Positions 1 to 64,000 of a DNA stretch of 64,000 bases are shown one piece after another; positions within the stretch are counted from its first letter, which is position 1, and every line of letters starts with the position of its first letter. The notes beneath the pieces were generated by a model that was not told the origin of the DNA, did not search any database, and saw nothing but the letters and a program-made list of their open reading frames with translations. A program made the translations under genes and the position numbers. The DNA lies in NCBI GenBank assembly GCA_964634935.1, contig CAZWJT010000004.1, positions 30,915 to 94,914 of the forward strand, written 5' to 3'. The stretch comes from an uncultured Planctomycetia bacterium (GTDB taxonomy: Bacteria; Omnitrophota; Gorgyraeia; Duberdicusellales; Duberdicusellaceae).

Positions 1-858
1 GGGAAAACATCCTTAAAAACTCCTGATGAAATCGAACTATGGGGAGGACGATTAAGTTTCCCGGAACAACGCGTAAACACACTTGTCTATAATTCGAAAA
101 TGGTCGCAAAGGTGGATAGTTCTTTGCTGCAAGATGGCTTTCAGCTCTATCACCATAGTTTTTTCTTTTCGAAAAATGGCGCATGGGCAGTCGTGCAGCA
201 GGGCATGAACAAACAGAATAAAACAGCGCGCAGATACCACTGGTACTCGGAAAAAATCACTGATTTAGTCTGTGAACCGCATTCGGGAATCGTAACCCAG
301 CGAAAAACGCCAACCCTCGATTTAACATCCCTGCAAAGCGCAAACACAAGAACAATAAGTACCCAACTGGTTCAGGGAACAGTCTCTTCACTGATGAAAG
401 ATGTAGAAATTATCCGAAAACATTCTTCCGGGCTATCGCAAATGGTCTCAATAAAAACAGGACAGACACAAACTACTGCTTTAACGCTCGCCCACCGAGA
501 GTTTCATTGGCATCCGGTCTTGCACGAAGATTTTTCAAGGAGTAAATACTTAGAAAAAATATTCTCAAAAGTATGCGAACTAAAACCAAAAAACTACGAA
601 CATCTCCTGGCAACAGCGGGGGTCGGACCAAAAACCATGCGCGCGCTCAGTCTAATTGCTGAAGTAATCTATGGAGCTCCTCCTTCCTATAAAGACCCGG
701 CTCGGTATTCCTTTGCCCACGGAGGAAAAGATTCGACTCCATATCCAGTTGATCAAAAAACCTATGACACCTCGATAGAATTTTTCCGCGCAATAGTGTC
801 CAAATCAAAAATCCCGTTCACCGAGAAAGGAAAAATTCTAGCGAGGTTAAGAAAATAA
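1..858 (+). CDS. Conserved hypothetical protein, 5'-truncated by window edge (possibly DUF763-like)
   Basis: The reading frame is open from nt 1 through the listed ORF 100-858 with no upstream stop. The C-terminal motif ...RYSFAHGGKDSTPYPVDQKTYD... is recalled as DUF763-like, but family membership is uncertain. Confidence 0.45.
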   Translation, partial: GKTSLKTPDEIELWGGRLSFPEQRVNTLVYNSKMVAKVDSSLLQDGFQLYHHSFFFSKNGAWAVVQQGMNKQNKTARRYHWYSEKITDLVCEPHSGIVTQRKTPTLDLTSLQSANTRTISTQLVQGTVSSLMKDVEIIRKHSSGLSQMVSIKTGQTQTTALTLAHREFHWHPVLHEDFSRSKYLEKIFSKVCELKPKNYEHLLATAGVGPKTMRALSLIAEVIYGAPPSYKDPARYSFAHGGKDSTPYPVDQKTYDTSIEFFRAIVSKSKIPFTEKGKILARLRK

Positions 859-908
859 TTTGATAAAATGACTTTCCAGTCGCAAAAATTTTTTGTTATA
901 ATGCACTC

Positions 909-1304
909 ATGAATGAATTCTCAATCGAACGGAAAGTGTACTATCATCACACCGATACCGGAGGGGTAGTTTATTATGGACGCTATCTAGAGCTCCTCGA
1001 AGAAAGCCGGGCAGAATTTTGCCTTTCGAAAGGAATCAACCTCCCCGAATATGCGGCGCAGGGTATCTCATTTCCTGTTGTTCATGTCGAAGTTGACTAC
1101 AAAGCTCCTGCGCGCTACGGTGATCTTTTACGCATTACCAGCGCCCCGGAGAAAATCGGCAATGCCTCAATCCATTTTTTCCAAACCATTCAAAAAAATC
1201 ATCTCATCTTGTTGCAAGCAAAAACAGTTTGGGCTTGCATCGATCATTCGTTCAATGCTCGCCCAATACCTGAAGCCATCAAAAACGCTTTGAACGCCAG
1301 GTAA
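909..1304 (+). CDS. Acyl-CoA thioesterase, hotdog fold (YbgC/4HBT family)
   Basis: 131 aa. The start YYHHTDTGGVVYYGRYLELLEESRAEF... is typical of YbgC/FcoT-type hotdog thioesterases (HxxD active-site region). A TATAAT -10 lies 6 nt upstream of the ATG, so the transcript may be leaderless. Confidence 0.8.
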   Translation: MNEFSIERKVYYHHTDTGGVVYYGRYLELLEESRAEFCLSKGINLPEYAAQGISFPVVHVEVDYKAPARYGDLLRITSAPEKIGNASIHFFQTIQKNHLILLQAKTVWACIDHSFNARPIPEAIKNALNAR

Positions 1305-2668
1305 TGCCGCAGGAAAAAATAAAAATTAAACCGAGTAGCATTCCTGATCATTACCGACAGTACGCTCAAAACACCCTTGAAGCAGCGCTCGCTTCGCTTC
1401 CTGCTTACCAGGAATGGCGCCAATCTGACCCTGGTGCGGCATACCCGATTGAGCACCGTTATCAAAATTTACCAATACTCACCAAAAGCGATATCAGAAA
1501 ACACTCTCCATGGGGATTTACACAGAATCCGGATAATCTTGCGGCCAGCCTGGCTCAAGGAAAAATCGAGTTAGTCAAAACAAGTGGAACTACCGATGAA
1601 GCGATCATCAACGTCTGGTATCAGCCTTGGTGGGATGCTTCAGAGCGCGCATCATGGAAACTGAATTCCCATACGAAAAATCTAACCGGTGAACAACCTG
1701 AAGCTATTCTCGCCAGCTCACGAAGCGTTGGAATCTGCTCGCTTAAAAATCCCGTCTCATTTCCCAGACGACGTATTGGACGCTTTCTTTTTCTGAACGA
1801 ATATCCTACCCCGGCATATTGGTCGCTTAAACATATCAAACGCATCGCACGCGAACTGGAAAAATTCCAACCGGTTGTCCTCGAAGCAAATCCTTCCTAT
1901 TTAGCAAAATTCTGCCGCCAAATCCAGAAAACCAAATACCGTTTATTCCAACCACAATATATCATTATTACTTATGAATTTCTCTCAGAGCTCCACCGCA
2001 AAATAATCCAACAGGTATTCTCCGCACCAATTATTAGCTCCTATGGAACAACAGAAACCGGCTATGTGTTCATGGAATGTGAGAGAGGAAGACTCCACCA
2101 AAATACCGAATTTTGCCGGGTTGACTTTCAACCTTTCCAAAGCAGATTCGGCGGTCCCGGCCGAGGACGAATCCTGGTAACAACATTCCATAATCCCTGG
2201 TCAACGCTTCTACGATTTGACGTGGGTGATGTGGTATGCCTTGCAGAAAAAGAATGCCCTTGCGGCAGAATGCATGGTTTTACCCTCGACACTATTGAAG
2301 GAAGAATCAAATCTTGTACTTTTGCAACAAACGGAATGCTCATTACCACTCATACGCTTGATACATCGTTAAGCCAGCTTCCGGAAATCATAGAATACCA
2401 ACTCGAACAAACCACACAAAAATCTTATATTCTGAGGCTGATAACCTCCGGAAAGAACAAAAGATCGCTTGCCAATGCCGCATGCGATATCTTGCAAAGA
2501 ATATACGGCAAGGATGCGCAAATAGAAATTCAATATCCAAAAACAATAGCGCCAAGCCCATCAGGAAAATACGAACTTACCAGGAGAAATTTTTCTTTCG
2601 ACACCGAAACACTCATCGAGCAAGAGTACCTCAACCGATGGAAAACTCAAAGCAACATTCAGCTGTGA
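1304..2668 (+). CDS. Adenylate-forming enzyme, phenylacetate-CoA ligase / coenzyme F390 synthetase (CapK/PaaK-like) family
   Basis: 454 aa. It has the KTSGTTDEAI P-loop-like adenylation motif and SSYGTTETGYV (YGxTE) motif characteristic of the PaaK/CapK subfamily of ANL adenylating enzymes. Its start codon overlaps the stop of the thioesterase (ATGCC at 1304). Confidence 0.8.
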   Translation: MPQEKIKIKPSSIPDHYRQYAQNTLEAALASLPAYQEWRQSDPGAAYPIEHRYQNLPILTKSDIRKHSPWGFTQNPDNLAASLAQGKIELVKTSGTTDEAIINVWYQPWWDASERASWKLNSHTKNLTGEQPEAILASSRSVGICSLKNPVSFPRRRIGRFLFLNEYPTPAYWSLKHIKRIARELEKFQPVVLEANPSYLAKFCRQIQKTKYRLFQPQYIIITYEFLSELHRKIIQQVFSAPIISSYGTTETGYVFMECERGRLHQNTEFCRVDFQPFQSRFGGPGRGRILVTTFHNPWSTLLRFDVGDVVCLAEKECPCGRMHGFTLDTIEGRIKSCTFATNGMLITTHTLDTSLSQLPEIIEYQLEQTTQKSYILRLITSGKNKRSLANAACDILQRIYGKDAQIEIQYPKTIAPSPSGKYELTRRNFSFDTETLIEQEYLNRWKTQSNIQL

Positions 2669-3384
2669 GCATCGTAGAAAAAAATCCAGTCTACCTGCTT
2701 GCAGGCGGAAATAGTTCAAGGAAAAAAACAGAATCCTTAATTCGTTTTACGTTACATCGCATGACCAAAAAGAACAACCCCCGAATCGCTTACATCGGAA
2801 CAGCAAGCAAAGACAATCAAGTTTTTTTAAAAAACATGAGTGAATTTTTTCGCAAAACTGCTTCAGCCACCACTCAACTTGTTCCTCTTTCTCAAAAGAA
2901 CGATTCAACGCAACGCGCAAAAGAAATCTTAAGCGACACGGACATCATTTTTCTAGGCGGGGGAGACGTGGAAGCGGGAATACAAGTACTCAACGAGAGG
3001 CGCCTTGATGTTTTTCTCCGAAAACTCCATAAACAGGGAATGCCTTTTTTGGGGATTTCTGCCGGAAGTATCATGCTCTGCAAGGAATGGGTTCATTGGA
3101 ATAATCGTTCTTTGGGTAAAACGGTACACCTTTTTCCCTGCCTTGGTATCGTTGATATACTCTGCGATACACATGATGAAAATGCCGATTGGGAAGAATT
3201 GAAAAGCGCGCTTATGCTCGAAAAGAATGGAAAATGCGGGTACGGCATCCCTGCTGACGCAGCCATCTGTGCAGAAAAGAATAAAATCGTAGCCTTCGGA
3301 AGAAATGTTTTCTGTTTCCAGAGGCATGGAGAATCCATAAAAAGACTTCCGGATATACCGGCACAAATTATTTCCACGCTATAA
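2638..3384 (+). CDS. Peptidase S51 family (dipeptidase E / cyanophycinase-like) protein
   Basis: The start was moved to the in-frame ATG at 2638; the listed ORF 2482-3384 overlaps the upstream gene too far. The IAYIGTASKD...IIFLGGGDVE...GISAGS nucleophile-elbow motifs match S51 peptidases (type-1 glutamine amidotransferase-like fold). Confidence 0.7.
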   Translation: MENSKQHSAVSIVEKNPVYLLAGGNSSRKKTESLIRFTLHRMTKKNNPRIAYIGTASKDNQVFLKNMSEFFRKTASATTQLVPLSQKNDSTQRAKEILSDTDIIFLGGGDVEAGIQVLNERRLDVFLRKLHKQGMPFLGISAGSIMLCKEWVHWNNRSLGKTVHLFPCLGIVDILCDTHDENADWEELKSALMLEKNGKCGYGIPADAAICAEKNKIVAFGRNVFCFQRHGESIKRLPDIPAQIISTL

Positions 3385-3423
3385 ACAAACTGGCTGATTT
3401 TTGATATTAGTTTTTTGAAAATA

Positions 3424-3432
3424 TGCTATAAT
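3424..3432 (+). promoter_or_regulatory. Extended -10 promoter element (TGcTATAAT)
   Basis: The sequence aTGcTATAAT lies at 3424-3432. The ORF-finder start ATG 3431 sits inside this -10, so the true start is the SD-preceded ATG at 3470 (aaaggaaaaaaatATG). Confidence 0.4.
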
Positions 3433-3469
3433 GGCATTGTTTCTCGTTTACCTACGAAAGGAAAAAAAT

Positions 3470-5647
3470 ATGATGATTCTATTTTATAGCGTCAGCTTTC
3501 TTGCCGCATTCCTCTTATTCCAGATTGAGCTCATCGTCGCAAAAATGCTGCTTCCTACATTCGGGGGGAGCTACATGGTTTGGGGCGGATGCATGGTCTT
3601 CTTCCAATGCCTTCTCTTTTTAGGATATGCCGCGGCATCGTATATTATCAAAAATTTTCCCGCAAAAAAATACAGATATGTCCTGTTGATTCTGCTGCTC
3701 TTACCACTCTGTTCCTTTCCTGGAAGAAATTTAACATTCTTTCCGGCATTGTCAAATTTACCGCTGATGGCTGACATCTTTTGGCAGCTTTTCCTGAATA
3801 TCGGACTTGTTTTTTTCGCGCTCTCTACAATAAGTGTCCTTTTACAATCCTGGCTCAGCGATTCAAAACTCCCTCAAAAAACAAATCCATACGCCCTCTA
3901 CAGTATCTCAAATCTTGGATCTTTTGCCGGACTTCTTTCTTATCCCTTTATCTTTGAAGTATATTTTAGCATTCCAGAGCAACTCACGATCTGGAAAATA
4001 GCATACACATTCCTTCTTGCAACCTATGCACTCATGCTCTTTAAAATTCCTCTTACTGAAACCCGCGAAATCACCCAAAGCACCGAGCACAAAAAAACAA
4101 CACTGCAGGAATATACCGTGTGGTTTCTGTTCAGTTGTGCCGCCAATATACTTTTTCTGGCAACCACAAACATCATCACATATGAAATAACCCCTATACC
4201 ACTCTTATGGATTATCCCCTTAAGTATTTATCTCGTTTCTTTTGTGCTGAACTTCAAGAAAAATCCCTGGTATCCAGCTTGGCTGGAAAAGCTCTTCTTG
4301 CCGGCAATCACATTCGGCAGCCTATGGTTCTTTCTGTCAACCCGAAAATATCTTCCGTTCCTCATCGAAGGTATGCTGTATCTTCTCACCTTGTTTGTCC
4401 TTTGCATGTTTTGCCAGCGGCAGCTGTTTAAATCAAGACCGGAATCGGCGCGTTTGGGAAATTTCTATCTGGCGCTTGCCGGAGGAGGATTGTGCGGCAG
4501 TATCTTCGTCAGCTGGATAAGCCCGCTTTTGTTCACTACAACCATCGAATACTTCATAGGACTTTTAGTATTATCCCTGCCGTTTCTCTTTCATGGAAAA
4601 AGACTTCCGATAGGCGCGGTAAACCTTCGTCTTATTATTTACCTTATTGTTACAGTCGTTTTTTGGCCGGTATTCTTTGAACGCTACAATTTTCCAGCGC
4701 TCTGCGCTATTGCTATCATTTTCTTTCTTGCCTATAGACAGCTCATACAAAATAAAGCCGCCCTATTTCTCAGCTTGCTTTCGCTCTTGTGCATAGCCAT
4801 GTTTGCTCAGCAAATTTGGACATCTCGGCTCATCTTCAGCTATCGAAATTACTATGGTATTTACACGATAACCCACGATAAAAATGGCGTGCTGTGGCTG
4901 AAAAATGGAACGACACTGCATGGAGCCCAATTCATCAATCCTGCTTTACAAGGAAAACCGCTCAGTTATTTCTCAATTTTGTCACCGGTTGGTGAAATTC
5001 TGAAACACCCAGATTTTCTCGCAGGGCACGTGGGTATTGTTGGACTAGGAACTGGAACGCTTGCGACATACGCAAAATCCGGACAAACATTTGACTTCTT
5101 TGAACTTGACCCTCAAGTTTTTACGATTGCTGACACTCTCTTCTCGTATCTGAAAAACTCCCAGGGAACAATAAATATGTTTTTTGGCGATGCTCGCGTC
5201 TCGATGAAAAAGATACCGGATCATTCGTATAAAATCTTAATTATTGATGCCTTTGGAGGAGATTCGGTGCCAGTCCACCTTTTAACTACCCAGGCTCTCT
5301 TAGAATACAAGCGCATCCTTACGAACGACGGTATCATCTTATTCCATATTTCGAACCGTTATTTTACCCTAGACCCTGTCCTGGCACAGAACGCCCAAGC
5401 AGTACAAGCACACACCCTACTTAAAGTACACATGATGCAGCATCCAATCATTCTCTCTTCAATCTGGGTAGCTCTCACCTGGGATTCGGCCATCCAAGAA
5501 AAATTGACTTCTTTACTTTTCTGGGAGACCCTTCTGCCAACAGGCCAGGTCCGCAACACCACTGATACATATTCAACTTTACTTTCTGTTATAAAACTTG
5601 ATTCTATCTTCAAGAAGCTGAAAGATTTCAAGCTCTTCTACTGGTAA
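3470..5647 (+). CDS. Fused membrane (MFS-like, ~12 TM) / spermidine-synthase-like (polyamine aminopropyltransferase fold) protein
   Basis: The N-terminal ~500 aa are highly hydrophobic and multi-pass. The C-terminus ...GIVGLGTGTLATY...FFELDPQVF...IIDAFGGDSVPVHLLT...DGIILFH matches the spermidine synthase / class I methyltransferase fold. The domain architecture matches fused spermidine-synthase/MFS proteins. Confidence 0.7.
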   Translation: MMILFYSVSFLAAFLLFQIELIVAKMLLPTFGGSYMVWGGCMVFFQCLLFLGYAAASYIIKNFPAKKYRYVLLILLLLPLCSFPGRNLTFFPALSNLPLMADIFWQLFLNIGLVFFALSTISVLLQSWLSDSKLPQKTNPYALYSISNLGSFAGLLSYPFIFEVYFSIPEQLTIWKIAYTFLLATYALMLFKIPLTETREITQSTEHKKTTLQEYTVWFLFSCAANILFLATTNIITYEITPIPLLWIIPLSIYLVSFVLNFKKNPWYPAWLEKLFLPAITFGSLWFFLSTRKYLPFLIEGMLYLLTLFVLCMFCQRQLFKSRPESARLGNFYLALAGGGLCGSIFVSWISPLLFTTTIEYFIGLLVLSLPFLFHGKRLPIGAVNLRLIIYLIVTVVFWPVFFERYNFPALCAIAIIFFLAYRQLIQNKAALFLSLLSLLCIAMFAQQIWTSRLIFSYRNYYGIYTITHDKNGVLWLKNGTTLHGAQFINPALQGKPLSYFSILSPVGEILKHPDFLAGHVGIVGLGTGTLATYAKSGQTFDFFELDPQVFTIADTLFSYLKNSQGTINMFFGDARVSMKKIPDHSYKILIIDAFGGDSVPVHLLTTQALLEYKRILTNDGIILFHISNRYFTLDPVLAQNAQAVQAHTLLKVHMMQHPIILSSIWVALTWDSAIQEKLTSLLFWETLLPTGQVRNTTDTYSTLLSVIKLDSIFKKLKDFKLFYW

Positions 5648-5651
5648 AACC

Positions 5652-7565
5652 ATGACAATCGCAGAAAGCATATTGATACTTGTATGCTTTTTTGTTCTCT
5701 GTGGATTTCTCTGTCCATCATGCGCGGCACAAAATGAAGCAGTTCAAATTATCCCAATCAAAGTTTTATTTGGCAACCCTGACCGAGTAAACCCGAAAAT
5801 TTCACCTGATGGAGAATTTATCGCTTTCCTAGCCCCGGAGCAAAATGTGCTCAACATTTGGCTGCGCGATCAAAAAACAAAAGAAGAATACCCAATTACT
5901 CACGATAGCGGCCGTGGAATACACTATTATTTTTGGAGCTATACCGGAAAAACAATCTTTTTCCTCCAGGATACCGATGGGGATGAAAACTGGCTCCTCA
6001 AAAAGATCGACGTCGACAATAAAACAACAACAAATCTTACTCCTTTACCCGGGGTTCAAGTCAGGGTTATTGAGTACAACAAAGAACGTCCCAATGAAAT
6101 GCTCTTGGCGATCAACCATAAAAACCCTAAACTTCACGATGCATACCACCTCGATACCCAAAACGGAAAACTCACTCTCGTTGAAGAAAACCCGGGTAAT
6201 GTTTCCGAATGGATCGCCGACACAACATTAACTATCCGTGCCGTCCAAACAAATCTCAATAACGGAGACGAAGAACTGCGCGTTAAAGACCAAACGACAC
6301 AGGAATGGAAAACGCTTCTTACTTGGAACTTCGAGGACGCGATGAATTCCGGACAAGTAATGTTTTCTCAAGACGGAACCGAACTCTATTTTTTAGACAG
6401 TAGAAACTTCAATACCAATCGTCTATGTGTCTTAAATCTCAAGACCTCCAATTTTACTATTCTTGCCCAGGATGAACAGTATGACATAACATCCTACCTT
6501 GTCCATCCAGATACCTACAAAATTCAAGCGGTCTCTTTTCTGCGCGATCGCCTAGATTGGAAAATCATTGACCCAAAATTAAAAAAAGATTTTGGAATGC
6601 TCCGAAGCATCAAAGGAGATATAAATATCACCAGCCGTACGAATGATGACACAAAATGGGTAATCGGATTTTCTGCCGACACTGGCCCTATTTCCTATTA
6701 TCTCTTTGACCGGAGCGCTAAAAAAATAACTTTTTTGTTTGACCATAAACCAAAACTGAGAAACTACAATCTCGCCCCGATGAAACCAATCACCCTTACA
6801 TCTCGGGACGGATTAACACTCCATGGATATATCACCTATCCCCTGGGTAAAAAAGAACAAAACTTGCCGGTTGTCCTTAATGTGCACGGAGGACCTTGGG
6901 CGCGCGACACCTGGGGGTATGATCCAGAAGCACAGTGGCTCGCCAATAGAGGATACGCCTGCCTCCAGATAAATTTCCGCGGATCCAGCGGCTACGGAAA
7001 AACTTTCTTGAATGCCGGGAACAAGGAATGGGGAAATGCAATGCACAATGACTTAGTCGATGCTGTGCATTGGGCAATTCAACGCGGTATTGCTGATCCA
7101 AAACGCATTGCGATTTATGGAGGTTCTTACGGAGGATATGCGGCGCTCGTTGGAGCATCGTTTACTCCCGATCTTTTTTCCTGTGCTGTTGATATTGTTG
7201 GTCCAAGTAATTTAATTACGTTTATCAACTCGATTCCTCCATACTGGCATACTTTTCTTGCCACAATGCACAAACGGGTTGGCAATCCTGACACCGAAGC
7301 AGAGTTCCTCAGGTCACGCTCGCCGCTTTTTAAAGTTGATCAAATAAAAATTCCTCTATTTGTTGCCCAGGGGGCAAACGATCCCCGGGTGAACAAAGCT
7401 GAATCTGAACAAATTATCCACGCACTCCAAAAGAAAAATATCCCCTATGAATACCTTTTATTTCCCGATGAAGGGCATGGTTTTGTAAAACCAGAAAACC
7501 GGGAGAAATTCTACCAGCAAGCTGAAAAATTCCTTGCCCGTTGTTTAGGGGGACATTCAGAGTAG
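5652..7565 (+). CDS. S9 family serine peptidase (prolyl oligopeptidase / acylaminoacyl-peptidase-like), secreted
   Basis: 637 aa with an N-terminal signal-like hydrophobic segment and a beta-propeller region. The C-terminal alpha/beta hydrolase has GGSYGGY (GxSxGG nucleophile), followed by PLFVAQGANDPRV and DEGHGF catalytic Asp/His regions. Confidence 0.85.
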   Translation: MTIAESILILVCFFVLCGFLCPSCAAQNEAVQIIPIKVLFGNPDRVNPKISPDGEFIAFLAPEQNVLNIWLRDQKTKEEYPITHDSGRGIHYYFWSYTGKTIFFLQDTDGDENWLLKKIDVDNKTTTNLTPLPGVQVRVIEYNKERPNEMLLAINHKNPKLHDAYHLDTQNGKLTLVEENPGNVSEWIADTTLTIRAVQTNLNNGDEELRVKDQTTQEWKTLLTWNFEDAMNSGQVMFSQDGTELYFLDSRNFNTNRLCVLNLKTSNFTILAQDEQYDITSYLVHPDTYKIQAVSFLRDRLDWKIIDPKLKKDFGMLRSIKGDINITSRTNDDTKWVIGFSADTGPISYYLFDRSAKKITFLFDHKPKLRNYNLAPMKPITLTSRDGLTLHGYITYPLGKKEQNLPVVLNVHGGPWARDTWGYDPEAQWLANRGYACLQINFRGSSGYGKTFLNAGNKEWGNAMHNDLVDAVHWAIQRGIADPKRIAIYGGSYGGYAALVGASFTPDLFSCAVDIVGPSNLITFINSIPPYWHTFLATMHKRVGNPDTEAEFLRSRSPLFKVDQIKIPLFVAQGANDPRVNKAESEQIIHALQKKNIPYEYLLFPDEGHGFVKPENREKFYQQAEKFLARCLGGHSE

Positions 7566-7586
7566 AGAAGCCCGAAAGGAGGAAAC

Positions 7587-7787
7587 ATGGAAATATCTTT
7601 GCGGAATGTGTCGATCTTTAAGATTCGTAACCGCAGGGGGTATGCATGCACGTGCCTCAACTGCCTTACTGAAGGAAAAACTCCATATGAAGCTTATCTT
7701 CGCATGCGTAAGGCAATAAAACGAAATAAAGGAGAACTGCGCGAGCTCTCGATTGAACAAACACGAAAAATTCTCAGGAAGCGCTGA
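7587..7787 (+). CDS. Small basic Cys-containing protein (66 aa), unknown function
   Basis: A consensus Shine-Dalgarno AAGGAGG lies 4-5 nt upstream of the ATG at 7587. The product is very K/R-rich with a YACTCLNC motif. It sits in the 250-nt gap between the convergent S9 peptidase and the minus-strand radical SAM gene. Confidence 0.35.
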   Translation: MEISLRNVSIFKIRNRRGYACTCLNCLTEGKTPYEAYLRMRKAIKRNKGELRELSIEQTRKILRKR

Positions 7788-7818
7788 TGCAATCCAATCT
7801 CGATTCGCAAAACCAGCC

Positions 7819-9111
7819 TTAAGAAAAGAGCGATCGCTTCAGAAATTGAAAAAGATAAGGAAGGCGCAGGTAATAACCAAGAAGGGCGGCGTTTTGGATC
7901 TGTTTGAGCCGAGCAGCGGTTACAAAAGGATGTTGGAAAACTGGATGAAAATTATCAAAATCTTCCCAGCGTTGAGTGATGAGCGTGCTTTTCATCTGCT
8001 CATAGAAAGCTGTCCCCGGTAAAGGAGTACAGAGCGTAAAATTGGCAAAATCTGTATTCAGAATTTGCGCATACTTTACCGTCTGTTGCATGGTTTCTTC
8101 AGTATCCTCGGGCAGACCTAAAATATAGAACGCAGCGATCCGGATGCCTTTTTTCCGGCAGTAATCAACCATTCTTTTTTCGTGTTCGCGTCCGCTTGTC
8201 GCCCTCCCTAAACGCGAAAGTCCATTGCGGTTTACTGATTCAATACCAACCTTAATGAGACGTAAGCCTGATGCATAGAGATTCTCTAGAAGTTGCTCAT
8301 CAAGGCTGTCGATTTTCGTCTCACAGCCCCAGTGAATATGGATATTGCGCCGGAGCAATTCTTCGGAAAGACATTCACTTTTCACTCTATTCAGTGAGAA
8401 GAATGGGTCGCGAAACATGAGACCCTTTGCCTTATAGCGCTCAACCAAATATTCAACCTCATCGGCTACGCGCAGAGGATCACGCTGGCGATATAAACCA
8501 AACACCTTATAAGGGCAGTAGGAACACCCTAGGGGACAACCACGGCTAGCCGAGAGAAACAAAAAAGGATGCTTAGGAATCATTGCTCCGTAGCGGAATT
8601 TTTTATACGGAAAAACACTCCAATCAGGAAAAGGGAGTATATCCAGATCTTGCACGGGTAAACTCTGGATTATCCCTTGGGGGATCTCTCCATCAACGAG
8701 CGCATTCAGGGCACTTTCCGGCTCACCCACAATTAAAAAATCATAAAGACCGGAAAAAAGTTCAGGACAAACTGACGCAAATGGACCAAAAATACCAATT
8801 TTCACTTTTGTATCGCGAAGCTTCTTTAAGAAATCAATCTCCTTGGAAAATCTGATTGGACTTACCTGCAGAAGCACAAGATCACAACCAGCAGGAACTG
8901 CATTTTCACTATAGAAAACCGTGTGGCCATTCTTTTTTAAAAGTGCCGCCGCATAACCGTAGGAAAGAAGTGGAAAATATTCAAGCTTGGCCCGTAAGAA
9001 GGCAAAAATCCGCGCCCAAAAAGAAACACCAATATTCCAAGTAGTCCCAAAACCTCCGTTATAGTCCTTATTATCTCCGGAATTAAAAATATGGACTAGA
9101 CCGACTTTCAT
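7819..9111 (-). CDS. B12-binding domain radical SAM protein (class B radical SAM)
   Basis: 430 aa with an N-terminal Rossmann-like B12-binding region and a SASRGCPLGCSYCPY CX3CX2C motif. GLxxIxxGxES-like radical SAM core motifs are present. Confidence 0.85.
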   Translation of the reverse strand: MKVGLVHIFNSGDNKDYNGGFGTTWNIGVSFWARIFAFLRAKLEYFPLLSYGYAAALLKKNGHTVFYSENAVPAGCDLVLLQVSPIRFSKEIDFLKKLRDTKVKIGIFGPFASVCPELFSGLYDFLIVGEPESALNALVDGEIPQGIIQSLPVQDLDILPFPDWSVFPYKKFRYGAMIPKHPFLFLSASRGCPLGCSYCPYKVFGLYRQRDPLRVADEVEYLVERYKAKGLMFRDPFFSLNRVKSECLSEELLRRNIHIHWGCETKIDSLDEQLLENLYASGLRLIKVGIESVNRNGLSRLGRATSGREHEKRMVDYCRKKGIRIAAFYILGLPEDTEETMQQTVKYAQILNTDFANFTLCTPLPGTAFYEQMKSTLITQRWEDFDNFHPVFQHPFVTAARLKQIQNAALLGYYLRLPYLFQFLKRSLFS

Positions 9112-10940
9112 GCGTCGGGGGGTATTTTTCCGGGAAAGTACCGAATCAAAACATTCGAGGTTTGCTCTGGAATAATCCGGATGAAGGGAAAGGAAAGACG
9201 TTTGTCAAAAAAAGGAACAATTTTTGCGCCCTGGGCATATAAACCATCAATCCAATGATATTTTAAGATGCATTCCCTGCTGGTAATACCCTGGACATAA
9301 ATTTGGTTAAAATCGCTCAGCACGGAAATAGCATGCCCAGAAAGCAAATAGGAGGCATTTTCTCTAAATTCATATGCGGTAAGCCATGAAATATCTTTTA
9401 TTTTCCGAGCGCCGTCCAGAGAACCAATTATTTTTTTTGCTTTCTCTGAAAACACAAGAACCCAGCGAATGTTGTAGAGACGAAACTTCTCCGATAACTC
9501 TTTTTTGGAATACCGGGTAATCTCCCGCCCAAAAATGATGTCATCCGAAAAATCTATTTTTTCATGCATAATGTCATACATATCGGTTGCCGGGCCGCCA
9601 ATGAATTCACGGGAAGTAAAAACAGGAAGAAGAGAAAGAAAATGAGATCCGAAATAATAGTGATCGCGGGAATCCTGAATAAGAATACGACCGTCTTTTG
9701 TAGTCGAAGATTCAATAAAGCGAACGATTTCTTTTCCAAGATCTGGCATTCGAGAAAGCACGTGGTTTCCCTTAAAAAACCATGTCAAATTCGGCGAAAT
9801 CGACGGAATAAAAAACATCGCACAGGCGAGAATGACAATGATTTTTTGCCGCAAAAGGAAACGAGAAAAATATTTGCTATAAAAACCAAGCGAATAAGCA
9901 GCGGGAATAATCATGAATAATGTCGCCTGGGTAATGAAGCGTCGGGGTTGCAGCTCATAGAGCACTCTTGAAAAAGAGCCAAAATAGGCAAAGAAGAAAA
10001 AACAAAGATACGCCGAAAGAAAAAAACGGAAAAAGTATTTTCTTTCGCGAAAGTGAAATAAACCAAGACTGCCAAGAAGTAAAATCAAACTCTGCAGACC
10101 ATAACCAGGCTTGTAAAAAAAATCTCCGATCACAGAAAGAACCCCCTTTGATTGAAAATTTGGCCCGGAAGGAGCCCGTAAATAACTGTGTCCAATGTAA
10201 AGATTCATCCAGAAAAAATTAATGCCGAGAACAAAGAGGAGAAGAAGGCAAAAAAGCAAAAAATCTTGCTTCCGGAAATTCTTTCGAAATACCCAGAAAA
10301 AAATAACCCCAAGAATAAGAAAAGAAACCGCGACAAACGGATGGATAAGAAACGCTACTCCAGAAAGAGCGGCGATAAAAAAGGAACCCGGCAGAGTACG
10401 AAACCCCAGAAACCAGCGAAAAATAAACGATGCACAATATACCACAACAGCTGTTGAGAAAACGTAACTGAACATCCCAAATTTAACCATTTCATTTATC
10501 AAAGAGCCAAGATGCCAATACAGAACCGAAAACGCAAAAGCATAGGTTGCAATCAAAGGACTCGCTCCAAAATTTCGTGCTGCGCGATAGAGAAGTATCG
10601 GAAAACCAAGAAACGTGAGTAAGCAAAATACCTTGAAAGAAACCCAAATGTCTATATGAAAGAAAGAAAGAAACGCGGCAAAAATTTTAAGCGCAATAGT
10701 ATTAATATAAACCGGTCCGTTAAGAAACCCTGCCATGAAATGGGGATCGTACCCGCAAAAAGTTCCGTTGAATTTAAGAAATTGCAGACCGGAATATACA
10801 TTATACGAATGAAACGCGTAATCATCGGAAAGAATCGGACCAGAAGAAAAAATATCCGGGTAAGGGAAAAAAAGCAAAAAGATAGCACAACCGTGAATAA
10901 GAAAAATTGCGATACGTGCCATTTGTAGACGGTTCAGCAT
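9108..10940 (-). CDS. YfhO-family polytopic membrane protein (putative GT-C extracytoplasmic glycosyltransferase)
   Basis: 610 aa with about 12 predicted TM segments, then a soluble C-terminal domain. The motif ...HWIDGLYAQGAKIVPFFDKRLSFPFIRIIPEQTSNVLIRYFP resembles the conserved YfhO C-terminal beta-sandwich (GW.a.vDGk.vpi..n..f.gv.lp.G.h.v...y). A 4-nt ATGA-type overlap with the upstream radical SAM indicates an operon. Confidence 0.6.
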   Translation of the reverse strand: MLNRLQMARIAIFLIHGCAIFLLFFPYPDIFSSGPILSDDYAFHSYNVYSGLQFLKFNGTFCGYDPHFMAGFLNGPVYINTIALKIFAAFLSFFHIDIWVSFKVFCLLTFLGFPILLYRAARNFGASPLIATYAFAFSVLYWHLGSLINEMVKFGMFSYVFSTAVVVYCASFIFRWFLGFRTLPGSFFIAALSGVAFLIHPFVAVSFLILGVIFFWVFRKNFRKQDFLLFCLLLLFVLGINFFWMNLYIGHSYLRAPSGPNFQSKGVLSVIGDFFYKPGYGLQSLILLLGSLGLFHFRERKYFFRFFLSAYLCFFFFAYFGSFSRVLYELQPRRFITQATLFMIIPAAYSLGFYSKYFSRFLLRQKIIVILACAMFFIPSISPNLTWFFKGNHVLSRMPDLGKEIVRFIESSTTKDGRILIQDSRDHYYFGSHFLSLLPVFTSREFIGGPATDMYDIMHEKIDFSDDIIFGREITRYSKKELSEKFRLYNIRWVLVFSEKAKKIIGSLDGARKIKDISWLTAYEFRENASYLLSGHAISVLSDFNQIYVQGITSRECILKYHWIDGLYAQGAKIVPFFDKRLSFPFIRIIPEQTSNVLIRYFPGKIPPDA

Positions 10941-11008
10941 AGTTTTTATTATAGCATTTTAGGAAGATTTTTGAACTTTCTTTTCAGAAATTATCCGCAA
11001 AAAAATAT

Positions 11009-11037
11009 ATTGCAAAGAATAAAAGGATGTGATACAG
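11009..11037 (+). promoter_or_regulatory. Putative sigma-70-type promoter (TTGCAA-17-TACAGT) for pckG
   Basis: The -35/-10-like hexamers lie in the divergent intergenic region upstream of the ATG at 11084. Confidence 0.3.
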
Positions 11038-11083
11038 TAACAAAAATTTTAAGAATAAAATCGGCAGAATCACAAAAAAAACT

Positions 11084-12967
11084 ATGAATACACTGAAAAC
11101 AAAATGTACCAAAAGAAATCTCGCGTTGCTTCTCAATCTCGATCCAAGTATCCGCGTCTTTATCGAACGTTTCGTCACATTGTGTAACCCGGAAAGCGTA
11201 TTTGTCTTTACCGGAACTGCTGAGGAAAAAAAATACATCCGCGAAAAAGCCCTGACGGTTGGTGAAGAGAAACGATTATGCCACCCATACCACTCAGTCC
11301 ACTTTGATGGATATACAGATCAAGGAAGAGATAAAGACAGCACCCGTTATCTTCTACGCGGTAAAGGTCAAGAAATGTATTTGAATGGAATACCGAAAAC
11401 TCAAGGCATGCAGACCGTGAAGCAGGAATTCAAGAACTGTATGCAGGGACGCGAGATGATTATTGGGTTTTTCTCCTTAGGTCCGCTCGGATCGAAACTT
11501 TCGATTCAATGTCTCCAGATCACTGACTCTTTTTATGTCATACATTCTGAAGACATTCTTTACCGCGCCTCTTACTCGGAAGTGCTTCAAAAGAAGACGA
11601 AACTCGCACAAATGTTCAGATTTATCCACACAGCCGGAGAGATGGAAAATCACATATCAAAAAATTCTGACCGCCGGCGGATCTATATTGACGTTGAAGA
11701 ACGCATTGTATATTCGATGAATACACAGTACGCAGGAAATACTGTTGGCCTCAAGAAACTTGCCTTGCGATTAGCAATTAAGAAAGCTTCTCGGGAAAAC
11801 TGGCTAGCTGAACACATGTTTGTTGTTGGTATTAAAGGCAACAAAACCAAAGAAAAGACATACTTTGCCGGAGCTTTTCCCAGTGCTTGCGGAAAAACTT
11901 CAACTGCAATGCTCAAAGGTGAAACTATTATCGGAGACGATATCGCATATTTACGTAATCAAGACGGGGTGGTCACAGCGGTAAACGTAGAAAAAGGAAT
12001 TTTTGGAATCATTGAAGATATAAACCCGATTCACGACCCTGAAATATGGAATGTTTTGCATTCTCCAAAGGAAGAGGTTATCTTTTCAAATGTCCTTGTT
12101 GATGACGCCAAGGAGCCTTACTGGAAAGGAAAAGGAAAAATACCTCCCCAGTCTGGCATAAACTTTTCCGGAAAATGGTTTCCCGGGAAAACCGATGAGC
12201 AAGGCAGAGAGATCCCCGCTGCACATAAGAATGCGCGCTTTACGATCAACCTCTCATCTTTGAAAAATACCGACAAAGAACTCAATAATCCTCAAGGGGT
12301 AAAGATTGAAGGTATCATTTATGGCGGAAGGGATTCCGATACCACGCTCCCAGTAGAAGAAGCGTTTAACTGGGAACACGGCATCATCACCAAGGCTGCA
12401 AGCATTGAATCCGAGACAACCGCGGCGACCCTAGGACAGGAGGGAATCAGAAAGTTCAATCCAATGTCCAACCTCGACTTTCTGTCAATCCCAGTCTCGC
12501 TCTATATCAAAAATAACCTCGCCTTTGGGAAAAAGCTTAAAAAACCGGCAAAGATATTTTCTGTTAACTATTTTCTAAAAAGCAAAGACGGAAAATATTT
12601 AAACGAAATGGATGATAAGCACGTTTGGATTAAATGGATGCAGCTTCGCGTCATGGGACAAGTTTGTGCAAAAAAAACTCCTTCGGGGCTTATTCCACTT
12701 TACGCAGATCTGAAAACACTCTTTGCAAATGTGGTACGTAAAAACTATTCAGAAGCACAATACAATGAACAATTTACCATACGGATCCCGGAAAATATCT
12801 CGAAAATTGACCGGATTATCAATATATATCAGAAAGAGGTAAAACGCACACCTGGCGTTGTCTTTATGATGCTGAAAGAACAGAAAAAGCGTTTTGAAGA
12901 GGCCCAGAAGAAGTGGGGAGAATATATCTCTCCAAACAGCCTTACCACGCACCATGACAGTAAGTAG
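11084..12967 (+). CDS. pckG: Phosphoenolpyruvate carboxykinase (GTP)
   Basis: 627 aa. The AFPSACGKTSTAML kinase-1a motif is diagnostic of GTP-dependent PEPCK, and the length and the NARFT region match. Confidence 0.9.
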   Translation: MNTLKTKCTKRNLALLLNLDPSIRVFIERFVTLCNPESVFVFTGTAEEKKYIREKALTVGEEKRLCHPYHSVHFDGYTDQGRDKDSTRYLLRGKGQEMYLNGIPKTQGMQTVKQEFKNCMQGREMIIGFFSLGPLGSKLSIQCLQITDSFYVIHSEDILYRASYSEVLQKKTKLAQMFRFIHTAGEMENHISKNSDRRRIYIDVEERIVYSMNTQYAGNTVGLKKLALRLAIKKASRENWLAEHMFVVGIKGNKTKEKTYFAGAFPSACGKTSTAMLKGETIIGDDIAYLRNQDGVVTAVNVEKGIFGIIEDINPIHDPEIWNVLHSPKEEVIFSNVLVDDAKEPYWKGKGKIPPQSGINFSGKWFPGKTDEQGREIPAAHKNARFTINLSSLKNTDKELNNPQGVKIEGIIYGGRDSDTTLPVEEAFNWEHGIITKAASIESETTAATLGQEGIRKFNPMSNLDFLSIPVSLYIKNNLAFGKKLKKPAKIFSVNYFLKSKDGKYLNEMDDKHVWIKWMQLRVMGQVCAKKTPSGLIPLYADLKTLFANVVRKNYSEAQYNEQFTIRIPENISKIDRIINIYQKEVKRTPGVVFMMLKEQKKRFEEAQKKWGEYISPNSLTTHHDSK

Positions 12968-13835
12968 TACTGATTTTAAAGGAATTCCGCTGCTCAAGAA
13001 AGGAAAAGTGCGTGATGTGTACACTGCCGGAGAAAATCTACTCATAGTCGCGACTGACCGAATCTCCGCCTTTGATGTGATCTTACCAACGCCAATTCCC
13101 GACAAAGGAAAAGTTCTCACGCGTATTTCCCAATTCTGGTTCGATTACTTAAAACCATCATGCCCAAACCATCTTATTTCAACCGACTTAAAAAACCTAC
13201 CAAAGGAATTCATGCCTTATCATGATATCTTGAACGAACGCTTCATGCTTACCCGAAAAGCAAAAGTGTTGCCCTTTGAATGCGTAGTGCGAGGATACCT
13301 TGCGGGTTCAGGATGGGCTGAGTATAAAAAAAATCAAAGCATCTGCGGCATACCGCTGCCAAAAGGGTTGAACCTTTCTGCGAAACTAGAGGAGCCAATC
13401 TTCACCCCAGCCACCAAAGCAGAAGTGGGGCATGATGAAAATGTTGATTTCGATTATATGCGAAAAACTATCGGCGAAGAGCTTGCGCTGAAGATTAAAA
13501 ATTTAAGCATCACCCTTTACAAAAAAGCAGCGGAATATGCCGAAGCAAAAGGAATCATTATCGCGGATACGAAATTTGAGTTCGGGATCATAGACCAAAA
13601 CATCATCCTTATCGATGAAGTACTGACGCCGGACTCATCTCGATTCTGGCCGCAAGATGATTACCAAGAAGGGGTAGACCAGAAAAGTCTCGATAAGCAG
13701 TTTGTCCGTGACTATCTCGAAACGTTAACTTGGAATAAACAGTACCCAGGACCAAACTTACCTAATGATATCGTTGAGAAAACCCATAAGAAATATGTAA
13801 CCATTGCTCAAATTCTTACCGGAGTAACCCTATAA
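12954..13835 (+). CDS. purC: Phosphoribosylaminoimidazole-succinocarboxamide synthase (SAICAR synthetase)
   Basis: The start was set at the in-frame ATG 12954 (14-nt overlap with pckG). The GKVRDVY...LLIVATDRISAFDVIL signature is classic PurC. Confidence 0.9.
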   Translation: MTVSSTDFKGIPLLKKGKVRDVYTAGENLLIVATDRISAFDVILPTPIPDKGKVLTRISQFWFDYLKPSCPNHLISTDLKNLPKEFMPYHDILNERFMLTRKAKVLPFECVVRGYLAGSGWAEYKKNQSICGIPLPKGLNLSAKLEEPIFTPATKAEVGHDENVDFDYMRKTIGEELALKIKNLSITLYKKAAEYAEAKGIIIADTKFEFGIIDQNIILIDEVLTPDSSRFWPQDDYQEGVDQKSLDKQFVRDYLETLTWNKQYPGPNLPNDIVEKTHKKYVTIAQILTGVTL

Positions 13836-13845
13836 AGGAGATTCT

Positions 13846-15030
13846 ATGATTGCCGAACGAACAAAAAACATAGCCGATTCATTAACCTTAGCGATCACCT
13901 CTCAAGCAAAAAAGATGAAGCAGGATGGAATCAATGTAGTAAGCTTTGGAGCAGGGGAACCCGACTTTGATACGCCGCTGCACATTAAGAATGCGGCAAA
14001 AGAAGCGATCGATAAAGGCTTTACAAAATACACCCCCTCATCGGGAACCGTCGAGTTAAAAAAAGCAATCATCGCAAAGCTCGCTTGCGACAATAATCTT
14101 CACTATACCGAGAATGAAATCATTGTGGGCTGTGGAGCAAAACATGTTATCTATGAAACAATTCTCACCCTTGTCAATCCTCAGGATGAGGTAATTATTC
14201 CCTCGCCATATTGGCTAAGCTATCCGGAAATGGTACGCATGGCAGAGGGGATTCCAATATATATCCCCACAGAAGAAAAAGATAACTTCTTGATTACTCC
14301 AGAAAATCTGGAAAAAACAATCACCAAACGCACAAAGATACTAATCTTAAATTCTCCTTCAAATCCAACGGGAAGTATTTACCAGCGTAAAACTCTCGAA
14401 CAGCTTGCCAAGATTATCGAGCAGAACAACATTATTTGCATCTCAGATGAAATCTATGAAAAACTGGTCTATGATACCAATACCCATACGAGTATTGCCT
14501 CTCTATCCGACAAAATAAAAAAACAAACGATTGTTATTAATGGAGTGTCCAAAGCATACTCAATGACTGGATGGCGAATTGGCTACGCAGCAGGAGACGC
14601 AGGCATCATCTCAGTAATGAAACGAGTACAGGATCATTCCACATCAAACCCAACTTCCATCGCCCAGAAAGCAGCCGAAGCGGCTCTTTTGGGCTCTCAG
14701 GATGAAATTGAAAAAATGCGCCTCGTCTTTGAAAAGCGGCGCAATTTGATGCTTGAAAAGATTCGTGAAATCAAAAGTATATCCTGCCCGATTCCCCAGG
14801 GGGCTTTTTACTGCTTTGTCAATATCGGTAAATTATATCGAAAACAACTAAAAACAATAGACGGTTCTCTTGCCTTTGCTAAAATACTCCTTGAGAAGAA
14901 GCATGTCGCAGTAATACCCGGGATTGTGTTCGGTGATGACAATTTTATCCGCCTTTCCTACGCGATTTCTGAACAGACAATTATTGAGGGATTAAATAGA
15001 ATACGAGAATTCATTGAAGAAGGCGCATAA
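13846..15030 (+). CDS. Aspartate/aromatic aminotransferase (class I PLP aminotransferase)
   Basis: 394 aa with the NSPSNPTG motif and a SKAYSMTGWRIGY PLP-lysine region. Confidence 0.9.
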   Translation: MIAERTKNIADSLTLAITSQAKKMKQDGINVVSFGAGEPDFDTPLHIKNAAKEAIDKGFTKYTPSSGTVELKKAIIAKLACDNNLHYTENEIIVGCGAKHVIYETILTLVNPQDEVIIPSPYWLSYPEMVRMAEGIPIYIPTEEKDNFLITPENLEKTITKRTKILILNSPSNPTGSIYQRKTLEQLAKIIEQNNIICISDEIYEKLVYDTNTHTSIASLSDKIKKQTIVINGVSKAYSMTGWRIGYAAGDAGIISVMKRVQDHSTSNPTSIAQKAAEAALLGSQDEIEKMRLVFEKRRNLMLEKIREIKSISCPIPQGAFYCFVNIGKLYRKQLKTIDGSLAFAKILLEKKHVAVIPGIVFGDDNFIRLSYAISEQTIIEGLNRIREFIEEGA

Positions 15031-15033
15031 ATT

Positions 15034-16263
15034 ATGCCAAAAATATATCTAGTTGATGTAACAAACCGTGACGGCGTACAAACTTCGAGAATCTGCCTCT
15101 CGAAACTACAGAAAACAATTATTAATATGTACCTGGATCAATTCGGGGTAACCCAGAGTGAGTTTGGATTCCCTTTCACCAAGCATGAGATCAACTATTT
15201 AAATGCAAACCTTGAGTTGGCCCAGCGAAAAGCTCTAAAACAAATCCGGTTGAGCGGGTGGATCCGCGCTATCCCTGAAGATGTTGAGATCACATTTAAG
15301 AATGTCCCAAAGATACAATATCTGAATCTTTCCATATCTACATCTGAACAGATGATCCGGCATAAATTTCAAGGAAAACTTGACTATGCGAGCATCCTCA
15401 AAACGATGGTAAAAGCGGTAAAACTTGCCAAGAAAATGGGTGCTCAATCTTTAGGTGTAAATGCCGAGGATGCTTCGCGAACAGACATGCAATACTTGAT
15501 TGATTTCTCGCTCGCCGCAAAAGAGGCAGGAGCTGACCGCATCCGGTATTGCGATACCCTGGGCTATGAAGCGCCGTTCTCAATTTATGACCGGATCAAA
15601 ACGCTTGCCGAGAATGTCAAACTCGATATTGAAATACATTGCCATAATGATTTGGGGCTTGCGGTTGCAAACTCAATCGCAGGTGCAAAAGCCGCCGTTG
15701 ACTCTGGCGTAAACGCCTTCATCAATACCTGCGTTAACGGTGTAGGGGAACGCGCGGGCAATGCCGACCTCGTTTCAATCGTGCTTGCCTTTCAATATGC
15801 GCAAGGACTTGAAAATAAGTACCTACTAAGCAATGTCAAGCTTGATCTTGCCTGGCAAATGTGTAAGTACGCCTCGTATGCGCTCGATATCCCCATACCC
15901 ATTAATCAACCCGGAATAGGCGCAAACGCATTTGCGCATGAATCTGGAATTCACGCCGATGGCGCCTTAAAAAACAGGAGAAATTACGAATTATATGACT
16001 ATGAAGCCTTGGGTCGCGGTGAACCTGAAATTATCGATACAGGGCGCCAAATCACCGTAGGGGAATATTCTGGCATTAAAGGATTTTGCAATGTCTATGA
16101 TAAGCTCTCAATTAAGTTCAAGAATAGCGCCGATGCCACAAAAATCCTTGAGCTTGTCCGCTATGCGAATGTGCATAACCAGAAACCACTGGTAGAGGAG
16201 GAGCTGCGATTTATCGCAGAATACCCGGACATCGCAAAGCGAATTTTTACTATGGAGCCGTAA
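15034..16263 (+). CDS. HMGL-like alpha-isopropylmalate / homocitrate / citramalate synthase family protein (short form lacking regulatory domain)
   Basis: 409 aa. The N-terminal [12 protein letters not shown] matches the DxTLRDGEQ motif of the LeuA/NifV/CimA family, with the HxH metal site (IHCHNDLG). There is no C-terminal LeuA-dimer regulatory domain. Confidence 0.75.
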
Positions 16264-16313
16264 ATACCCTAGGAAAACCGTCTCTTTTTTCGGAATAAAG
16301 AAGATAAAATACA

Positions 16314-17270
16314 ATGGGAAGTTTTTCTTCTCGAAGGATAGTTTTTATTCTTTGTGCCATCCTCTTAACAACGCAAGCCGCATTAGGACAACCTCCTGAA
16401 GAAAAATATTGCTTGCTTGAAAAAAATATCATTTCCCTGATATCGTCACTCCAGGCTCAGACAAGCATCATCATATACGAATTAAAATTAAAAAATCAAG
16501 GCTTCCTAAAATCAATCTTCCCGGCAGAGCGGTTTTCTTTTTCATACAATGCGCAGCTTCAATTTCCCGCGGCAAGCTTGGTAAAAGTCCCAATCATGGC
16601 ATGCTGCTTTCTTGCCGCAAAAGAAAAAAAGATTGACCTCAATGAAATCTACACCTTGCGAAAACAGGATAAGACCGGTGGATCAGGCATCTTAAAGAGC
16701 TTACCTCCTGGCATACGCTACAGGCTCATCGATTTAATCCGCATCATGATAACAAACAGTGACAATACCGCCGCAAATGTTCTCATTCGCCGGCTTGGTT
16801 TTGAATATCTAGAGAAAAGTTTCCAGCGCTTAGGCCTGCGCAATACGACTCTCAAGCGCGGCATGATGGATTTTTCTGCGAGAAGCAGAGGAATCGAAAA
16901 TTACACCACTGCCGCGGATACAGCTTTCCTCCTAGAACAAATGTATTATAAAAGACTCATTGATCCGGATATCTCAGAAAAGATTTTCCAGATTCTTCTT
17001 GCCCAAAAGATTAAAGATCGCATTCCTAAATATCTTCCTCCGAAAACGCCGGTTGCCCATAAAACTGGACTGGAAAAAGATGTTATCATGGACGCAGGCA
17101 TTGTTTTCTCGCCAAACGCTGATTTTTTGATCGTCGTCGCGATGCAAGGAAGCAGCCGATATTCATCGCTGAAGAAAGCAATCGCGGATATTGCAAAATA
17201 TGTGTATTACACCTATAATCAACCTCAAACAACAAAAAAAGCAAAAAAACATTTCCGTGGAAAACGATAA
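16314..17270 (+). CDS. Class A beta-lactamase-related serine hydrolase, secreted
   Basis: It has a signal peptide and the SxxK (ASLVK), SDN (NSDNTAAN) and KTG (HKTGL) motifs of class A beta-lactamases / PBP-like hydrolases. Confidence 0.7.
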   Translation: MGSFSSRRIVFILCAILLTTQAALGQPPEEKYCLLEKNIISLISSLQAQTSIIIYELKLKNQGFLKSIFPAERFSFSYNAQLQFPAASLVKVPIMACCFLAAKEKKIDLNEIYTLRKQDKTGGSGILKSLPPGIRYRLIDLIRIMITNSDNTAANVLIRRLGFEYLEKSFQRLGLRNTTLKRGMMDFSARSRGIENYTTAADTAFLLEQMYYKRLIDPDISEKIFQILLAQKIKDRIPKYLPPKTPVAHKTGLEKDVIMDAGIVFSPNADFLIVVAMQGSSRYSSLKKAIADIAKYVYYTYNQPQTTKKAKKHFRGKR

Positions 17271-17919
17271 AAAACCGTACCGTATCATCTTCAACGACGA
17301 GTACCTTTTGGCCGTTGAGAAAGCGCCAAATCTGCTGGTTGTACCAACTCCGGAAAAAGAAACTCACACCTTAACAAACCTCCTCTGCGAAGAATTCCTG
17401 AAAAAAGAAAAAATCAAAGTCTATCCATGTCATCGGATTGACCGAACGACATCAGGACTCATCTTGTATGCAAAAACAAAAGAACTCCAGGACTATATGA
17501 TGAATGAATTTCGGGCACGGAGGATCCGGAAAAAGTATGTTGCCTTTGTCCACGGCAGAATACCTCTAAAAGGTACCTTACGAAGCTATATTCGTGACCA
17601 CTATAACCGCTTTGAACGCAAAGAAAAATTCGCAATAACGAAATATATTCTGAAGAATCAATATCGTGATTTTTGTGTCATAGAGATTGAAACTCTGACT
17701 GGAAGAACAAATCAGATTAGAATTCAATTTTCGCAAATAGGTAACCCGTTGGTTGGAGAGCGGAAGTTCGCTATTGCTAAAAATTATCCAGTAAAATTTT
17801 CACGCCCAGCCCTTCACGCTTCGTATCTTGAATTTACTCATCCAATAAGCCGACAACGGGTAACTCTTGTCAGTAGAATTTTTCCGGATATGCAAGAGTT
17901 TCTTTCACGCTATCAATAA
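17257..17919 (+). CDS. RluA-family pseudouridine synthase (no S4 domain)
   Basis: The motifs HRIDRTTSGLILYAKT (catalytic Asp) and TGRTNQIRIQF are diagnostic of RluA/RsuA-type pseudouridine synthases. The start was taken as the GTG at 17257; the listed ATG at 17191 would overlap the upstream gene by 80 nt. Confidence 0.75.
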   Translation: MENDKKPYRIIFNDEYLLAVEKAPNLLVVPTPEKETHTLTNLLCEEFLKKEKIKVYPCHRIDRTTSGLILYAKTKELQDYMMNEFRARRIRKKYVAFVHGRIPLKGTLRSYIRDHYNRFERKEKFAITKYILKNQYRDFCVIEIETLTGRTNQIRIQFSQIGNPLVGERKFAIAKNYPVKFSRPALHASYLEFTHPISRQRVTLVSRIFPDMQEFLSRYQ

Positions 17920-18003
17920 GAATCTATCTCCCCATCATGCAAAATCTTGCCCTTTTGCCCCAAATCCATTGAAGCCCTCCTGATTTCTATGCTATAATTG
18001 TGT

Positions 18004-19170
18004 ATGCCTGTAAACAATATCTCTTTCTTCCTTTGGATAGTTTTATTTTTCTCTGCTTTAACCTCTGTTTTCTGCCCTGCAACTCTTCATGCGAGCTGGA
18101 CGCAGCAAATAGTCGACAGCTCGGTTGAAACCCAAAATATGTCTTTGGATATCGACAACAATGGCTTTATCCATGTAAGTTATTATGATGCAACGAATAC
18201 TGACCTTCGATACGCTTTTTTTAACGGCACAGGATGGAGCATCAAAACTTTGGATTCAACAGGCCACACCGGAGCATATACTTCGCTTCAAGTAAACTCC
18301 CAAGGGTATGCTTCCGTGGCATACAGAGATCTTTCTAATCCATATCTTAAACTAGCTTCTTTTAATGGAACCAGCTGGAATCTCCAGGTAGTAAATGAAA
18401 ATACATACGCACAGTCTATTTCCCTAGCCTTAGATTCTCAAGGGTATGCAAAAATTAGCTCTTGGGATACCGGGCCTTACAACACAGATTATACGGCTTT
18501 TAACGGAACCGGATGGAGTACTACTACCTTGCTTGCCCACGATGCCCTTGCGGGAACTTCAATAGCCTTAAATGCCGATGGCTATGCCAGGATAAGCTAT
18601 CTTGAAGGCCCCACGCTGACCTATGCCTCTTTTAATGGCACAAACTGGAATAAACAATACCTTACACAAGGAATAGAATATATAGACTATGTATCCTTAG
18701 CTCTAGATTCTCAAGGATACGGGCACATAAGTTACTACGATACAGGGCGACAACGACTTGGGTATGCTTTTTTTAACGGCACAGGATGGGACACGCAGAT
18801 CGTCGACAACGTAGGTACCGTTGGGCTTTATAGCTCCCTAGCCTTAGATTCTCAAGGGTATGCCTACATAAGCTATATTGAAGATACCGGTACAGCCTAT
18901 AATATAAAACTCGCCCACTGGACTGGAATAACCTGGGAAATCCAGACGCTCGCAACTAATATCCAGACAACAGGTGGGGCGCCAACCGACCGATCGCTCA
19001 CCCTGTTCAATGATTACCTTTATATTACCTATGCCCAACAAGGAGGAGACTTGGCTATTATGACCAACGCTCCGCAAGGTTTAGTCTCAGAACCTACGGT
19101 AAATACCTTAGGAAAAATTCTGTTCTTCTTCCTGCCTTTGTTCGTAGTGTTTACCAGAAAAAAATCCTAA
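18004..19170 (+). CDS. Secreted 7-repeat (beta-propeller-like) protein with C-terminal hydrophobic anchor
   Basis: It has a signal peptide and seven ~46-aa tandem repeats with the consensus SLALDSQGY.HISYYD....L.YAFFNGTGW. The C-terminus is a TM helix plus a basic tail (ILFFFLPLFVVFTRKKS). The start was taken as the ATG at 18004, 5 nt after a TGcTATAAT extended -10; the listed start at 17998 is TTG. Confidence 0.7.
   Translation: MPVNNISFFLWIVLFFSALTSVFCPATLHASWTQQIVDSSVETQNMSLDIDNNGFIHVSYYDATNTDLRYAFFNGTGWSIKTLDSTGHTGAYTSLQVNSQGYASVAYRDLSNPYLKLASFNGTSWNLQVVNENTYAQSISLALDSQGYAKISSWDTGPYNTDYTAFNGTGWSTTTLLAHDALAGTSIALNADGYARISYLEGPTLTYASFNGTNWNKQYLTQGIEYIDYVSLALDSQGYGHISYYDTGRQRLGYAFFNGTGWDTQIVDNVGTVGLYSSLALDSQGYAYISYIEDTGTAYNIKLAHWTGITWEIQTLATNIQTTGGAPTDRSLTLFNDYLYITYAQQGGDLAIMTNAPQGLVSEPTVNTLGKILFFFLPLFVVFTRKKS
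18424..18863 (+). repeat. Intragenic direct DNA repeats (identical 26-mer ctagccttagattctcaagggtatgc at 18424 and 18838, degenerate copy ~18697)
   Basis: The repeats are seen directly in the sequence and correspond to the LALDSQGY repeat units of the propeller protein. Confidence 0.8.
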
Positions 19171-19282
19171 TAAAACAGAATAACCCGCGGCTTACGATCA
19201 CTTGTCATGAGTTTTTCCTAAAACCACCGGACTTTTTACCCTAAATTACGGTTATTGATGTCGGAAAATTTCGTTATCCGAA

Positions 19283-19312
19283 AATACTCTTGCCCTTTAT
19301 TGAATTAGCGCT
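19283..19312 (+). promoter_or_regulatory. Putative promoter TTGCCC-16-TATAAT upstream of cysE
   Basis: The hexamers lie in the 155-nt intergenic region, and the -10 is a perfect consensus. Confidence 0.35.
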
Positions 19313-19325
19313 ATAATTTCCCAAT

Positions 19326-19985
19326 ATGAATATACTCTCTAGAATTCAAGAAGATATTAAGACTGTTTTTCGTGAAGACCCGGCAGCCCGAAATACCTGG
19401 GAAGTAGTTTTCTGCTATCCCGGGTTACATGCAATTTGGGATTACCGAATTGCGCACTGGCTTTGGAGAAAAAAAGTGAAATTTTTTGCTCGCCTCATAG
19501 CCCACTTAAGCCGTATGTTTACCGGAATTGAGATACATCCAGGAGCAAAAATAGGCAGAAGGTTTTTTATCGACCATGGCTCTGGCGTCGTAATCGGTGA
19601 AACTGCTGAGATCGGAAATGATGTCTTAGTGTATCAGGGTGTAGTCTTAGGCGGAACTTCCCGCAGCAAAGAGAAACGACATCCCACCATTGGAAATAAA
19701 GTAGTCATTGGTTCAGGAGCAATTCTGCTCGGACCGATCATGGTTGGAGAAGGAGCCCGCATAGGCGCAGGATCAGTGGTAATCAATGACGTACCCAAAG
19801 AGGCTACGGTTGTGGGGGTTCCCGGAAGAACAGTCGTCTCAGCAACCCCAAGAAAAGTGAGCGGCGTAGACCTCGATCATAACAAATTGCCAGACCCGGT
19901 GATTGAAGTATTGGAACGACTGGAAAAAAGGATTGAGAACTTAGAGCAGGAACATAATAGAAATATGCACAAACATACTCCTTAA
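19326..19985 (+). CDS. cysE: Serine O-acetyltransferase
   Basis: The N-terminal SAT helical domain (EDPAARN...[16 protein letters not shown]) and left-handed beta-helix hexapeptide repeats ([28 protein letters not shown]) are present. Confidence 0.85.
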
Positions 19986-19996
19986 AACACCCAATC

Positions 19997-21211
19997 ATGC
20001 GTTCCATCCAAGCAATCAACGAAAAAATCAAAAAAGGTACGATTGTTGTTCTTACCAAAAGCGAACTTACCGCGTATCTGCGCAAGAAAGGGTTCAAAAA
20101 AACATTCCGTGATGTTGATGTTGTGACAACAGCGACATTCGGCCCTATGTGTTCTTCAGGAATATATTTTAATACCGGGCACACTACCCCAAGAATTAAA
20201 TTCGGAGGCGGTTCGGTAACGCTCCAAGGAATACCATGCTATGCTGCTTTCGCTGCCGTGGATCTTTTTTTAGGGGCAACAGCCCTCAGCGATAACGATC
20301 CTCGAAATAGTGTATATCCGGGAAAATTCGTCTATGGAGGAGGACATGTAATTCAAGATTTGGTTGCAGGAAAAGACCTTGCGCTTTCTGTGACAACATA
20401 CGGAACTGATTGTTACCCCCGAAAAGAGATCAAAACACAAATCAATATAAGAGATTTGAATGAAGCCATTCTCTTCAACACGCGGAATTGCTATCAAAAT
20501 TATAATGTTGCAGTAAACAGTTCAAAAAACATCATTTATACCTATATGGGCATGCTCAAACCCAACCTCGGAAATGCAAACTATTGTTCGGCGGCATCAT
20601 TAAATCCACTACTCTGCGATCCGTACTATCGAACGATTGGCATCGGAACAAAAATATTTTTGGGTGGAGCACCAGGATTCGTAACCTGGTGGGGAACCCA
20701 GCATAACCCAACCGTACCAAGAACAAAGAAAGGAATCCCCCTGTCGGGATCGGGAACCCTTGCGCTTATTGGCAACCTGAAAGAAATGAACCCCCAGTGG
20801 CTCATCGGAACGTCGATCGCCGGATACGGAGTGAGCCTCAGTGTTGGCATCGGCATTCCAATTCCGATCCTCGATGAGAAAACCCTAGAGTACGCAGCCG
20901 TGCAAGATGAAGATATCCTTGCGCCAATCGTTGATTATTCAAAAGACTATCCTCAATTAACAGGAAAAATCCTGGGAACAGTAACCTATGAAGAACTGAA
21001 ATCCGGCTCGATTATCTTCAAAAAGAAAAAAATCCCGACTGGGTCACTATCCAGCCTCCGCAAAGCAGAGAAAATCTCGAATATTCTGAAAGAGTGGATA
21101 CACAACAAGAAGTTTTTCCTTACGCAACCCGTAGCCAAAATACCAGATCATACGTCCGGGTATACATTCCGAATGTTGAAAGAACGGCCACTTAAAAAAA
21201 TTCGTATTTAA
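19997..21211 (+). CDS. DUF39/COG1900 homocysteine biosynthesis protein (L-aspartate-semialdehyde sulfurtransferase, MA1821-like; no CBS domains)
   Basis: 404 aa of DUF39-type sequence, immediately followed by the NIL-ferredoxin partner, which is the conserved MA1821/MA1822 gene pair. Confidence 0.75.
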   Translation: MRSIQAINEKIKKGTIVVLTKSELTAYLRKKGFKKTFRDVDVVTTATFGPMCSSGIYFNTGHTTPRIKFGGGSVTLQGIPCYAAFAAVDLFLGATALSDNDPRNSVYPGKFVYGGGHVIQDLVAGKDLALSVTTYGTDCYPRKEIKTQINIRDLNEAILFNTRNCYQNYNVAVNSSKNIIYTYMGMLKPNLGNANYCSAASLNPLLCDPYYRTIGIGTKIFLGGAPGFVTWWGTQHNPTVPRTKKGIPLSGSGTLALIGNLKEMNPQWLIGTSIAGYGVSLSVGIGIPIPILDEKTLEYAAVQDEDILAPIVDYSKDYPQLTGKILGTVTYEELKSGSIIFKKKKIPTGSLSSLRKAEKISNILKEWIHNKKFFLTQPVAKIPDHTSGYTFRMLKERPLKKIRI

Positions 21212-21213
21212 CC

Positions 21214-21630
21214 ATGAATAAATTCGTCACAAAACGGATTGTTCTTCATTTTCCAAAAAATATGGTGAACCAACCGATTGTATACCGGCTGGTGAAGGAT
21301 TTTGACCTTGAATTCAATATTCTGAAAGCAGAAATAAACCCCAAAGAAGAAGGACTACTCGTGCTAGAGCTCAAGGGCACTTCCGAAAATTATAAGCGGG
21401 GCATTGAGTATCTGAAAAAAGAAAAAGTCAGCACCCAACCCTTAAGCCATGATGTTACTATGAACAAGGAAAAATGCGTTGACTGTTCAGTGTGTGTCCC
21501 TTTATGCCCGACCAAAGCACTCGTCTGCAATGAAACAACTCGTGAGGTAACTTTCATCAAGAATAAATGCGTTGCGTGCGGCATATGCATTCCGGCCTGT
21601 CCGTATGGTGCAATGAACATCTCCTTCTAA
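21214..21630 (+). CDS. NIL-domain / 2x[4Fe-4S] ferredoxin protein (MA1822-like partner of DUF39)
   Basis: 138 aa. The N-terminal region contains the literal NIL motif (EFNILKAEI), followed by two CxxCxxCxxxCP ferredoxin motifs (CVDCSVCVPLCP, CVACGICIPACP). Confidence 0.85.
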   Translation: MNKFVTKRIVLHFPKNMVNQPIVYRLVKDFDLEFNILKAEINPKEEGLLVLELKGTSENYKRGIEYLKKEKVSTQPLSHDVTMNKEKCVDCSVCVPLCPTKALVCNETTREVTFIKNKCVACGICIPACPYGAMNISF

Positions 21631-21636
21631 AATTTC

Positions 21637-22566
21637 ATGAATATCGCCCTAGGAACAAGCTTCCTAATCCTTTTTGCCATCGCAGTTGTAGGGATGCTAC
21701 TGTATGTCAAATTCTCACTCTCTTCCCAGGTAAAAAATCTTGAAGAAAAATTCATCAACCAAAAACTCACTGACCAACAAATCTTTTCAGCAGTCCAGCA
21801 AAATGTGTCACTTTCTTTAGAGAGAATTTCTAAAGATATCGGTGAACTGACCGGAGTAAGCAGAAATCTTTTGGCAATAAGCTCTTCATTCGACAACCTT
21901 TTAAAAAACCCGTCTTACCGGGGAGGTCTCGGTGAAATCCTTCTTGAAAAGATGATTGCTGACATTCTGCCTCGGGAAACATTCGAACGCCAACTGAGTT
22001 TTTCCAATGGCCTGACTGCTGACATTCTCATCAAAACTCCTCAGGGAAACTTAGCAATTGATTCAAAATTTTCCTTTGAAACATTCAAAAACTACTCAAC
22101 CGCCCAGGATGAAAAAGAACGGGAACAACTTAAAAAAATCTTTCTCCGGAGCATAAAAACTCGGATTGACGAAACCTCAAAATACATTTTGCCGCAAGAG
22201 CATACTTTTGACTTTGCTTGCATGTATGTTCCATCGGAAGCAGTTTATTACGAAATCATCACCAATGATGAAATAGCCATTTACGCACAAAACAAAAAAG
22301 TGTTCTTAACCGGACCGAATACACTCTTGGTATACTTGCGGACCCTGCTCATCGGTTTTAAAGGCCTGACTATTGAACGGCAAGCACAGCTCATGCTCAA
22401 CGAAATAAATAATCTGGAGAAGAATTTTCTGACTCTGAATGAATCGATAAAGATTCTCGGAGGCCACTTGAAAAACTCCCTAGCAAAACATCGGGAGATC
22501 GAAGAAAAAATACTCTCACTGTCGCTTGAATTGAAGCATCTTACGGAAGAAAAAAACTCTCCATGA
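21637..22566 (+). CDS. rmuC: DNA recombination protein RmuC
   Basis: An N-terminal TM helix and coiled-coil, then the RmuC core (RGGLGEILLEKM...ADIL...DSKF...YVPSEAVYYEI). Confidence 0.85.
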   Translation: MNIALGTSFLILFAIAVVGMLLYVKFSLSSQVKNLEEKFINQKLTDQQIFSAVQQNVSLSLERISKDIGELTGVSRNLLAISSSFDNLLKNPSYRGGLGEILLEKMIADILPRETFERQLSFSNGLTADILIKTPQGNLAIDSKFSFETFKNYSTAQDEKEREQLKKIFLRSIKTRIDETSKYILPQEHTFDFACMYVPSEAVYYEIITNDEIAIYAQNKKVFLTGPNTLLVYLRTLLIGFKGLTIERQAQLMLNEINNLEKNFLTLNESIKILGGHLKNSLAKHREIEEKILSLSLELKHLTEEKNSP

Positions 22567-22793
22567 AAAAACTCACCGTTAAAGTCCATCCCAACGCATC
22601 CCACGAAAAAATAGTCCTCAAGGAAAATCTTTTGCACGTTTATGTTCACGCATCACCGGAAAAAGGCAACGCCAATAAGCGGCTTGTCGCATTAATCGCT
22701 GAATACTTTGAAGTACCGAAATCGTTGGTTCATATTCTCTGCGGACATACCTCCCGAAACAAAGTAATCGAGATTATCTCGTCCAATGAATAG
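22563..22793 (+). CDS. yggU: DUF167 (YggU/UPF0235) family protein
   Basis: 76 aa. The LxVxVxPNASxxxI...L.VxVxAxPExGxANxxL pattern is typical of YggU. It is coupled to rmuC by a 4-nt overlap. Confidence 0.8.
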   Translation: MKKLTVKVHPNASHEKIVLKENLLHVYVHASPEKGNANKRLVALIAEYFEVPKSLVHILCGHTSRNKVIEIISSNE

Positions 22794-23481
22794 GATACGC
22801 CACGTTCGGGGAATATACACCATCCCGCTCTTTCGTAAATTTGGATTTGTTGCGGGTTTTACTGACAAGACGTTTCCGGGGATCGAAATCGAAAAAGACA
22901 TTACTGAAGTATTTTCCCGGATGAAACTACCCTTCCATACGATCACATTCTTAAACCAGTTACATCACACACGAATAATACAGGCGCCGTATACCAAGAA
23001 AAACCCTTCCGCCGACGGATTATACAGCAGGAGAGAAGGTCACATTATTGTAATAAAAACTGCCGATTGTATTCCACTCTTTGCTGTCGACAAAGAAAAA
23101 GAAACAGGCGCGCTTTTGCATATTGGATGGAAACCGGCCCAGCGCGGTATTATCCGGAATTTCGCTCAGATTATCCAGCAACAAGGGAAAAAAATCGGTA
23201 ACTTCAAATTTGCGTTAGGGGTCGGACTGAGAGGAAAATGTTTTGAAATTCAGAAGGATTTTTTCAAGTATAAAAATTTTCATGGATGCATCGAGAAAAA
23301 AAGAAATCGGCTGTTCTTTAATCTTGCTGGATTCATCGAGCGTGCGCTTATCGCCGAAGGCGCAAAAAAACAAGATATCCTTGACCTTGATCTCTGCAGC
23401 GGCTGTGAAACAAAAAAATTTTTCTCCTTCCGACGCGAAAAGAACCAATCCAGAACTCTATCATTCCTGATGAAGCTTTAG
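22786..23481 (+). CDS. pgeF: Peptidoglycan editing factor PgeF / YfiH (DUF152, Cu-oxidase_4) family
   Basis: The TADCIPLFAV and HIGWKP motifs match the YfiH His/Cys/His site. Confidence 0.85.
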   Translation: MNRIRHVRGIYTIPLFRKFGFVAGFTDKTFPGIEIEKDITEVFSRMKLPFHTITFLNQLHHTRIIQAPYTKKNPSADGLYSRREGHIIVIKTADCIPLFAVDKEKETGALLHIGWKPAQRGIIRNFAQIIQQQGKKIGNFKFALGVGLRGKCFEIQKDFFKYKNFHGCIEKKRNRLFFNLAGFIERALIAEGAKKQDILDLDLCSGCETKKFFSFRREKNQSRTLSFLMKL

Positions 23482-23490
23482 AGCGGCCAG

Positions 23491-24291
23491 CTATTGTGAA
23501 CGGGAAATCCTTCGTTTCAGATTTCGAACACCAAAAAATAAACAGAAAAAAACAAGCAAAAAACTCCGCAGACAGATAGTGAAACTCGGAAAAAGAAGCT
23601 TTCCTGAAAAGGCAGAGCGGAGCCAGGCATCAAGAGGCGGAATAAAAAAAGAAGAAAACCTCACTGCAACACCCAGAAATAAATTTTCCGGAAGTACCCG
23701 TTCAATCTCAAATAAAAAAAGTCCAACAGCAGAAATTTGGATTGTCAGAAAAGACGCAAAAGCGTTATTCCAGACTGAATAAAAAAAGAAAAAACAGCTG
23801 ACGACCAGAACGGCAATTATTCCGACAAAAAAATAACCCGTAAAAATACCAGTGAAAAACTGATGCGTATTCAAAACAACAATACTCTCTATAAAGCAGG
23901 ACCACGTAAGCACAAAAAAAAGAGTCACCGCTAGCATGCCGCCGAACAAAGAAAACCCATACTGGCGGAATCCTACGGGCTTTGTAAGAAATAAAACGCG
24001 GTAACGCGGTGAGATGAAATCTGAACTCAACGCGTTAAATCCAACGCTGACAATGAAAATAACCAAAAGAACAGAAAGAAAAATAGAGGTTTGAACGGCA
24101 ACCTGGGTCCAGGAAGAAAAATCTTTGGAAAGCTTTTCATAGGAAACCTGAAAATCTCGCTGGAAAACGAGCTGCGCGCTCATTAACAAGATAAGGCCAA
24201 GGAGAAAAAAAATAAGGAAAATCTTTTCACGCCTGCAATAACGGAATATAAAAAGAACGAATTGTTGCACTGCTTGCATATCAAAAATCAA
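23491..24291 (-). CDS. ABC-2 type transporter permease
   Basis: 266 aa with six predicted TM helices. It lies immediately downstream of, and overlaps, the ABC ATPase gene. Confidence 0.6.
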   Translation of the reverse strand: MIFDMQAVQQFVLFIFRYCRREKIFLIFFLLGLILLMSAQLVFQRDFQVSYEKLSKDFSSWTQVAVQTSIFLSVLLVIFIVSVGFNALSSDFISPRYRVLFLTKPVGFRQYGFSLFGGMLAVTLFFVLTWSCFIESIVVLNTHQFFTGIFTGYFFVGIIAVLVVSCFFFFYSVWNNAFASFLTIQISAVGLFLFEIERVLPENLFLGVAVRFSSFFIPPLDAWLRSAFSGKLLFPSFTICLRSFLLVFFCLFFGVRNLKRRISRSQ

Positions 24292-24976
24292 TGGGTTTGT
24301 TCAAAAACAAATTGGGCCATTCCGGATTCACAGCCATAGCCTCGCTTGAAACCACCTGAAAAACTTTCCCTCCTTGTAAGATTACCGCCGTATCCGCTAA
24401 ATGTTCAATCTCAGAAAAAACATGAGAAGAAAGAACAATGAGAGTTCTTTCCCGGATCGCTTGCAGCCTGCGATACAAAACTGTCTTGGTTTCGGCATCA
24501 AGATACACCGAAGGTTCATCAAGCAATAAGACCCGCGGTTCTGCGAGAAATGCCTGAGCAACAAGAACCTTTCTCAGCGTCCCGCAAGAAAGATGTCGAA
24601 TAAGCTTACGCTCATATCCGGCAAGAAAAAATTCTTTGGTTAAATAATCAATTCGCTGTTTTGCAATCGCGAAAGGCAGTGAATAGAGCCGTGCAATAAG
24701 ATAAAGGTATTCTCCGACTCGCAAGAATGGAGGCAAAAAATTGTCTTCCGGAACATAGCCAATAAATTGACGAAATGAATACGGGGTGACACCCCAGTAA
24801 GAAACTGCGCCTCGGCATGGAGGTAAAACACCCGATAAAATCTTTAAAAGTGTACTTTTCCCTGAACCATTTTGACCTAAAATAGCAAGGATACTCTTTG
24901 AAAAAGAAAAATGAATGTCATCGAGAATGGCTCGATGAGAAGACTCTATGCGATAAAGATGTTCAATATGAAGCAT
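24281..24976 (-). CDS. ABC transporter ATP-binding protein
   Basis: Walker A (GQNGSGKSTL), a signature-like motif (LSCGTLRK), and Walker B (LLLDEPSVYLD). The start was moved to the internal Met (MLHIEHLY...) to avoid a 74-nt overlap with recO. Confidence 0.85.
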   Translation of the reverse strand: MLHIEHLYRIESSHRAILDDIHFSFSKSILAILGQNGSGKSTLLKILSGVLPPCRGAVSYWGVTPYSFRQFIGYVPEDNFLPPFLRVGEYLYLIARLYSLPFAIAKQRIDYLTKEFFLAGYERKLIRHLSCGTLRKVLVAQAFLAEPRVLLLDEPSVYLDAETKTVLYRRLQAIRERTLIVLSSHVFSEIEHLADTAVILQGGKVFQVVSSEAMAVNPEWPNLFLNKPIDF

Positions 24977-25706
24977 AGCAAAGCAATCGCTCAAAAGAAA
25001 GATTAATATCCGTATGATACTCGAGGAACTGCTCAATGATCATTCGTAATTCTTCTGAGGTTTTTGGACTCATACGAAGCCGTAAACAAGCCGAGAAATC
25101 GTTTTTCAGAATAAACTCAATCACTTTAAAGAGCTCACCGGAAATATGGAGGGTCCCGGAAAGTTGCTGAGCACACTTTAAACATACAACTCCTCCAGAG
25201 CGAATACTGAAAAGAAATTCCCCTGTACACTCTTCTTTACAGACGATACACGCTGAGAGCAATGGTTGGATTCCAAGACACAAAAAAACTTTAAGCAAGA
25301 ATATCGGGTGAAGCTCTGCGGGCAAGCGGGTTTTTAAAAACCCCAGAGTCTCGGTGAGAAGATTAAAAAAATCCGGATGTGGTTGATGGAGCGGTGAGAT
25401 CTGATTTGCGCAGTGAATCAAAAATCCGGCAAAAATATTTTTCTTGAAGTCGGAACGAATCGCTGAAAAATCATCGAGCAAATAGGCAGAAGAAACCAGC
25501 CAGATTTCATCGGCTTTCTCATAAAAAATAAATTCATTGAGCGAAAAAACATCAAGAGTTGAGATAAAGTAATCTGGATGACGATAAAATCCCTTGAATA
25601 ATCCGGTTATCTTGCCAAATCGTTTTGTATAAATCGTCGCTATGCGGCTCGTTTCACGAAAGTCAAAATGCGCGAGCACAATTCCTAAATCTTTTTGAAT
25701 CCCCAT
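24963..25706 (-). CDS. recO: DNA repair protein RecO
   Basis: An N-terminal OB-fold region and a C-terminal zinc-binding CxxC...CxxC (CIVCKEEC...CLKCAQQ) are typical of RecO. Confidence 0.85.
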   Translation of the reverse strand: MGIQKDLGIVLAHFDFRETSRIATIYTKRFGKITGLFKGFYRHPDYFISTLDVFSLNEFIFYEKADEIWLVSSAYLLDDFSAIRSDFKKNIFAGFLIHCANQISPLHQPHPDFFNLLTETLGFLKTRLPAELHPIFLLKVFLCLGIQPLLSACIVCKEECTGEFLFSIRSGGVVCLKCAQQLSGTLHISGELFKVIEFILKNDFSACLRLRMSPKTSEELRMIIEQFLEYHTDINLSFERLLCYASY

Positions 25707-25873
25707 AGGTATAATTATATGCGCTTTTCGGCAAATAGCAATTGATGCTCAAGATGGAAAAATATATCAAAAAACATCCGGGAGAAAAAACTTTTCAAAA
25801 CAGAAAAGCATGGTATAATTTTTTCGAATTTTTGCACACGTATTATGCGGTAGGACCCATCGCCATGAGAAAC

Positions 25874-25901
25874 TTGTAATATTCTTTTTTTGATGTATAC
25901 T
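25874..25901 (+). promoter_or_regulatory. Putative promoter TTGTAA-16-TATACT for ppdK, with a consensus SD AAGGAGG at 25935-25941
   Basis: The hexamers and SD are seen in the sequence, and the SD sits 7 nt from the ATG at 25949. Confidence 0.4.
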
Positions 25902-25948
25902 AATTATCTTACAATATAAATTCAGGAAACAACCACAAGGAGGCGACA

Positions 25949-28705
25949 ATGAGTCCGAGAAAAATCTCAAAAAAATCAAAAAAATACGTATACTTTTTTG
26001 GCGGAGGGAAAGCTGACGGAAACGAAAGTATGAAAAATCTTTTAGGGGGAAAAGGCGCAAACCTCGCAGAGATGGCAGGCCATAAAAACCTTCGTCTTCC
26101 GGTTCCTCCAGGATTTACGATTACCACGGAAGTCTGCACGTACTATTATCAAAATAAAAAATCATACCCAGTGGGTTTGCATGATCAGGTGAATGACGCT
26201 CTGAAAAAAGTTGAAACACTGATGGGGAAAAAATTCGGTGATTCAGCGAACCCGCTCCTTGTTTCAGTACGTTCAGGTGCACGGAAATCTATGCCCGGAA
26301 TGATGGAAACCGTACTCAATGTCGGACTCACAGAAAAAACCATTCCTGGACTTATCAAACAAACCGGGAATGAACGGTTCGTCTATGATGCGTATCGAAG
26401 ACTCATTATGATGTATTCGGATGTAGTCATGGAAAAAGCTGCTGGTATCGAACCGATGCATGATGAAGGAGGCATTCGCCGGCAGCTCGAGAAGATCATG
26501 GACGAAATGAAAAAACGCAAAGGTGTCCTGAACGATACCGATCTCGACGCAAACGATCTTAAATCACTTTGCGTGCTTTTCAAGGGAAAAATCAAAGAAG
26601 TCCTGAAAAAAGAATTTCCTGATAATCCTCAAGAACAAATCTGGGGAGGTATTGGGGCAGTTTTTGCCTCTTGGAACGGCAAACGAGCGATTTCGTACCG
26701 TAGAATAGAAAATATACCAGACGAGTGGGGAACAGCAGTAACAGTACAATGCATGGTTTTTGGCAACATGGGATTAGATTCTGCGACAGGTGTTGCCTTT
26801 ACGCGAAATCCCGGAAATGGCGAGAATAGATTTTACGGAGAATATCTGGTAAATGCGCAAGGCGAAGATGTCGTCGCAGGAATCAGAACTCCTGCGCCCA
26901 TTAACGAATATTCGAAAGGCGGACAAAATAAAGAACTGGTCACCCTCGAAGAATCAATGTCCAAAATTTATAAGCAGCTTTTCGATATCCAGAAACGTCT
27001 TGAAAAACATTACCATGATATGCAGGATATCGAATTCACAATCGAAAAAGGCCGCCTTTTTATGCTTCAATGTCGCATCGGAAAAAGGAACGGGCCGGCT
27101 GCAGTGCGCATGGCTATGGATATGCTCAAAGAAAAATTCATTGATAAAGAAACGGCGATTACCCGAGTAACCCCCGCTCAGCTTGATGAGCTTTTGCATC
27201 CAATCATCGACCCTAAAGTCGAGACAACTCAGAAACCAATCGCTAAAGGCCTGCCGGCTGGACCCGGGGGAGCATGCGGAATGATTGTTTTCTCTCCTCA
27301 TGAAGCAGTAGAATGGGCGAAAGCGGGAAAAAAAGTAATTCTTGTTCGAGAAGAAACCAATCCCGAAGATATTGAAGGCATGCGAGCCGCCCAGGCAATT
27401 CTTACCGCACGAGGAGGAATGACTTCACATGCTGCTTTAGTCGCCCGCGGCTGGGGTAAGTGCTGCATTGTAGGATGTGGAGCGCTCAAAATTGACCACT
27501 CGAATAAAACCTTAACAGTCGGCGAGAAAATGCTCAAAGAAGGGGATTGGATCACCCTGAATGGAACAAAAGGAAATGTATACCTCGGATCGCTTAAAAT
27601 GATGGACGCATCTGAGGAAAACAAACTTCTTTTTGAGTTTTTAAGTATCTGCGATAAAGTACGAACATTAAAAATTCGCACGAATGCTGACACCCCGGAA
27701 GACGCACGGAAGGCGCGCGCTTTCGGAGCAGAAGGAATCGGGCTTTTCCGGATTGAACATATGTTTTACGGAAAGAATTCGGAAGTCCCCTTGTTTAAAC
27801 TACGAAAAATGATTATTTCGAGAACCGAAGAGGAGCGCAGAAAAGCGCTGGATGAACTCTTTCCGTTCATGAAATCCGACATCAAAAATACCCTAGAAGC
27901 AATGCAAGGATTTCCAGTGACAATACGACTCATGGATCCGCCTTTGCATGAATTTATTCCCCAAGACGAAAAACAGCAGATTGAATTGGCTCAAAGCGTT
28001 GGTATTGGTTTAGATGAATTCCGTAAAAGAGCGGCTGTGCTCCACGAAACAAATCCAATGATGGGACACCGTGGGGTTCGGCTTGGTATCACATATCCGG
28101 AAATCACCGAGATTCAAATCCGGGCTATCCTAGAGGCCACTGCGGAGCTTTTGAAAGAACATCTGAAAATTTTCCCGGAAATCATGGTCCCGGTAGTTTG
28201 CAATCAAAAAGAACTGCTGGACCAGAAAGAAATCGCCAAACGAGTGTATGAAGAAGTTCTCAAAAAATATAATTTCAAGGCGATTCCGCATTTATTCGGC
28301 ACCATGATTGAAATTCCCCGGGCAAGCTTGGTTGCAGACAAAATTGCGGAAGTAGCTCAATTTTTCTCCTTTGGAACAAATGATTTAACCCAAATGGGTT
28401 TTGGTTTCTCGCGCGATGACATCGGAGGATTCTTGCCTGATTATCTGAAAAAACAAATTCTTCCAAACGACCCATTCCAGGTTATTGACGAAGAAGGCAT
28501 AGGCCAGCTCATTCAGCTTGGAATTAAGCGTGGACGTGCAACTAGAAAAGATTTGAAGGTCGGAATTTGTGGAGAACATGGGGGAGAACCTCAATCAGTT
28601 GATTTTTGCCACCGAGTTGGAATGAATTATGTTTCTTGTTCACCATTCCGCGTTCCTATTGCGCGGCTTGCTGCAGCACAAGCAGTGCTCAGAAATAAGA
28701 AATAA
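25949..28705 (+). CDS. ppdK: Pyruvate, phosphate dikinase
   Basis: 918 aa. The ATP-grasp N-terminus (GGKGANLAEM), the phospho-His domain (GGMTSHAALVARGWGKCCIVGC) and a PEP-utilising TIM barrel C-terminus are all present. Confidence 0.95.
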   Translation: MSPRKISKKSKKYVYFFGGGKADGNESMKNLLGGKGANLAEMAGHKNLRLPVPPGFTITTEVCTYYYQNKKSYPVGLHDQVNDALKKVETLMGKKFGDSANPLLVSVRSGARKSMPGMMETVLNVGLTEKTIPGLIKQTGNERFVYDAYRRLIMMYSDVVMEKAAGIEPMHDEGGIRRQLEKIMDEMKKRKGVLNDTDLDANDLKSLCVLFKGKIKEVLKKEFPDNPQEQIWGGIGAVFASWNGKRAISYRRIENIPDEWGTAVTVQCMVFGNMGLDSATGVAFTRNPGNGENRFYGEYLVNAQGEDVVAGIRTPAPINEYSKGGQNKELVTLEESMSKIYKQLFDIQKRLEKHYHDMQDIEFTIEKGRLFMLQCRIGKRNGPAAVRMAMDMLKEKFIDKETAITRVTPAQLDELLHPIIDPKVETTQKPIAKGLPAGPGGACGMIVFSPHEAVEWAKAGKKVILVREETNPEDIEGMRAAQAILTARGGMTSHAALVARGWGKCCIVGCGALKIDHSNKTLTVGEKMLKEGDWITLNGTKGNVYLGSLKMMDASEENKLLFEFLSICDKVRTLKIRTNADTPEDARKARAFGAEGIGLFRIEHMFYGKNSEVPLFKLRKMIISRTEEERRKALDELFPFMKSDIKNTLEAMQGFPVTIRLMDPPLHEFIPQDEKQQIELAQSVGIGLDEFRKRAAVLHETNPMMGHRGVRLGITYPEITEIQIRAILEATAELLKEHLKIFPEIMVPVVCNQKELLDQKEIAKRVYEEVLKKYNFKAIPHLFGTMIEIPRASLVADKIAEVAQFFSFGTNDLTQMGFGFSRDDIGGFLPDYLKKQILPNDPFQVIDEEGIGQLIQLGIKRGRATRKDLKVGICGEHGGEPQSVDFCHRVGMNYVSCSPFRVPIARLAAAQAVLRNKK

Positions 28706-28719
28706 CCACGCATCCAGAC

Positions 28720-29535
28720 ATGGAGGCGATACGCGCATACATCGAACGAATAAAAAATATTCCTGTATTGTCTGCTCAAGAGGAACGGAAGCTGCTTCGC
28801 CAAGCTAAGAAGCAGAACCGAGAAGCATACAGGAAGTTGATCAACTCAAATCTAAAGTTGGTCATCAATATCGCAAAACACTATGCCCGATTCGGCCTTC
28901 CCTTAATGGATCTAATCGAAGAAGGCAATATCGGGATTATCAAAGCAATTGCAAAATTCAATCTCCGGAAAGGATATCGGTTTTCCACGTATGCTTCCTG
29001 GTGGATACGCCAAGCGATAACCCGAGCGCTCACTGAACAATCCCGCCTCATTCGCATTCCAGTGTATATGAGCGAACTTATGTCTCATTACGTCAAAGGA
29101 ACTGAAGAATTGCGGCAGCTTCTCAATCGTGAACCAACAAAGCAAGAACTCGCCAAAAAACTCAAAATCTCCCAGGAACGGCTTTCGAACATTGAGCTTC
29201 GTATGAATAAAAAATCCTCGCTTGATGCTCCGGTAGGAGATGAAGGGGATTCCCAGCTTTCTGATTTTATCAAAACCGAAGGAGAAGCAGATACCGAAGG
29301 AGAAATTGACAGTTTCTTTAAGCACCAAAACATCCTTGATCTCTTTCATGAACTCTCCGAGCGTGACGCACTTATCTTAGACATGCGTTTTGGCATCTCA
29401 AGCGGAAAAGCTGCTACTCTTGCTGAAGTCTCCAAGAAGCTTAAAATATCGCGTGAACGTGTCCGCCAACTCGAAGAACGGGCTCTTAAAAAATTACGAG
29501 CGGTTGTCAAAGAACATAATATCAGCTCCCTTTAA
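28720..29535 (+). CDS. RNA polymerase sigma factor, sigma-70 family
   Basis: 271 aa with region 2 ([17 protein letters not shown]...[14 protein letters not shown]), region 3, and a region 4 HTH ([27 protein letters not shown]). Confidence 0.85.
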
Positions 29536-29546
29536 CCGAGGTAGAT

Positions 29547-30059
29547 ATGAATCTAAAGCAGTATATCCGCGATATCCCCGATTTTCCCAAAAAAGGAATC
29601 ATCTTTAAAGATATCACCACGCTCCTGAAAGATCCCCGAGCTTTCCAGGGGACCATGAACATGCTGTACAGAAAAGTAAAAGGAAAAAACATCGATGTCG
29701 TTGTCGCCGCAGAATCACGTGGGTTCATTTTTGGGGCCGCGCTTGCGTACAAACTCAAATGCGGTTTTGTTCCTGTCCGTAAGCCAGGAAAACTCCCCGC
29801 AAAAAGATACGCTGCGTCATACAGCTTAGAATACGGCACCGATACCCTGGAAATCCACCAAGATGCATTCCCTAAAAAAAGTAACGTACTGATTATCGAC
29901 GACTTACTCGCAACCGGAGGAACCTGCAGCGCTATCGCACAGCTTGTCAAAAAAATGGGCGGAAAAATCGTGTCTATTCTCTTTCTCATTGAGCTCTCGT
30001 TCTTACATGGACGGAAGCGCTTAAAAAATCTCCCTGTAGATTCAATTATCCAATATTAA
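29547..30059 (+). CDS. apt: Adenine phosphoribosyltransferase
   Basis: 170 aa with the conserved N-terminus (IRDIPDFPKKGIIFKDITTLL) and a PRPP-binding motif (VLIIDDLLATGGT). Confidence 0.9.
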   Translation: MNLKQYIRDIPDFPKKGIIFKDITTLLKDPRAFQGTMNMLYRKVKGKNIDVVVAAESRGFIFGAALAYKLKCGFVPVRKPGKLPAKRYAASYSLEYGTDTLEIHQDAFPKKSNVLIIDDLLATGGTCSAIAQLVKKMGGKIVSILFLIELSFLHGRKRLKNLPVDSIIQY

Positions 30060-30065
30060 TTTGCC

Positions 30066-30138
30066 GCGCCCATAGCTCAAAAGGATAGAGCGCAGGCCTC
30101 CTAAGCCTGACATCGCCGTTCGATTCGGCGTGGGCGCA
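30066..30138 (+). tRNA. tRNA-Arg (anticodon CCT)
   Basis: A manually folded cloverleaf. The acceptor GCGCCCA pairs with TGGGCGC, the D-arm is GCTC/GAGC, the anticodon stem is CAGGC/GCCTG with loop CTCCTAA (U33, CCT, A37), and the T-arm is CGCCG-TTCGATT-CGGCG. The discriminator is A, and no CCA is encoded. Confidence 0.85.
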
Positions 30139-30171
30139 GATATGACTGCTCTTCTAGAACACAAATTCTGC

Positions 30172-30199
30172 TTGCTAATTCAACAGGTACGATTATAAT
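30172..30199 (+). promoter_or_regulatory. Near-consensus promoter TTGCTA-16-TATAAT driving the glycosylation locus (leaderless/short-leader start at 30212)
   Basis: Seen in the sequence between the tRNA and the first GT2. There are only ~12 nt from the -10 to the ATG and no SD. Confidence 0.45.
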
Positions 30200-30211
30200 A
30201 AAAACAATTCA

Positions 30212-31189
30212 ATGAGCGAACCAGTCCTTTCTGTTATAGTTCCAATCTACAACGAAGAAGAAGTGCTTCCTCACTTATACACACAAACAAAAACAGTCCT
30301 TGAACGGCTTGCTGTTCCATATGAAATCATTTTTATTGACGACGGAAGTAAAGACGCATCGCTCTCCCTGCTGAAAAAGTTCTCTCAGGAAAATCAGGCA
30401 GTAAAAATCATTTCTTTTTCAAGGAATTTCGGTCATCAGACAGCGCTTACGGCTGGTTTACAGTTTACTTCAGGAAAAGCCGTTGCGATTCTCGATGGAG
30501 ATCTCCAAGACCCTCCAGAGGTAATCGAGAAATTTTTTGAACAATGGAAGAACGGCTACGAAGTAGTATACGGAATACGGTTGAACAGAAAAGAGAATCC
30601 CCTGAAACGCATTCTCTATAAACTCTATTACCGCCTCTTGCGAATCCTTTCAAAAACGGTCATTCCTCTTGATAGCGGAGACTGCTGTTTAATGGACCGG
30701 ACTATTGTGGCTCTCTTGAACAAAATGCCTGAACGAAACCGCTTTATCCGTGGGCTGCGGAGCTGGGTTGGATTCCGTCAGATTGGCATTCCCTATGATC
30801 GCGATAGGAGATTTGCCGGAAAACCAAAATATACATTATTAAAATTAGTCAGGCTTGGGCTAGACGGAATAATTTCTTTTTCCGAAATCCCCTTGAAAGG
30901 ATCAATTATCATCGGCTTTTCCATCTCCACGCTGAGCGTTTTCTATTCCCTCTATATCATTCTCAATCGTCTCTTTCACGCCACCGATCGCCTCCCCGGA
31001 TGGTCAACCATCGTTGTAGCGATCACATTTCTCGGAGGTATCCAGCTTATGGTGATGGGCTTTCTCGGAGAATATGTGCTCAGAATTTATGATGAAATCA
31101 AAGGAAGGCCTCAGTATATTATCGATTCGCTTATCGGATTCAACGCCCACGCTCATGCCGAAGATATCAGTAATCATTCCCGCCCATAA
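30212..31189 (+). CDS. GT2 polyprenyl-phosphate glycosyltransferase (GtrB/CsbB/ArnC-like) with C-terminal TM anchor
   Basis: The LSVIVPIYNEEE...IIFIDDGSKD...DGDLQDPPE motifs of DPM1-like GT2 are present, with two C-terminal TM helices. Confidence 0.85.
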   Translation: MSEPVLSVIVPIYNEEEVLPHLYTQTKTVLERLAVPYEIIFIDDGSKDASLSLLKKFSQENQAVKIISFSRNFGHQTALTAGLQFTSGKAVAILDGDLQDPPEVIEKFFEQWKNGYEVVYGIRLNRKENPLKRILYKLYYRLLRILSKTVIPLDSGDCCLMDRTIVALLNKMPERNRFIRGLRSWVGFRQIGIPYDRDRRFAGKPKYTLLKLVRLGLDGIISFSEIPLKGSIIIGFSISTLSVFYSLYIILNRLFHATDRLPGWSTIVVAITFLGGIQLMVMGFLGEYVLRIYDEIKGRPQYIIDSLIGFNAHAHAEDISNHSRP

Positions 31190-32105
31190 TGCCGAACGAT
31201 ATATCCACGATTGCCTCAAATCACTCCAGAGTCAAACATTTAAAGATTTTGAGATTATCGTTATAAACGACGGATCAAATGACACAACGGCAGCCTGTGC
31301 TGCCCCGTATGCGCGCGTTATTACCACTCCGCATCGGGGAATCGGAGCCGCCCGAAACACCGGAGCACAGCATGCCCAGGGGGATATTCTTGTCTTTACC
31401 GATTCGGATGTGGTTGTGCCTTCTCGATGGCTTGAAAGAATCGAACAGACGATGCGTACACGGCAGATTGAATGTTGCGGAGGAGGATACTGTGGGAGCA
31501 TCGGAAACTCCTTTCTTGAACTCTTTGCCTATTATGAATTGGCATATCGCCGGAAAAAAATTCCGGATTTCGTCCATACGCTTGTCGCGAACAACTTTGC
31601 TTGTTCAAAAACAGTATTCTTTGCTTCTGGGGGTTTTCCGGAGAAATACACCTGCGAAGACATGCGGCTTTCTTTCCGAATCAGTCGAACCAATAAAATT
31701 TTCTGGGATAAAGAAAATTGCGTCTTCCATCACTTTAAAACAGATTTCAAGGCATACCTACGGCAACAATTCCGATTTGCAAGAGATACGGTCATCGCAT
31801 ATATCCAAGACCCTGCGATGTTCTTGGTCCAAACCCATCAAGGGAGAGGAATCTACTCTGAAGTGTGTTGCTGTTTCGGAATAGGAGCAACACTTTTTCT
31901 TAAACCCCTTTGGTCGCTGTATTTTCTTCTCTTGATTGTACTAATAAACAGCTCGTTTCTCCGCTTCCTTGCCGGACAACATATGCCCCTCAGGAAAAGT
32001 ATTTTGATTATCCTTGCCCGTGACGGCTCTGCTACGTGCGGAGTCCTTATGGGAATTCCTCTGGCCTTGTGGGAACTCGGGAGAAATCTATTGAAAAAGA
32101 AATGA
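31155..32105 (+). CDS. GT2 family glycosyltransferase fused to C-terminal polytopic membrane domain
   Basis: KISVIIPAHNAERYI...EIIVINDGSNDTT...DSD (DxD). The C-terminal ~100 aa are hydrophobic. The start was chosen at the internal Met, overlapping the upstream gene by 35 nt. Confidence 0.75.
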   Translation: MPKISVIIPAHNAERYIHDCLKSLQSQTFKDFEIIVINDGSNDTTAACAAPYARVITTPHRGIGAARNTGAQHAQGDILVFTDSDVVVPSRWLERIEQTMRTRQIECCGGGYCGSIGNSFLELFAYYELAYRRKKIPDFVHTLVANNFACSKTVFFASGGFPEKYTCEDMRLSFRISRTNKIFWDKENCVFHHFKTDFKAYLRQQFRFARDTVIAYIQDPAMFLVQTHQGRGIYSEVCCCFGIGATLFLKPLWSLYFLLLIVLINSSFLRFLAGQHMPLRKSILIILARDGSATCGVLMGIPLALWELGRNLLKKK

Positions 32106-32165
32106 AAAAAGGATATTATTGCCAATGATCCCATTATCACGTCGTCAAAAAAACGAAAGCGAACA

Positions 32166-33161
32166 ATGATCTTCGTCACAGGAGCAAATGGTCATATTGG
32201 AAGCCATATCGTAAAAAACCTTTTAGAGCATGGCTATCAGGTACGCGCATTCTGCCGTCCCGGATCACAAAGGAAAGCGCTTGAAACGATTTTACAGAAT
32301 ATCGAGATTGCCGAGGGGGATATCCTCAATCCTGTAAGTGTTGAACACGCCATGCGCGGGTGCGAAGGGGTAATCCATACCGCAACTCTCTTTTCCGTAA
32401 ATCCGTCACTCACCGAAGTAATCCTCAAAACAGCGGTTGAAGGATCTTTACATGTTGCGAAGGCGGCTTCTTTGCTCGGGGTGAAAAAATTTGTCTACAC
32501 CAGCTCCACAGCAGCGGTGGGCTCTTCTCTAAATCCTGAGGTTTTACTCGATGAAAACTCTTGGAACACACAACCTGGAAATGTCTATACTCGAGCAAAA
32601 ATAGAGGCGGAGCAAAAGCTTGTATCCTTTGCGAAGGAAAGCGGCCTGCCACTCATACGGGTGTGTCCGTCAACCGTTGTTGGACCCGGTGATTTTCGCC
32701 TCACGCCTTCAAATGCTCTCCTTAAAAAATTCATTGCACCATTTACCTTTTTCTATTTCCTCGGAGGAACGAATCTTGTGTTTGTTCGAGACATCGCTGA
32801 AGGCCACCGATTAGCCTACGAAAAAGGCAAAAGCCTTGAACGCTACATACTCTCAGGTACGAATACGACCTTCAACAATCTGACCCAACGCATTGACGCT
32901 TATCTCGGCAAGAAGAATATGCGCATATGCATGCCCTCAGCAATTCTTCTTGGAGGAGGACGAATCTGCGACTTCTTAGGCTCTATCACCGGCGCTTCTA
33001 TGCCGGCAAGTTATAAAGCCTTGAAAACACATCTTGGGTATTACTATTATTTCTCAAACTGCAAGGCGCATGAACAACTTGGGTTTACCCCTTCTACCCT
33101 AGAGCAGTTTTTACCGGAAACATTGGCCTGGATTATGAAAACTACTGCAAAGCGGCGATGA
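32166..33161 (+). CDS. NAD(P)-dependent epimerase/dehydratase (extended SDR, HpnA/DFR-like)
   Basis: A GANGHIGSHIV Rossmann motif and a YTRAK catalytic YxxxK. Confidence 0.85.
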   Translation: MIFVTGANGHIGSHIVKNLLEHGYQVRAFCRPGSQRKALETILQNIEIAEGDILNPVSVEHAMRGCEGVIHTATLFSVNPSLTEVILKTAVEGSLHVAKAASLLGVKKFVYTSSTAAVGSSLNPEVLLDENSWNTQPGNVYTRAKIEAEQKLVSFAKESGLPLIRVCPSTVVGPGDFRLTPSNALLKKFIAPFTFFYFLGGTNLVFVRDIAEGHRLAYEKGKSLERYILSGTNTTFNNLTQRIDAYLGKKNMRICMPSAILLGGGRICDFLGSITGASMPASYKALKTHLGYYYYFSNCKAHEQLGFTPSTLEQFLPETLAWIMKTTAKRR

Positions 33162-34681
33162 AAATACTGATCGTTAATCCGCCATTCTATCGACTCCAAC
33201 GCAGTTCGCTTGTGCATTACCCTCCTGGATGTTGCTACATGGCTGCAGTTCTTGAAAAAGCCGGATTCGCCTCTCATATCTATAATGCAGATTACGATCC
33301 AAGAAAAAATACAATCCTTGGAAACACCAACCATATTAACGTACGAGCGCTCACTGAACTTTCAGACGAATACGAACAGCGGCTGGCGAATGACGCAGAT
33401 CCAATCTGGCAAGAGGTGACTGCATACCTAAAATCTACAAATCCGGATGTTTTGATCATCAGTATTTTCAACACAACACTTACGGCTGGAATTAAAATCG
33501 CCCAGAAAGCAAAAATAATCAATTCATCAGTAAAAATTGTTTTTGAGGCAAGCACAAACCGCGGCCTCCACTGCGCGCTTGATCCTGCAGTGAGCGTCGA
33601 TCCAAAAAATATGGACTTTGCCCTGCGAAAAGAGCCAGAAGAAACCATAGTTGAACTTGTCCGCGCTCTTACTGAAAATGCCACTGATTTTTCTTCAATC
33701 CAGGGACTGAGTTGGAAAAATAACCAAGGAATACTCATCCATAATCCAGATAGACCGCCACTACAGAATCTGGATCTCCTCCCATTTCCCGCACGCCACC
33801 TACTTGATGGACATGAAAAAATGCCTCCCCACACATTCCAAGGTATTTATGGCTCTCGGGGATGTCCCTTTGATTGTATTTTTTGCGGTTGCCATACAAG
33901 CTGGGGTTATATGCCTCGATTGCGTTCAGCAAAAAACATGGTCGATGAGATTGCATTCGTACACAAGCGCTTCAGAACTACTTATTTTTATATTTGCGAT
34001 GACATTTTTTTTATTCAAAAAGATAGGGCAAGGGAATTCTGCGAGCTGATACTTGAGAAAAAACTTCCCGTTTATTGGTCGGCACAGACCAGAGCAGAGA
34101 TGGCTGATGAAAAAACCCTGCGGCTCATGAAACAAGCAGGAGGACAGCACATTGCCGTCGGAGTAGAAGTAGGCAACCCCCATGTCCGCGAACTTATCCG
34201 CAAAGGCAACACCGTTGACGATGTGCGTCGATGTGCTCGTCTCATCAAAAAAACCGGGCTACACATGGTTGCTTTTTGCATGATTGGACTACCTTGGGAA
34301 GGAGAAGAAGAAATACAAGATACAGTGCGCCTGATTAAAGAAATTGACCCGTATATCGTTTATCCTTACATGCCTACCCCGGCAAGCGGAACCGAATTAG
34401 CAAAAATCCTTACCGAAAAAAACCCCATAGGGTTCGCCCAATATCGCGATCGTTGTCACATCAACACCTCTGCAACGCTTGCCGAACGGCTCAGCCCGGA
34501 ACTCAAGAAAAAAGTAATCGAGAAAGCTCTTATGGAGTTTGTTAAAATCAACAGGAAAAATTTACTTTTTGATCTGATGCGGCGGCCACAATTCTATATC
34601 GCCCTGGCGCATGATATGCGTTTTTTCACACATCCAAAGTTTCTTTTCTATTATTTCCGCGACTATTGCAAACCGTCTTAA
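33158..34681 (+). CDS. B12-binding domain radical SAM protein (class B)
   Basis: 507 aa with an N-terminal B12-binding-like domain and a GSRGCPFDCIFCG CX3CX2C motif. A 4-nt overlap with the upstream epimerase. Confidence 0.85.
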   Translation: MKILIVNPPFYRLQRSSLVHYPPGCCYMAAVLEKAGFASHIYNADYDPRKNTILGNTNHINVRALTELSDEYEQRLANDADPIWQEVTAYLKSTNPDVLIISIFNTTLTAGIKIAQKAKIINSSVKIVFEASTNRGLHCALDPAVSVDPKNMDFALRKEPEETIVELVRALTENATDFSSIQGLSWKNNQGILIHNPDRPPLQNLDLLPFPARHLLDGHEKMPPHTFQGIYGSRGCPFDCIFCGCHTSWGYMPRLRSAKNMVDEIAFVHKRFRTTYFYICDDIFFIQKDRAREFCELILEKKLPVYWSAQTRAEMADEKTLRLMKQAGGQHIAVGVEVGNPHVRELIRKGNTVDDVRRCARLIKKTGLHMVAFCMIGLPWEGEEEIQDTVRLIKEIDPYIVYPYMPTPASGTELAKILTEKNPIGFAQYRDRCHINTSATLAERLSPELKKKVIEKALMEFVKINRKNLLFDLMRRPQFYIALAHDMRFFTHPKFLFYYFRDYCKPS

Positions 34682-34685
34682 AGGT

Positions 34686-35720
34686 ATGAGCCTAGTACAG
34701 AAAGCTTCATTTCTCGCATCTCTTTGCTTTGCCCGCGCTCTGCACCGGAGAATTCCTTTAACTGTTATTTTTAATATTACGGATCACTGTAATGCCAATT
34801 GCGGTTATTGTTACGCGCGCTATTTTCAAAGAAATCTCCCGGAACTCGGAATTCAAGAGATAAATACAATCCTCTCTGAATTGAGAACGATGGGATGCAA
34901 ACGGATAAGCCTTGGAGGAGGAGAGCCGCTTCTGCGCAAAGACCTTGCCAGAATTATTGAAGCAATAAAGAAAAATGGGATGGAATGCATTATAAATTCA
35001 AACGGAATACTTGTCCCAGAGAAAATAGAGATATTGCGCCGGGTAAACGCGCTCTGCATCAGCCTTGACGGCCCAGAAAATGTACATGATACATACCGCG
35101 GGAAAGGAAGCTTTCAAAAAGTACTCCTTGCGATTGAAACTGCTTCCGCGCATAGAATACCCCTTCATACCAACACTGTCCTCCACCATAACAATATCAA
35201 CTCGATCGACTTTATCCTTACACTCGCAAAAAAATATGGTTTTTTTGCTGAATTTAATATCGCGATAGCACCACTTTCTGAAACGAACAAGGCTGCTCCC
35301 TACAAAGCCTCTGAAGAAGAAATCCGCACAACAATGCGAAAACTCATTCAATACAAAAAAGCAGGTCACAACATTCTTTTTTCCAAAAAAGCATTTGAAC
35401 TCGCCTTAGCTTGGCCAGACTATGGCAAAGAATCGCTGCCTAGCATACCAAACACTCAATATCCGGCATGCGCCGCGGGAAGTTATTTTTGTTTCATTGA
35501 TACTGATGGAGGAGTATACGCGTGCCCGCATTTAATCGGAAAAGTTCAACCGCTTAAAGCACAAGATGGATTTCGACAGGCCTTCGAAAAACTAGCGCGG
35601 CCTTCGTGCTCAGCTTGTTATCAAGTATACCACAACGAGTTTAATCTACTCTTTAATCTTGATATTGAAGTAATCGCTAATTACGGGCTTAATACAATCT
35701 TGCGGTTGTTTCGAAAATAA
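34686..35720 (+). CDS. Radical SAM/SPASM-domain protein, paralog 1 (subfamily A)
   Basis: CNANCGYC (CX3CX2C) near the N-terminus, the GGGEPLLRKD motif, and a C-terminal Cys cluster (CAAGSYFCFIDTDGGVYACPHL...CSACYQ) of SPASM/twitch type. Confidence 0.85.
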   Translation: MSLVQKASFLASLCFARALHRRIPLTVIFNITDHCNANCGYCYARYFQRNLPELGIQEINTILSELRTMGCKRISLGGGEPLLRKDLARIIEAIKKNGMECIINSNGILVPEKIEILRRVNALCISLDGPENVHDTYRGKGSFQKVLLAIETASAHRIPLHTNTVLHHNNINSIDFILTLAKKYGFFAEFNIAIAPLSETNKAAPYKASEEEIRTTMRKLIQYKKAGHNILFSKKAFELALAWPDYGKESLPSIPNTQYPACAAGSYFCFIDTDGGVYACPHLIGKVQPLKAQDGFRQAFEKLARPSCSACYQVYHNEFNLLFNLDIEVIANYGLNTILRLFRK

Positions 35721-35725
35721 ATAGC

Positions 35726-36754
35726 ATGAGCATCCAGAACCGTTTCGCATTCATGGCGCGTTTGATCAAAGACCGGATTTCCGGAAAGGCAACACCGCTC
35801 GTTGTGGTGCTCAATACTACATTTCGCTGTAATTTACGTTGCGGGTATTGTTATGGTCAATACTTCCAAAGAACTGACGAAGATTTTACCACCGTTGAAC
35901 TTCTGGGACTGATCGACGACCTGAGTAAATTAGGAACTCGTTCGATCACCTTGGGGGGTGGTGAGCCTCTTCTGCGCCAAGATATTGGCCAAATTATCGA
36001 TAGGATAAAACAACACGGCATCGAATGCGGGATGAACACAAACGGCATACTGATTCCTCAACGGCTAGACATGTTGAGGAAAATTGATATGGTAACAATT
36101 TCAATTGATGGACCAAAGGAATTGAACGACCGCAACAGAGGAGACGGATCCTTCGAAAAAATCATGGCCGGCTTAGAAGCGGCCCTGGCTGCAGATATAA
36201 AAGTACACACAACTACAGTGCTTACAAAACATAACTACCAGGCAATCGATTGGATTGTTGACATGGCCAGGAGAAAAAAAATTCAGGCGGAATTTAATTT
36301 CTTGTTTCACCAGAATCGGGGAAAACATGAATCCGACACTTTCATGGCCGAGGAGACATCTCTCAGAAAAGCAGCTGAACGTATCGTCGAACTCAAGAAA
36401 AAAGGAGCGCCTATTCTATTTTCAAAGAAGATCTACCAATGGGTGGCGCGCTGGCCTGATTATAAAAAGAGGATCATCCAACAAAAATCCAGATTGAAAA
36501 CCAGACTGTGCAATGCGGGAAGATTTATGATGTTCATTGATGCTGACGGAAAAGTCTATCCGTGCGTCCAGCTGATTGACGTATTTCCTGCCTTAGAATT
36601 TCGTTCCGCTGGAATCGAGAAAGCATGGCGTCACACCCATATCCATAATTGCTATGCTTGTTATTTTCCATGTTTTAATGAATTCAATGCGGTTTTTAAC
36701 CTAGATCCGGAAATCCTCTTAGAACAAATAATGAGTACCTTACAAAATCATTGA
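35726..36754 (+). CDS. Radical SAM/SPASM-domain protein, paralog 2 (subfamily A)
   Basis: CNLRCGYC, GGGEPLLRQD, and a C-terminal CNAGRF...DADGKVYPC...CYACYFPC. It is clearly paralogous to 34686-35720. Confidence 0.85.
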   Translation: MSIQNRFAFMARLIKDRISGKATPLVVVLNTTFRCNLRCGYCYGQYFQRTDEDFTTVELLGLIDDLSKLGTRSITLGGGEPLLRQDIGQIIDRIKQHGIECGMNTNGILIPQRLDMLRKIDMVTISIDGPKELNDRNRGDGSFEKIMAGLEAALAADIKVHTTTVLTKHNYQAIDWIVDMARRKKIQAEFNFLFHQNRGKHESDTFMAEETSLRKAAERIVELKKKGAPILFSKKIYQWVARWPDYKKRIIQQKSRLKTRLCNAGRFMMFIDADGKVYPCVQLIDVFPALEFRSAGIEKAWRHTHIHNCYACYFPCFNEFNAVFNLDPEILLEQIMSTLQNH

Positions 36755-37807
36755 ATGGGAAGCCTATTTGAAAAAAATCGATTCTTCTTAGCCTTGCTGA
36801 AAGGGCGCGTCTTAAAACAATCAATCCCTCTCCTGGTATTTTTTACTATCACTCATCGCTGTAACGGATCATGCCCATATTGTTTCGGGGCATATGAAAA
36901 TCCGGGAGGAAAAAATGCTGGTTTTGAGCTGAATACCGAACAAATTTTTTGCCTTATTGATCAGATGGCGGCGGCTGGAACGCAGCGCATTGGAATCAGC
37001 GGAGGAGAACCGCTTTTGCGCGACGATATCGGGAAAATAATCGATTATGCGGCTCAAAAAAAGATTCACTGCGGCCTCAACACCAACGGGTATCTCATAC
37101 CTCAGAAAATATCCGAACTTGCTAAACTAAGCAATATCACGATCAGCCTCGATGGCGACATGTTTGAACATGAACAAAATCGAGGAAAAGGCACGTATGA
37201 AAAAACAATTCTCGCGATTGAGCGGGTAAAACGCCAGAAAATTCCCCTCCATGTAAGCATGGTACTTACTCGGCACAATATGAACAGTATCCCTTTTATT
37301 CTGGAGCGTGCAAGAAAAACCGGATTCCTGGTACAAATTAGCCCGCTCTATCCTTGCGTACTCCCCGAAAAGAACAATAATTCTCTACAGCTAAGCGATG
37401 AACAACTTCGCCGAATACTCCAGCAAATTATAACTTATAAGCGCAAGGGATACCCTGTTTTTTACTCACAGACGACATACTCTCGGATTCTTTCTTGGCC
37501 TGATCTCCAGAAAGACCGCTACCTTGGAGAAAAACCGAGGTTTCCCCATGCTCCGTGCGTCATGGGAAAATACGCCTGCCTTTTAGATGCAAACGGCGAT
37601 GTCTACCCATGCGCTCAAATTCAAGGCTTAACCCCAAAAAATGCCTTAAGTATAGGGTTTAAACGAGCTTTCCAGCACATCAATAAACATCTTTGTCGCG
37701 CCTGCTCGTGGGCTTGTTACAATGAGTTGAATCTCTTGGCGCAGTTAAATCCCGAAGTAGTCATGAACACGATTAGCAATATTTTGTTTGACAAAAATCA
37801 TGCCTGA
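36755..37807 (+). CDS. Radical SAM/SPASM-domain protein, paralog 3 (subfamily A)
   Basis: CNGSCPYC, SGGEPLLRDD, and a C-terminal CVMGKYACLLDANGDVYPC...CRACSWAC. Confidence 0.85.
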   Translation: MGSLFEKNRFFLALLKGRVLKQSIPLLVFFTITHRCNGSCPYCFGAYENPGGKNAGFELNTEQIFCLIDQMAAAGTQRIGISGGEPLLRDDIGKIIDYAAQKKIHCGLNTNGYLIPQKISELAKLSNITISLDGDMFEHEQNRGKGTYEKTILAIERVKRQKIPLHVSMVLTRHNMNSIPFILERARKTGFLVQISPLYPCVLPEKNNNSLQLSDEQLRRILQQIITYKRKGYPVFYSQTTYSRILSWPDLQKDRYLGEKPRFPHAPCVMGKYACLLDANGDVYPCAQIQGLTPKNALSIGFKRAFQHINKHLCRACSWACYNELNLLAQLNPEVVMNTISNILFDKNHA

Positions 37808-38891
37808 AATCCTTTGTAGCTCTTGTAAGCAGAAAAAACTATCGGTAATCACTTCGTGCGCACAGCGCCGATGCTCCTTTCATCCACGGGGAAAAACTTT
37901 CTCCATGGAAAAACTCGCTCCTGACCGGTTATGTCTCGAAGCTTTTTTCCGGCTGTATCCATACTGCTTCGCGGCACTCTACCAAAAAGAATTTACGCCA
38001 TATCGAGTGCACTGCCCAAAAGTAGAAAATGGGGTAACGTTTCAGGTTTTCCGCAAGCCACAAAGATTCACGCGAAGGCTTATGAATTATATAAAAACTA
38101 TCATAGCAAAATTGTATCCACTTGATATTATTCGCTACCGCATTTTCATTGAAGTCCTCTCACAACAACACGATTGCCTTGAAAACCATGCGCCTGGGCA
38201 ACAATTTGAGCTGAACTTGAACCAGAAAACTACGGAAGCTTGCCCTGCTGCATTTCACAATGTCTTCCCGAGTTTTTTCGCCGGAACCTGCACGGAAAAC
38301 ACCTTGCAGCCCATAACCAGTGCGTGCCCGGACCACTGTTATGATATACAACTTACGCTCAATCCGAAAATAAATAAAAATCTGCTTCCGTCCGGTTCTC
38401 TGGAGTGTGCGGCTTATGAACATTTCACACTTGCCATACCATTCCCGGAAGAATCACACCAGAAATTTCCGCACACAAAACTTCAAACGATTTCTGAACT
38501 TCTGGGAGAAATAAGATGCCTAGGGGCATTTTGGGCTATTTTCCCATACTATCTAACCCTCTTAGAAGACGGAGAAATGACAGGATTCTATAGTAAACAT
38601 AGACATTCCGCATATGTTCAATGTCCAAGCATCGAACATAAGGTTGAAATGCTCATTGAAAAAAAAGAAGGAATTTACGTTTTACGAATCGGAAAAACAA
38701 AAAACCCGTGTCCAAAAGGACTCGTTCCCGGAATGGAAATCGCCTTAAGCGATGAAAAAAATAAATTAGTTCTACAAACCCTGCATTCAATTGTGCCGTA
38801 CGCGCTAGCGCTATCAAATCTATCGCTGTCCAACATAAACATTTACTCGCCAGACCCAAAAAAACAGTTTATAATAGAAATCAAAAAATAA
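37788..38891 (+). CDS. Cys-rich hypothetical protein (about 16 Cys; N-terminal zinc-ribbon-like CxxC-x10-Cx4C), embedded in the radical SAM array
   Basis: A 367-aa ORF translationally coupled on both sides (a 20-nt overlap upstream and TAATG downstream). No recognisable enzymatic motifs. Confidence 0.55.
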   Translation: MTKIMPEILCSSCKQKKLSVITSCAQRRCSFHPRGKTFSMEKLAPDRLCLEAFFRLYPYCFAALYQKEFTPYRVHCPKVENGVTFQVFRKPQRFTRRLMNYIKTIIAKLYPLDIIRYRIFIEVLSQQHDCLENHAPGQQFELNLNQKTTEACPAAFHNVFPSFFAGTCTENTLQPITSACPDHCYDIQLTLNPKINKNLLPSGSLECAAYEHFTLAIPFPEESHQKFPHTKLQTISELLGEIRCLGAFWAIFPYYLTLLEDGEMTGFYSKHRHSAYVQCPSIEHKVEMLIEKKEGIYVLRIGKTKNPCPKGLVPGMEIALSDEKNKLVLQTLHSIVPYALALSNLSLSNINIYSPDPKKQFIIEIKK

Positions 38892-39952
38892 TGTACACAG
38901 CGACAAAAAAAATATCGAAAGGAATCAATCTTCTGGCCACTTTCTCTTGGGCAAAACTTCAGAAGAAGCACATCCCGCTCGTTCTTTATTTCTTAGTGAC
39001 CGAACGCTGCAACTGCCGTTGTCCTTATTGCTGGATACGCCGAGATACAGAAACACTTTCTCATGAGATGTCAACTGAAACAATTCTCAAGGTAATCGAT
39101 GAATTCTACGCAATCGGCACCCGCTATATGAGCATCCTGGGTGGAGAACCGCTTTTACGGAAAGACCTCGATGTGATCGTCGAACACCTGAATAAACTCA
39201 ATATGATGAACGATATCGTTACGAACGGAACGCTCATCGAACCTCAGCTGGAAACACTGAAAAAATTTGATCTTGTTTGTGTCAGTCTCGAAGGCAATCA
39301 AGAAACCCATGATCACGACCGGGGACAAGGTACCCACGCTCAGGTTATGAAAGGCATCGAACTTCTCGCAAAACATAAAATTCGATTTCGCTTTAATACA
39401 ACCGTGACTCAGCACACTGTACATTCGTTTCCGTATGTCTTAGAGTTAGCTAAAAAATACAATGCTGCAATTTCAGTAGGCATCGCGGTGGTATCGAGCG
39501 GACAGGAAAAAGAAATTATCCCGACTGTTGAAATGATAATAGATTTCTGGAAACAAGTCAGAACTTTCAAGACTCAAGGATACCCAATTGAGAAATCAGT
39601 ACGGGCAATTGACGGTTTGATAAAAAACGCGCAATTTTTTTTGGAAAGTTCTATTTACGAGAAAGATATTCCACCTGTGCACGATTACAATCCCTGCCTT
39701 TTTGGAAAATATCTCGGTTATCTTGGCGCTGACGGAACAATATTTCCTTGTCCTCACCCGGATTTATTTGGGAAGAAAGAATTCCATTCTAATATCTTCA
39801 CCTATGGAACAAAAACCGCATGGAAAAATCTTGTCCAAAATACACCCTGCTCATTCTGCAATCTCCTGCTCGGTTGCGAAATAAATAATTTTCTCAATTT
39901 AAATGCACGAAGCGTCCTGGAGAGTGCCCGTGCGTACTTTTTTGACTGGTAA
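38891..39952 (+). CDS. Radical SAM/SPASM-domain protein, paralog 4 (subfamily B)
   Basis: ERCNCRCPYC, LGGEPLLRKD, VTNGTLI, DHDRGQGT, and a C-terminal CLFGKYLGYLGADGTIFPCPHP...CSFCNLLLGC. Confidence 0.85.
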   Translation: MYTATKKISKGINLLATFSWAKLQKKHIPLVLYFLVTERCNCRCPYCWIRRDTETLSHEMSTETILKVIDEFYAIGTRYMSILGGEPLLRKDLDVIVEHLNKLNMMNDIVTNGTLIEPQLETLKKFDLVCVSLEGNQETHDHDRGQGTHAQVMKGIELLAKHKIRFRFNTTVTQHTVHSFPYVLELAKKYNAAISVGIAVVSSGQEKEIIPTVEMIIDFWKQVRTFKTQGYPIEKSVRAIDGLIKNAQFFLESSIYEKDIPPVHDYNPCLFGKYLGYLGADGTIFPCPHPDLFGKKEFHSNIFTYGTKTAWKNLVQNTPCSFCNLLLGCEINNFLNLNARSVLESARAYFFDW

Positions 39953-39956
39953 AATT

Positions 39957-41006
39957 ATGCACAAATTTTCTAAAGGATTGAAATTTCTTTTTGCTTTCCT
40001 TTGGGCAAAACTGCGAAAAAAAGATATACCGCTTGTTGTCTCCTTTTTAATAACCGAAAAATGCAATCTGCACTGCCCGTATTGCTTCATCCGTTTTCAA
40101 GATTTTACAACTCCGGAACTCTCAACAGAATCACTCATAAAGATTATCGACGAATTCTATGCCCTGGGCATGCGCTATATCAGCATCGTAGGAGGTGAGC
40201 CCCTCTTACGCAAAGATTTAGAAGCTATTGTTACATATCTTCATAGATTAAATATCTTTACTGAACTTGTGACAAATGGAACGCTCATCGCCACGCAGCT
40301 GAACGCATTAAAAAAGATCGATTCGGTTTGCATCAGCCTGGAGGCAGACGAACAACATCATGACCATGACAGAGGAAAAGGCACATACGCCCAGATTATT
40401 CGCAATCTAAGCATCCTGCAGGAAAACAACATTCATTTTCGCTTTAATGCCACCGTGTCTCTCCATACAATCAATGCCTTTCCGCATGTCGCAGAGCTCG
40501 CAAAACAATATCGCACTTCGCTTACGGTAAACCTGGCTATTCTTGATCATAATAAATCCGAAGCCAGGCCAGACGGAAAAGAAATTCGCAGATTCTGGGA
40601 AAACGTGCGCCGTTTAAAAAAAGCAGGGTATCCGATCGAGAAATCGTACCGAACAATCGATTCACTGATCAAAAATGCCGATTTGTTTGCCCAGGGAAAA
40701 CGCTACAAAGAAAAACCGCAAGGAATCGTAGATTTTCATCGTTGTTTTTATGGGAGATTGTTTTGCTATATCGGAGCAGACGGGGCTCTATTTCCCTGTT
40801 GCCATCCTGAGCTTTACGGCAAAAAAGATTTTCAGGCAAATATTTTTGAGTATGGAGCAAAGCATGCTTGGGAAAAACTCGTCGCCCAACGCGCATGTGA
40901 ATGCTGCAATCTTACTATTGGATGCGAGATGAATAACTTTCTTGACTTAAGCATTCCAGCAATCTGGGAAAGTTTCACTGCATTTCTGTTTCACCGAAAA
41001 CAATGA
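39957..41006 (+). CDS. Radical SAM/SPASM-domain protein, paralog 5 (subfamily B)
   Basis: EKCNLHCPYC, VGGEPLLRKD, VTNGTLI, DHDRGKGT, and a C-terminal CFYGRLFCYIGADGALFPCCHP...CECCNLTIGC. It is closely paralogous to 38891-39952. Confidence 0.85.
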   Translation: MHKFSKGLKFLFAFLWAKLRKKDIPLVVSFLITEKCNLHCPYCFIRFQDFTTPELSTESLIKIIDEFYALGMRYISIVGGEPLLRKDLEAIVTYLHRLNIFTELVTNGTLIATQLNALKKIDSVCISLEADEQHHDHDRGKGTYAQIIRNLSILQENNIHFRFNATVSLHTINAFPHVAELAKQYRTSLTVNLAILDHNKSEARPDGKEIRRFWENVRRLKKAGYPIEKSYRTIDSLIKNADLFAQGKRYKEKPQGIVDFHRCFYGRLFCYIGADGALFPCCHPELYGKKDFQANIFEYGAKHAWEKLVAQRACECCNLTIGCEMNNFLDLSIPAIWESFTAFLFHRKQ

Positions 41007-41764
41007 AACGATCACAACGCGAAAAAATAATTTCTCCCGAATATTTACCAGGACAAATAATCTGGTCATGTAAGTTTTTCTGGGACAGCGCATGTCTCCT
41101 TATCCGCCAACCATCAAGGGCTTCTCTCGAATATATGCAACTTGCTGCGCGGGTTATTCCGAAATACACAATGCTTAGCCTACCGCGCTTAATGAATCTC
41201 GTAAATTTGATAAAAACCATTAACAAGAAAAACATTGAAGGTGATGTTGTCGAATGTGGCACGTGGAATGGAGGAGCAGCAGCAGTAATGGCAGCGTATC
41301 AAGAAAAAACACTCAATACTACCTTACCACCGCGACATTTCTGGCTTTTTGATTCATTTCAAGGTCTACCCAAACCTACGGCAAATGACGGAGCACTCCT
41401 TACTGATAACCATATTCAAGGATTATTTAAAGGAAATCCGGAGTATATAAAAAGATTGTTCTTGCAACTGCGGATTCCATCAGAACATCTCCATATCATT
41501 CCTGGATGGTTTCAGCAAACTATACCCGAAGTAAGAAATAGGAAAATAGCGCTGCTCCATATTGATGCCGATCTCTATGATTCGATTTTTAATGTCTTGG
41601 AACAACTTTATGATACAATAGTGCCGCGAGGATTCTGTGTGTGCGACGACTATTCCTGGAGCGGAGGGAAAAAAGCGATTGACACATTCCTCGAAAAAAG
41701 GGGACTGGGGAATCAAGAAAAGTTCTTTATTGACGGCGCAATTTATTTTCAAAAACCAGAATAA
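41003..41764 (+). CDS. TylF/MycF-family class I SAM-dependent O-methyltransferase (macrocin-O-methyltransferase-like)
   Basis: A VECGTWNGG SAM-binding motif and IDADLYDS are typical of TylF-type sugar O-methyltransferases. A 4-nt overlap with the upstream gene. Confidence 0.8.
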   Translation: MKRSQREKIISPEYLPGQIIWSCKFFWDSACLLIRQPSRASLEYMQLAARVIPKYTMLSLPRLMNLVNLIKTINKKNIEGDVVECGTWNGGAAAVMAAYQEKTLNTTLPPRHFWLFDSFQGLPKPTANDGALLTDNHIQGLFKGNPEYIKRLFLQLRIPSEHLHIIPGWFQQTIPEVRNRKIALLHIDADLYDSIFNVLEQLYDTIVPRGFCVCDDYSWSGGKKAIDTFLEKRGLGNQEKFFIDGAIYFQKPE

Positions 41765-42474
41765 TGAAAACCACTCTACTCATCCCAACGCTGAATGAAA
41801 TTATCGGAATGAAAAAAATCATGCCTACGATTTCAAAGAATTGGGTAGACCAGATTATTATTTTAGATGGCGGATCAACCGACGGAACAATTGAATACGC
41901 ACAAAAAGAAGGATACACATGCATTGTCCAGAAAAAACCAGGATTGCGGAATGGATACCTGGAAGCGTGGCCGTACATTCAAGGTGATATTGTGATTACT
42001 TTCAGTCCTGACGGTAATTCACTGAGTAGCCGCATCCCCGAATTAATCGAAAAAATGAAAGAGGGGTACGATATGGTCATTGTTTCCCGGTACGCCAACG
42101 GCGCCAAAAGTTATGATGACGACGCAATTACGAGATTCGGCAATTGGATGTTTACAACAACAATCAACCTTCTCTTTAAAGCTCATTACACGGATGCAAT
42201 GGTAATCTTTCGAGCTTATAAGAAAAATCTTGTATACGCACTAGGCCTTGATCAGGAACAGACATACTCACCAGAAAAATTGTTTGCCACATGGATAAGC
42301 TGGGAGCCAATTCTTTCTGTCCGTTGCGCCAAAAAAAGACTACACGTAGGGGAAATCCCCGGCGATGAACCTCCACGAATCGGAGGAGAAAGAAAACTCC
42401 AGGTTCTGCGCTGGGGAGGTGCCTATTTTACGCAAATTCTCAGAGAATTGTTTTTTTGGAAAAATACACAATGA
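41764..42474 (+). CDS. GT2 family glycosyltransferase (short, DPM1-like)
   Basis: LLIPTLNE...IIILDGGSTDGT... It is paralogous to 54016-54684. Confidence 0.8.
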   Translation: MKTTLLIPTLNEIIGMKKIMPTISKNWVDQIIILDGGSTDGTIEYAQKEGYTCIVQKKPGLRNGYLEAWPYIQGDIVITFSPDGNSLSSRIPELIEKMKEGYDMVIVSRYANGAKSYDDDAITRFGNWMFTTTINLLFKAHYTDAMVIFRAYKKNLVYALGLDQEQTYSPEKLFATWISWEPILSVRCAKKRLHVGEIPGDEPPRIGGERKLQVLRWGGAYFTQILRELFFWKNTQ

Positions 42475-43478
42475 ATCATTCTTGCGACAGTTCAGAAAGT
42501 TTTCCCACAGAGATAGCCGAAGATATTCTTCTGCGGCTTTATACTATCATGATGCAGATTCGGCTTGTTGAATTAAGGATAGAAGAAGAATATCCAAAAA
42601 ATCAGATAAAAACCCCTATACACCTATGCATCGGCCAAGAAGCAACCGCAGCAGGAATCTGTATCCATCTCACCAAAGACGATTATCTCTTTAGCAACCA
42701 TCGCGGACACGGCCATTACTTGGCTAAAGGCGGTAATTTGGCAGCGATGATAGCCGAACTTTACTGCAAAAAGACCGGTTGTGCTGAATCGCGAGGAGGC
42801 TCGATGCACCTCATCGATACTGACTGCGGAATAATGGGTTCGTCCTCAATTGTAGCGGGAAATATCCCTATTGCTACCGGAGCAGCTTTAACCTCTCGCT
42901 TGAAACAACAAGGCAAAATCTCTGTTGTTTTTTTTGGCGATGGGGCTTCCGAGGAAGGGGTATTCTTTGAAAGTATGAATTTCGCGGCGCTTAAGAAATT
43001 GCCGATTCTTTTTGTATGCGAAAATAACTTTTATTCAGTTTGCTCACACCAGAGTGCCCGTCAAGCGAACCTCAATATTGCCCAACGCGCTAACGCTTTT
43101 GGGATCAAGAACTTACGGATCGACGCCTCAAATGTGCTTACGGTTTATCAGCATGCGCAAGAAATTATCGCATCAATGCGCGCGCTGAACGAACCATTCT
43201 TGCTTGAATGTCAAGCGTATCGGTTCCGCGGCCATGCTGGAGAAAATGACCCACTGAAAGATGAGTATCGGAACCTCATGGAATGGAAAACCTGGATGCA
43301 AAAAGACCCTGTGGAAAATTTTGAGATCCTGCTTACCCAACAAAACATACTGACTCCAGAAAAAAAAGATTCTCTCATCCAAACGTTACGCCAGCAGATT
43401 GATGCAGCATTTGTCTTTGCCCAAACATCCCCGCTCCCAAAAAGCGAAGAACTATTTGATAATCTTTACCACCCATAA
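42471..43478 (+). CDS. Thiamine-diphosphate-dependent dehydrogenase E1 component, alpha subunit (stand-alone, sugar-locus type)
   Basis: HLCIGQEA...HRGHGHYLAKGG...GSMHL...GIMGSSSIVAGNIPIATG...FFGDGASEEGVFFESMNFA...FVCENNFYS are E1-alpha TPP-binding motifs. There are no E2/E3 genes nearby. Confidence 0.9.
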   Translation: MNHSCDSSESFPTEIAEDILLRLYTIMMQIRLVELRIEEEYPKNQIKTPIHLCIGQEATAAGICIHLTKDDYLFSNHRGHGHYLAKGGNLAAMIAELYCKKTGCAESRGGSMHLIDTDCGIMGSSSIVAGNIPIATGAALTSRLKQQGKISVVFFGDGASEEGVFFESMNFAALKKLPILFVCENNFYSVCSHQSARQANLNIAQRANAFGIKNLRIDASNVLTVYQHAQEIIASMRALNEPFLLECQAYRFRGHAGENDPLKDEYRNLMEWKTWMQKDPVENFEILLTQQNILTPEKKDSLIQTLRQQIDAAFVFAQTSPLPKSEELFDNLYHP

Positions 43479-43486
43479 GAAAAACT

Positions 43487-44530
43487 ATGCCTTGGACAAA
43501 ATTCCTGATTGAAAAAGAAGAGCCGGGATATGATGAGAATCCGAAGATTACCGACCGTAAATTTACCGCTCCCCAGGCAATTTGCGAAACACTCAGTCAA
43601 GCCCTGGCGCTTGATCCAAATATTTTTGTCATGGGTCAAGGAGTCGATGATCCAACCGGAATGTTTGGCACCACCTGCGGATTACAGAAAAGATTCGGGC
43701 CTGAGCGGGTCTTTGATACACCGCTTTCTGAAAATGCCTTGACGGGAATCGCTACAGGCGCTGCGCTTACGGGATTAAAACCGATTTATCTACATAATCG
43801 ACCTGATTTTCTTCTCCTTGCCATGGATCAAATCATAAATCACGCGGCCAAACTCAGCTATATGTTTGCGGGAAAATTAAAAGTCCCCTTGGTAATTATG
43901 GCCACGATCGGTAAGGGTTGGGGTTCAGGACCCCAACATTCCCAATCACTCCACGGTTTATTTCTGCACATCCCTGGCCTAAAATTAGTAATGCCATCCA
44001 CCGCCTATGACGCCAAAGGCCTCTTGGTTTCAAGCATCGCTGACAACAACCCTGTTCTTTTTATCGAGCACCGCTGGCTTTTCAAGCACACCAGCTACGT
44101 CCCCGAAGAACTCTATGCCATACCATTTGGAAAAGGACTCGTTCGCCGCTTCGGAAACGATGTGACAATAATTGGAATCTCATACATGGTAATTGAAGCG
44201 CTGCGCGCGGCTGAAGAGTTGGCTAAACAAGGAATCGAGGCCGAAGTTCTAGATCCACGAACACTCAAACCTCTTGATGAAGAAATTATTCTGCAATCAA
44301 TAAAAAAAACTGGACGCTTGATTATCGTTGATACTGACTGGCTGACCGGAGGAACAGCTTCAGAAATTGCAGCGTTTGCCGCAGAAAAAGCGTTCAATTT
44401 TCTCAAAGCTCCAGTGAAGCGGATAGCCTGGCCCGATATCCCTGTGCCGAGCGGTCATACTTTGGAAGAAGCGTTCTATCCCACGGTGCAGACGATAGTC
44501 CAAAACGTTAAAGAAATAATCCAATTGTAG
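43487..44530 (+). CDS. Thiamine-diphosphate-dependent dehydrogenase E1 component, beta subunit (transketolase-like pyrimidine-binding + C-terminal domain)
   Basis: 347 aa with a typical E1-beta layout (VMGQGVDDPTGMFGTT...; C-terminal TK_C-like). Confidence 0.9.
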   Translation: MPWTKFLIEKEEPGYDENPKITDRKFTAPQAICETLSQALALDPNIFVMGQGVDDPTGMFGTTCGLQKRFGPERVFDTPLSENALTGIATGAALTGLKPIYLHNRPDFLLLAMDQIINHAAKLSYMFAGKLKVPLVIMATIGKGWGSGPQHSQSLHGLFLHIPGLKLVMPSTAYDAKGLLVSSIADNNPVLFIEHRWLFKHTSYVPEELYAIPFGKGLVRRFGNDVTIIGISYMVIEALRAAEELAKQGIEAEVLDPRTLKPLDEEIILQSIKKTGRLIIVDTDWLTGGTASEIAAFAAEKAFNFLKAPVKRIAWPDIPVPSGHTLEEAFYPTVQTIVQNVKEIIQL

Positions 44531-44537
44531 TGACAAT

Positions 44538-45470
44538 ATGAAGAAAGAAGCCCGCATCCTTATTATTTCAACACTTTCATTGATCGGCAAAAACTTTGTT
44601 CCCTTCTTGAAAGAAAGAGGATTTAAAAATGTTTTTCTTCTGTCTGCGGAAAATTTTGACTTAACGAGAACGGATCGAGTAGAAAATTTTCTCAAAAAGC
44701 TAAAACCAAGGTATATTTTTCTTACGCACCTCTATTCAGGCGGTATCAAGCTCAACAGCGAACATCCAGCTTCTCTGATATATCAAAATCTACAGATACA
44801 AAATGCAGTCATCCATGGAGCGCACAAAACCGGAGTAGAACGCTTGCTCTACTGGGCGAGCTCTTGCGTTTATCCCAGAAACGCAAAACAGCCAATGACA
44901 GAAATGCAAATTTGTACTGGAAAGGTCGAAGATTCAAATGAAGCTTACGCAATCGCGAAATTAGCCGGTATCGCTCTCTGCAAAGCCTACCATCAAGAAT
45001 ACCGGAAACATTTTTTTACGCTCATTCCAGCGACGGTGTATGGCCCTGCTGATGATTTCAACCCCCATACCAGTCATGTTATCGCATCATTCATCCAGAG
45101 ATTCCATCAAGCAAAAAAGCAAAACCTGAGTACAGTAATCCTCTGGGGTAGCGGAAAACCTAGACGTGAGTTCATCTACATCGATGACGTCTTAGAAGCT
45201 TCCCTTTTACTTTTGAATCGCTACACACAAAACATTCCAATAAACGTTGGGGTTTCTCGGGATGTCTCGATCTATGATCTCGCAATGCTTGTGCGTAAAG
45301 TTGTAGGTTTTACCGGCAGCGTCGCTTTTGACCAAACCAAGCCTGACGGCGTCTTCCGTAAATTGCTTTCGAGTAAACGAATAAGAGCGCTTGGCTGGAA
45401 ACCGCGCATCTCTCTTTTAGAAGGCATACAAAAAACATACCGATGGTATAAAAACCAAGTGGAGGAGTAA
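44538..45470 (+). CDS. GDP-L-fucose synthase (Fcl)-like 3,5-epimerase/4-reductase; N-terminal Gly-rich NADP motif degenerate (SxxSxxG)
   Basis: It aligns with Fcl over its full length (SSCVYP, EAYAIAKLAG, YGPADDFNPHTSHVI, LWGSGKPRREFIYIDD, KPDGVFRKLL), and the catalytic Ser/Tyr/Lys are retained. The GxxGxxG is replaced by STLSLIG. Confidence 0.8.
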   Translation: MKKEARILIISTLSLIGKNFVPFLKERGFKNVFLLSAENFDLTRTDRVENFLKKLKPRYIFLTHLYSGGIKLNSEHPASLIYQNLQIQNAVIHGAHKTGVERLLYWASSCVYPRNAKQPMTEMQICTGKVEDSNEAYAIAKLAGIALCKAYHQEYRKHFFTLIPATVYGPADDFNPHTSHVIASFIQRFHQAKKQNLSTVILWGSGKPRREFIYIDDVLEASLLLLNRYTQNIPINVGVSRDVSIYDLAMLVRKVVGFTGSVAFDQTKPDGVFRKLLSSKRIRALGWKPRISLLEGIQKTYRWYKNQVEE

Positions 45471-45473
45471 ACT

Positions 45474-46406
45474 ATGAAAATCTTGGTAACCGGAGCAGCT
45501 GGCTATATTGGTTCGGTGCTGGTGGGAGAACTCCTGCGGCATAATCATAGCGTAATCGCGCTCGATAATTTCATGTATAATCAGATATCGCTGCTCGAAT
45601 ATTGCAATCAGACTCAGCTTGAAATTGTTCGCGGAGACGCAAGAGATAAAAATTTGATGGAACGTTTATTAAAAAATACCGATGCAATTTTCCCTTTGGC
45701 TTGCCTAACCGGAGCCCCGCTGTGCCAACGGTATCCATGGGAAGCACAAACCATCATCGTTGACGCGGTTCGCATGCTCCTTGAGTTACGCAGTGCGCAA
45801 CAGATAATTATATTTCCAACTACAAACAGCGGATACGGGATCGGACAAAAAGGAATCCCTTGCACAGAAGAAAGCGCCCTACATCCTATATCGTTGTATG
45901 CTCAGCTTAAAGTCGATGTTGAGAAAATTCTCCTGGCTGCGGGAAATTGTATTACGCTCCGATTGGCAACAGCCTTCGGTATCAGCCCCCGTATGCGGCT
46001 GGATCTCCTCGTAAATGACTTAACCTACAAAGCAGTCACAGATCGGTACGTTATTCTTTTTGAGCCGCATTTCAAAAGAAATTTCATCCACGTGCGCGAT
46101 ATCGCGAAAGCTTTTTTACATGGACTTACGCATTTCGAGCAAATGAAAAATCAATCCTATAATGTTGGGCTTAGTGACACGAATCTAAGCAAATGGGAAC
46201 TCTGCGCAGAAATAAAGAAACAACTCCCTGGTTTTATCTTTCTCGAAGCGCCAATTGGAGAAGATCCAGATAAACGGGATTATATCGTAAGCAATGAGAA
46301 GATAGAACAAACTGGATTTAAACCGGATTTTTCACTCCAAGATGGAATCCGGGAGTTGATCAAGGGATATCAAGTGATTCGGCGCAATCAATTTTCAAAC
46401 GTCTAA
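45474..46406 (+). CDS. NAD-dependent epimerase/dehydratase (extended SDR)
   Basis: A TGAAGYIGS Rossmann motif and a YAQLK YxxxK. Confidence 0.85.
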   Translation: MKILVTGAAGYIGSVLVGELLRHNHSVIALDNFMYNQISLLEYCNQTQLEIVRGDARDKNLMERLLKNTDAIFPLACLTGAPLCQRYPWEAQTIIVDAVRMLLELRSAQQIIIFPTTNSGYGIGQKGIPCTEESALHPISLYAQLKVDVEKILLAAGNCITLRLATAFGISPRMRLDLLVNDLTYKAVTDRYVILFEPHFKRNFIHVRDIAKAFLHGLTHFEQMKNQSYNVGLSDTNLSKWELCAEIKKQLPGFIFLEAPIGEDPDKRDYIVSNEKIEQTGFKPDFSLQDGIRELIKGYQVIRRNQFSNV

Positions 46407-46415
46407 GGAGGCTAC

Positions 46416-47402
46416 ATGATTATCAGTCGTTCACCTTTTCGGATATCGTTTTTTGGCGGCGGGACTGACTACCCGATCTGGTATCGGGAAAACGCGGGCG
46501 CAGTCTTATCCACAACAATCAACAAATACTGTTATATCACCTTGAGATATCTCCCTCCATTCTTCGAACATAAACACCGAGTAGTTTACTCTAAGATTGA
46601 AAACGTCCGGTATGTCAGCGAAATCCAGCACCCAGCGGCCCGGGCCACACTCGAATTCGCTAGAATCGAACGAGGGGTTGAAATTCATCATGACGGAGAC
46701 CTTCCCGCGCGTTCCGGACTGGGCTCAAGTTCAGCCTTTACGATTGGTTTGCTTCATGCGATTCATGCCCTGCAGGGACATATGGTATCGAAAGCGCAAC
46801 TCGCCAAAGAAGCAATCCGTATCGAGCGAGATGTACTCAAAGAAAATGTCGGATCTCAAGATCAGATTGCGATAGCCTACGGCGGTTTTAACAAGATCAT
46901 TTTCAGGAAAGATGACGAATTTCGGGTTGAGCCTATCACCATAAAACCTGACCGAATAGGCCAACTCAAAAATCATCTCATTCTCATCTTTACCGGCTTA
47001 TCACATACTGCCTCTGAGATCGCGGAGGAACAGATCAAAAACACACCCCATAAGAAGGAAGAACTCACCACAATGCATGATATGGTCAATCAAGCTGTTG
47101 ATATCTTAAATAGCAATAAAGATATCCTTGAATTTGGCGCTTTGCTCCATGAAGCCTGGAAGCTCAAGAAAAAACTTTCCTGTAAAATATCCAATAATGC
47201 CGTGGATAATATTTATGACCGAGCCCTCTCTGCCGGAGCCTTAGGAGGAAAATTACTCGGAGCAGGCGGAGGAGGATTTATGCTTTTATTTGTTCCTCCG
47301 GAAAAACAAGAAAAAGTCCGCGATGAATTGCGCGACCTGTTGGAAGTAAAATTTTCCTTTGATAACGAAGGAAGTCAAATCATATACTACACAGCCGAAT
47401 AG
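46416..47402 (+). CDS. GHMP kinase, D-glycero-D-manno-heptose 7-phosphate kinase (HddA)-like
   Basis: The N-terminus (IISRSPFRISFFGGGTDYP) and a GHMP ATP-binding motif (PARSGLGSSSAF) are present. Confidence 0.8.
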   Translation: MIISRSPFRISFFGGGTDYPIWYRENAGAVLSTTINKYCYITLRYLPPFFEHKHRVVYSKIENVRYVSEIQHPAARATLEFARIERGVEIHHDGDLPARSGLGSSSAFTIGLLHAIHALQGHMVSKAQLAKEAIRIERDVLKENVGSQDQIAIAYGGFNKIIFRKDDEFRVEPITIKPDRIGQLKNHLILIFTGLSHTASEIAEEQIKNTPHKKEELTTMHDMVNQAVDILNSNKDILEFGALLHEAWKLKKKLSCKISNNAVDNIYDRALSAGALGGKLLGAGGGGFMLLFVPPEKQEKVRDELRDLLEVKFSFDNEGSQIIYYTAE

Positions 47403-47407
47403 CGCCG

Positions 47408-48118
47408 ATGCCCTTAGACTATACTTCAGCAGATGTGGTTATTCTCTGCGGAGGAAGAGGGAAACGCCTCGGGCCACTTACGAGTAAAATCCCTAAACCA
47501 CTTCTCAGAATAAAACAGCGCCCGTTCCTTGAAATACTCATTGGCTCGCTCTACAAGCAAGGATTCCGGCGTTTTATCCTCTGCACGGGATATAAAAAAG
47601 AACTGCTGAAAAAATATTTCCAATCTCATCACGCTTATGCTCCATACATCTTTTTTTCTGAAGAAAAAAAGCCGCTTGGGACAGGAGGAGCGATATACCA
47701 CGCCCGAAAACTCATTTTGAGTGAAGCATTTTTTGTGTTGAATGGAGACAGCCTCTGCCGATACCCTCTCAAAAAAATATTTTCCTTCCATCGCCGTAAG
47801 CATGCCGATGTTTCGATTCTCTTGGCGAAGCAAAAAGAGCAGGCTGAATGCGGATTCGCGAAGCTTGATCACAACTCAAAAATTGTCACTTTTTCGGAGA
47901 AAGAAACGATCCGGACCAAAACCTATATCAATACAGGAGTTTATGTATTCAGCGGTAAAATTTTCCAGAGAGTTCCCTGGCGAGGATCATTTTCATTAGA
48001 ATATGATCTTTTCCCGAAACTCTGCAGCCATGGTAAGCTTTATGGATTGCCTAGTGTATGTACTTTCCTGGATATCGGAACCCCCCAGCGCCTTCAGAAA
48101 GCTCAGCGTTCTTTATAG
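47408..48118 (+). CDS. Sugar-phosphate nucleotidyltransferase, D-glycero-D-manno-heptose 1-phosphate guanylyltransferase (HddC)-like
   Basis: ILCGGRGKRLGPLTSKIPKPLL is a nucleotidyltransferase G-rich loop, and 236 aa is a typical HddC size. Confidence 0.75.
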   Translation: MPLDYTSADVVILCGGRGKRLGPLTSKIPKPLLRIKQRPFLEILIGSLYKQGFRRFILCTGYKKELLKKYFQSHHAYAPYIFFSEEKKPLGTGGAIYHARKLILSEAFFVLNGDSLCRYPLKKIFSFHRRKHADVSILLAKQKEQAECGFAKLDHNSKIVTFSEKETIRTKTYINTGVYVFSGKIFQRVPWRGSFSLEYDLFPKLCSHGKLYGLPSVCTFLDIGTPQRLQKAQRSL

Positions 48119-48201
48119 TCTTCCCGGAAAGTTTCAATAACGGTATGAAAAAAACCAAAACGGTGGTATACTTTATAGAATAACCCGGAGAATAAAAGTA
48201 A

Positions 48202-49395
48202 ATGCGCGTACCTTTCGGCACAATTACCATCCCCGAACAAACAAAAAAACTCATTCAAGAAATCCTTGAAAGTGGACGCGTTTCTAATGGAAAATATGTT
48301 TATGCGTTCGAGCAAAAGTTTGCGCGGCTCATCGGAACAACCGAAGCCGTTGCGCTCAGCAGCGGAACAGATGCCGATGCTCTCGCACTTGCAGTCCTCT
48401 ATGATTTAAAAGCACAGCGGGGTGATGAAATTATTCTCCCGGCACTTTCATTTGTCGCCACCGGAAATGCAGTACTTCAGGCAGGATTTACTCCTATCTT
48501 TGTTGACATCAACGAAGAAACTCTCAATATTGACCCAGCACAAATAACTCAAGCAATCACGAAAAAAACCAGGGCAATCATGCCAGTACATCTCATGGGA
48601 AAACCAGCAGAGATGGACACAATTTGTGAAATTGCCAAAGCATACAATCTTCTGGTTATCGAAGACGCCGCGGAAGCTCACGGTGCTCGCTATAAAGGAA
48701 AAACAATAGGCTCTATTGGAGACCTGGCGGCATTCAGCCTCTACATAGCACACATCATCAGTACAATCGAAGGAGGCATAATCACAACGAATAATCAGAA
48801 ATATGCTGAAATCCTTCGTTCCTTGCGTTCGCATGGACGAGCTTGCAAGTGTCAGATATGCCTTTTAAATGCATCAAACGATTCCTGCAAACAGCGCTTC
48901 GAACAGAATCGCGACATTCGTTTTATCTTTGAACGAATTGGATTCTCTGCAAAAATGAATGAACTGGAAGCAGCAGTCGGTCTGGGGGGGCTTGCGCTGT
49001 TTGAAACAATAATTACAAAACGAAAACAGACACTCGCTACGCTCATACAATGTTTCGGAAAGTTCTCCCGATATATAACCACCTTTCGCCAAGAATCTCA
49101 TGAAGAAATTGGTCCACACGGATTTCCAATGATCCTCAAACGTGACGCCCCATTCTCACGGAATGAGTTTGTTCTATACCTCGAGAAAAAAGGAGTAGAT
49201 ACCCGAGACCTTTTTTCGTCTATGCCGACCCAGTGCGCTGGTTTTGAATTTTTAGGAAAAAAAACAGGGGATTTTCCCCATGCGGAATTTATCGGCACTC
49301 ACGGACTGCATATTGGCGTTCACCAGGATTTAACTCCTGATCATATTAGTTACTTTATCGACACCGTTGAACAATTTCTTTCCTCTCATGCTTAA
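48202..49395 (+). CDS. DegT/DnrJ/EryC1/StrS family PLP-dependent sugar aminotransferase
   Basis: 397 aa with typical DegT motifs (SSGTDALALA, MPVHLMGKP). Confidence 0.9.
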   Translation: MRVPFGTITIPEQTKKLIQEILESGRVSNGKYVYAFEQKFARLIGTTEAVALSSGTDADALALAVLYDLKAQRGDEIILPALSFVATGNAVLQAGFTPIFVDINEETLNIDPAQITQAITKKTRAIMPVHLMGKPAEMDTICEIAKAYNLLVIEDAAEAHGARYKGKTIGSIGDLAAFSLYIAHIISTIEGGIITTNNQKYAEILRSLRSHGRACKCQICLLNASNDSCKQRFEQNRDIRFIFERIGFSAKMNELEAAVGLGGLALFETIITKRKQTLATLIQCFGKFSRYITTFRQESHEEIGPHGFPMILKRDAPFSRNEFVLYLEKKGVDTRDLFSSMPTQCAGFEFLGKKTGDFPHAEFIGTHGLHIGVHQDLTPDHISYFIDTVEQFLSSHA

Positions 49396-50212
49396 AAGAC
49401 ATTCCATAACCCAGCGATGGTTCAGCGGAAAAACTGCCCTGGTAACCGGAGCAAGCTCGGGCATCGGCAGAGCCATTGCCCATAAACTTCTTGGCTGGGG
49501 CACGGATGTTCTTGCGTGCGGTCGAGACACTACGGCCTTAGAATCGCTGCGCACTGATTCAAAGCAAACACCAGGCAAGATCATTGAAATCTTTTCCGCT
49601 GACTTTTCCCAGCCTCATCAACTCCATGAGACAGCCATACGTATAAAAAGCAACCACCGCATTGACCTGCTCATTAATAATGCCGGCTTAAGCGACATGC
49701 GCAATTTCATACGGCAACCCTTTGATAGTATTACCGCCCTTGAATATGTGAATATCGGCGCAGTCATCTTTCTTTGTCATATATTTCTCCCATCTTTGAC
49801 CGGAAGAAAAGGAACTGGAATTCTTAACCTCGGTTCAACCGCTTCATTTTTTGCAACTCCTGGTTCCGCGCTCTACGGAGCCTCTAAACATTTCATTCTG
49901 GGATTTACCGATGCACTTCACCAGGAGATGCTTGCGCAGAATGTTCATGTCACCGGACTTTACCCTGGAACAACCCACTCGAAATTTCTTGAACGAGCAA
50001 CAGCCGGACGGTATTCAGCATGGAAAAACGCAATGGATGCATCTGTGGTCGCTGAACAAGGCTTGCATGGATTGGCCAGGAATAAAATTCGGGTCATACC
50101 AGGAATAAGCAATCGAATTAAAGTTAGCATTGCATCGTTGGTGCCCCCTGCTATAATTCTCCAAAAAATCTACAAGGACCTTTCGTGTTACCAGAATCAG
50201 CCTCATGTATAA
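49388..50212 (+). CDS. SDR family oxidoreductase
   Basis: A TGASSGIGRA cofactor motif and a YGASK catalytic YxxxK. The start was set at ATG 49388, overlapping the DegT stop by 8 nt. Confidence 0.85.
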   Translation: MLKRHSITQRWFSGKTALVTGASSGIGRAIAHKLLGWGTDVLACGRDTTALESLRTDSKQTPGKIIEIFSADFSQPHQLHETAIRIKSNHRIDLLINNAGLSDMRNFIRQPFDSITALEYVNIGAVIFLCHIFLPSLTGRKGTGILNLGSTASFFATPGSALYGASKHFILGFTDALHQEMLAQNVHVTGLYPGTTHSKFLERATAGRYSAWKNAMDASVVAEQGLHGLARNKIRVIPGISNRIKVSIASLVPPAIILQKIYKDLSCYQNQPHV

Positions 50213-51326
50213 AAATATTCTGCGCTGGGGAAGAAGCTTTTTTCAGCCGTTGTATGTGATTTTTTTTGTTACGAACCGCTGCAACGCAGGATGCCCTATG
50301 TGTTTCTATGCCCAAAATATGCAAAAAAGCCTCCCGGATGAGAAAGAATTAACAGTAGAGGAATACGAGTGTATCGCCCGGAAAATGAAAACGATAAATG
50401 TGCTCGGTATCTCAGGAGGGGAACCTTTCTTGCGGCAGGACTTACCTGAAATCCTGCATGCCTTTTACCGGAATGCCTCGCCGCTCGTTGTGGACCTACC
50501 AACGAATGGATACTTCACTGAAACAATCACTCGCCACGTTGAACGCATCGCATCTCAATGTCCAAAAATGATTCTCGACCTCCAACTTTCGATCGATGGC
50601 CCGGAAGAAATTCATAATGCGATCCGAAAGCTTCCTGACGGATTCAAAAAACTTGAACAAACTTACGATGCGATGATCGCACTAAAAAATCGATACAAGA
50701 ATTTACGGATAAAAGCCTGCATCGTATACTCGGCGTATAACAAAAATCATATCCGCCAGTTGTTCCGGGTTCTGGATGAGAAATTTTCTCGGCTTGACCG
50801 CATTGTTTTTTCAGTAGTACACGGAACCACCTATAACCCAGAAGCATTGCGCTTTGAGTGGTCGGACTACTTCAAAGAATGTAAACACCTACGTTCTCGA
50901 TCGCGGGTACATAACATCTTCGACTTTCATTCGATCTTTACTATGGCGCTTCGCATTACTAAAAACCACTATCTAAAAAAATCGTTAATAAGAAAAGATT
51001 TTTTCCGCGTCTGTAAGGCAGGGAAAAGGGTCGTTGTGGTAAGTCCAACCGGAACAGTATTTCCCTGCGAACCGCTCTGGGAGGAAGTGGGAAACTTGCG
51101 CACAAACAACTACGATCTTAAGCAGATCATACATTCACCTTCCATGGCGCAGTTTCAGCAAAAAATCAAAAATAAAAGCTGTAACTGTCACTGGGGAATT
51201 CCGATGACAAACGCACTTCTATACAGTCCACGCTATTATCCAAGAATAGCCTATGAAGCAAGCAGCATTTTTCTCCGTAGTATCACTAAAGAAATACCTG
51301 CCGAATCCAGCATTCCACCAGAATAA
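50205..51326 (+). CDS. Radical SAM protein with C-terminal auxiliary Cys cluster (SPASM/twitch-like)
   Basis: NRCNAGCPMC CX3CX2C and ISGGEPFLRQD, with a C-terminal CKAGKRVVVVSPTGTVFPCEPL...CNCHWG. Confidence 0.85.
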   Translation: MYKNILRWGRSFFQPLYVIFFVTNRCNAGCPMCFYAQNMQKSLPDEKELTVEEYECIARKMKTINVLGISGGEPFLRQDLPEILHAFYRNASPLVVDLPTNGYFTETITRHVERIASQCPKMILDLQLSIDGPEEIHNAIRKLPDGFKKLEQTYDAMIALKNRYKNLRIKACIVYSAYNKNHIRQLFRVLDEKFSRLDRIVFSVVHGTTYNPEALRFEWSDYFKECKHLRSRSRVHNIFDFHSIFTMALRITKNHYLKKSLIRKDFFRVCKAGKRVVVVSPTGTVFPCEPLWEEVGNLRTNNYDLKQIIHSPSMAQFQQKIKNKSCNCHWGIPMTNALLYSPRYYPRIAYEASSIFLRSITKEIPAESSIPPE

Positions 51327-51340
51327 TTTCTATCCACTCG

Positions 51341-51372
51341 ACAGTCTTTCCTTTGCAAAGACTGTTTCATTG
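51341..51372 (+). terminator. Possible Rho-independent terminator (9-bp perfect stem acagtcttt/aaagactgt, 7-nt loop, T-rich tail)
   Basis: An inverted repeat is seen directly after the radical SAM stop. The stem GC content is modest. Confidence 0.3.
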
Positions 51373-51427
51373 ATCGATTTTATGATATGATGTCTTGGGA
51401 TAGAGAAAACTTAAACTGAAAACAAAA

Positions 51428-52252
51428 ATGGAAAATTTCCAGGATTTTGCTTTGTTGAAAAAAAAAGCTCTTTCGGTACGCCGTCAAGTATTGGAAATGA
51501 TCGCTTGCGCAGGAAAAGGACACATTGGAGGATCCCTCTCATGCGTTGAAATCATCACCACTCTCTACCTTGCTCCAATATTAAACCACAACCCCGGTAA
51601 TCCCTCCTGGCAGGACCGCGATCGTTTCATTCTCAGCAAAGGCCACGCCGCTGCGACACTCTATGCGGTACTCGCCGAATGCGGCTATCTTGAAAAAGAA
51701 AAACTCTGTTCTTATCAGAAAGAAAAGTGCAGTTTACTTGGCCATCCGGATCGCAGGACATCTGGCATAGAGATTGACTCAGGGTCACTAGGACATGGAC
51801 TAGGAATAGCGACGGGAATAGCGCTTGGAGCAATGAAACTCAACAAGGATTACTTCACCTTTGCTCTCTTAGGAGATGGGGAATGTCACGAAGGAACCAT
51901 ATGGGAAGCGGCACTCTTTGCGGCCCAGCATAACCTGTATAATTTGATTGGTATTATCGACCACAATCAACTCTGCGTGACCGATTTTCTTCGAGACTGT
52001 ATATCCGTAGACCCTCTTGCAGCGAAATGGCAAGCATTCGGCTGGGAAGTCCAAGAAGTGGACGGCCACTCAATTCCCCAGCTTATGAATGTATGCCTAG
52101 ATGCGAAAAAGAAAAAAAATCAAAAACCGCTTATGATTATCGCGCATACAATAAAAGGAAAAGGCGTTTCGTTTATGGAAAATAAGATTGAATGGCATCA
52201 CCGGGTTCCCAAAAAAGAGGAACTCGAGCAAGCCCGAGACGAACTGAAATAA
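51428..52252 (+). CDS. Transketolase, N-terminal (TPP-binding) subunit
   Basis: GHIGGSLSC...GDGECHEG...IIDHNQL. It is a split-gene transketolase. Confidence 0.9.
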   Translation: MENFQDFALLKKKALSVRRQVLEMIACAGKGHIGGSLSCVEIITTLYLAPILNHNPGNPSWQDRDRFILSKGHAAATLYAVLAECGYLEKEKLCSYQKEKCSLLGHPDRRTSGIEIDSGSLGHGLGIATGIALGAMKLNKDYFTFALLGDGECHEGTIWEAALFAAQHNLYNLIGIIDHNQLCVTDFLRDCISVDPLAAKWQAFGWEVQEVDGHSIPQLMNVCLDAKKKKNQKPLMIIAHTIKGKGVSFMENKIEWHHRVPKKEELEQARDELK

Positions 52253-52254
52253 CC

Positions 52255-53217
52255 ATGATTCCCAATAACCATACAATTGACATCCGCGATGCTTTTTTTG
52301 ACATGCTGTACCAATACGCACAAACCGACACAAAAGTCATCGTTCTAACGGCAGACATGGGAGCACAAAGCCTGGAGCAATTGAAGCATGACTTTCCTCG
52401 CCAATATATCAATACGGGGATCGCTGAACAAAATATGATCAGCATTGCAGCTGGGTTAGCACTCTCTGGATGTAAAGTATTTGCGTATGGGATAATTCCT
52501 TTTGTCACATTTCGATGTTTTGAACAAATTAAGGTTGACCTGTGCTCCATGCATCTTCCTGTTACGATCATCGGCGTAGGACCAGGGGTGACTTACGCAA
52601 GCGACGGACCGACACATCATGGAACACATGATATTTCGGTGATGCGGGTACTCCCCGGGATAACGATCTTAAATCCGTCTGACTCAGCTCTTGCGCAAGA
52701 GTGCGCAAACATCTGTTACCAAACACCAAGCCCCACGTATGTGCGTATCGATAAAGGAATATTTCCTCAGCTGTATTCATCTCCTGTCGATTGCACACCT
52801 GGCTTACACCTGTTGAGAAAAGGCACCGATTTGACGATTATCGCTACTGGAACAATAGTGCATACAGCATTGGATGTTGCCAAAAAGCTCGATAACTTCT
52901 CGATTTCTTCTTCAGTAATTGATCTCTATAGAATAAAACCCCTCAACGCACAAAAACTAATAGAATATTGTTCACAAACCAACGCCGTGGTAAGTTTGGA
53001 AGAACATACTCTTGCTGGAGGTCTCGGAAGCATCATCGCTGAATGTTTGAACGATCATCAAATGACTCTGCCGCTCAAGCGCATCGGATTTCCTGATGAG
53101 CACTGCTTATGTGCGGGCGAAAGGAAAACAATCCAGGAAAATTATGGTTTATCCACAGAATTAATCTGTAATACGATTACTTCTTGGCATACGACATGTA
53201 AACAAAAGAAAGGTTGA
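52255..53217 (+). CDS. Transketolase, C-terminal (pyrimidine-binding + TK_C) subunit
   Basis: The start is ATG 52255, 3 nt after the N-subunit stop. The subunit has typical Tkt C-terminal half motifs. Confidence 0.9.
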   Translation: MIPNNHTIDIRDAFFDMLYQYAQTDTKVIVLTADMGAQSLEQLKHDFPRQYINTGIAEQNMISIAAGLALSGCKVFAYGIIPFVTFRCFEQIKVDLCSMHLPVTIIGVGPGVTYASDGPTHHGTHDISVMRVLPGITILNPSDSALAQECANICYQTPSPTYVRIDKGIFPQLYSSPVDCTPGLHLLRKGTDLTIIATGTIVHTALDVAKKLDNFSISSSVIDLYRIKPLNAQKLIEYCSQTNAVVSLEEHTLAGGLGSIIAECLNDHQMTLPLKRIGFPDEHCLCAGERKTIQENYGLSTELICNTITSWHTTCKQKKG

Positions 53218-53223
53218 AGTGGT

Positions 53224-54009
53224 ATGGATTTGGGTATAACTGGGAAAAAGGCATTAGTGACCGGAGGAACTCATGGAATCGGACAAGCAACAGCCCTCTT
53301 GCTTGCTCAAGAAGGCTGTTCAGTCGCCGTATGTTCACGAACAAAGAACAGAATTGATGAAACGCTACAGAAGCTTGAACGCTATAGCGTTCAAACGCTT
53401 GGAATTCAGGCCGATCTGACCAACGAACAAAACATCCAGAACGTTTTTAAAACAATGATTCAGGAGTGGGGCACCATCCATATTCTGATCAACAATGTTG
53501 GAGGCGGAGGAAGATGGGGAAGAGAGATCGTGGAAGAAACTGAAGAAAAAGTCTGGCTTGAGGTATATAATAAGAACGCGCTTACCGCTATCCGCTGCAC
53601 GAACCTTGCATTGCCGTATATGCGTAAACAAAAATGGGGAAGAGTAGTCACCGTTACTTCCATCTTTGGCAGAGAAGCGGGGGGTAATCCCTGGTTCAGC
53701 ATGGCCAAGAGCGCACAAACAGCCCTGATGAAATCCTTGGCAAAAAAACGTTATCTGTCACGGGAAAATATCACTTTCAATAGTGTTGCCCCTGGAGCAA
53801 TTATGATCCCCGATACTGGATGGAGTGCGCTTGCAAAAGAAAATCCCGGTGAGATGAAAAAATTTATTGATGAACACCTTCCGTCCAATCGCTTTGGAAC
53901 GCCGGAAGAAGTTGCACAGGTTATCGCTTTTTTATGTTCAGAAAAAGCAAGCTTAATCAACGGTGCATCAATTCCTGTGGACGGAGGACAAGGTAATAGC
54001 AATCTCTAG
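53224..54009 (+). CDS. SDR family oxidoreductase (3-oxoacyl-ACP reductase-like)
   Basis: TGGTHGIGQA and NNVGGGG motifs, with S-Y-K catalytic residues. Confidence 0.9.
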   Translation: MDLGITGKKALVTGGTHGIGQATALLLAQEGCSVAVCSRTKNRIDETLQKLERYSVQTLGIQADLTNEQNIQNVFKTMIQEWGTIHILINNVGGGGRWGREIVEETEEKVWLEVYNKNALTAIRCTNLALPYMRKQKWGRVVTVTSIFGREAGGNPWFSMAKSAQTALMKSLAKKRYLSRENITFNSVAPGAIMIPDTGWSALAKENPGEMKKFIDEHLPSNRFGTPEEVAQVIAFLCSEKASLINGASIPVDGGQGNSNL

Positions 54010-54015
54010 AATACA

Positions 54016-54684
54016 ATGCCCGAAGTATCGCTTGTCCTCTTTACACTCAATGAAATAGATGGAATGCGGGCAATTATGCCGCAGATCAAAAAAGAATGGT
54101 ACGACGAATTGCTCATTGTTGATGGCGGATCAACCGACGGAACCATTGAATACGCCAAAGAACACGGTTATTTCATCTTTGTCCAGAAAGAAAAAGGAGC
54201 GGGGGCTGCTTTTCGTGAAGCCATGCAGCGAGTAACAAAAGAAATAGTCGTTATTTTTAGTCCAGACGGAAACTCACTCCCTGAGGCGATTCCGCTTCTC
54301 GTCGAAAAGATACACGAGGGCTTTGACCTGGTTATTGCTTCGCGATATCTCAAAGGGGCAAAAAGCCTTGATGATGATCCTGTGACTGCTTTTGGTAATT
54401 GGATGTTTACTCATCTTACCAATCTTTTATTTCACTCACGCTGCACCGACACCCTGGTAATGTATCGCGCTTTTCGGAAAAAGATCCTCAACACTCTTGC
54501 GATCAACACAAAAACTCCTTGTTGGGGAAGCTTAATGCTCATGCGTGCAATCAAACAAAAGCTCTCGATTGCGGAAATTCCTGCAAGCGAACCAAAACGG
54601 ATCGGAGGAACCCGCAAAATGAATCCCTTGCGGAACGGAATCGCGGAATTATATATTTTATTCCGTGAATGGATAAAATGCTAA
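54016..54684 (+). CDS. GT2 family glycosyltransferase (short, DPM1-like), paralog of 41764-42474
   Basis: LVLFTLNEIDGMRAIMPQI...LLIVDGGSTDGTIEYAKEHGY... Confidence 0.8.
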   Translation: MPEVSLVLFTLNEIDGMRAIMPQIKKEWYDELLIVDGGSTDGTIEYAKEHGYFIFVQKEKGAGAAFREAMQRVTKEIVVIFSPDGNSLPEAIPLLVEKIHEGFDLVIASRYLKGAKSLDDDPVTAFGNWMFTHLTNLLFHSRCTDTLVMYRAFRKKILNTLAINTKTPCWGSLMLMRAIKQKLSIAEIPASEPKRIGGTRKMNPLRNGIAELYILFREWIKC

Positions 54685-54688
54685 AGCG

Positions 54689-55654
54689 ATGACGAAACAA
54701 AAAATTCTTATTTGCGGCGGAACAGGATTTATCGGACGAAACTGTGCAGAATATTTCCAGCATAATAAGAAATTTGAAATTTTTGCAACATACCATAGAC
54801 GAACACCGCCAGAAATACCTGGAATAACCTTCCTCAAGGTAAACCTTACCAACCCTAAGGAAGTAGAGCGGGCTCTCGCCGGAAAAGACGTTATTATTCA
54901 GGCAGCCGCATCCACATCTGGAGCGCACGTCATTGTAAATCATCCCGAATTGCATGTAACCGATAACGCAATAATGAACTCGCTTATTTTCCGCGCAGCT
55001 CTGCGGCATAAACCGAAAAATTTAGTTTTTTTTAGCTGTAGCGTTCTTTATCACTCAAGTAAAAAATCACTTAAAGAAACTGACTTTAATCCGAATCAAG
55101 CTCTCTATCCGGCTTATTTCGGAGTAGGCTGGACAAAAATCTATCTTGAAAAAATGTGCGAATTTTATTCCAGAATAGGAAAAACAAATTATACGGTCAT
55201 TCGACATTCAAACATCTATGGACCTCATGATAAATTCGACCCAGGAGAATCACATGTATGCGCTGCGCTTATCGCAAAGGCCGCTCAGGCTTCCCGGACC
55301 ATCACTCTTTGGGGCAAAGGACAAGAAAAGCGAGACCTGCTTTACATAGATGACCTGGTACGTTTTATTGCATTGGTTATTCAGAAGCAGCGTGAGAAAT
55401 TCTCGCTCTATAACGTTGGCAGTGGTTTTTGTATCTCCATAGAGGATCTTGCAAAAACAATTATTTCACTCAGCGCAAAACCTTTACAGGTCCGCTATGA
55501 TACCCAGAAAATATCCCTAGATACCTGTGTATGTCTCAACATCGAAAAAGCTCGCCGGCAATTGGGATGGAAGCCAAAAATTGCGCTCACAGAAGGCTTA
55601 GCCAAAACCATTGCTTGGTATAACAAATCTCGCAGTTACAAGGAAAATAGATGA
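54689..55654 (+). CDS. NAD-dependent epimerase/dehydratase (extended SDR, Fcl/GME-like)
   Basis: A CGGTGFIGRN Rossmann motif and YGPHDKFDP...LWGKGQEKRDLLYIDD, resembling GDP-sugar epimerase/reductases. Confidence 0.85.
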   Translation: MTKQKILICGGTGFIGRNCAEYFQHNKKFEIFATYHRRTPPEIPGITFLKVNLTNPKEVERALAGKDVIIQAAASTSGAHVIVNHPELHVTDNAIMNSLIFRAALRHKPKNLVFFSCSVLYHSSKKSLKETDFNPNQALYPAYFGVGWTKIYLEKMCEFYSRIGKTNYTVIRHSNIYGPHDKFDPGESHVCAALIAKAAQASRTITLWGKGQEKRDLLYIDDLVRFIALVIQKQREKFSLYNVGSGFCISIEDLAKTIISLSAKPLQVRYDTQKISLDTCVCLNIEKARRQLGWKPKIALTEGLAKTIAWYNKSRSYKENR

Positions 55655-57111
55655 ACCAAAAAATCATTCTTGCCACAGTAAACGCAAAGAAAGATCTCTA
55701 TTCAGTCACCGCAGACGAATTCTCGGCGATAGCGCCCAATGTTCAACTTGGCCTTCTCGGTGCGTATATCAAATCAAAAAATATCAACGTGCGAATTATC
55801 GATTCTGAAGAAGAACGACTTTCCATCGACGATTTAATCAATCTCGTGAAAAAGGAAAAACCTTTGCTCTTGGGAATTGTTGCTACGGGCGCAAATCCAT
55901 CTTCTTCTACAATGGTCATGGCCGGAATCGTTGATTTTTTTAAAAAATTCAACATGACAAACTCCCCGGTAAAAACTTTTATCTGGGGACCTCACCCCAC
56001 AGTGCTTCCTGAACGCTCACTCAAAGAAACCCAGGCAAGCTTTATCGTACGCGGAGAAGGGTATGAAACTATTGTCAACTTATTTTATGCTTTACACCGG
56101 GGACAGGAAATCAACCAAATCAAGGGGCTTTCTTACATTGAAAACCAGAACGGTTCAATCCAATATTGCCACACCCCCGATGCCGAACTAATTAAAAATC
56201 TTGATTCTCTCCCGATGATTGACTGGCAAGCGATGAACCCGTCAAAATACCGGGCTCATAATTGGCACTGCTTTGGAAACCTTGAGAACCGCACGCCCTA
56301 CGCAATTATCTGGACAAGCTTTGGGTGCCCTTTCCAATGCAATTACTGTTGTATTAATAATCTCTTCGGCAGAAGGATACAGCGTTTCCGCAGTATCAAA
56401 AATGTGATAGAGGAGATAAGCCTTCTCGTCGAGACCTATAAGGTCAAGAACATTAAAATTCTTGATGAGCTCTTTGTCGTCAATCCCCAGCGCATCGAAG
56501 AATTCTGTGACCGCCTGGAAGAAAAAAGATATTCTCTCAATATGTGGTCATATTCCCGCGTCGACACCATATCGGAACGCCTCCTGAAACGGCTCAAAAC
56601 AGTGGGGATGAATTGGATTTCTTATGGTTTTGAAACCGCCACTCCTCAGATGCTTGACAATATAGAAAAAGGATGCAAACGAGATGTCGATGCCGTAATC
56701 AAAATGACCCAAGAAGCCGGAATTTCAATTTGCGCGGATGTAATGTTTGGACTCCCTGACGACACCATCCAAACCATGGAACAAACCTACGAGTTTCTGG
56801 TGCGCCATAATTTTGAATGGGTTAATATGTATCCGATGTTCGCTTACCCAGGAACCAAGCTCTATGCTGAGTCAAGCGAACCGGAATCATGGAAAACGTA
56901 CGCACTCTATGGAGCAGACTGCATTCCCATGGGTACAAAACATCTCAGCCCTCGGGCAGTACTGAAGTTTCGCGATGAAGCCTTCAGCAGATATTTTGGA
57001 CGCCCTGAATATCTCGCTATGATCGAAAAGAAATTTGGGGTGTCTACCCGAGAACACATTCAACGGATGATTGCCATCCCTCTACGACGCAAACTGCTGG
57101 AACAACAATGA
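55651..57111 (+). CDS. B12-binding domain radical SAM protein (class B)
   Basis: 486 aa with an N-terminal B12-binding-like domain and a TSFGCPFQCNYCC CX3CX2C. It is coupled to the neighbouring genes on both sides by ATGA overlaps. Confidence 0.85.
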   Translation: MNQKIILATVNAKKDLYSVTADEFSAIAPNVQLGLLGAYIKSKNINVRIIDSEEERLSIDDLINLVKKEKPLLLGIVATGANPSSSTMVMAGIVDFFKKFNMTNSPVKTFIWGPHPTVLPERSLKETQASFIVRGEGYETIVNLFYALHRGQEINQIKGLSYIENQNGSIQYCHTPDAELIKNLDSLPMIDWQAMNPSKYRAHNWHCFGNLENRTPYAIIWTSFGCPFQCNYCCINNLFGRRIQRFRSIKNVIEEISLLVETYKVKNIKILDELFVVNPQRIEEFCDRLEEKRYSLNMWSYSRVDTISERLLKRLKTVGMNWISYGFETATPQMLDNIEKGCKRDVDAVIKMTQEAGISICADVMFGLPDDTIQTMEQTYEFLVRHNFEWVNMYPMFAYPGTKLYAESSEPESWKTYALYGADCIPMGTKHLSPRAVLKFRDEAFSRYFGRPEYLAMIEKKFGVSTREHIQRMIAIPLRRKLLEQQ

Positions 57112-59387
57112 TGCGTAATCGCTCCCTGCTCGGGATTTTTTTTCTCGTAGGAGTTTTTGTCACTATCCTGCATATCGATATCATGATCCACAAGAAGCTT
57201 CCCTTCTCTCACGATACATTCCAATACTTCCAACAACAATATGTTTATTTTAATGAATTCATCACACAACGCTCAATACCATTGTGGTTTCCTTTTGTCT
57301 CCCAGGGTTTTGTAGGAAACTTTCATATAACCGGACAGTTAACCATGGCATTGCCCGTGCAATACTTAGTGGGAATTTTGTTTCCCGACATAAATTATTA
57401 TTATTTATTCCACCTAGGAATCTGGATTGAAGAAATGTTCTTCCTTTTGGGCGTAATCCTGCTAAGCTCATTCTATTATAAGAACAAAAAAACAATACTA
57501 TTCACCGCAATCACTCTCTTAGGAACAAACATCTGGTATCCGCAGATCTGGTGGAACTTTCATTTATTCTATTGGATGCCACTTACTTTATATGGCGTTC
57601 ATCGTTTCCTCAAGGAGCAAAAAATATCTTATCTCATACTTGCCTCTTTAACATTCTCGCTTACGGTTCTTGGAAACTTCATCTACTGTATTATCTTTGC
57701 CTTATTTATTCTGACAATTTATTATACGCTCTACGCTTGTTTCCATTGGAAGGAAATACTTGTTGCCGATTGGAAAAAAATACCGATAAAACATTATCTC
57801 TCATTCTTGCTCATTCTGTGCGTGCTGGCAATCAGCTTTCTATTCATAACTGTTGCCATTGATCAAATCGATTATCTACAACAAAATCGCAACACAACCG
57901 GCAAGAACACCCTCCAAACCTTTATGACCTATGGAGGCTCTCTGGGATTGCATAAATACCGAGAAATTCTCCGCCGTTATAGTTCTCCAGAAAATATTAC
58001 GCGAGATATAAATCTCTTTGCTGGGTTTTTCTTAATTCCTTTTGCCGCATTTACAGCGTTTTATTGCCGGAAAAAAATATCCTATGTAATTGCGGCCACT
58101 GCACTTGTGGTCTTCTTTTTCAGCATCGGCTCATGGATATCAGTTCTATTCTATTACTTATTTCCCGGTGGAAGTTTTTTCCGGCACATTGGATTAACGG
58201 CACCCGTTTTTAAGGTGCTCTTAGTCTTTTATGCCGGTTTTGGGTTCGAAGAATTTTGCCAGCGCGTTTCATCTTCCCGTACGCCAATTCTTGTGTTATT
58301 ACTCTCTCAGATAATACTCCTGGGGTGGTTACTCTATAAACCGTGGTTTCCGCCGCAAGAATATTTTTTCAATATCGTAAGTCCGGAAAACCGCAAACTT
58401 CTAAAAATGACTCTCTACGGAATTCTCTCTCTGAATGTAGTGGTTCTTTCGTGGTTTTTTCTTAGAAAAATGCCAAAAAATTTCCTGATCTATCTTCTCT
58501 TGGGGCTCGTTTCTCTTGATATGTTCACCTATAAATACTCTCTCATCCCGCTACGCATGCCCAAAGCTTCACCGGTATTGCTTGAGCTTTTTAAGCCATA
58601 TCGGTATGAATTCCCTCCAACGCGATTGATGAATACAAATATGGCAGTAGAAGACAATCAGCGTCTGCAATCTTTCTATTCAACCCCTTTTACTGGGGCA
58701 CGTTACAATACCATTGAATCGTTTCTCTTTATAGATTCAGCCATATCACCATTTCGCTCTGATTTTCTCCTTAAGCCACTAAAAAAGTATTTTGAGATGA
58801 TCCAGACATACCCCAATAAAAACGGGGCGTATGAAAAATATTCAGGCATTGATTACCCGAAGCTCAGTGTTTTTTCAAAACTGCACATCTTTCCAGGAGA
58901 AAAAGAGATAGGGACTGTTCTTGCTAATCCTGTTTTTGAGGGAAATGTGCTCTTTGCGCTGCAAAATGACTTTGCTCCGCTTGAATTTCCCGATAAACCC
59001 GAAGCAACCGAGTATTTCAACCAAAATAATTCTCCGCTCTTTACATACGAACGTATCCCGGCGCTTATCTCTATCAAACAGTTCAGCTACAATACATTGA
59101 AGCTTGACGTTACCACAGAAATAAACCAGAAAAATTATTTTTTGTACTACGCAGATGTTTTTCATCCTTATTGGACCGCCATCGTAAACGGGAAAAAAAC
59201 ACCGGTAATCCGCGCAAATATCGCCTATAAAGCGATCCCCATTCCTTCTGGGATTGCGAACGTAGAATTCCGATTTTCCGATTTGCGCTACCGCATATCA
59301 GCATGGACCCAGATTACAGTAATTCTGGCCTTATTGGGAAGTTGCATTTTTATCTTTTGGCGGAAACTGGTAGTGGAGAAAAACTGA
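57108..59387 (+). CDS. YfhO-family GT-C membrane glycosyltransferase
   Basis: 759 aa with about 13 TM helices, a large extracytoplasmic C-terminal domain with the YfhO-like motif FHPYWTAIVNGKKTPVIRANIAYKAIPIPSGIANVEFRF, and a terminal TM helix. Confidence 0.7.
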   Translation: MMRNRSLLGIFFLVGVFVTILHIDIMIHKKLPFSHDTFQYFQQQYVYFNEFITQRSIPLWFPFVSQGFVGNFHITGQLTMALPVQYLVGILFPDINYYYLFHLGIWIEEMFFLLGVILLSSFYYKNKKTILFTAITLLGTNIWYPQIWWNFHLFYWMPLTLYGVHRFLKEQKISYLILASLTFSLTVLGNFIYCIIFALFILTIYYTLYACFHWKEILVADWKKIPIKHYLSFLLILCVLAISFLFITVAIDQIDYLQQNRNTTGKNTLQTFMTYGGSLGLHKYREILRRYSSPENITRDINLFAGFFLIPFAAFTAFYCRKKISYVIAATALVVFFFSIGSWISVLFYYLFPGGSFFRHIGLTAPVFKVLLVFYAGFGFEEFCQRVSSSRTPILVLLLSQIILLGWLLYKPWFPPQEYFFNIVSPENRKLLKMTLYGILSLNVVVLSWFFLRKMPKNFLIYLLLGLVSLDMFTYKYSLIPLRMPKASPVLLELFKPYRYEFPPTRLMNTNMAVEDNQRLQSFYSTPFTGARYNTIESFLFIDSAISPFRSDFLLKPLKKYFEMIQTYPNKNGAYEKYSGIDYPKLSVFSKLHIFPGEKEIGTVLANPVFEGNVLFALQNDFAPLEFPDKPEATEYFNQNNSPLFTYERIPALISIKQFSYNTLKLDVTTEINQKNYFLYYADVFHPYWTAIVNGKKTPVIRANIAYKAIPIPSGIANVEFRFSDLRYRISAWTQITVILALLGSCIFIFWRKLVVEKN

Positions 59388-60874
59388 TGTGGAAAACGCT
59401 TGGCACTAAAAAAATTCTAAAAATTACCCCACTGATACAAAGCGGGTTTTTAATTCTCCTTACACTGGTTGTATTCTGGCCAAGTTTTTTTCATGTATTT
59501 CGCAATGACGAATGGCACTTTTTCTTTATTTCCCGCTTTGAAAATTTGGATTTTTCTTACATCCTAAATCACCTGGACTGGCAATTACAACTCGGCCATG
59601 ACCGGCTCTTATTCCGCCCCTTGCACCATACCGATATCGCACTAAACCGCGTGCTCTTTGATATCCACTACAGTGGTCCGCATATTCTGAATTTCATAAA
59701 ACACCTAGGCGTTGTATTTGCCCTCTGGAAACTCCTTAGCCAGACAAACCCAGGTTTGCCGGCATATCTTTTTGCCATGCTTTTTTCGGTTCTCTCGCTT
59801 GGATCTGATGCTGTATTCTGGCCACACGTAAGTGGCTATCTCTATGTATCTCTCTTTACCATTCTTGCGATTATTCTGTTACGAAAAAGTTTAACCCAAG
59901 AAACACCTTCAAAGAAAAGCCTGAGGCTCATATCGCTCTGGACGCTTCTGGCAATGTTCTCGAATGAATCGGGACTTATTTTGCCTTTTGTTCTAACCGG
60001 AATGTGCTTTATTCTCTTAAGGTCAGCTCAGAAAAAATATTTTCTTTCCTACATAACCCACACAGCGTTTATTCCACTGATTGCCTGGAGTAGCTGCTAC
60101 GGCATCCATCTATTCCTGGCATACCCGAACTGGAATATAGGATTTCAGTCGTATCTGATCCCTCTCTGGAAAATACCGAGAAATTTGTTCCGTTTTCTTT
60201 TCATGATAGTTTTTGGCATAACTATGCCTGTTTTCTCATACCCTCTCCTTGGAGATATCGTACGCTTTCTTGTGATACCGCCAGCGAAAAGAATACTCCA
60301 GGCGTGCTGCAGTGTATTCCTGGCTGCGGTTCTTATCCGTAAAACAAAAGAAAACAGAAACCATATCTTCTGCGCGTTGTTTCTTCTTATGGCAGCAGGA
60401 TTTATTATTACCGCAGGACGCTCGGCGTATGTCGACTCTTTGCTCTCAGAAAGAAAAATTGACAGCCACCATGTGTATTTTACCAGCATGGCCGCAATCT
60501 GGTTACTGTCAGAACTCACCCAGGCAAAAAACCGAAAAAGAAAAAATATGGTTCTCTTTCTTTTAATACTTGGAATTATGGCTCACAGCGCAAAAACGCA
60601 TTCGCTGGGAAACGAAATCACTCAAAAAACCGCCCCGCTTAAAAATTACTTTGACGCGGTAGCTTCCTTTGTAAAGCATCATAAGGATACGCCAAATTTT
60701 TCTTTCTTTATGCAGGAAAGGCCGCCAAAAACTCCTGTATTTTATTGGGAATCGGAACATTGTATTGATGGATTGTTTTTCCGTTATCTCAATCCGGAAA
60801 AACCGCTCTATTGGCTTTCTTATGATTTAAAAACCCAGGCTCTCACTGCACGGAAAAACGCACAACTTCAATAA
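59387..60874 (+). CDS. Polytopic membrane protein (GT-C-like / unknown)
   Basis: The start ATG 59387 overlaps the stop of the YfhO gene by 1 nt (TGATG). The product is about 495 aa with more than 10 hydrophobic helices. Confidence 0.5.
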   Translation: MWKTLGTKKILKITPLIQSGFLILLTLVVFWPSFFHVFRNDEWHFFFISRFENLDFSYILNHLDWQLQLGHDRLLFRPLHHTDIALNRVLFDIHYSGPHILNFIKHLGVVFALWKLLSQTNPGLPAYLFAMLFSVLSLGSDAVFWPHVSGYLYVSLFTILAIILLRKSLTQETPSKKSLRLISLWTLLAMFSNESGLILPFVLTGMCFILLRSAQKKYFLSYITHTAFIPLIAWSSCYGIHLFLAYPNWNIGFQSYLIPLWKIPRNLFRFLFMIVFGITMPVFSYPLLGDIVRFLVIPPAKRILQACCSVFLAAVLIRKTKENRNHIFCALFLLMAAGFIITAGRSAYVDSLLSERKIDSHHVYFTSMAAIWLLSELTQAKNRKRKNMVLFLLILGIMAHSAKTHSLGNEITQKTAPLKNYFDAVASFVKHHKDTPNFSFFMQERPPKTPVFYWESEHCIDGLFFRYLNPEKPLYWLSYDLKTQALTARKNAQLQ

Positions 60875-60889
60875 GAGCCAGGGAAAAAA

Positions 60890-61660
60890 CTAAAAGACTG
60901 ATTTTGGTTTCTTAGCGATAAAAAGCGGGCATCGAAAGATACGCAAACGGTGTAAAAAAAGGTAGAGGAGAGAAAGGAGAGTTTTTAAACCATAGATTGA
61001 ACTGGCAAAAAATTTTATTGATGATGCTTCGGTAAAGTAACGGACCGGCATCGGAATATCGCCCAAAACAAAACCATGATGCACTGCCTGGATAAGAAAT
61101 TGCGTATCAAAAACAAAATCATTGTCGTTCCGTTCAAATGCGATTACTTCTAAAACTTCCCGGCGATAAGCGCGAAATCCCGAATGAAAATCCGCTAAAT
61201 TCTGCCCTAAACACATGTTTTCAACAAAAGTAAGGAAACGATTTGCAAGGTATTTATAAACCGGCATTCCGCCCTTTAAACATTCACGCCGGGTTCTCAC
61301 CCGAGCACCCAAGACTACATCGCAAATACGCAATCGCAAAATAGTTACAGCCACAGAGATAAGCCTGCTATCGTACTGATAATCAGGATGGATCATTATT
61401 ATATAATCCGCGCCGTGCTCCAAGGCATACCGGTAGCATGTTTTTTGGTTTGCCCCATACCCTTGATTTTGGGAATGCACATATACGGATAAACCAAGTT
61501 TTTTTGCAATTTCAACGGTATTGTCGCTACTTGCATCGTCTACAAGAATAATCTCATCAACAACACCATGCGGAATATCAGCAACAGTCTTTTCTAGGGT
61601 CTTAGCCGCGTTATACGCGGGCATAATCGCTACCACTTTTCCGTTTGATTGCGTATCCAT
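60890..61660 (-). CDS. GT2 family glycosyltransferase (DPM1/GtrB-like, no TM anchor)
   Basis: [14 protein letters not shown]...[12 protein letters not shown]...HPDYQYD (DxD-like). Confidence 0.85.
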
Positions 61661-61773
61661 AAAATTTGTTTTAGTGTATTATAATCGTAAGTATCAAGAA
61701 TTACAAGCGCCTACCACAAAGTACACCTGAATCGCTTGTAATTGTTACTTTGCTTCTATATAATACAATAACT

Positions 61774-63351
61774 ATGCTGAATAATGCCATCAGTGAAAAA
61801 AAACCGAGGAATCGAAAACTCCTCAGCGTAACGCTGGTTTATGTACTTCTTGGAATTTTACTTCTCCCTGCGTACCAGCATCAAATCAACCCTGACGGCA
61901 TTTCTTATATCAATATTGCCCAGCAATATCTTTCCGGGAGATTTCAAGATGCAATTAACGGCTGGTGGGGACCGCTTTTTTCCTGGTTACTTCTTCCGTT
62001 TCTCGCCATAGGAGTTACCCCGCTTATGGCTGCTAAGATCATTTCGCTGGGAATAGGAGCTTGGAGTATCTTTTGCCTTTCCAGACTCGGAAGCATTCTT
62101 GAAATCCCGATTCGTGCGCCTCTTGTTCTTACCTGCATGATCCCTTTCATCCTGTATTGTGCGTACTCGGTCATTACCCCTGATTTTCTTCTCGCGGTAA
62201 TATTTCTGTACTACCTTGGCACTGTATACCAGAAAAATTCTGCGCTCCAACCAACACGCAGTGTTCTTTGTGGAGTCTGGGGGGCTGCTTTGTATCTTTG
62301 TAAATCATATGGATTTGTTTTCTTCCTAATCCATTTTACGCTCGTTTCAGGATACCGATTGTTCAGTTCAAAACAACCCCTTCAGCGCTCAAAAATAGTG
62401 CTTCATTTTCTCTTAACCATCACGGTATTTTTTGCGCTCAGCGGTATATGGATCGGACTCATCAGCTGGAAATACCACCGGCTTACCATTGGTGCTGCTG
62501 GAACATATAACTTTCGCCTCGTTGGACCAAAATCCCAAGGACAAGCCGTGCATTCACAAGGATTTCTCCCAATACCAAATCAAGCCGCAACAAGCGCATA
62601 TGAAGATCCTTCCTATTTTCCGACCCAACCTTGGAATCCGTTTACTTCCTGGTCTGAATTCAGACATCTCTTGAGAGTCATAGAGAATAACTCGATTGAA
62701 CTGATAAAGACACTTCAAAGATTTTCGGCTTTCTCTCTGTTGCTGATTTGCGGCACAGCTATTTCCATCGCGAAAAATTTGTGGTGGGGAAAGAAAATCC
62801 AGAAAAATATAGTTTTTATTGCCGCAAGCGGCGTACTCTATTCAATAGGATTCCTGCTCTTAATCATTGAAGAGCGCTATTTCTGGGGAATTGGATTCCT
62901 GCTGTTTTTCTTGGCACTACGGGCATCGCAAGCCCTTGCCGCGCAAACGTCTCCGCGTTTGAACGGAAAACGCGCACTCGTTGCGTTGATCTTATTGAGC
63001 TTCACGCTCATGCCCACGCAATATCTACTACGGAACCTTCAGACAAAAAAAGATATTTATGAAACAAGCTTGCTTCTTAAAAATAGGTATGCTGTGTCCG
63101 GAAATATCGCATCAAACGCGTTCTGGCATGAATCTTTGTACATTGCCTATCACCTTAGGGGAAAATACCTAGGCCAAAAATTGAAAGGCCTTTCCGGGCA
63201 GAAACTTCGCGATGCCCTGCAAAGTCTAAAAATAGACTATTACTTTGTCTGGAGCAAAACCAACTCTGAATTTGAAACTCTTGAAGGATACCCAGAAATT
63301 ACCCAGGGCGCAATACCCTATTTACGGGTTTATCGACTATGCAAAATCTGA
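61774..63351 (+). CDS. Polytopic membrane protein, putative GT-C glycosyltransferase (PMT/ArnT-like)
   Basis: The start was taken as ATG 61774, 9 nt after a TATAAT at 61759-61764; the listed start at 61750 is TTG. There are more than 10 TM helices and an N-terminal DGxSY-like loop (INPDGISYIN). Confidence 0.5.
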   Translation: MLNNAISEKKPRNRKLLSVTLVYVLLGILLLPAYQHQINPDGISYINIAQQYLSGRFQDAINGWWGPLFSWLLLPFLAIGVTPLMAAKIISLGIGAWSIFCLSRLGSILEIPIRAPLVLTCMIPFILYCAYSVITPDFLLAVIFLYYLGTVYQKNSALQPTRSVLCGVWGAALYLCKSYGFVFFLIHFTLVSGYRLFSSKQPLQRSKIVLHFLLTITVFFALSGIWIGLISWKYHRLTIGAAGTYNFRLVGPKSQGQAVHSQGFLPIPNQAATSAYEDPSYFPTQPWNPFTSWSEFRHLLRVIENNSIELIKTLQRFSAFSLLLICGTAISIAKNLWWGKKIQKNIVFIAASGVLYSIGFLLLIIEERYFWGIGFLLFFLALRASQALAAQTSPRLNGKRALVALILLSFTLMPTQYLLRNLQTKKDIYETSLLLKNRYAVSGNIASNAFWHESLYIAYHLRGKYLGQKLKGLSGQKLRDALQSLKIDYYFVWSKTNSEFETLEGYPEITQGAIPYLRVYRLCKI

Positions 63352-64000
63352 AAAAACCAAAAACCGATATCCGCGGTTACACCAGAAAAGCATTGGCAGA
63401 ATTGCTTACCCGAGCGAGCTTTAACGCATATAATGCCGATCAAATCTTCACCTGGATCTATAAAAAACAGGTGGAAGAATTTTCAAAGATGACCAACATT
63501 TCAAAAACACTCAGGGAATTTCTCCAGAAGAATTTTTACCTAAAAGATCCAAAAATCCTTACCCTTCAAACATCGTGCGATCAAACAAGAAAGATTCTCT
63601 TAGAGCTGGATGATCACGCGCAGATTGAATGCGTCTTAATCCCTGAACCGAAACGACTTACCCTTTGTGTCTCATCCCAGGTAGGTTGCAAATTTTCCTG
63701 TTCATTCTGCATGAGCGGTAAAGACGGGTTTTATCGAAATCTTACCACTGCGGAAATAATCGGACAATATTTTGCCGCTGCGCGAAGCATGACTGACCGA
63801 AAAATCACTAATATTGTTTTCATGGGCACCGGGGAACCTTTGGATAACTTTGAGAATGTCCGTGAGGCAGTTGAGATTTTTCTCGACGAGAAGGGGATTT
63901 ATCTTGGAAAACGTAAGCTCTGTATCTCTACCTGCGGAGCACCGCCACTTCTAAAACAGTTAATCGACAGTGACTGCGCGGTAAAGCTTTCTCTTTCTTT
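63339..64000 (+). CDS. rlmN: 23S rRNA (adenine2503-C2)-methyltransferase RlmN (radical SAM), 3'-truncated by window edge
   Basis: An open frame runs from ATG 63339 to the window end and is not in the ORF track. LTLCVSSQVGCKFSCSFCMSG is the RlmN/Cfr CX3CX2C region, and NIVFMGTGEPLDN is conserved. Confidence 0.85.
   Translation, partial: MQNLKKPKTDIRGYTRKALAELLTRASFNAYNADQIFTWIYKKQVEEFSKMTNISKTLREFLQKNFYLKDPKILTLQTSCDQTRKILLELDDHAQIECVLIPEPKRLTLCVSSQVGCKFSCSFCMSGKDGFYRNLTTAEIIGQYFAAARSMTDRKITNIVFMGTGEPLDNFENVREAVEIFLDEKGIYLGKRKLCISTCGAPPLLKQLIDSDCAVKLSLS

Follow-up and report, generated by a model that had tools for sequence, protein, structure and literature searches.

The 33-kb gene cluster that begins beside a tRNA-Arg(CCT) gene of this Candidatus Omnitrophota bacterium raises the question of what it makes and whether it arrived as a foreign island. 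The window (the whole stretch of DNA analysed) has 64,000 nucleotides. We favour, with moderate confidence, the reading that the cluster is a modular polyprenyl-phosphate/GT-C glycosylation locus acting outside the cytoplasmic membrane, a native mosaic in Candidatus Omnitrophota. This agrees with the initial annotation, in which a glycan-biosynthesis or extracytoplasmic glycosylation locus was proposed, and that glycan reading holds. Side by side in the locus are enzymes that tailor NDP-sugars, GT2s resembling polyprenyl-phosphate-sugar synthases, and at least two membrane transferases of the GT-C type.

The cluster is operon-like and consists of 31 tightly packed genes from position 30212 to 63351, 30 of them on the plus strand and one GT2 on the minus strand (Table 1), much as the about 30 same-strand genes described at first. 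The tRNA at the left edge was confirmed, and the locus indeed extends to rlmN. On the right side of the source contig (L106) lie rlmN, GGDEF/HD, pta, ackA, def, rpsP and secDF, with housekeeping genes after rlmN. A promoter had been placed 3' of the tRNA, and a matching site is present in the gap; however, promoter-like matches in the scanned region were no more numerous than in shuffles, so TTGCTA-16-TATAAT alone is weak evidence. A family was assigned to all 31 genes by Pfam and NCBIfam profile searches. The expected GT2s (five), SDRs (seven), TPP enzymes (PDH-E1 alpha/beta and a split transketolase) and O-methyltransferase (TylF) were all found, and every GT2 and sugar-nucleotide enzyme stayed below the NCBIfam equivalog cut-offs.

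Table 1. Features of the locus and its boundaries
Feature	Position	Strand	Remarks
tRNA-Arg(CCT)	30066..30138	+	ARAGORN; left boundary; closes conserved PPDK-sigma-apt-tRNA synteny block
Promoter-like site TTGCTA-16-TATAAT	30172..30199	+	10/12 matches; inside 73-bp gap ahead of first gene
g30212, GT2, GtrB/ArnC/PgfS-like polyprenyl-phosphate sugar synthase	30212..31189	+	Pfam GT2 3e-31
g31074, GT2, two C-terminal TM segments	31074..32105	+	Pfam GT2 5e-31, Glyco_tranf_2_3 4e-13; start codon uncertain
g32166, extended SDR, HpnA-like/3beta-HSD-like	32166..33161	+	HpnA 218 bits (cut-off 368)
B12-binding-domain radical SAM, HpnJ/BchE-like	33158..34681	+	HpnJ 166 bits (cut-off 578)
Paralogous twitch-like radical SAM	34686-35720	+	
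Paralogous twitch-like radical SAM	35726-36754	+	
Paralogous twitch-like radical SAM	36755-37807	+	
Cys-rich protein, three TIGR04076-like repeats	37800..38891	+	NCBIfam TIGR04076 65 bits
Paralogous twitch-like radical SAM	38891-39952	+	
Paralogous twitch-like radical SAM	39903-41006	+	
TylF-family sugar O-methyltransferase	41003..41764	+	Pfam TylF 1e-40
g41764, short soluble GT2, AglJ/dolichyl-P-hexose-synthase-like	41764..42474	+	putative module A carrier loading
PDH-E1 alpha homolog	42471-43478	+	
PDH-E1 beta homolog	43487-44530	+	
Fcl-like 3,5-epimerase/4-reductase	44538-45470	+	GDP-L-fucose synthase (NCBIfam) 347 bits (cut-off 500), full length; S..YAIAK motif
GalE-like SDR	45474-46406	+	
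GHMP sugar kinase	46416-47402	+	HddA 160 bits (cut-off 600)
NDP-sugar pyrophosphorylase	47408-48118	+	HddC 127 bits (cut-off 300); best match mannose-1-P guanylyltransferase
g48202, DegT family, PMP-dependent 3-dehydrase type (E1/ColD-like)	48202..49395	+	
Classical SDR, candidate branch ketoreductase	49367-50212	+	
g50205, radical SAM/SPASM	50205-51326	+	orthologs 56-58% identity in L083, L086
Split transketolase, N-terminal half	51428-52252	+	opens conserved core cassette
Split transketolase, C-terminal half	52192-53217	+	
FabG-like SDR	53224..54009	+	Phe158 at catalytic Tyr position
g54016, short GT2, AglJ/DPM-like	54016..54684	+	putative core-cassette carrier loading
Extended SDR, Fcl/RmlB-like	54689..55654	+	
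g55651, B12-domain radical SAM	55651..57111	+	conserved partner of YfhO-like gene; HpnJ best NCBIfam match
g57108, YfhO-like GT-C membrane glycosyltransferase (predicted)	57111..59387	+	
g59387, orphan polytopic membrane protein	59387..60874	+	one homolog only, fused to FGE-sulfatase domain
g60890, GT2, DPM-like	60890..61660	-	Pfam GT2 1e-22; sole minus-strand gene, divergent from g61774
g61774, PMT_2-related (ArnT/PMT-like) GT-C candidate	61774..63351	+	2497 representative homologs
rlmN (5' part)	63339..64000	+	right boundary; start at 63339

The locus is a mosaic of one cassette conserved in Omnitrophota and several variable modules, namely a radical-SAM/TIGR04076 block (32-41 kb), a yersiniose/colitose-like module (41.0-51.3 kb) and a GT2/GT-C pair (60.9-63.4 kb). 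The core cassette has the order TK-N, TK-C (the transketolase halves), SDR, short GT2, SDR, B12-domain radical SAM and YfhO-like gene. Ca. Saelkia tenebricola and two other long contigs carry it with 40-69% identity, and in other Omnitrophota it sits at other genomic places. For instance, the split-transketolase orthologs show 49-58% identity in L085, L089, L090 and L094, those of g54016 show 62-64%, and Phe158 of the FabG-like SDR is conserved in its four orthologs. The cassette's steadiest partner is the YfhO-like gene: it adjoins the B12-domain radical SAM in 8 loci, and g55651 orthologs with 64-66% identity lie directly upstream of it (L089-L094, L096, L105). No characterised counterpart of the transketolase-based module was found in glycan loci.

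The position of the locus bears on its origin. The PPDK-sigma-apt(-tRNA-Arg) synteny is common to about 30 Omnitrophota MAGs, all of them distant (their PPDK is at most 78% identical), and stops exactly at the tRNA, which follows apt in 22 of the 24 relatives scanned. Beyond it these relatives carry different, unrelated genes (PHP, porin, GH57, ParA/CBM48), and none of the about 30 has the 33-kb locus at this site. This pattern, the homologous cassettes in other genomic contexts and the cell-surface biosynthesis genes reported in a preprint among the hypervariable-region cargo of Omnitrophota genomes are what one would see if a horizontally acquired island had integrated at the 3' end of the tRNA-Arg(CCT). 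However, we consider this unlikely. No skew in composition appeared: GC is indistinguishable from the flanks, GC3 is 0.424 in the locus vs 0.421 (p=0.57), the RSCU correlation between locus and flank (r=0.95) exceeds the value for one flank half against the other, and the tetranucleotide correlation is about 0.95. Profile searches of the 31 genes gave neither an integrase nor a transposase, the tRNA 3' end is not repeated, and no boundary repeat was found either. The missing integrase and tRNA repeat had been noted before. In addition, close homologs all come from Omnitrophota. The tRNA and rlmN are neighbours in none of these relatives, therefore a simple insertion is not indicated, and since the relatives are distant, ordinary rearrangement would also account for the break. 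Thus, the locus lies at a synteny breakpoint beside a tRNA, and is variable in position and content among distant relatives; with composition like the flanks, no integrase, a site that differs and a cassette found elsewhere in Omnitrophota, it appears to be native to this phylum and not to have come in recently on an integrase-borne foreign island.

Five genes (g30212, g31074, g41764, g54016 and g60890) encode GT2 enzymes. The g30212 protein has two C-terminal TM segments and aligned over its full length with PgfS (270 bits, the best NCBIfam match; cut-off 500) and ArnC (178 bits), both below cut-off. The two short enzymes, g41764 and g54016, share 48% identity. No flippase of the GtrA/GtcA/MATE/Wzx types was recognised within the locus.

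For the sugar itself, the initial annotation had foreseen a heptose-containing and amino-bearing product. Neither feature is supported. The supposed GDP-heptose module is limited to two genes, for a GHMP kinase and a nucleotidyltransferase, whose products score far below the HddA and HddC cut-offs, and GmhA and GmhB were absent from the locus in the NCBIfam profile search. The pyrophosphorylase is probably a guanylyltransferase. Orthologs of kinase and pyrophosphorylase in L089 have 74% and 38% identity. The supposed aminotransferase, g48202, does belong to the DegT family; however, His184 stands where aminotransferases have the PLP lysine, and the alignment puts its CKCxxC...C motif on the Fe-S motif of E1, a 3-dehydrase (PDB 3bcx). 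The enzyme is therefore of the 3-dehydrase type and no aminotransferase. The L089 ortholog has the same His and E1-like Cys motif, and related cassettes carry Lys-type aminotransferases in its place. The PDH-E1 alpha/beta pair may use TPP to supply a two-carbon branch derived from pyruvate, with AviB1/AviB2 and Pau11/Pau12 as analogues, and together with the ketoreductase and the 3-dehydrase it would parallel the branch chemistry of yersiniose, paulomycose and eurekanate (PMC4753412). No 4,6-dehydratase was assignable by motif among the locus genes, and the E3-type reductase partner of E1 dehydrase is absent from the locus.

The unusual feature of the cluster is its eight radical-SAM enzymes, a count that stood: two carry B12 domains, one is of the SPASM type and the other five are diverged paralogs. 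None has a known ortholog, so their putative sugar-tailoring role is drawn from gene context. The first three paralogs have 36-38% mutual identity, and the last two share 51% with each other and 58-59% with orthologs in L084, L085 and L087. The paralogs carry a single C-terminal 4-Cys auxiliary-cluster motif (twitch-like) with conserved Cys residues. A search of 5.8 billion proteins gave just 4 relatives of the triple-TIGR04076 protein, every one within related clusters, and g32166 orthologs (47-53% identity) adjoin a TIGR04076 protein in L083-L087. Could this block (33-41 kb) mature a RiPP, separate from the sugar genes? The peptide maturases StsB, WgkB, MftC and PqqE are among the top NCBIfam matches of the five paralogs, and PqqE is the nearest solved structure. 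We regard this as extremely improbable, for these matches reach 80-110 bits vs cut-offs of 265-650, the tight packing leaves no space for a precursor ORF, the single auxiliary cluster is not a full SPASM, and all related loci have the block tied to HpnA-like SDR, GT2 and transketolase genes.

The hopanoid-associated matches point in another direction. On the model of hopanoid side-chain tailoring (HpnA/HpnB/HpnI/HpnJ), the radical SAMs might act on lipid-linked sugars and yield a free membrane glycolipid with a rearranged (e.g. cyclitol-like) head group. HpnA is the best NCBIfam match of g32166 (1e-64) and HpnJ that of both B12-domain radical SAMs (about 1e-48), GT2 genes adjoin these genes, and the HpnA-like SDR constantly accompanies the radical-SAM/TIGR04076 block. 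Nevertheless, such a product seems very unlikely: the scores are far below the cut-offs (218 vs 368 and 166 vs 578 bits), squalene-hopene cyclase and an HpnH ortholog are absent from the window, and the GT-C enzymes imply a further acceptor.

As for these membrane proteins, GT-C-type transferases were expected and at least two are present (g57108 and g61774). Two YfhO-type enzymes were first described, but only g57108 is YfhO-like; g61774 is PMT_2-related and g59387 an orphan polytopic protein. The g57108 family has 34 proteins, 6 of them with PF09586; its own Pfam YfhO score is 15.8 bits vs a cut-off of 28.5, and D36 in the first loop is invariant in the family. For the confident AF2 model (pLDDT 86.7, pTM 0.88) the top Foldseek matches in the PDB were EmbB/C, AftD, ArnT, STT3, PglB, DPY19 and ALG9, all GT-C enzymes (ArnT: TM-score 0.51, probability 0.99; all E-values 2e-3 or worse). 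For g61774, PF13231 (PMT_2) matched 20 of the 47 homologs sampled, D41 within NPDGISY is invariant, and there are about 9 TM-like segments. The g59387 protein (AF2 pLDDT 40), with a conserved FWPSFFHxFRxD(E/D)WH after TM1, is perhaps a third GT-C enzyme.

These proteins also weigh against a soluble or secreted oligosaccharide or aminocyclitol-like natural product, which would take the place of envelope decoration. A TylF methyltransferase, an AviB1/B2-like E1 pair, a DegT dehydrase, a B12-domain radical SAM and twitch-like radical SAMs are all usual in the sugar-antibiotic clusters of actinomycetes; among solved structures, AprD4 comes closest to the B12-domain enzyme g55651, and those nearest to the twitch-like enzymes include the nucleoside-sugar enzyme BlsE. 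However, GT-B/GT1 glycosyltransferases are missing from the locus, as are synthases for an aglycone or cyclitol and genes for export or resistance; what it does have is five polyprenyl-P-synthase-type GT2s and two or three GT-C-like membrane proteins, and the YfhO-like gene is the cassette's most constant partner. We therefore hold this product to be quite unlikely.

Most likely, the cluster makes unusual branched, deoxy and methylated sugars for attachment outside the membrane. The analysis shows to which families the genes belong, that g57108 has a GT-C fold, that His replaces Lys in g48202, that the cassette is conserved and that synteny breaks at the tRNA; step order, sugar identities, lipid carrier and acceptor are inferred as follows. 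A sugar would be activated by the GHMP kinase and the (probably guanylyl-) nucleotidyltransferase. Deoxy, two-carbon-branched and methylated sugars would then be made from it by SDRs, the E1/ColD-type 3-dehydrase, the Fcl-like epimerase/reductase, both TPP enzyme pairs (PDH-E1-like and split transketolase), ketoreductases and TylF, with the eight radical-SAM enzymes taking part. The GtrB/DPM-like GT2s would put each finished sugar on polyprenyl phosphate, a putative flippase would turn it across the membrane, and g57108, g61774 and perhaps g59387 would transfer sugars to a periplasmic envelope polymer, lipid or protein.

Three-component transmembrane glycosylation systems are established, for example CsbB/GtcA/YfhO (lipoteichoic acid), GtrA/GtrB/Gtr* (O antigen) and Citrobacter PPPRS/MATE/GT136 (PMC5836110, PMC8035078, PMC11127046). 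As in these systems, a cytoplasmic GT2-type enzyme would make the polyprenyl-phosphate sugar and a GT-C fold enzyme, here one of them YfhO-like, would transfer it outside the membrane, with auxiliary enzymes diversifying the sugar. However, the locus has no flippase gene, and its operon holds four or five synthase and two or three GT-C candidates. About 20 tailoring genes, including the eight radical-SAM genes, are attached, something that is not known from such systems. Furthermore, the host is a PVC-group diderm, not a Firmicute, and the YfhO-like protein is under the Pfam threshold. The Arn pathway of lipid A (ArnA/B/C/D/T) likewise runs from nucleotide-sugar tailoring through an ArnC-type GT2 on undecaprenyl phosphate to a GT-C enzyme, and g30212 and g57108 resemble ArnC (full length, 178 bits) and ArnT (fold), respectively; ArnA/ArnB/ArnD orthologs are absent, scores are below equivalog cut-offs and the sugar chemistry differs. 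The Pgf protein glycosylation of Streptococcus mutans (PgfS, PgfM1, PgfE, PgfM2) shares a GtrB-like GT2 (PgfS being the best match of g30212), an epimerase and GT-C-like membrane proteins, whereas the PgfS score is under the cut-off, no PgfM orthologs were detected, and lineage and envelope differ.

Branched 3,6-dideoxyhexose pathways include those of yersiniose (DdhA-D, YerE, YerF) and eurekanate/paulomycose (AviB1/B2, Pau11/12, Pau7) (PMC4753412, PMC9306805). With these and GDP-colitose (ColD/ColC) the locus shares a nucleotidyltransferase, a PMP dehydrase of the E1/ColD type with His for Lys, a TPP pair resembling E1 alpha/beta, a ketoreductase and a Fcl/ColC-like epimerase-reductase. It differs in the missing assignable 4,6-dehydratase and E3 reductase, in its second, transketolase-based module, and in that its product would go to a DPM-like GT2 rather than a Leloir glycosyltransferase.

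Finally, carbohydrate-modifying radical-SAM enzymes, further examples being BtrN and GenK, offer a parallel for the tailoring genes. AprD4, BlsE and HpnJ are only distantly similar, with scores of at most 54 bits for solved structures and 166 bits for HpnJ, and the five tandem paralogs with the triple TIGR04076 protein have no described equivalent. Nevertheless, the locus has B12-domain and twitch-type radical SAMs like those that dehydrate, oxidise, methylate or rearrange sugars, and an SDR adjoins g55651, as AprD3 partners AprD4.

The region between tRNA-Arg(CCT) and rlmN (30212-63351) holds 31 genes that abut or overlap, of which 30 are on the plus strand and one on the minus strand. Searches against Pfam and NCBIfam assigned to these genes 5 GT2 enzymes, 7 SDRs, a PDH-E1 alpha/beta pair, a split transketolase, a GHMP kinase, a nucleotidyltransferase, a DegT-family enzyme, a TylF-family O-methyltransferase, 8 radical-SAM enzymes, one Cys-rich TIGR04076-repeat protein, and 3 polytopic membrane proteins. 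At this level, the gene inventory of the initial annotation was essentially correct. Upstream of the tRNA gene lie PPDK, a gene for a sigma-70 family factor, and apt, and the left 30 kb of the window consists of housekeeping genes. A promoter-like site follows the tRNA gene, but the number of such sites in the scanned region was not above that in shuffles.

Coordinates of the main features in the window
Feature	Position	Strand	Remark
tRNA-Arg(CCT)	30066-30138	+	found by ARAGORN; sole tRNA in the window
Promoter-like TTGCTA-16-TATAAT	30172-30199		3' of tRNA-Arg(CCT)
Triple TIGR04076 protein	37800-38891		Cys-rich
FabG-like SDR	53224-54009		Phe158
YfhO-like gene g57108	57111-59387	+
rlmN	start 63339		right boundary

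One observation concerns the gene calls. At 31074-32105, a 343-aa ORF is a clear GT2 (Pfam 5e-31), and the public gene call there (L001) is a 201-aa ORF in another frame (31279-31884) without Pfam match. The deposited annotation probably misses this GT2. In addition, another radical-SAM gene (430 aa) followed by a gene for a 610-aa protein without Pfam match is found on the minus strand of the otherwise housekeeping left flank (7819-10940), where the GC content is lower (0.39) and A is in strong excess over T.

The position beside a tRNA gene had suggested a horizontally acquired island, and the synteny indeed breaks at the tRNA. PPDK has its best matches in Candidatus Omnitrophota MAGs (at most 78% identity), and apt shows 54-66% identity in relatives. 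The DNA of the window itself is recorded in a single sequencing run and on one 186-kb NCBI contig only. The order PPDK-sigma-apt was common to 31 Omnitrophota loci, with tRNA-Arg(CCT) next in 22 of the 24 scanned. None of the relatives extending past the tRNA carries the locus genes there, although these relatives are distant and their right flank also differs; a GT2 after the tRNA in L009, in an unrelated context, is a partial exception. Instead, the tRNA of the relatives is followed by a PHP-domain protein, a ~160-aa protein, an alginate-export-like porin, GH57, and ParA/CBM48, which are absent from the window and from the 10 kb downstream of rlmN on the source contig, a stretch of housekeeping genes. 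A contiguous apt-tRNA-rlmN order was not seen either, rlmN never being adjacent to the tRNA in the relatives compared. The block from PPDK through tRNA-Arg(CCT) to ParA with CBM48 is itself kept across many Omnitrophota MAGs (L003-L078, e.g. L006 14278-22175), and it looks like a glycogen-related neighbourhood.

However, the locus bears no mark of a recent, foreign, integrase-mediated island. The GC content was 0.435 in the locus and 0.425 in the flank, and GC3 was 0.424 versus 0.421 (Mann-Whitney p=0.57). Codon usage did not set the locus apart (RSCU r=0.95 between locus and flank, 0.89 between the two flank halves), and the tetranucleotide correlations were about 0.95 throughout. Furthermore, there was no integrase or recombinase and no recombinase domain in the 31 genes, the window contains no other copy of the tRNA 3' end when up to 3 mismatches are allowed, and the two locus boundaries had no k-mers in common. 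Lacking an integrase, both kinds of repeat, and any deviation in composition, the locus is unlikely to be a classical tRNA island. In our reading, it lies at a synteny breakpoint, and its place and content vary across the phylum, as judged from distant relatives.

A core cassette of the locus is kept elsewhere in Omnitrophota. It includes the two parts of the split transketolase (TK-N and TK-C), an SDR, a short GT2, a second SDR, a B12-domain radical-SAM gene, and the YfhO-like gene g57108. Homologs of the last gene were found in the same cassette on three long contigs, one of GCA_020632515, one of Ca. Saelkia tenebricola (GCA_030765145), and a metagenome contig of 366 kb. The order there is radical SAM, B12-domain radical SAM, TK-N, TK-C, FabG-like SDR, short GT2, SDR, two B12-domain radical SAMs, and the YfhO-like gene, and the cassette genes show 40-69% identity to those of the window. 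The pairing of the YfhO-like gene with an ortholog of the radical-SAM gene g55651 occurs in 8 loci and is the feature that varies least. The surroundings differ. For example, in Saelkia the kinase, nucleotidyltransferase, and dehydrase come after the YfhO-like gene, and a PMT_2 protein comes next; the block at 41.0-51.3 kb separates the radical-SAM array from the transketolase in the window, and L085, another related locus, has nothing at that place. Because the core is kept while its surroundings vary, we regard the locus as a mosaic in which a core typical of the phylum is combined with modules that can be exchanged. So far, the cassette is restricted to Omnitrophota.

In GCA_020632515, rlmN lies 9.5 kb downstream of the cassette, and between the two (L090 15530-18218) two ORF6N/pRha-like genes flank a Lon_C/Mg-chelatase-like ATPase gene on the opposite strand, possibly an insert of mobile-element or defence origin. 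It was also asked whether the PHP-like gene 5' of related cassettes corresponds to the one found after the tRNA in relatives; the two are not homologous.

The gene content suggests multi-component extracytoplasmic glycosylation. GT2 enzymes of the polyprenyl-phosphate sugar synthase type (GtrB/CsbB/ArnC/DPM1-like) are predicted at the family level. The GT2 g30212 carries 2 TM segments at its C terminus and was matched over its whole length by PgfS (270 bits) and by ArnC (178 bits), and g41764 and g54016 matched AglJ and dolichyl-P-hexose transferase; all these scores are below the equivalog cut-offs, and the matches hold for the family only. Two GT-C-type transferases are also predicted, g57108 and g61774, each with an invariant Asp that would be the catalytic one of the first extracytoplasmic loop. 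No dedicated flippase (GtrA/GtcA, MATE, or similar) was found by family match in the 31 genes, and no small membrane ORF of the locus was left unassigned; by analogy with GtcA in some Firmicutes, the flippase could be encoded elsewhere in the genome.

Two YfhO-type enzymes had been proposed among the three membrane proteins, and only g57108 retained this likeness. Its score against Pfam YfhO (PF09586) was 15.8 bits, in the C-terminal region only and below the gathering threshold of 28.5, and a precomputed PF09586 match was present in 6 of the 34 proteins of its family. As it falls below the Pfam threshold, g57108 is YfhO-like and not a YfhO family member. The AlphaFold (AF2) model built from the 34-protein family is confident (pLDDT 86.7, pTM 0.88) and had only GT-C enzymes as its best PDB matches, namely EmbB/EmbC, AftD, ArnT, STT3, PglB, DPY19, and ALG9; the TM-score to ArnT was 0.51 (probability 0.99), and the Foldseek E-values were modest, none being better than 2e-3. 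The first loop contains an invariant Asp, D36 (HDTFQY). The multi-TM N-terminal part, the beta-rich C-terminal domain, and the terminal TM helix make up what we take to be a YfhO-like architecture. The deposited protein starts one Met after the 759-aa start.

The second protein, g61774, is PMT_2-related (2497 representative homologs; PMT_2 match in 20 of the 47 sampled), and its D41 is invariant (NPDGISY). For the third, g59387, the only homolog is a fusion with an FGE-sulfatase domain, and the AF2 model of g59387 from a two-sequence alignment (pLDDT 40) was too poor for a fold search. The protein gave no significant match by hhalign to the two GT-C alignments A1 and A2 (probability <7%), nor did A1 and A2 match each other significantly, and nothing useful was returned when the three membrane proteins and both profiles were compared with PDB sequences. 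A conserved D(E/D) after TM1 is the sole GT-C hint in g59387. The FGE-sulfatase (formylglycine-generating-enzyme-like) domain is at the C terminus of the homolog (P0040), and this fusion hints at an extracytoplasmic catalytic partner.

The predicted sugar chemistry departs in two points from the initial annotation. First, a GDP-heptose module had been named, and the heptose is rejected as a predicted feature. The GHMP kinase reached 160 bits against the HddA model (cut-off 600) and the nucleotidyltransferase 127 bits against HddC (cut-off 300), with mannose-1-phosphate guanylyltransferase as best match of the latter; GmhA and GmhB are absent from the locus. Second, the DegT-family protein g48202 had been read as an aminotransferase making an amino sugar, which does not hold. 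In HMMER alignments, its His184 takes the place of the PLP Lys of the sugar aminotransferase 7b0m and is matched by the His of E1 (CDP-4-keto-6-deoxyglucose 3-dehydrase, 3bcx). In addition, its CKCQIC...C segment (C215/C217/C220/C229) aligns with the Cys-rich Fe-S region of E1 (CxC...C). The ortholog in Ca. Saelkia tenebricola (L089) keeps both the His and the Cys motif, whereas the homologs in L091, L092, and L096 are of Lys type and more distant cassettes have Lys-type aminotransferases or ColD-like SHH/AHH variants. By its sequence, g48202 is of the E1/ColD-type PMP-dependent 3-dehydrase type and not of the aminotransferase type. Since a His replaces the PLP Lys and the Cys segment is E1-like, its predicted chemistry is 3-deoxygenation and not amination. 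No gene for an E3-like reductase, the partner of E1, is found in the locus, and motif inspection identified no 4,6-dehydratase among its SDRs.

The FabG-like SDR has Phe158 at the position of the classical catalytic Tyr (PWF[SATC]MAK), and so do all four orthologs (L085, L089, L090, and L094). This enzyme may not be an ordinary ketoreductase.

Five of the radical-SAM enzymes are diverged paralogs, which fall into two groups in all-against-all BLAST (34686/35726/36755 at 36-38% identity and 38891/39903 at 51%). The two B12-domain radical SAMs are 28% identical to each other, and the two short GT2s 48%. All five paralogs have CxxxCxxC and four conserved C-terminal Cys, and because of these four Cys one auxiliary, twitch-type-like cluster is predicted in each. 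Their nearest solved relatives, all remote, are PqqE, MoaA, the nucleoside-sugar decarboxylase BlsE, and viperins; for g55651, this is AprD4, an aminoglycoside diol-dehydratase. The triple TIGR04076 protein is very rare, with only 4 relatives among 5.8 billion proteins. Each of the 4 is accompanied by an HpnA-like SDR, B12-domain radical SAMs, and a radical SAM of the twitch type, and lies between the SDR or a B12-domain enzyme on one side and the twitch-type enzyme on the other; in one of them, the block runs straight into the transketolase halves, SDR, short GT2, and SDR. The protein may serve the radical-SAM array as an Fe-S or electron-transfer partner.

Such an array might also serve a RiPP, but the genes abut or overlap and leave no free small ORF within 33-41 kb, and we consider this role extremely improbable. 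On one metagenome contig only (L088 49-213), a 54-aa ORF stands just before two B12-domain radical-SAM genes and a TIGR04076 protein. In two other related radical-SAM blocks (L083 4442-7333 and L084 1534-4425), a 963-aa protein without Pfam match or window counterpart has a twitch-type radical SAM on one side and a B12-domain one on the other. A free glycolipid whose head group has been rearranged in HpnJ-like fashion could be another product. However, the HpnA score was 218 against a cut-off of 368 and the HpnJ scores 166-168 against 578, no SHC or HpnH ortholog occurs in the window, and hopanoid side-chain genes are not indicated by these comparisons; the glycolipid is very doubtful. A cluster for a soluble sugar-type natural product also seems quite unlikely to us.

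For envelope glycosylation, a most likely pathway can be proposed from the observed enzyme families, GT-C fold, dehydrase-type active site, and cassette conservation, although the order of its steps is our own. A sugar would be phosphorylated and then converted to an NDP-sugar, probably with GDP because of the guanylyltransferase-like and Fcl-like enzymes. In module A (41.8-51.3 kb), the E1-type dehydrase would remove the C-3 oxygen, the E1 alpha/beta pair would add a pyruvate-derived two-carbon branch, the classical SDR would reduce it, and the Fcl-like enzyme would epimerise or reduce. Parallels are the roles proposed for AviB1/B2 and for Pau11/12 with the ketoreductase Pau7, and for YerE in yersiniose (PMC4753412). 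In the core module, the split transketolase, presumably as donor of a glycolaldehyde unit, would act with two SDRs and the B12-domain radical-SAM enzymes. TylF would add O-methyl groups, and each module's own DPM/AglJ-like GT2 would attach the completed sugar to polyprenyl phosphate. The radical-SAM steps may take place on NDP-sugars or on lipid-linked sugars, and the strict coupling of the B12-domain enzyme with the YfhO-like protein makes the latter option worth testing.

Omnitrophota are uncultivated, often ultra-small bacteria, and to our knowledge their surface chemistry is essentially unknown. A recent preprint found their genomes to be consistent with a host-dependent lifestyle. The boldest reading is an undescribed envelope glycosylation of this phylum, in which radical SAMs remodel sugars already or soon linked to polyprenyl phosphate, the B12-domain enzyme being strictly coupled to the YfhO-like GT-C and accompanied by an expandable array of twitch-type paralogs with their triple TIGR04076 partner. 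C-methylation, deoxygenation, or carbocycle formation could then yield surface sugars not known elsewhere, possibly for host attachment or evasion. We give this reading a low but real probability. If the radical SAMs act on lipid-linked sugars, this would be new enzymology; if not, the locus is a richly decorated, conventional glycan locus.

In the literature searched, we found neither eight radical-SAM enzymes nor two different TPP-dependent branch donors in such a glycosylation system, nor a description of the triple TIGR04076 protein or the Omnitrophota cassette. The two TPP-dependent two-carbon branch donors, the E1-type deoxygenase, and the eight radical SAMs are candidates for new sugar chemistry. 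The locus, known here from gene content and context, is a good lead for such sugar and radical-SAM chemistry, and the core cassette is a marker for surveying surface diversity across Omnitrophota. Nucleotide-sugar tailoring, the polyprenyl-phosphate carrier, and the GT-C transferase are already known. No partnership of radical SAM and GT-C has been reported for the cited three-component systems, and the last step, in which the GT-C enzymes would transfer the sugars at the outer face of the inner membrane, follows the same logic as the CsbB/GtcA/YfhO, Gtr, and GT136 systems (PMC5836110, PMC8035078, PMC11127046).

Follow-up and report, generated by a model that had tools for sequence, protein, structure and literature searches.

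Six radical SAM genes in a bacterial glycan cluster extend an uncharacterised module that recurs in uncultured phyla

We analysed a window of 64,000 nucleotides (the whole stretch of DNA), in which positions 33158–42474 hold an array of genes located exclusively on the plus strand. The array begins with B12rSAM1 (33158–34681; PF04055, E 1.6e-21), a class-B-like radical SAM gene, followed by three A-type radical SAM genes: A1 (34686–35720, E 6e-27) and A2 (35726–36754), core orthogroups 1 and 2, both with a twitch-like C-terminal domain, and A3 (36755–37807, E 1.5e-24). Next come CysR (37800–38891), coding for a Cys-rich protein with TIGR04076-like repeats, the B-type radical SAM genes B1 (38891–39952, E 4e-25) and B2 (39957–41006, E 2.5e-26), a TylF-family O-methyltransferase gene (41003–41764; PF05711, 140 bits vs a cut-off of 23) and GT2c (41764–42474; PF00535, E 1.3e-14), a short soluble GT2 of the AglJ/dolichyl-phosphate-hexose-synthase type. 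SDR1 (32166–33161, plus strand; PF01370, PF01073), an extended SDR of the HpnA/3-beta-HSD type, precedes the array and overlaps the start of B12rSAM1 by 4 nt. As stated in the original prediction, six intact radical SAM genes are indeed present (PF04055 in 6/6, E 1.6e-21 to 4.8e-29), and the Cys-rich gene, methyltransferase and GT2 were confirmed by their ORFs and by the TylF (E 1e-40) and GT2 (E 1e-14) domains. Gaps of 0–5 nt or overlaps had been described; the tight packing holds, with a measured spacing of −8 to +5 nt (from SDR1 to GT2c: −4, +4, +5, 0, −8, −1, +4, −4 and −1 nt), and the start of B1 overlaps the stop codon of CysR. A relative of the methyltransferase with 29% identity is located within the radical SAM array of another locus (L010). 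GT2c reaches 82 bits with the AglJ model, under its cut-off, and has no TM helix.

The array does not stand alone but is part of a glycan cluster of about 31 kb (30212–61660) with eight radical SAM genes, and the co-directional genes span 30212 to about 60874. A tRNA-Arg(CCT) gene (30066–30138, plus strand; Rfam 62.9 bits, ARAGORN) is located directly upstream, and a promoter-like site at 30172–30199 matches in 10/12 positions, without enrichment over shuffled sequences. The first core gene, GT2a (30212–31189, plus strand; PF00535, E 3e-31), codes for a polyprenyl-phosphate glycosyltransferase of the PgfS/ArnC/GtrB type with two C-terminal TM helices and a 65% identical ortholog in L006; its match to PgfS is full-length (270 bits, E 2e-80), that to ArnC reaches 178 bits (E 2e-52), and both stay under the NCBIfam equivalog cut-offs. 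GT2b, the second core GT2 (31074–32105, plus strand; PF00535, E 5e-31), probably starts at an internal ATG near 31155. It has two C-terminal hydrophobic segments, orthologs of 50–52% identity and, as best NCBIfam models, MftF and TIGR04283, all sub-cut-off. Downstream of the array, a sugar-precursor and tailoring block (42456–55654, plus strand; Pfam, NCBIfam) contains E1 alpha/beta (TPP), two epimerases, an HddA-like kinase, a nucleotidyltransferase, a DegT aminotransferase, an SDR, a radical SAM/SPASM gene (50205–51326), a split transketolase, a further SDR, GT2d and an epimerase. The block TKn-TKc-SDR-GT2d-epimerase also occurs directly after CysR and B1 in L031 (51–69% identity). It is followed by a second class-B radical SAM gene, B12rSAM2 (55651–57111, plus strand; PF04055, E 1.6e-17; PF02310 above cut-off at 34.8 bits), and by two polytopic membrane proteins (57108–60874, plus strand), which are candidate GT-C/YfhO-like transferases. 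A KD scan gave 11 TM helices for Memb1 (57108–59387) and 6 for Memb2 (59303–60874). Memb1 matches the YfhO C-terminus weakly (15.8 bits), which we count against the explanation favored below; both proteins are 21–26% identical to proteins of L006, L011 and L014, of which the one from L014 and one of the L011 copies exceed the YfhO cut-off.

The five smaller radical SAM proteins, each of about 345 aa, are related far beyond chance. A1, A2 and A3 share 36–38% identity (E 1e-76 to 1e-90), B1 and B2 share 51% (E 1e-137), and identity between A- and B-type is 27–30% (E 1e-38 to 1e-51), which bears out the proposed division into two subfamilies. CX3CX2C and GGEPLLR are kept in all five; the longer form GGEPLLR(K/Q)D had been claimed throughout, but A3 reads GGEPLLRDD. 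Similarly, the proposed B-type marks VTNGTLI and DHDRGxGT are present in both window copies, but B-type orthologs read ITNGSLI or DKDRG. In A1 the CX3CX2C motif is located at residue 35, followed by C262-X12-G-X4-C280 and C308-X2-C311; the terminal cysteines of A3 and B1 are C314-X2-C317-X3-C321 and C320-X2-C323-X5-C329. CX12GX4C occurs in 5/5 paralogs. The full SPASM motif CX2CX5CX3C was found in none of the five, and the Pfam SPASM model appears in two at 19.8 and 18.1 bits, under the gathering score of 21.5. Among 73 A-type and 7 B-type sequences only four C-terminal cysteines are invariant, and all five paralogs keep all four, so that decayed duplicates with lost auxiliary cysteines were not encountered. 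The auxiliary domain, predicted from these motifs, is abridged and twitch-like; of the earlier SPASM/twitch label the second half fits and the first is too strong. The radical SAM motifs are kept and the genes intact, which bears out this part of the original prediction.

BtrN, anSME, MoaA, SkfB and PqqE share with the paralogs a partial TIM barrel and, C-terminal to it, a beta-hairpin that carries CX12GX4C, with a CX2C further on, and the C-terminal cluster motif of MoaA aligns with the paralog motif. The paralogs differ in lacking the full seven-Cys SPASM motif and in scoring far below the curated family cut-offs. Every radical SAM score with a curated equivalog model was far under its cut-off, and family assignment by sequence is at the superfamily level only, which likewise counts against the explanation favored below. 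Models for AhbC, AhbD, NirJ, MoaA, PqqE and MftC are among the top NCBIfam matches of all five paralogs (E 1e-18 to 1e-32), as expected if heme, heme d1 or cofactor enzymes had come to lie in a glycan cluster by chance. We give this explanation practically no weight: scores are 65–112 bits against cut-offs of 265–650, partner genes of those pathways were not found in the window, and orthologs elsewhere are always located beside GT2 and class-B radical SAM genes. The comparison with AhbC, AhbD and NirJ, named earlier as a possible refutation, gave 65–109 bits against cut-offs of 500–650. The array genes fall outside the heme/d1, MoaA, anSME and mycofactocin families.

CysR has 363 aa with 16 cysteines, and its four TIGR04076-like repeats form two homologous halves of about 180 aa. 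It passes the TIGR04076 cut-off (65 vs 33 bits, two repeats scored; relatives 92–116 bits). It is a rare four-repeat member, which differs from the family in its architecture of about 360 aa and its coupling to a radical SAM gene. In the window copy, the fourth repeat has lost cysteines retained in relatives. The family is uncharacterised, and a redox- or Fe-S-related role has only been speculated (PMC8667426). Wherever the contig continues, a B-type radical SAM gene follows the CysR relatives, which pairs CysR with the B-type enzyme. At least seven representatives carry CysR joined to an SDR enzyme domain, as would suit a partner that is an enzyme or binds a cofactor rather than a substrate.

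This bears on RiPP-like maturation, in which B12-type methyltransferases and SPASM/twitch enzymes would modify a ribosomal substrate, perhaps CysR, that is later glycosylated. Class-B plus SPASM-type pairs are typical of proteusin-like RiPP clusters, many leading NCBIfam matches are peptide maturases (WgkB, StsB, MftC, PapB), and the best model of GT2b is MftF. However, the maturase matches are all far under cut-off, genes spaced by −8 to +5 nt cannot accommodate a precursor ORF within 33158–42474, and the cluster yielded no RiPP recognition element, protease or exporter. CysR itself, a repeat protein of 363 aa, has a predicted fold (pTM 0.80). Since precursor space is lacking and CysR is SDR-fused in other organisms, the protein substrate offered as one option in the original prediction is unlikely, and RiPP-like maturation very improbable.

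The first array gene had been called a B12-radical-SAM. It is class-B-like, with a radical SAM core and a weak B12-binding-like N-domain, but the PF02310 match stays sub-threshold (27.1 vs 32.1 bits). HpnJ is the best model for both class-B enzymes (B12rSAM1, 166 bits, E 1e-48, with BchE at 142 bits; B12rSAM2, 167 bits, E 5e-49), all far under cut-off. SDR1, which has an equivalent position in L006 and precedes the CysR gene in L029–L033, has HpnA as its best model (218 bits vs 368, E 1e-64). These best or notable matches of SDR1, B12rSAM1 and GT2b to HpnA, HpnJ and HpnB count against the favored explanation and would be compatible with a lipid substrate. On this reading the module would modify membrane lipids or isoprenoids, making or altering a glycolipid head group or lipid tail as do hopanoid side-chain enzymes, calditol synthase or ladderane-associated radical SAMs. 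HpnI, a GT2, and HpnJ turn lipid-bound GlcN into a cyclitol; the Hpn enzymes (HpnA, HpnB, HpnH, HpnI, HpnJ) comprise the identical mix of extended SDR, GT2, class-B and small radical SAM enzymes, and weaker matches to a ladderane-associated B12 radical SAM, HpnH, HpnB and HpnI were obtained. Yet all scores are well under the curated cut-offs (218 vs 368, 166 vs 578, 65–69 vs 225), and squalene-hopene cyclase, squalene and lipid-synthesis genes were not found in the window or the fetched loci. Some lineages that carry the module are not known as hopanoid makers. It is also present in Daviesbacteria and Patescibacteria, which generally lack de novo lipid synthesis, and its YfhO-type partners suggest glycosyl transfer off a polyprenyl carrier. 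We therefore consider lipid modification unlikely.

The conserved unit is GT2a - GT2b - class-B radical SAM - A1 - A2. B12rSAM1 (62–71% identity), A1 (38–57%) and A2 (55–67%) occur together in L002, L004, L006, L007, L009–L013, L015 and L023, which are labelled Omnitrophota, Daviesbacteria, Patescibacteria SAG, and MAGs of Gammaproteobacteria, Planctomycetaceae, Desulfobacteraceae and Proteobacteria. B12rSAM1 is the most conserved core gene, with orthologs under at least six phylum-level labels. GT2a and GT2b accompany the triad wherever the contig allows, and YfhO-like membrane proteins often adjoin the unit. A minimal island in L011 reads YfhO-like - GT2a - GT2b - B12rSAM1 - A1 - A2 - YfhO, between divergent ROK and AraC genes, and its end YfhO scores at or above cut-off (30.6 bits). 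In L004 the five core genes, one extra radical SAM gene and a 9-TM protein lie between unrelated genes, and on contig P0012 an 862-aa YfhO protein comes straight after A2. The original prediction had overlooked the upstream GT2-GT2 pair and the YfhO-type partner, which define the system. We found no published description of the module and no characterised orthogroup member, and all homologs found stem from MAGs or SAGs, which also weighs against the favored explanation. The six radical SAM genes of the array extend this hitherto uncharacterised module, which recurs in many uncultured phyla and whose product is probably an unusual surface sugar carried by a lipid.

Conservation of the five-gene array had been raised as a question. 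A1 and A2 recur, together with GT2a, GT2b and B12rSAM1; A3 and B2 alone look like lineage-specific copies. A1 orthologs (57% in L021, 51% in L013) form a separate clade in the tree, and B1 orthologs (58–59%) are sited straight after CysR orthologs. The closest other-phylum orthologs of A1, A2 and B1 (57%, 67% and 59%) are nearer than the window paralogs (27–51%), so that the copies look like distinct, anciently fixed steps. At least these three appear from sequence to be anciently separated orthogroups rather than a recent local expansion, contrary to the suggested expansion for a family of related substrates. A clear ortholog of A3 was not found among the fetched loci (best outside matches 41–42%, similar to its 36% with A1/A2). 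B2, an older in-family duplicate 50–51% identical to B1 orthologs, branches outside the B1 clade.

The best-supported substrate is a carbohydrate or lipid-linked glycan, as had been suggested, given the context of GT2, TylF, YfhO-like GT-C and sugar-nucleotide genes. The solved nearest relatives act on sugars. AprD4, an aminoglycoside diol dehydratase that partners with the SDR AprD3 in apramycin C3' deoxygenation (PDB 6fd2), matches B12rSAM1 better than any other solved sequence (E 1.8e-21). The two proteins share a Rossmann-like N-terminal domain of the B12-binding type, and here too the radical SAM gene has a translationally coupled SDR gene; the alignment is limited to the radical SAM core (residues 198–429), and the AprD4 NCBIfam model reaches 81 bits where 500 are required, HpnJ and BchE scoring higher. 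BlsE, the cytosylglucuronate decarboxylase of the blasticidin S nucleoside antibiotic pathway (PDB 7vob), shows only 18% identity and aligns only in the N-terminal core (profile E 1e-16).

As both enzymes act on soluble glycosides, the radical SAM enzymes might instead tailor soluble NDP-sugars, as in antibiotic deoxysugar or aminoglycoside pathways, with the GT2 proteins using the donors and the lipid carrier a mere downstream vehicle. The HddA-like kinase, nucleotidyltransferase, DegT, epimerases, SDRs and TPP-dependent C2-transfer enzymes of the cluster would fit, and TylF enzymes are familiar from deoxysugars bound to NDP or an aglycone. We regard this as rather unlikely, because the L011 and L004 islands hold only core radical SAM, GT2 and membrane protein genes, with no nucleotidyltransferase or NDP-sugar enzyme in the fetched flanks, and the invariant partners of the triad are two GT2 genes and no NDP-sugar gene. 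The same kinase, nucleotidyltransferase, DegT, epimerase and TPP enzyme genes, with TylF, the AglJ-like GT2c and GT2d, equally support the broader glycan reading.

We see about an even chance that the array supplies the radical SAM tailoring in a cluster for cell-envelope glycosylation that works by a three-component scheme. The steps proposed here, with the substrate (lipid-linked or nucleotide-linked), each reaction and the acceptor, are inferred. At the cytoplasmic face, GT2a would transfer a nucleotide-activated sugar to polyprenyl phosphate, with GT2b perhaps adding or repositioning a second residue. Cytoplasmic radical SAM enzymes would then remodel the sugar by H-atom abstraction chemistry, in the order B12rSAM1 with the adjacent SDR, A1 and A2; A3, CysR-B1-B2 and the TylF O-methyltransferase would supply additional steps. 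B12rSAM1 might catalyse C-methylation, deoxygenation or rearrangement, and the twitch-type enzymes oxidation, epimerisation, decarboxylation or C-C bond formation. The lipid-linked product would be flipped and moved by the YfhO-like GT-C proteins Memb1 and Memb2 to an envelope acceptor. No TM helices were found in the radical SAM proteins, and as these need SAM and a reductant they must act before export. In the paralogs, the N-terminal helix is basic but not clearly amphipathic, and this helix test thus lends no support to action at the membrane surface.

Tailoring of polyprenyl-phosphate sugars has precedents in the deformylase ArnD, which acts prior to flipping in the ArnC-ArnD-ArnT pathway, and in the DprE1/DprE2 epimerase, DprE2 being an SDR. 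As in systems that combine a GtrB/CsbB/PgfS-type GT2, a flippase and a YfhO/GT-C protein, a PgfS/ArnC-like GT2a with two C-terminal TM helices shares an operon or island with YfhO-like polytopic proteins, although GT2a scores under the PgfS and ArnC equivalog cut-offs and no GtrA-type flippase was identified in the cluster. We know of no radical SAM enzymes in three-component or Arn-type systems; in contrast, clusters of the type described here embed three to eight of them.

The ORF listing together with Pfam and NCBIfam scans confirmed the genes and coordinates proposed for the array at 33158-42474, all of them full length and on the + strand. It starts with B12rSAM1 (33158-34681, 507 aa, Radical_SAM E 1.6e-21), followed by three radical SAM genes of subfamily A, namely A1 (34686-35720), A2 (35726-36754) and A3 (36755-37807). 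The gene for the cysteine-rich protein CysR (37800-38891, 363 aa, 16 cysteines) precedes two radical SAM genes of subfamily B, B1 (38891-39952) and B2 (39957-41006). The array ends with a TylF-family methyltransferase (41003-41764), which matches PF05711 with 140 bits (cut-off 23) over profile positions 68-262 of 264, and with GT2c, a short GT2 identified in the same scans (41764-42474). The five A and B proteins of about 345 aa each match Radical_SAM within E 1e-24 to 5e-29, and all six radical SAM genes of the array score 77.6-102.1 bits against PF04055 (cut-off 29.5). From SDR1, the SDR gene preceding the array (32166-33161), to GT2c the gaps are, in order, -4, +4, +5, 0, -8, -1, +4, -4 and -1 nt. 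Pairwise identity is 36-38% among A1, A2 and A3, 51% between B1 and B2 and 27-30% between A and B, and since these comparisons reach E-values of 1e-38 to 1e-137, both the paralogy and the division into two subfamilies are real, as had been proposed. The motifs VTNGTLI and DHDRGxGT, put forward as a signature of subfamily B, are confined to the two B copies of the window and do not occur in B-type orthologs.

We searched the paralogs for cluster-binding motifs. CX3CX2C and GGEPLLR are present in all five; the longer form GGEPLLR(K/Q)D claimed for the whole set does not hold for A3, which has GGEPLLRDD. In B12rSAM1 the cluster motif is C236-X3-C240-X2-C243. A SPASM domain was defined by the pattern CX9-15GX4C - gap - CX2CX5CX3C - gap - C and by at least 21.5 bits to Pfam PF13186. 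The first half-motif, as C-X12-G-X4-C, was found in 5/5 paralogs, but CX2CX5CX3C in none of them; the later cysteine motif is reduced to CX2C in A1, CX2CX3C in A2 and A3, and CX2CX5C in B1 and B2. The Pfam SPASM model matched A2 and B2 below its cut-off (19.8 and 18.1 bits) and did not match A1, A3 or B1, and the only protein passing it is a separate radical SAM enzyme encoded at 50205-51326 (32.7 bits). Motif search and Pfam scores together rule out a full SPASM domain in the five paralogs. Four C-terminal cysteines (C262, C280, C309 and C312 in A2 numbering) are invariant over 73 A-type homologs, and these positions do not vary in 7 B-type sequences either. In the AlphaFold model of A2 (pLDDT 93.7) a partial TIM barrel leads into a beta-hairpin at 268-278, which lies between C262 and C280 and is followed by helices. 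A twitch domain is an abridged SPASM domain with a cysteine-flanked beta-hairpin and further cysteines, providing 3-4 ligands for one auxiliary [4Fe-4S] cluster. Going by the motifs and the A2 model, the five paralogs appear to have the layout of such a twitch-type domain, and they are predicted to bind one auxiliary cluster each. Of the original prediction of SPASM/twitch enzymes the twitch part is the probable one; the putative auxiliary-cluster cysteines are kept, and we found no cysteine loss of the kind expected for decayed duplicates. No TM helices were predicted in the radical SAM proteins, and because these enzymes also need SAM and low-potential electrons they should act in the cytoplasm. 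An amphipathic N-terminal membrane anchor of the paralogs was considered and dropped, the hydrophobic moment being indistinguishable from that of the remainder of each protein.

The paralog set had been read as an expanded family acting on related substrates. We built a neighbour-joining tree from 55 A/B-type sequences with rSAM_S as root. It separated clades for A1, A2 and B and a looser group of third radical SAM genes, each of the four holding sequences from several phyla. The best matches outside the window reach 57% for A1, 67% for A2, 59% for B1, 51% for B2 and 42% for A3. Judged by sequence comparison, A1, A2 and B1 are orthologs of distinct, widely conserved enzymes, B2 is an older in-family duplicate of B1, and A3 is an idiosyncratic extra. 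The cross-phylum clades and the outside matches rule out recent tandem duplication for A1, A2 and B1 and so argue against a recently enlarged set acting on similar substrates. Because these three are old, conserved orthologs, successive and different reactions are favored.

We also compared the enzymes with characterized radical SAM families. Class B enzymes are defined by an N-terminal B12-binding Rossmann domain (PF02310) joined to a radical SAM core and by bound cobalamin. With a PF02310 cut-off of 32.1 bits, B12rSAM1 remains below at 27.1 bits and B12rSAM2, a second such gene at 55651-57111, lies above at 34.8 bits. The architecture and best matches of B12rSAM1 (HpnJ, BchE, PhpK, AprD4) are class-B-like; as AprD4 illustrates, enzymes with this architecture need not use cobalamin. 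AprD4, an aminoglycoside 1,2-diol dehydratase, is also the closest solved sequence (E 1.8e-21, core only), followed by a glutamine C-methyltransferase. A-type proteins match the profiles of MoaA (E 2e-22), SkfB, BlsE and PqqE, B-type proteins those of SkfB, viperin-like enzymes and MoaA. A grouping of the paralogs with the heme or d1 enzymes AhbC, AhbD and NirJ would have spoken against the original prediction. These models gave 65-109 bits on the five paralogs at NCBIfam cut-offs of 500-650, and no Ahb or Nir pathway genes occur within the window. The best paralog scores among the matches listed were 104 vs 284 bits for MoaA, 83 vs 381 for PqqE, 109 vs 265 for MftC and 65 vs 349 for anSME, and no MoaB-E, PqqA-D, MftA/B or sulfatase genes were found near the array. 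With scores so far under cut-off, membership in the heme/d1, MoaA, PqqE, MftC and anSME families is ruled out, and a cofactor role is hardly credible. Modification of a lipid or hopanoid-like compound, suggested by sub-threshold matches to HpnA, HpnJ and HpnB as its sole support, appears improbable: HpnA reaches 218 vs 368 bits, HpnJ 166 and 167.5 vs 578 and HpnH 65-69 vs 225, and the window has no squalene-hopene cyclase. As all curated-model scores are far under cut-off, the radical SAM genes belong to no curated family.

Neighborhoods of related genes came from exact look-ups and from scanning the species representatives of GTDB; they were annotated by BLAST against the window proteins, in a sample of about 15 loci. 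About 95 homologs of A2 at 45-69% identity were found, all from metagenomes, MAGs or SAGs. The loci share a core unit of GT2a, GT2b, B12rSAM1, A1 and A2, with identities to the window of 62-71% for B12rSAM1, 55-67% for A2 and 38-57% for A1. Core-bearing MAGs are labeled Omnitrophota, Daviesbacteria, Gammaproteobacteria, Planctomycetaceae, Desulfobacteraceae and Proteobacteria, and the core is also present in a Patescibacteria SAG. The closest locus, L006 from Omnitrophota, shares with the window an SDR gene between GT2b and B12rSAM1; its leading synteny and identity suggest an Omnitrophota source for the window. Minimal islands occur in L011, a Planctomycetaceae MAG, with the order YfhO-like, GT2a, GT2b, B12rSAM1, A1, A2, YfhO (the terminal YfhO at 30.6 bits, above cut-off) flanked by divergent ROK and AraC genes, and in L004, where the five core genes are accompanied by one extra radical SAM gene and a 9-TM protein with unrelated genes on either side. 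An 862-aa YfhO protein directly follows A2 on the contig of homolog P0012, and in L014 the radical SAM genes are followed by a protein of 748 aa that matches YfhO significantly. Many loci, from several other phyla (L009, L010, L013, L016, L022), have five to eight radical SAM genes with class-B and A-type enzymes alternating, which suggests a modular pair logic absent from the window. L009 consists of three such pairs, and L010 combines eight radical SAM genes with a TylF-like methyltransferase. Identities of 55-71% for B12rSAM1 and A2 across distant uncultured phyla, including the genome-reduced CPR, imply a strongly selected, horizontally shared surface structure. The core system is real, widespread and testable.

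CysR matches TIGR04076 with 65.3 bits over two stretches (cut-off 33). Its halves are homologous (E 7e-7), each consisting of two TIGR04076-like repeats with about three conserved cysteines per repeat in motifs that include C-x2-H, LC-x2-AF-x2-L-x-PY and CP(D/S). In the fourth repeat of the window copy (residues about 300-363; 38700-38891) cysteines kept in relatives are lost, FCL being replaced by LVL and CPxC by SPDP, so one putative metal site may be degenerate. Word-indexed searches for CysR gave only six clusters; the family as a whole, with its fusions to SDRs, became visible in an exhaustive HMM search. At E<=1e-3 it counts 263 representatives among 1.84 billion proteins, which makes it a small family, and its basic unit is about 180 aa. 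In L030, L031 and L033 a B-type radical SAM gene directly follows the CysR ortholog and overlaps its stop codon; L032 has the same gene interrupted by the contig end, and the contig of L029 ends 208 nt past CysR. An SDR1-like gene precedes CysR in all loci from L029 to L033. L033 has two radical SAM genes after CysR, as in the window, and in L031 CysR and radical SAM gene are followed by a transketolase-SDR-GT2d-epimerase block, which the window has 12 kb further downstream. A scan of metagenome contigs with the CysR alignment gave no match, and scanning with the B-type alignment and generic radical SAM patterns returned distant relatives only, at no more than 35% identity when most of the protein is aligned (L078: 37% over 141 residues); neither CysR nor comparable synteny accompanied them. 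The TIGR04076-repeat module is located C-terminal to a classical SDR in at least 7 representatives (P0192, P0218, P0223, P0196, P0200, P0240, P0256) and is fused in P0157 to DUF362 and a 2x[4Fe-4S] ferredoxin. These fusions appear to be unreported and offer a clue to the family's function, on which full-text literature searches gave nothing past speculation. From its sequence context we read CysR as a putative partner or subunit of the B-type enzymes that binds metal, not as their substrate. Maturation of a RiPP or of protein residues, the other substrate type named in the original prediction, is very unlikely: the spacing of -8 to +5 nt over 33158-42474 has no space for a precursor ORF, peptide-maturase models all score far under cut-off and the CysR domain occurs fused to enzymes.

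The array belongs to a larger cluster that runs from 30212 to about 60874. All its genes share the + strand, the spacers between them being short or negative, and eight of them, within about 27 kb, encode radical SAM enzymes. It begins with GT2a (30212-31189), GT2b (31074-32105) and SDR1, an HpnA-like extended SDR. After the array follow genes for E1 alpha/beta (TPP), two epimerases, an HddA-like kinase, a nucleotidyltransferase, DegT and an SDR, then the radical SAM/SPASM gene at 50205-51326 (orthologs at 56-58% in L016, L029 and L032), a split transketolase, an SDR, the AglJ-like GT2 gene GT2d and an epimerase. The cluster closes with B12rSAM2 and two polytopic membrane proteins, Memb1 (57108-59387) and Memb2 (59303-60874). 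GT2a has a GT2 domain (E 3e-31) and matches PgfS over its full length (E 2e-80); its architecture, with two C-terminal TM helices at 232-285, fits the PgfS/ArnC/GtrB type, and with 270 vs 500 bits for PgfS and 178 vs 529 for ArnC the equivalog level is not reached. Memb1 has 11 predicted TM helices, and it matches the C-terminus of YfhO (PF09586) at only 15.8 bits, below the cut-off of 28.5, which relatives at 21-26% identity do pass (L014 32.7 bits, L011 30.6 bits).

Across the loci, the three core radical SAM enzymes are invariantly accompanied by a polyprenyl-phosphate-type GT2, a second GT2 and YfhO-type GT-C proteins. The leading reading, to which we give about even credence, is radical SAM tailoring of a glycan within a polyprenyl-phosphate/YfhO framework, in line with the sugar or lipid-linked glycan substrate of the original prediction. 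GT2a would make a polyprenyl-phosphate sugar; GT2b and the radical SAM enzymes, with the SDR, would remodel it or its nucleotide-sugar precursor; the product would be flipped, and a YfhO-like enzyme would transfer it to an envelope acceptor. To this the window might add A3, CysR-B1-B2, O-methylation by TylF, two more Dol-P-hexose-synthase-like GT2s and an NDP-sugar gene set. ArnD and DprE1/DprE2 are precedents for the tailoring of lipid-linked sugars, and AprD4/AprD3 for a radical SAM-plus-SDR deoxygenation pair. Of the weight given to glycan tailoring, about two thirds falls on the lipid-linked stage; action at the nucleotide-sugar stage only is rather unlikely. More tentatively, the core unit and its YfhO partners may be an undescribed pathway in which the three radical SAM enzymes turn a polyprenyl-phosphate hexose into a head group of non-canonical kind, such as a carbocyclic, C-branched, C-methylated or deoxygenated one. 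The four-repeat TIGR04076 protein would then be a new partner or subunit that binds metal and that the B-type enzymes require. The same tentative proposal has Omnitrophota, CPR/Patescibacteria and other uncultured anaerobes display the head group on their envelope.

Radical SAM enzymes tailor sugars in antibiotic pathways; to our knowledge they are not a fixed part of polyprenyl-phosphate/YfhO-type envelope glycosylation. In full-text literature searches we found no paper joining the two and no account of the module in Omnitrophota or CPR, which agrees with the earlier statement that no system of such architecture has been described. The components are of known kinds (radical SAM sugar tailoring, three-component glycosylation), and it is the fixed combination, the orthogroups and the CysR partner that are undescribed. 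If true, the undescribed pathway would be the first in which radical SAM enzymes act on a sugar bound to a lipid carrier in three-component glycosylation. Once defined, the system would give a function to the TIGR04076 family and to several large radical SAM orthogroups that lack annotation; the core could reveal new sugar chemistry and bears on surface building by episymbiotic and ultra-small bacteria. At seven genes, minimal islands such as L011 are of a size suited to heterologous expression.

Several observations concern the surroundings of these genes. A tRNA-Arg(CCT) gene (30066-30138, + strand) borders the cluster directly on its upstream side. Its position could point to integration at this site, in keeping with the patchy occurrence of the core across phyla. 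A sigma-70-like promoter match (10/12, 30172-30199) before GT2a, in the only sizeable intergenic region, was the one candidate of a promoter/terminator scan whose counts were at or under shuffle expectation, and Rfam detected no riboswitch, matching only a tRNA. The public Logan gene call places a 201-aa ORF without Pfam match in another frame at 31279-31884 (+ strand; L001, 4338-4943) and omits the overlapping 343-aa GT2b ORF (31074-32105, + strand). GT2b has a GT2 match of E 5e-31 and orthologs at 50-52%, and the 201-aa ORF is probably a mis-call. The longest GT2b ORF extends 116 nt into GT2a, which makes an internal ATG the probable true start of GT2b.

The cluster encodes two TPP-dependent two-subunit enzymes on the + strand, pyruvate-dehydrogenase E1 alpha/beta-like at 42456-44530 and the split transketolase at 51428-53217. 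TPP pairs of the AviB1/AviB2 type make two-carbon branched-chain sugars in antibiotic pathways, and by analogy the two enzymes suggest C-branched sugars. The HddA-like GHMP kinase and the nucleotidyltransferase following it (46416-48118, + strand) point to an NDP-heptose-type precursor branch; the kinase matches the D-glycero-D-manno-heptose 7-phosphate kinase model with E 1e-46, below cut-off, and neither GmhA nor GmhB was seen within the cluster. Outside the glycan cluster, a 430-aa radical SAM gene (7819-9111, - strand) is translationally coupled to a 610-aa ORF without Pfam match (9108-10940, - strand). At 19997-21211 (+ strand) we found a HcyBio-family protein of sulfur-incorporating homocysteine biosynthesis (PF01837, E 6e-143). 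Methanogens and some anaerobic bacteria typically use this route, and its presence fits an anaerobic host.

Follow-up and report, generated by a model that had tools for sequence, protein, structure and literature searches.

Gene content of the locus

The window (the whole stretch of DNA that was analysed) comprises 64,000 nt of assembly GCA_964634935.1 (contig CAZWJT010000004.1, 30,915 to 94,914, forward strand) from a member of Candidatus Omnitrophota, which is understood to be a largely anaerobic phylum. It contains a compact glycan/sugar operon of 30 genes (Table 1), including four GT2 genes, four epimerases, two SDRs, eight radical SAM genes, a TylF methyltransferase, a GHMP kinase, a nucleotidyltransferase, a DegT aminotransferase and two split TPP enzymes, as well as two genes for proteins without annotation (759 aa, with a weak YfhO-like match, and 523 aa). 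Apart from three gaps of 60–101 nt, neighboring genes are separated by at most 9 nt, and because the intergenic gaps are so short there is no room in the operon for precursor peptides. No protease or exporter was found among the annotated operon genes; bar the two unannotated ones, all those tested belong to sugar/glycan or radical SAM functions. An origin as a genomic island was considered on the basis of composition and dropped, as GC content is flat.

Table 1 Location of the operon, the repeat protein gene and associated features (window coordinates).
Feature	Position	Strand	Basis
Glycan/sugar operon, compact, 30 genes, contains T4	30212..60874	+	Gene annotations, intergenic distances
NAD-dependent epimerase (extended SDR, Epi1) and B12-binding radical SAM gene	32166..34681	+	
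Radical SAM paralogs r1, r2, r3 (subfamily A), Twitch-like	34686..37807	+	Pfam Radical_SAM; SPASM below cutoff or absent; 4 invariant C-terminal Cys; nearest PDB entries MoaA, SkfB
T4 CDS, four-repeat TIGR04076 family, 363 aa	37800..38891	+	ORF list, sequence, P0001 identity, TIGR04076 score, AF2 model
Repeat R1 (aa 12-92): C25-x2-H28, C45 (CLEAF), C72-P	37833..38075	+	Repeat alignment; hhalign vs R3; TIGR04076 stretch
Repeat R2 (aa 112-192): C126, C148-P-A-A-F, C176-P-D178-H179	38133..38375	+	Repeat alignment; conservation in 74 relatives
Repeat R3 (aa 205-293): C240, C275-P; preceded by invariant linker C203	38412..38678	+	Repeat alignment; hhalign of halves
Repeat R4 (aa 291-363): C304-P-K-G; without second and third Cys	38670..38888	+	Repeat alignment
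Radical SAM paralogs r4, r5 (subfamily B)	38891..41006	+	r4 ortholog directly after T4 in close-homolog clusters
Classical SDR overlapping SPASM radical SAM gene	49367..51326	+	SDR/T4/SPASM-radical SAM trio in distant relatives

Five of the radical SAM genes are paralogs (r1–r5) that form an array at 34686-41006, and, as the first-pass annotation had noticed, a single gene among them, here called T4, is not of this type. That annotation had placed it at 37788-38891 with 367 aa. The ORF is real, on the + strand and ending at 38891, and it has two candidate starts (TTG 37788 and ATG 37800), of which ATG 37800 is the likelier because a database protein, P0001, is identical to the resulting 363-aa form. 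The 367-aa form beginning at TTG 37788 is the mechanical maximum of the ORF. That T4 is a gene rather than a chance ORF is established by homologs at 23–42% identity, by 263 cluster representatives in a profile search (E<=1e-3) and by conserved synteny. Overlaps had been described at both ends of the gene and are present: its ATG overlaps r3 by 8 nt (r3 stop TGA, 37805-37807), and the last base of its own stop (TAA, 38889-38891) is shared with the ATG of r4 at 38891 (TAATG). These overlaps suggest that translation of T4 may be coupled to that of the flanking radical SAM genes. An approximate count of 16 Cys proved exact; at 4.4% this is the highest content among 29 tabulated operon proteins (0.6–3.8% for the others), and there are also 13 His.

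The flanking genes had been taken to encode SPASM enzymes, an assignment that the domain searches do not bear out. Against a Pfam SPASM cutoff of 21.5 bits, r1, r2 and r5 score 13.4, 19.8 and 18.1 bits, respectively, r3 and r4 have no match, and the C-terminus of r1–r5 holds only four invariant Cys, with Twitch-like spacing, rather than seven. The closest known proteins (MoaA, SkfB, PqqE and BlsE) are all remote, the nearest PDB entries for r1–r3 being MoaA and SkfB at E~1e-11. Judged by these sequence features, r1–r5 are Twitch-like and not classical SPASM peptide maturases. Another radical SAM gene of the operon, at 50205-51326, does pass Pfam SPASM (32.7 bits).

T4 belongs to an uncharacterized repeat family

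The first-pass annotation had seen no recognizable motif in T4. However, it scores 65.4 bits with TIGR04076, a curated NCBIfam model (cutoff 33; E=5e-18), in three stretches, the best of which (aa 13-85, in R1) covers model positions 5-88 of 91, and each of its repeats aligns over nearly the whole 91-position model. Likewise, 45/45 diverse four-repeat relatives match TIGR04076 and no other model. By these HMM matches we assign T4 to the known, uncharacterized TIGR04076 family, named "uncharacterized repeat protein (TIGR04076 family)" by JGI, which has no Pfam entry, solved structure or tested function and whose mentions in the literature, in two papers, are speculative and without data. T4 shares the same type of conserved Cys motif with the family model; while the model describes a domain of ~90 aa, T4 consists of four tandem copies, with putative ligand sets shared between paired repeats.

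Other searches returned little. The profile search, which had been proposed as a check, matched no housekeeping family; Pfam gave no family at E<=1, neither the single protein nor two profiles found relatives by sequence in the PDB, and no similarity to known enzymes was found by sequence or fold. A single-repeat profile had no match in a large database, where a 45-sequence profile added only P0099. Genome and metagenome scans with an alignment of the close subfamily had no match, and a second metagenome scan yielded two further loci. The cluster is not described in an Omnitrophota genome preprint, and a literature search linking "DUF362" with "radical SAM" found nothing.

T4 had also been called zinc-ribbon-like, on the strength of an N-terminal CSSC-x10-C-x4-C knuckle. 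The string is there (C6, C9, C20 and C25), but it is not conserved, as C9 is Cys in 3% and C20 in 7% of 74 relatives. No conserved CxxC pairs were found among the relatives, nor any match of T4 to a zinc-ribbon family in Pfam or NCBIfam. T4 thus happens to carry a knuckle-like string, whereas its conserved Cys lie far apart and lack the CxxC-pair arrangement. The zinc-ribbon identity was dropped for lack of a conserved knuckle.

Four repeats and co-varying cysteine sets

T4 is built from four tandem beta-beta-alpha-beta-beta repeats. In hhalign comparisons, all six pairs of repeats align with 97–99% probability (E from 1e-10 to 7e-17, the latter for R1 against R3). The two halves of the protein align with 99.5% probability (E=6e-23), placing C203, C240 and C275 opposite C6, C45 and C72, respectively; T4 arose via duplication of a two-repeat unit. 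Structure prediction, also among the proposed checks, gave a confident AlphaFold (AF2) model (pLDDT 89.8, pTM 0.91), for which no relatives were found in the PDB. Conservation extends along the whole length of the protein, without leader/core organization.

Almost all of the invariant columns are Cys or Cys-Pro, with Pro directly following nearly every ligand Cys, and the positions of C148 and C176 hold Cys in 100% of the 74 relatives. The conserved Cys, which are 20–55 residues apart in sequence, fall into putative ligand sets: A1 (C6, C45, C72 and C126), B1 (C25 with H28, C148, and C176 with D178) and A2 (C203, C240, C275 and C304). A fourth set, B2, is missing from T4 because R4 lacks the second and third Cys, and it is also absent in 17/53 relatives. 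Across these 53 relatives, each set bridges two paired repeats and is kept or lost as a unit. The A1 triad is all-or-none in 50/53 and B2 in 41/53; C45 and C126 are tightly correlated (phi=0.95), and C25 is uncorrelated with A1. In a permutation test that ignores phylogeny, 0/10,000 permutations reached the observed set counts. B1 is present in every full-length relative, with its Asp conserved in 91% and its His in 81%. Many relatives do without site A1 or B2, which counts against the metal-hub reading given below. An arrangement with one metal site per repeat was dropped, as the correlated losses indicate sets spanning paired repeats, and so was the idea that R3 had lost a ligand, since invariant C203 supplies it.

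Indirectly, the co-varying sets of 3–4 Cys, the Cys-Pro motifs and the Fer4 and radical SAM partners suggest that the sets may bind metal centers, most likely Fe-S clusters. By the criterion of the Pfam Fer4 clan, T4 has neither the CxxCxxCxxxCP motif nor an HMM match; this lack of a ferredoxin-type CxxCxxC and of Pfam Fer4 speaks against Fe-S clusters and an electron relay.

Conserved neighborhood and fusions

Among contexts collected starting from T4 homologs, in 11/13 informative cases T4 adjoins a Twitch-like radical SAM gene (~350 aa) that belongs to the r1–r5 family, or lies one SDR gene away from it, and the coding regions of T4 and its radical SAM/SDR neighbors often overlap or abut. 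In all three close-homolog clusters an r4 ortholog (57–59% identical) directly follows T4, and in the clusters of P0002 and P0003 an ortholog of Epi1 lies directly upstream. The first-pass annotation had raised the possibility that T4 might be absent from otherwise conserved copies of the array; it is kept in the orthologous clusters recovered, and still has four repeats in those with one radical SAM gene per subtype. In distant relatives (L008 and L010), the SDR, T4 and SPASM radical SAM genes are contiguous or fused.

Among representative proteins, seven T4 relatives occur as fusions with an SDR and one as a fusion with DUF362-Fer4 (ferredoxin), which is also a neighbor of T4 in L014 and L096. 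No radical SAM domain was found among the fusions, and this preference for SDRs is not predicted by a simple model of T4 as a ferredoxin for radical SAM enzymes.

Possible roles of T4

The most likely role of T4 is to assist the neighboring radical SAM and dehydrogenase enzymes as an accessory protein rather than to serve as their peptide substrate. The best reading is that of a metal accessory or redox hub, the metal probably being Fe-S, in radical SAM/SDR sugar chemistry. The earlier option of an Fe-S or zinc accessory protein fits the co-varying Cys sets, the folded repeats, the enzyme and ferredoxin fusions and the constant radical SAM neighbors. In its specific form, a multi-site Fe-S accessory or hub that relays electrons for Twitch-like radical SAM enzymes and an SDR in sugar tailoring, we give this reading a probability of about 0.45. 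T4 is a cytoplasmic four-repeat protein; in this reading, Cys of paired repeats would form discrete metal-ligand sets, and T4 would associate stoichiometrically, as an accessory subunit or hub, with the neighboring Twitch-like radical SAM enzymes and with a dehydrogenase of the SDR type. The pathway would modify a sugar, carried on a nucleotide or polyprenyl and destined for a surface glycan. When a radical SAM enzyme oxidizes or epimerizes this sugar, T4 would take up or give back the electron involved; alternatively, it would supply the electron for SAM cleavage. The SDR or the aminotransferase would process the resulting keto-sugar. Against this, an SDR transfers hydride and needs a flavin to supply single electrons. 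Radical SAM-type enzymes have dedicated small electron-donor proteins that bind metal, such as Dph3/Kti11 for Dph1-Dph2; classical radical SAM enzymes use ferredoxin or flavodoxin. T4 would resemble these donors in its proposed role only, as a Cys-ligated metal protein that supplies or recycles a radical SAM electron; it shares no sequence or fold similarity with them, is far larger, has several putative sites and has relatives whose fusion partners are SDRs and not reductases, and its redox role is putative.

A metal role need not be a redox role. T4 could be an adaptor held together by structural Zn(II), a pseudo-symmetric platform that joins the radical SAM enzymes and the SDR or presents the sugar. 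The grouping of Cys in threes or fours near His or Asp, the absence of a classical Fe-S motif, the SDR fusions (which suit a scaffold) and the pseudo-symmetric repeat fold modeled with high confidence are all in keeping with this. However, structural Zn sites are usually built from paired CxxC knuckles, and the T4 family conserves none; the Pro after nearly every ligand Cys and the association with Fer4 and radical SAM proteins are also suggestive evidence against it. We consider this unlikely.

T4 may instead be an enzyme in its own right, in which the cluster or metal at B1, with H28 and D178, would leave a coordination position free to bind the sugar, and T4 would carry out a dehydration or reductive step just before or just after the SDR, similar to those of IspH, NadA or aconitase-type Fe-S enzymes. 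The occurrence of B1 (three Cys plus the conserved Asp and His) in every full-length relative and the seven SDR fusions are compatible with such a role. In IspH and NadA the cluster ligands come from different repeats, as the putative ligands of T4 do: Cys from tandem homologous alpha/beta repeats come together at a shared site, and one site has no more than three of them. There is no detectable homology, though, and T4 differs from both in its beta-beta-alpha-beta-beta fold and in having several putative sites instead of one central cluster. As no similarity to a known enzyme was found and the strongest linkage of T4 is to radical SAM genes rather than to the SDR, catalysis by T4 itself seems more doubtful still.

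The first-pass annotation had also offered a substrate or scaffold modified by SPASM enzymes, which we consider very improbable: protein substrates of radical SAM enzymes have precedents (QhpC/QhpD, sactipeptides, anaerobic sulfatase maturase targets), T4 is Cys-rich and tightly linked to SPASM/Twitch-group radical SAM genes, and some of its many invariant Cys stand beside an invariant Asp (CPD), so that Cys might be cross-linked or converted, but, unlike RiPP precursors and SPASM substrates such as sactipeptides and QhpC, it is a folded, uniformly conserved protein of 363 aa without leader/core, loses its Cys in sets of three or four and not as Cys-acceptor pairs, is fused in relatives to SDR and DUF362-Fer4 enzymes, keeps four repeats where each radical SAM subtype has a single gene, and lies in a glycan cluster that lacks protease and exporter genes and has no space for extra peptides, next to radical SAM genes only remotely near MoaA, SkfB, PqqE and BlsE.

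Implications

TIGR04076 is a catalogued family without an assigned function, for which this locus and its relatives give a concrete, testable context: a constant partnership with a specific Twitch-like radical SAM clade and SDRs, inside glycan clusters. The same sequences also define three or four putative metal sites in these proteins, along with their predicted ligands. A broader and more tentative proposal, which we think may well not hold in full, is that four-repeat TIGR04076 proteins represent an unrecognized fold class of multi-center Fe-S protein, with clusters held by Cys swapped between paired repeats, and that they are obligate partners of a new Twitch radical SAM clade and SDRs in the radical tailoring of surface-glycan sugars (oxidation, epimerization, deoxygenation) in uncultivated anaerobes (for example, Omnitrophota and Patescibacteria). 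If the sites hold only structural zinc, T4 would still be a new repeat fold, of narrower interest. Should T4 prove to be a relay or hub with Fe-S clusters, radical SAM enzymology would gain a new accessory component, and the variable surface-polysaccharide cassettes of Omnitrophota and other uncultivated phyla would become candidate sites of radical carbohydrate tailoring.

T4 is a four-repeat protein of the TIGR04076 family

The open reading frame of T4, the protein encoded inside the radical SAM array, lies on the + strand and can start at 37788 (TTG) or 37800 (ATG); we took the ATG as the start, since its 363-aa product is identical to database protein P0001. With 16 Cys (4.4%), T4 ranks top among the 29 operon proteins tabulated, and it also has 13 His. 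As the first-pass annotation stated, T4 is the sole non-radical-SAM gene among the five radical SAM paralogs (r1–r5) and overlaps its neighbors at both ends (open reading frame list, Pfam): its start lies 8 nt inside the upstream radical SAM gene (stop TGA 37805–37807), and its TAA stop shares one base with the ATG (38891) of the next (TAATG). From these overlaps, T4 would be translationally coupled to its neighbors.

A Pfam search of T4 matched no family, and T4 had been described as lacking any recognizable enzymatic motif. This description calls for a correction, as T4 passes the curated NCBIfam model TIGR04076 (65.4 bits, cutoff 33), with several stretches matched. Each of the four repeats (R1–R4) follows the pattern strand, C-x2-3-[H/Y]-x2-G, strand, C-x-x-A-F...P helix, strand, C-P, strand. 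When the cut-out repeat segments were aligned against each other using hhalign, 6/6 pairs were significant (97–99%, E 1e-10 to 7e-17), and the two halves of T4, R1R2 and R3R4, aligned with each other at 99.5% (E=6e-23); we therefore consider that T4 arose by duplication of a two-repeat unit. When 1.84 billion cluster representatives were searched exhaustively by profile, no more than 263 relatives reached E<=1e-3; they are publicly named "hypothetical protein" or "uncharacterized repeat protein (TIGR04076 family)", with length peaks at ~350–400 aa (four repeats) and ~180–215 aa (two repeats) and a few at 520–656 aa. All 45 diverse four-repeat relatives matched TIGR04076 and no other model. At locus L012 two abutting genes, each with two repeats, take the place of the four-repeat protein, and ~18 proteins of roughly 370 aa show an apparent (R1R2)x2 arrangement, not R1R2R3R4; the evolutionary building block is therefore the two-repeat unit. 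Because both defining features tested were found in T4, we place it by sequence in TIGR04076, a family without a tested function, Pfam entry or solved structure. T4 lacks the tested defining features of zinc ribbons, ferredoxin-type domains and RiPP precursors, so these assignments were rejected. AlphaFold2 gave a pLDDT of 62 with four sequences and of 89.8 (pTM 0.91; all five models at least 88) with a 45-sequence alignment, each repeat being modeled as beta-beta-alpha-beta-beta.

Positions of the features discussed (window nucleotides unless a locus or T4 residues are named)
Feature	Position	Strand	Remark
TIGR03287-like ORF	19997-21211	+	123.6 bits, cutoff 364
tRNA-Arg(CCT) gene	30066-30138	+	73 nt upstream of first operon gene
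T4 operon	30212-60874		30 genes, single strand
Overlap of second GT2 gene with first	31074-31189		116 nt, mechanical start
Radical SAM array	34686-41006		r1–r5
T4 gene	37800-38891	+	ATG start
Split TPP-dependent enzyme	42456-44530
Split TPP-dependent enzyme	51428-53217
Unannotated protein, operon end	57108-59387	+	759 aa
Unannotated protein, operon end	59303-60874	+	523 aa
Repeat R1	T4 aa 12-92
Repeat R2	T4 aa 112-192
Repeat R3	T4 aa 205-293
Repeat R4	T4 aa 291-363
Cys set A1	C6, C45, C72, C126		present in T4
Cys set B1	C25 (H28 in 81%), C148, C176 (D178 in 91%)		present in T4
Cys set A2	C203, C240, C275, C304		present in T4
Cys set B2	first Cys of R3, second and third Cys of R4		absent in T4
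Two-repeat gene pair	L012 5514-6746		210 and 199 aa
DUF362-Fer4	L014 1003-2136		neighbor of radical SAM/T4 pair
DUF362-Fer4	L096 2336-3487		neighbor of radical SAM/T4 pair
DUF362-Fer4, fused	L011 18-1982		P0035, TIGR04076 repeats
PurH-like gene	L008 11084-12622		just downstream of four-repeat gene
PurH-like gene	L095 3756-4802		just downstream of four-repeat gene

Cysteine sets and putative metal sites

Across 45 proteins 20–41% identical to T4, Cys or Cys-Pro make up nearly all of the (near-)invariant columns, and the conserved Cys of T4 are C25, C72, C126, C148, C176, C203, C240, C275 and C304. The N-terminal CSSC-x10-C-x4-C, previously read as a knuckle, is not conserved (only 3% of relatives have Cys at position 9 and only 7% at position 20). 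By presence and absence in 53 four-repeat relatives, the Cys fall into four sets, each across one repeat pair. A2 is universal, B1 is absent solely from N-terminally truncated entries, and the A1 triad is all-or-none in 50/53. B2, which was predicted from the set model ahead of its test, is all-or-none in 41/53 (24 with all three, 17 with none); about a third of the family lacks it, as does T4. None of 10,000 column permutations, a test that ignores phylogeny, matched the A1/B2 all-or-none counts. C45 and C126 are tightly correlated (phi = 0.95), C25 is uncorrelated with A1, and the half-to-half alignment pairs C6 with C203, C45 with C240, C72 with C275 and C126 with C304. Considering that the ligands vanish in concert, we read the sets as metal or cluster sites; disulfides or Cys-acceptor cross-links are not favored because neither would show concerted Cys loss. 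T4 would thus carry three putative metal sites.

Operon content and conserved neighborhood

The window's PPDK gene shares 78% identity with Candidatus Omnitrophota MAGs. Genes of the T4 operon overlap or lie at most 9 nt apart, save for three gaps of 60–101 nt. They encode four GT2 glycosyltransferases, four NAD-epimerases/dehydratases, two SDRs, a GHMP kinase, a nucleotidyltransferase, a DegT aminotransferase, a TylF-type methyltransferase, two split TPP-dependent enzymes, two B12-binding radical SAM proteins, one SPASM radical SAM protein and r1–r5. For the two proteins at the operon end no family was found, the longer being only weakly YfhO-like (GT-C). Judged by its gene content, the operon belongs to the sugar/glycan type of cluster rather than the RiPP type, and it leaves no room for precursor peptides. 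The flanking paralogs had been called SPASM enzymes. However, beyond CxxxCxxC, r1–r5 have no more than four invariant Cys in the C-terminal part (C-x17-C-x27-C-x2-C), they score under the Pfam SPASM cutoff, and their closest solved relatives are remote (MoaA, SkfB, PqqE, BlsE; E~1e-11); we therefore consider them Twitch-like, not full SPASM.

Several further features were recorded. The operon begins beside a tRNA gene, a common type of integration site for islands, and GC content is flat (0.41–0.45) over this boundary. The two split TPP-dependent pairs are separate within one glycan operon, one E1 alpha/beta-type and one transketolase N/C-type, the second being kept in the orthologous cluster L003; this suggests that a two-carbon unit (ketol or acyl) is transferred onto a sugar. 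The second GT2 gene runs into the first and the 523-aa gene runs 85 nt into its predecessor, and both true starts are probably further downstream than listed. Upstream of the operon, one ORF of this bacterial (Omnitrophota) genome has a sub-threshold match to TIGR03287, "methanogenesis marker 16 metalloprotein".

We recovered 13 informative contexts, every one found via T4 relatives, and compared neighbors by blastp. The close homologs P0002, P0003 and P0004 (39–42% identity) lie in orthologous clusters (identities: Epi1, the epimerase upstream of r1, 52%; r4-type radical SAM 57–59%; SPASM radical SAM 58%; TK-N 58%; SDR2 69%; GT2 63%), and in all three T4 ends inside the r4-type gene. The P0002 cluster (L001/L002), the sole one with its upstream side recovered, has a single radical SAM gene per subtype; by this comparison, the five-gene array of the window appears to be a lineage-specific expansion (r1–r3 and r4–r5). 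Among distant relatives (23–31% identity), an r-type radical SAM gene is directly upstream in L012, L014, L095, L096 and L097, and only an SDR gene intervenes in L008. Overall, an r-type gene is adjacent or one SDR gene away in 11/13 contexts; in the other two the contigs end on the relevant side. Fusions are SDR::T4 in seven representative proteins and T::DUF362::Fer4 in one. DUF362-Fer4 also occurs as a separate neighbor, and our literature search found no paper linking DUF362 with radical SAM enzymes. A PurH-like gene (AICARFT/IMPCHase plus MGS-like) recurs in two unrelated contexts. Other recurrent neighbors are GT2, GT-C (PMT_2) and Wzm/Wzt exporter genes; PMT_2 lies downstream of T4 in L096, and this GT-C context suggests polyprenyl-phosphate-sugar-dependent glycan decoration.

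Proposed role of T4

T4 is conserved and folded, is built of repeats and carries three putative metal sites; in glycan-tailoring clusters it consistently accompanies Twitch-like radical SAM enzymes and SDRs. In our leading, still tentative reading (probability roughly 0.45), T4 would be a metal-binding accessory subunit or hub, probably of the Fe-S type, and would serve as electron relay for radical SAM sugar chemistry while an SDR or aminotransferase takes care of the keto-sugar. A simple ferredoxin role would not predict that T4 is fused with SDRs but in no case with a radical SAM domain, and this keeps two rivals live: a structural-Zn scaffold, an unlikely reading overall, and a catalytic Fe-S enzyme working beside the SDR, which we rate slightly lower. 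The earlier proposal that T4 is a protein substrate of the flanking enzymes is improbable, given the confident fold and uniform conservation, Cys loss by sets of three or four, relatives fused to enzymes, repeat number that does not follow radical SAM copy number, and a glycan rather than RiPP cluster.

The four-repeat, ligand-swapped architecture combined with a radical SAM/SDR glycan module was not found in the literature searched. T4 is an addition to a known but uncharacterized family, TIGR04076, and might, at rather long odds, represent a new class of Fe-S fold whose partnership with radical sugar-tailoring enzymes is obligate.
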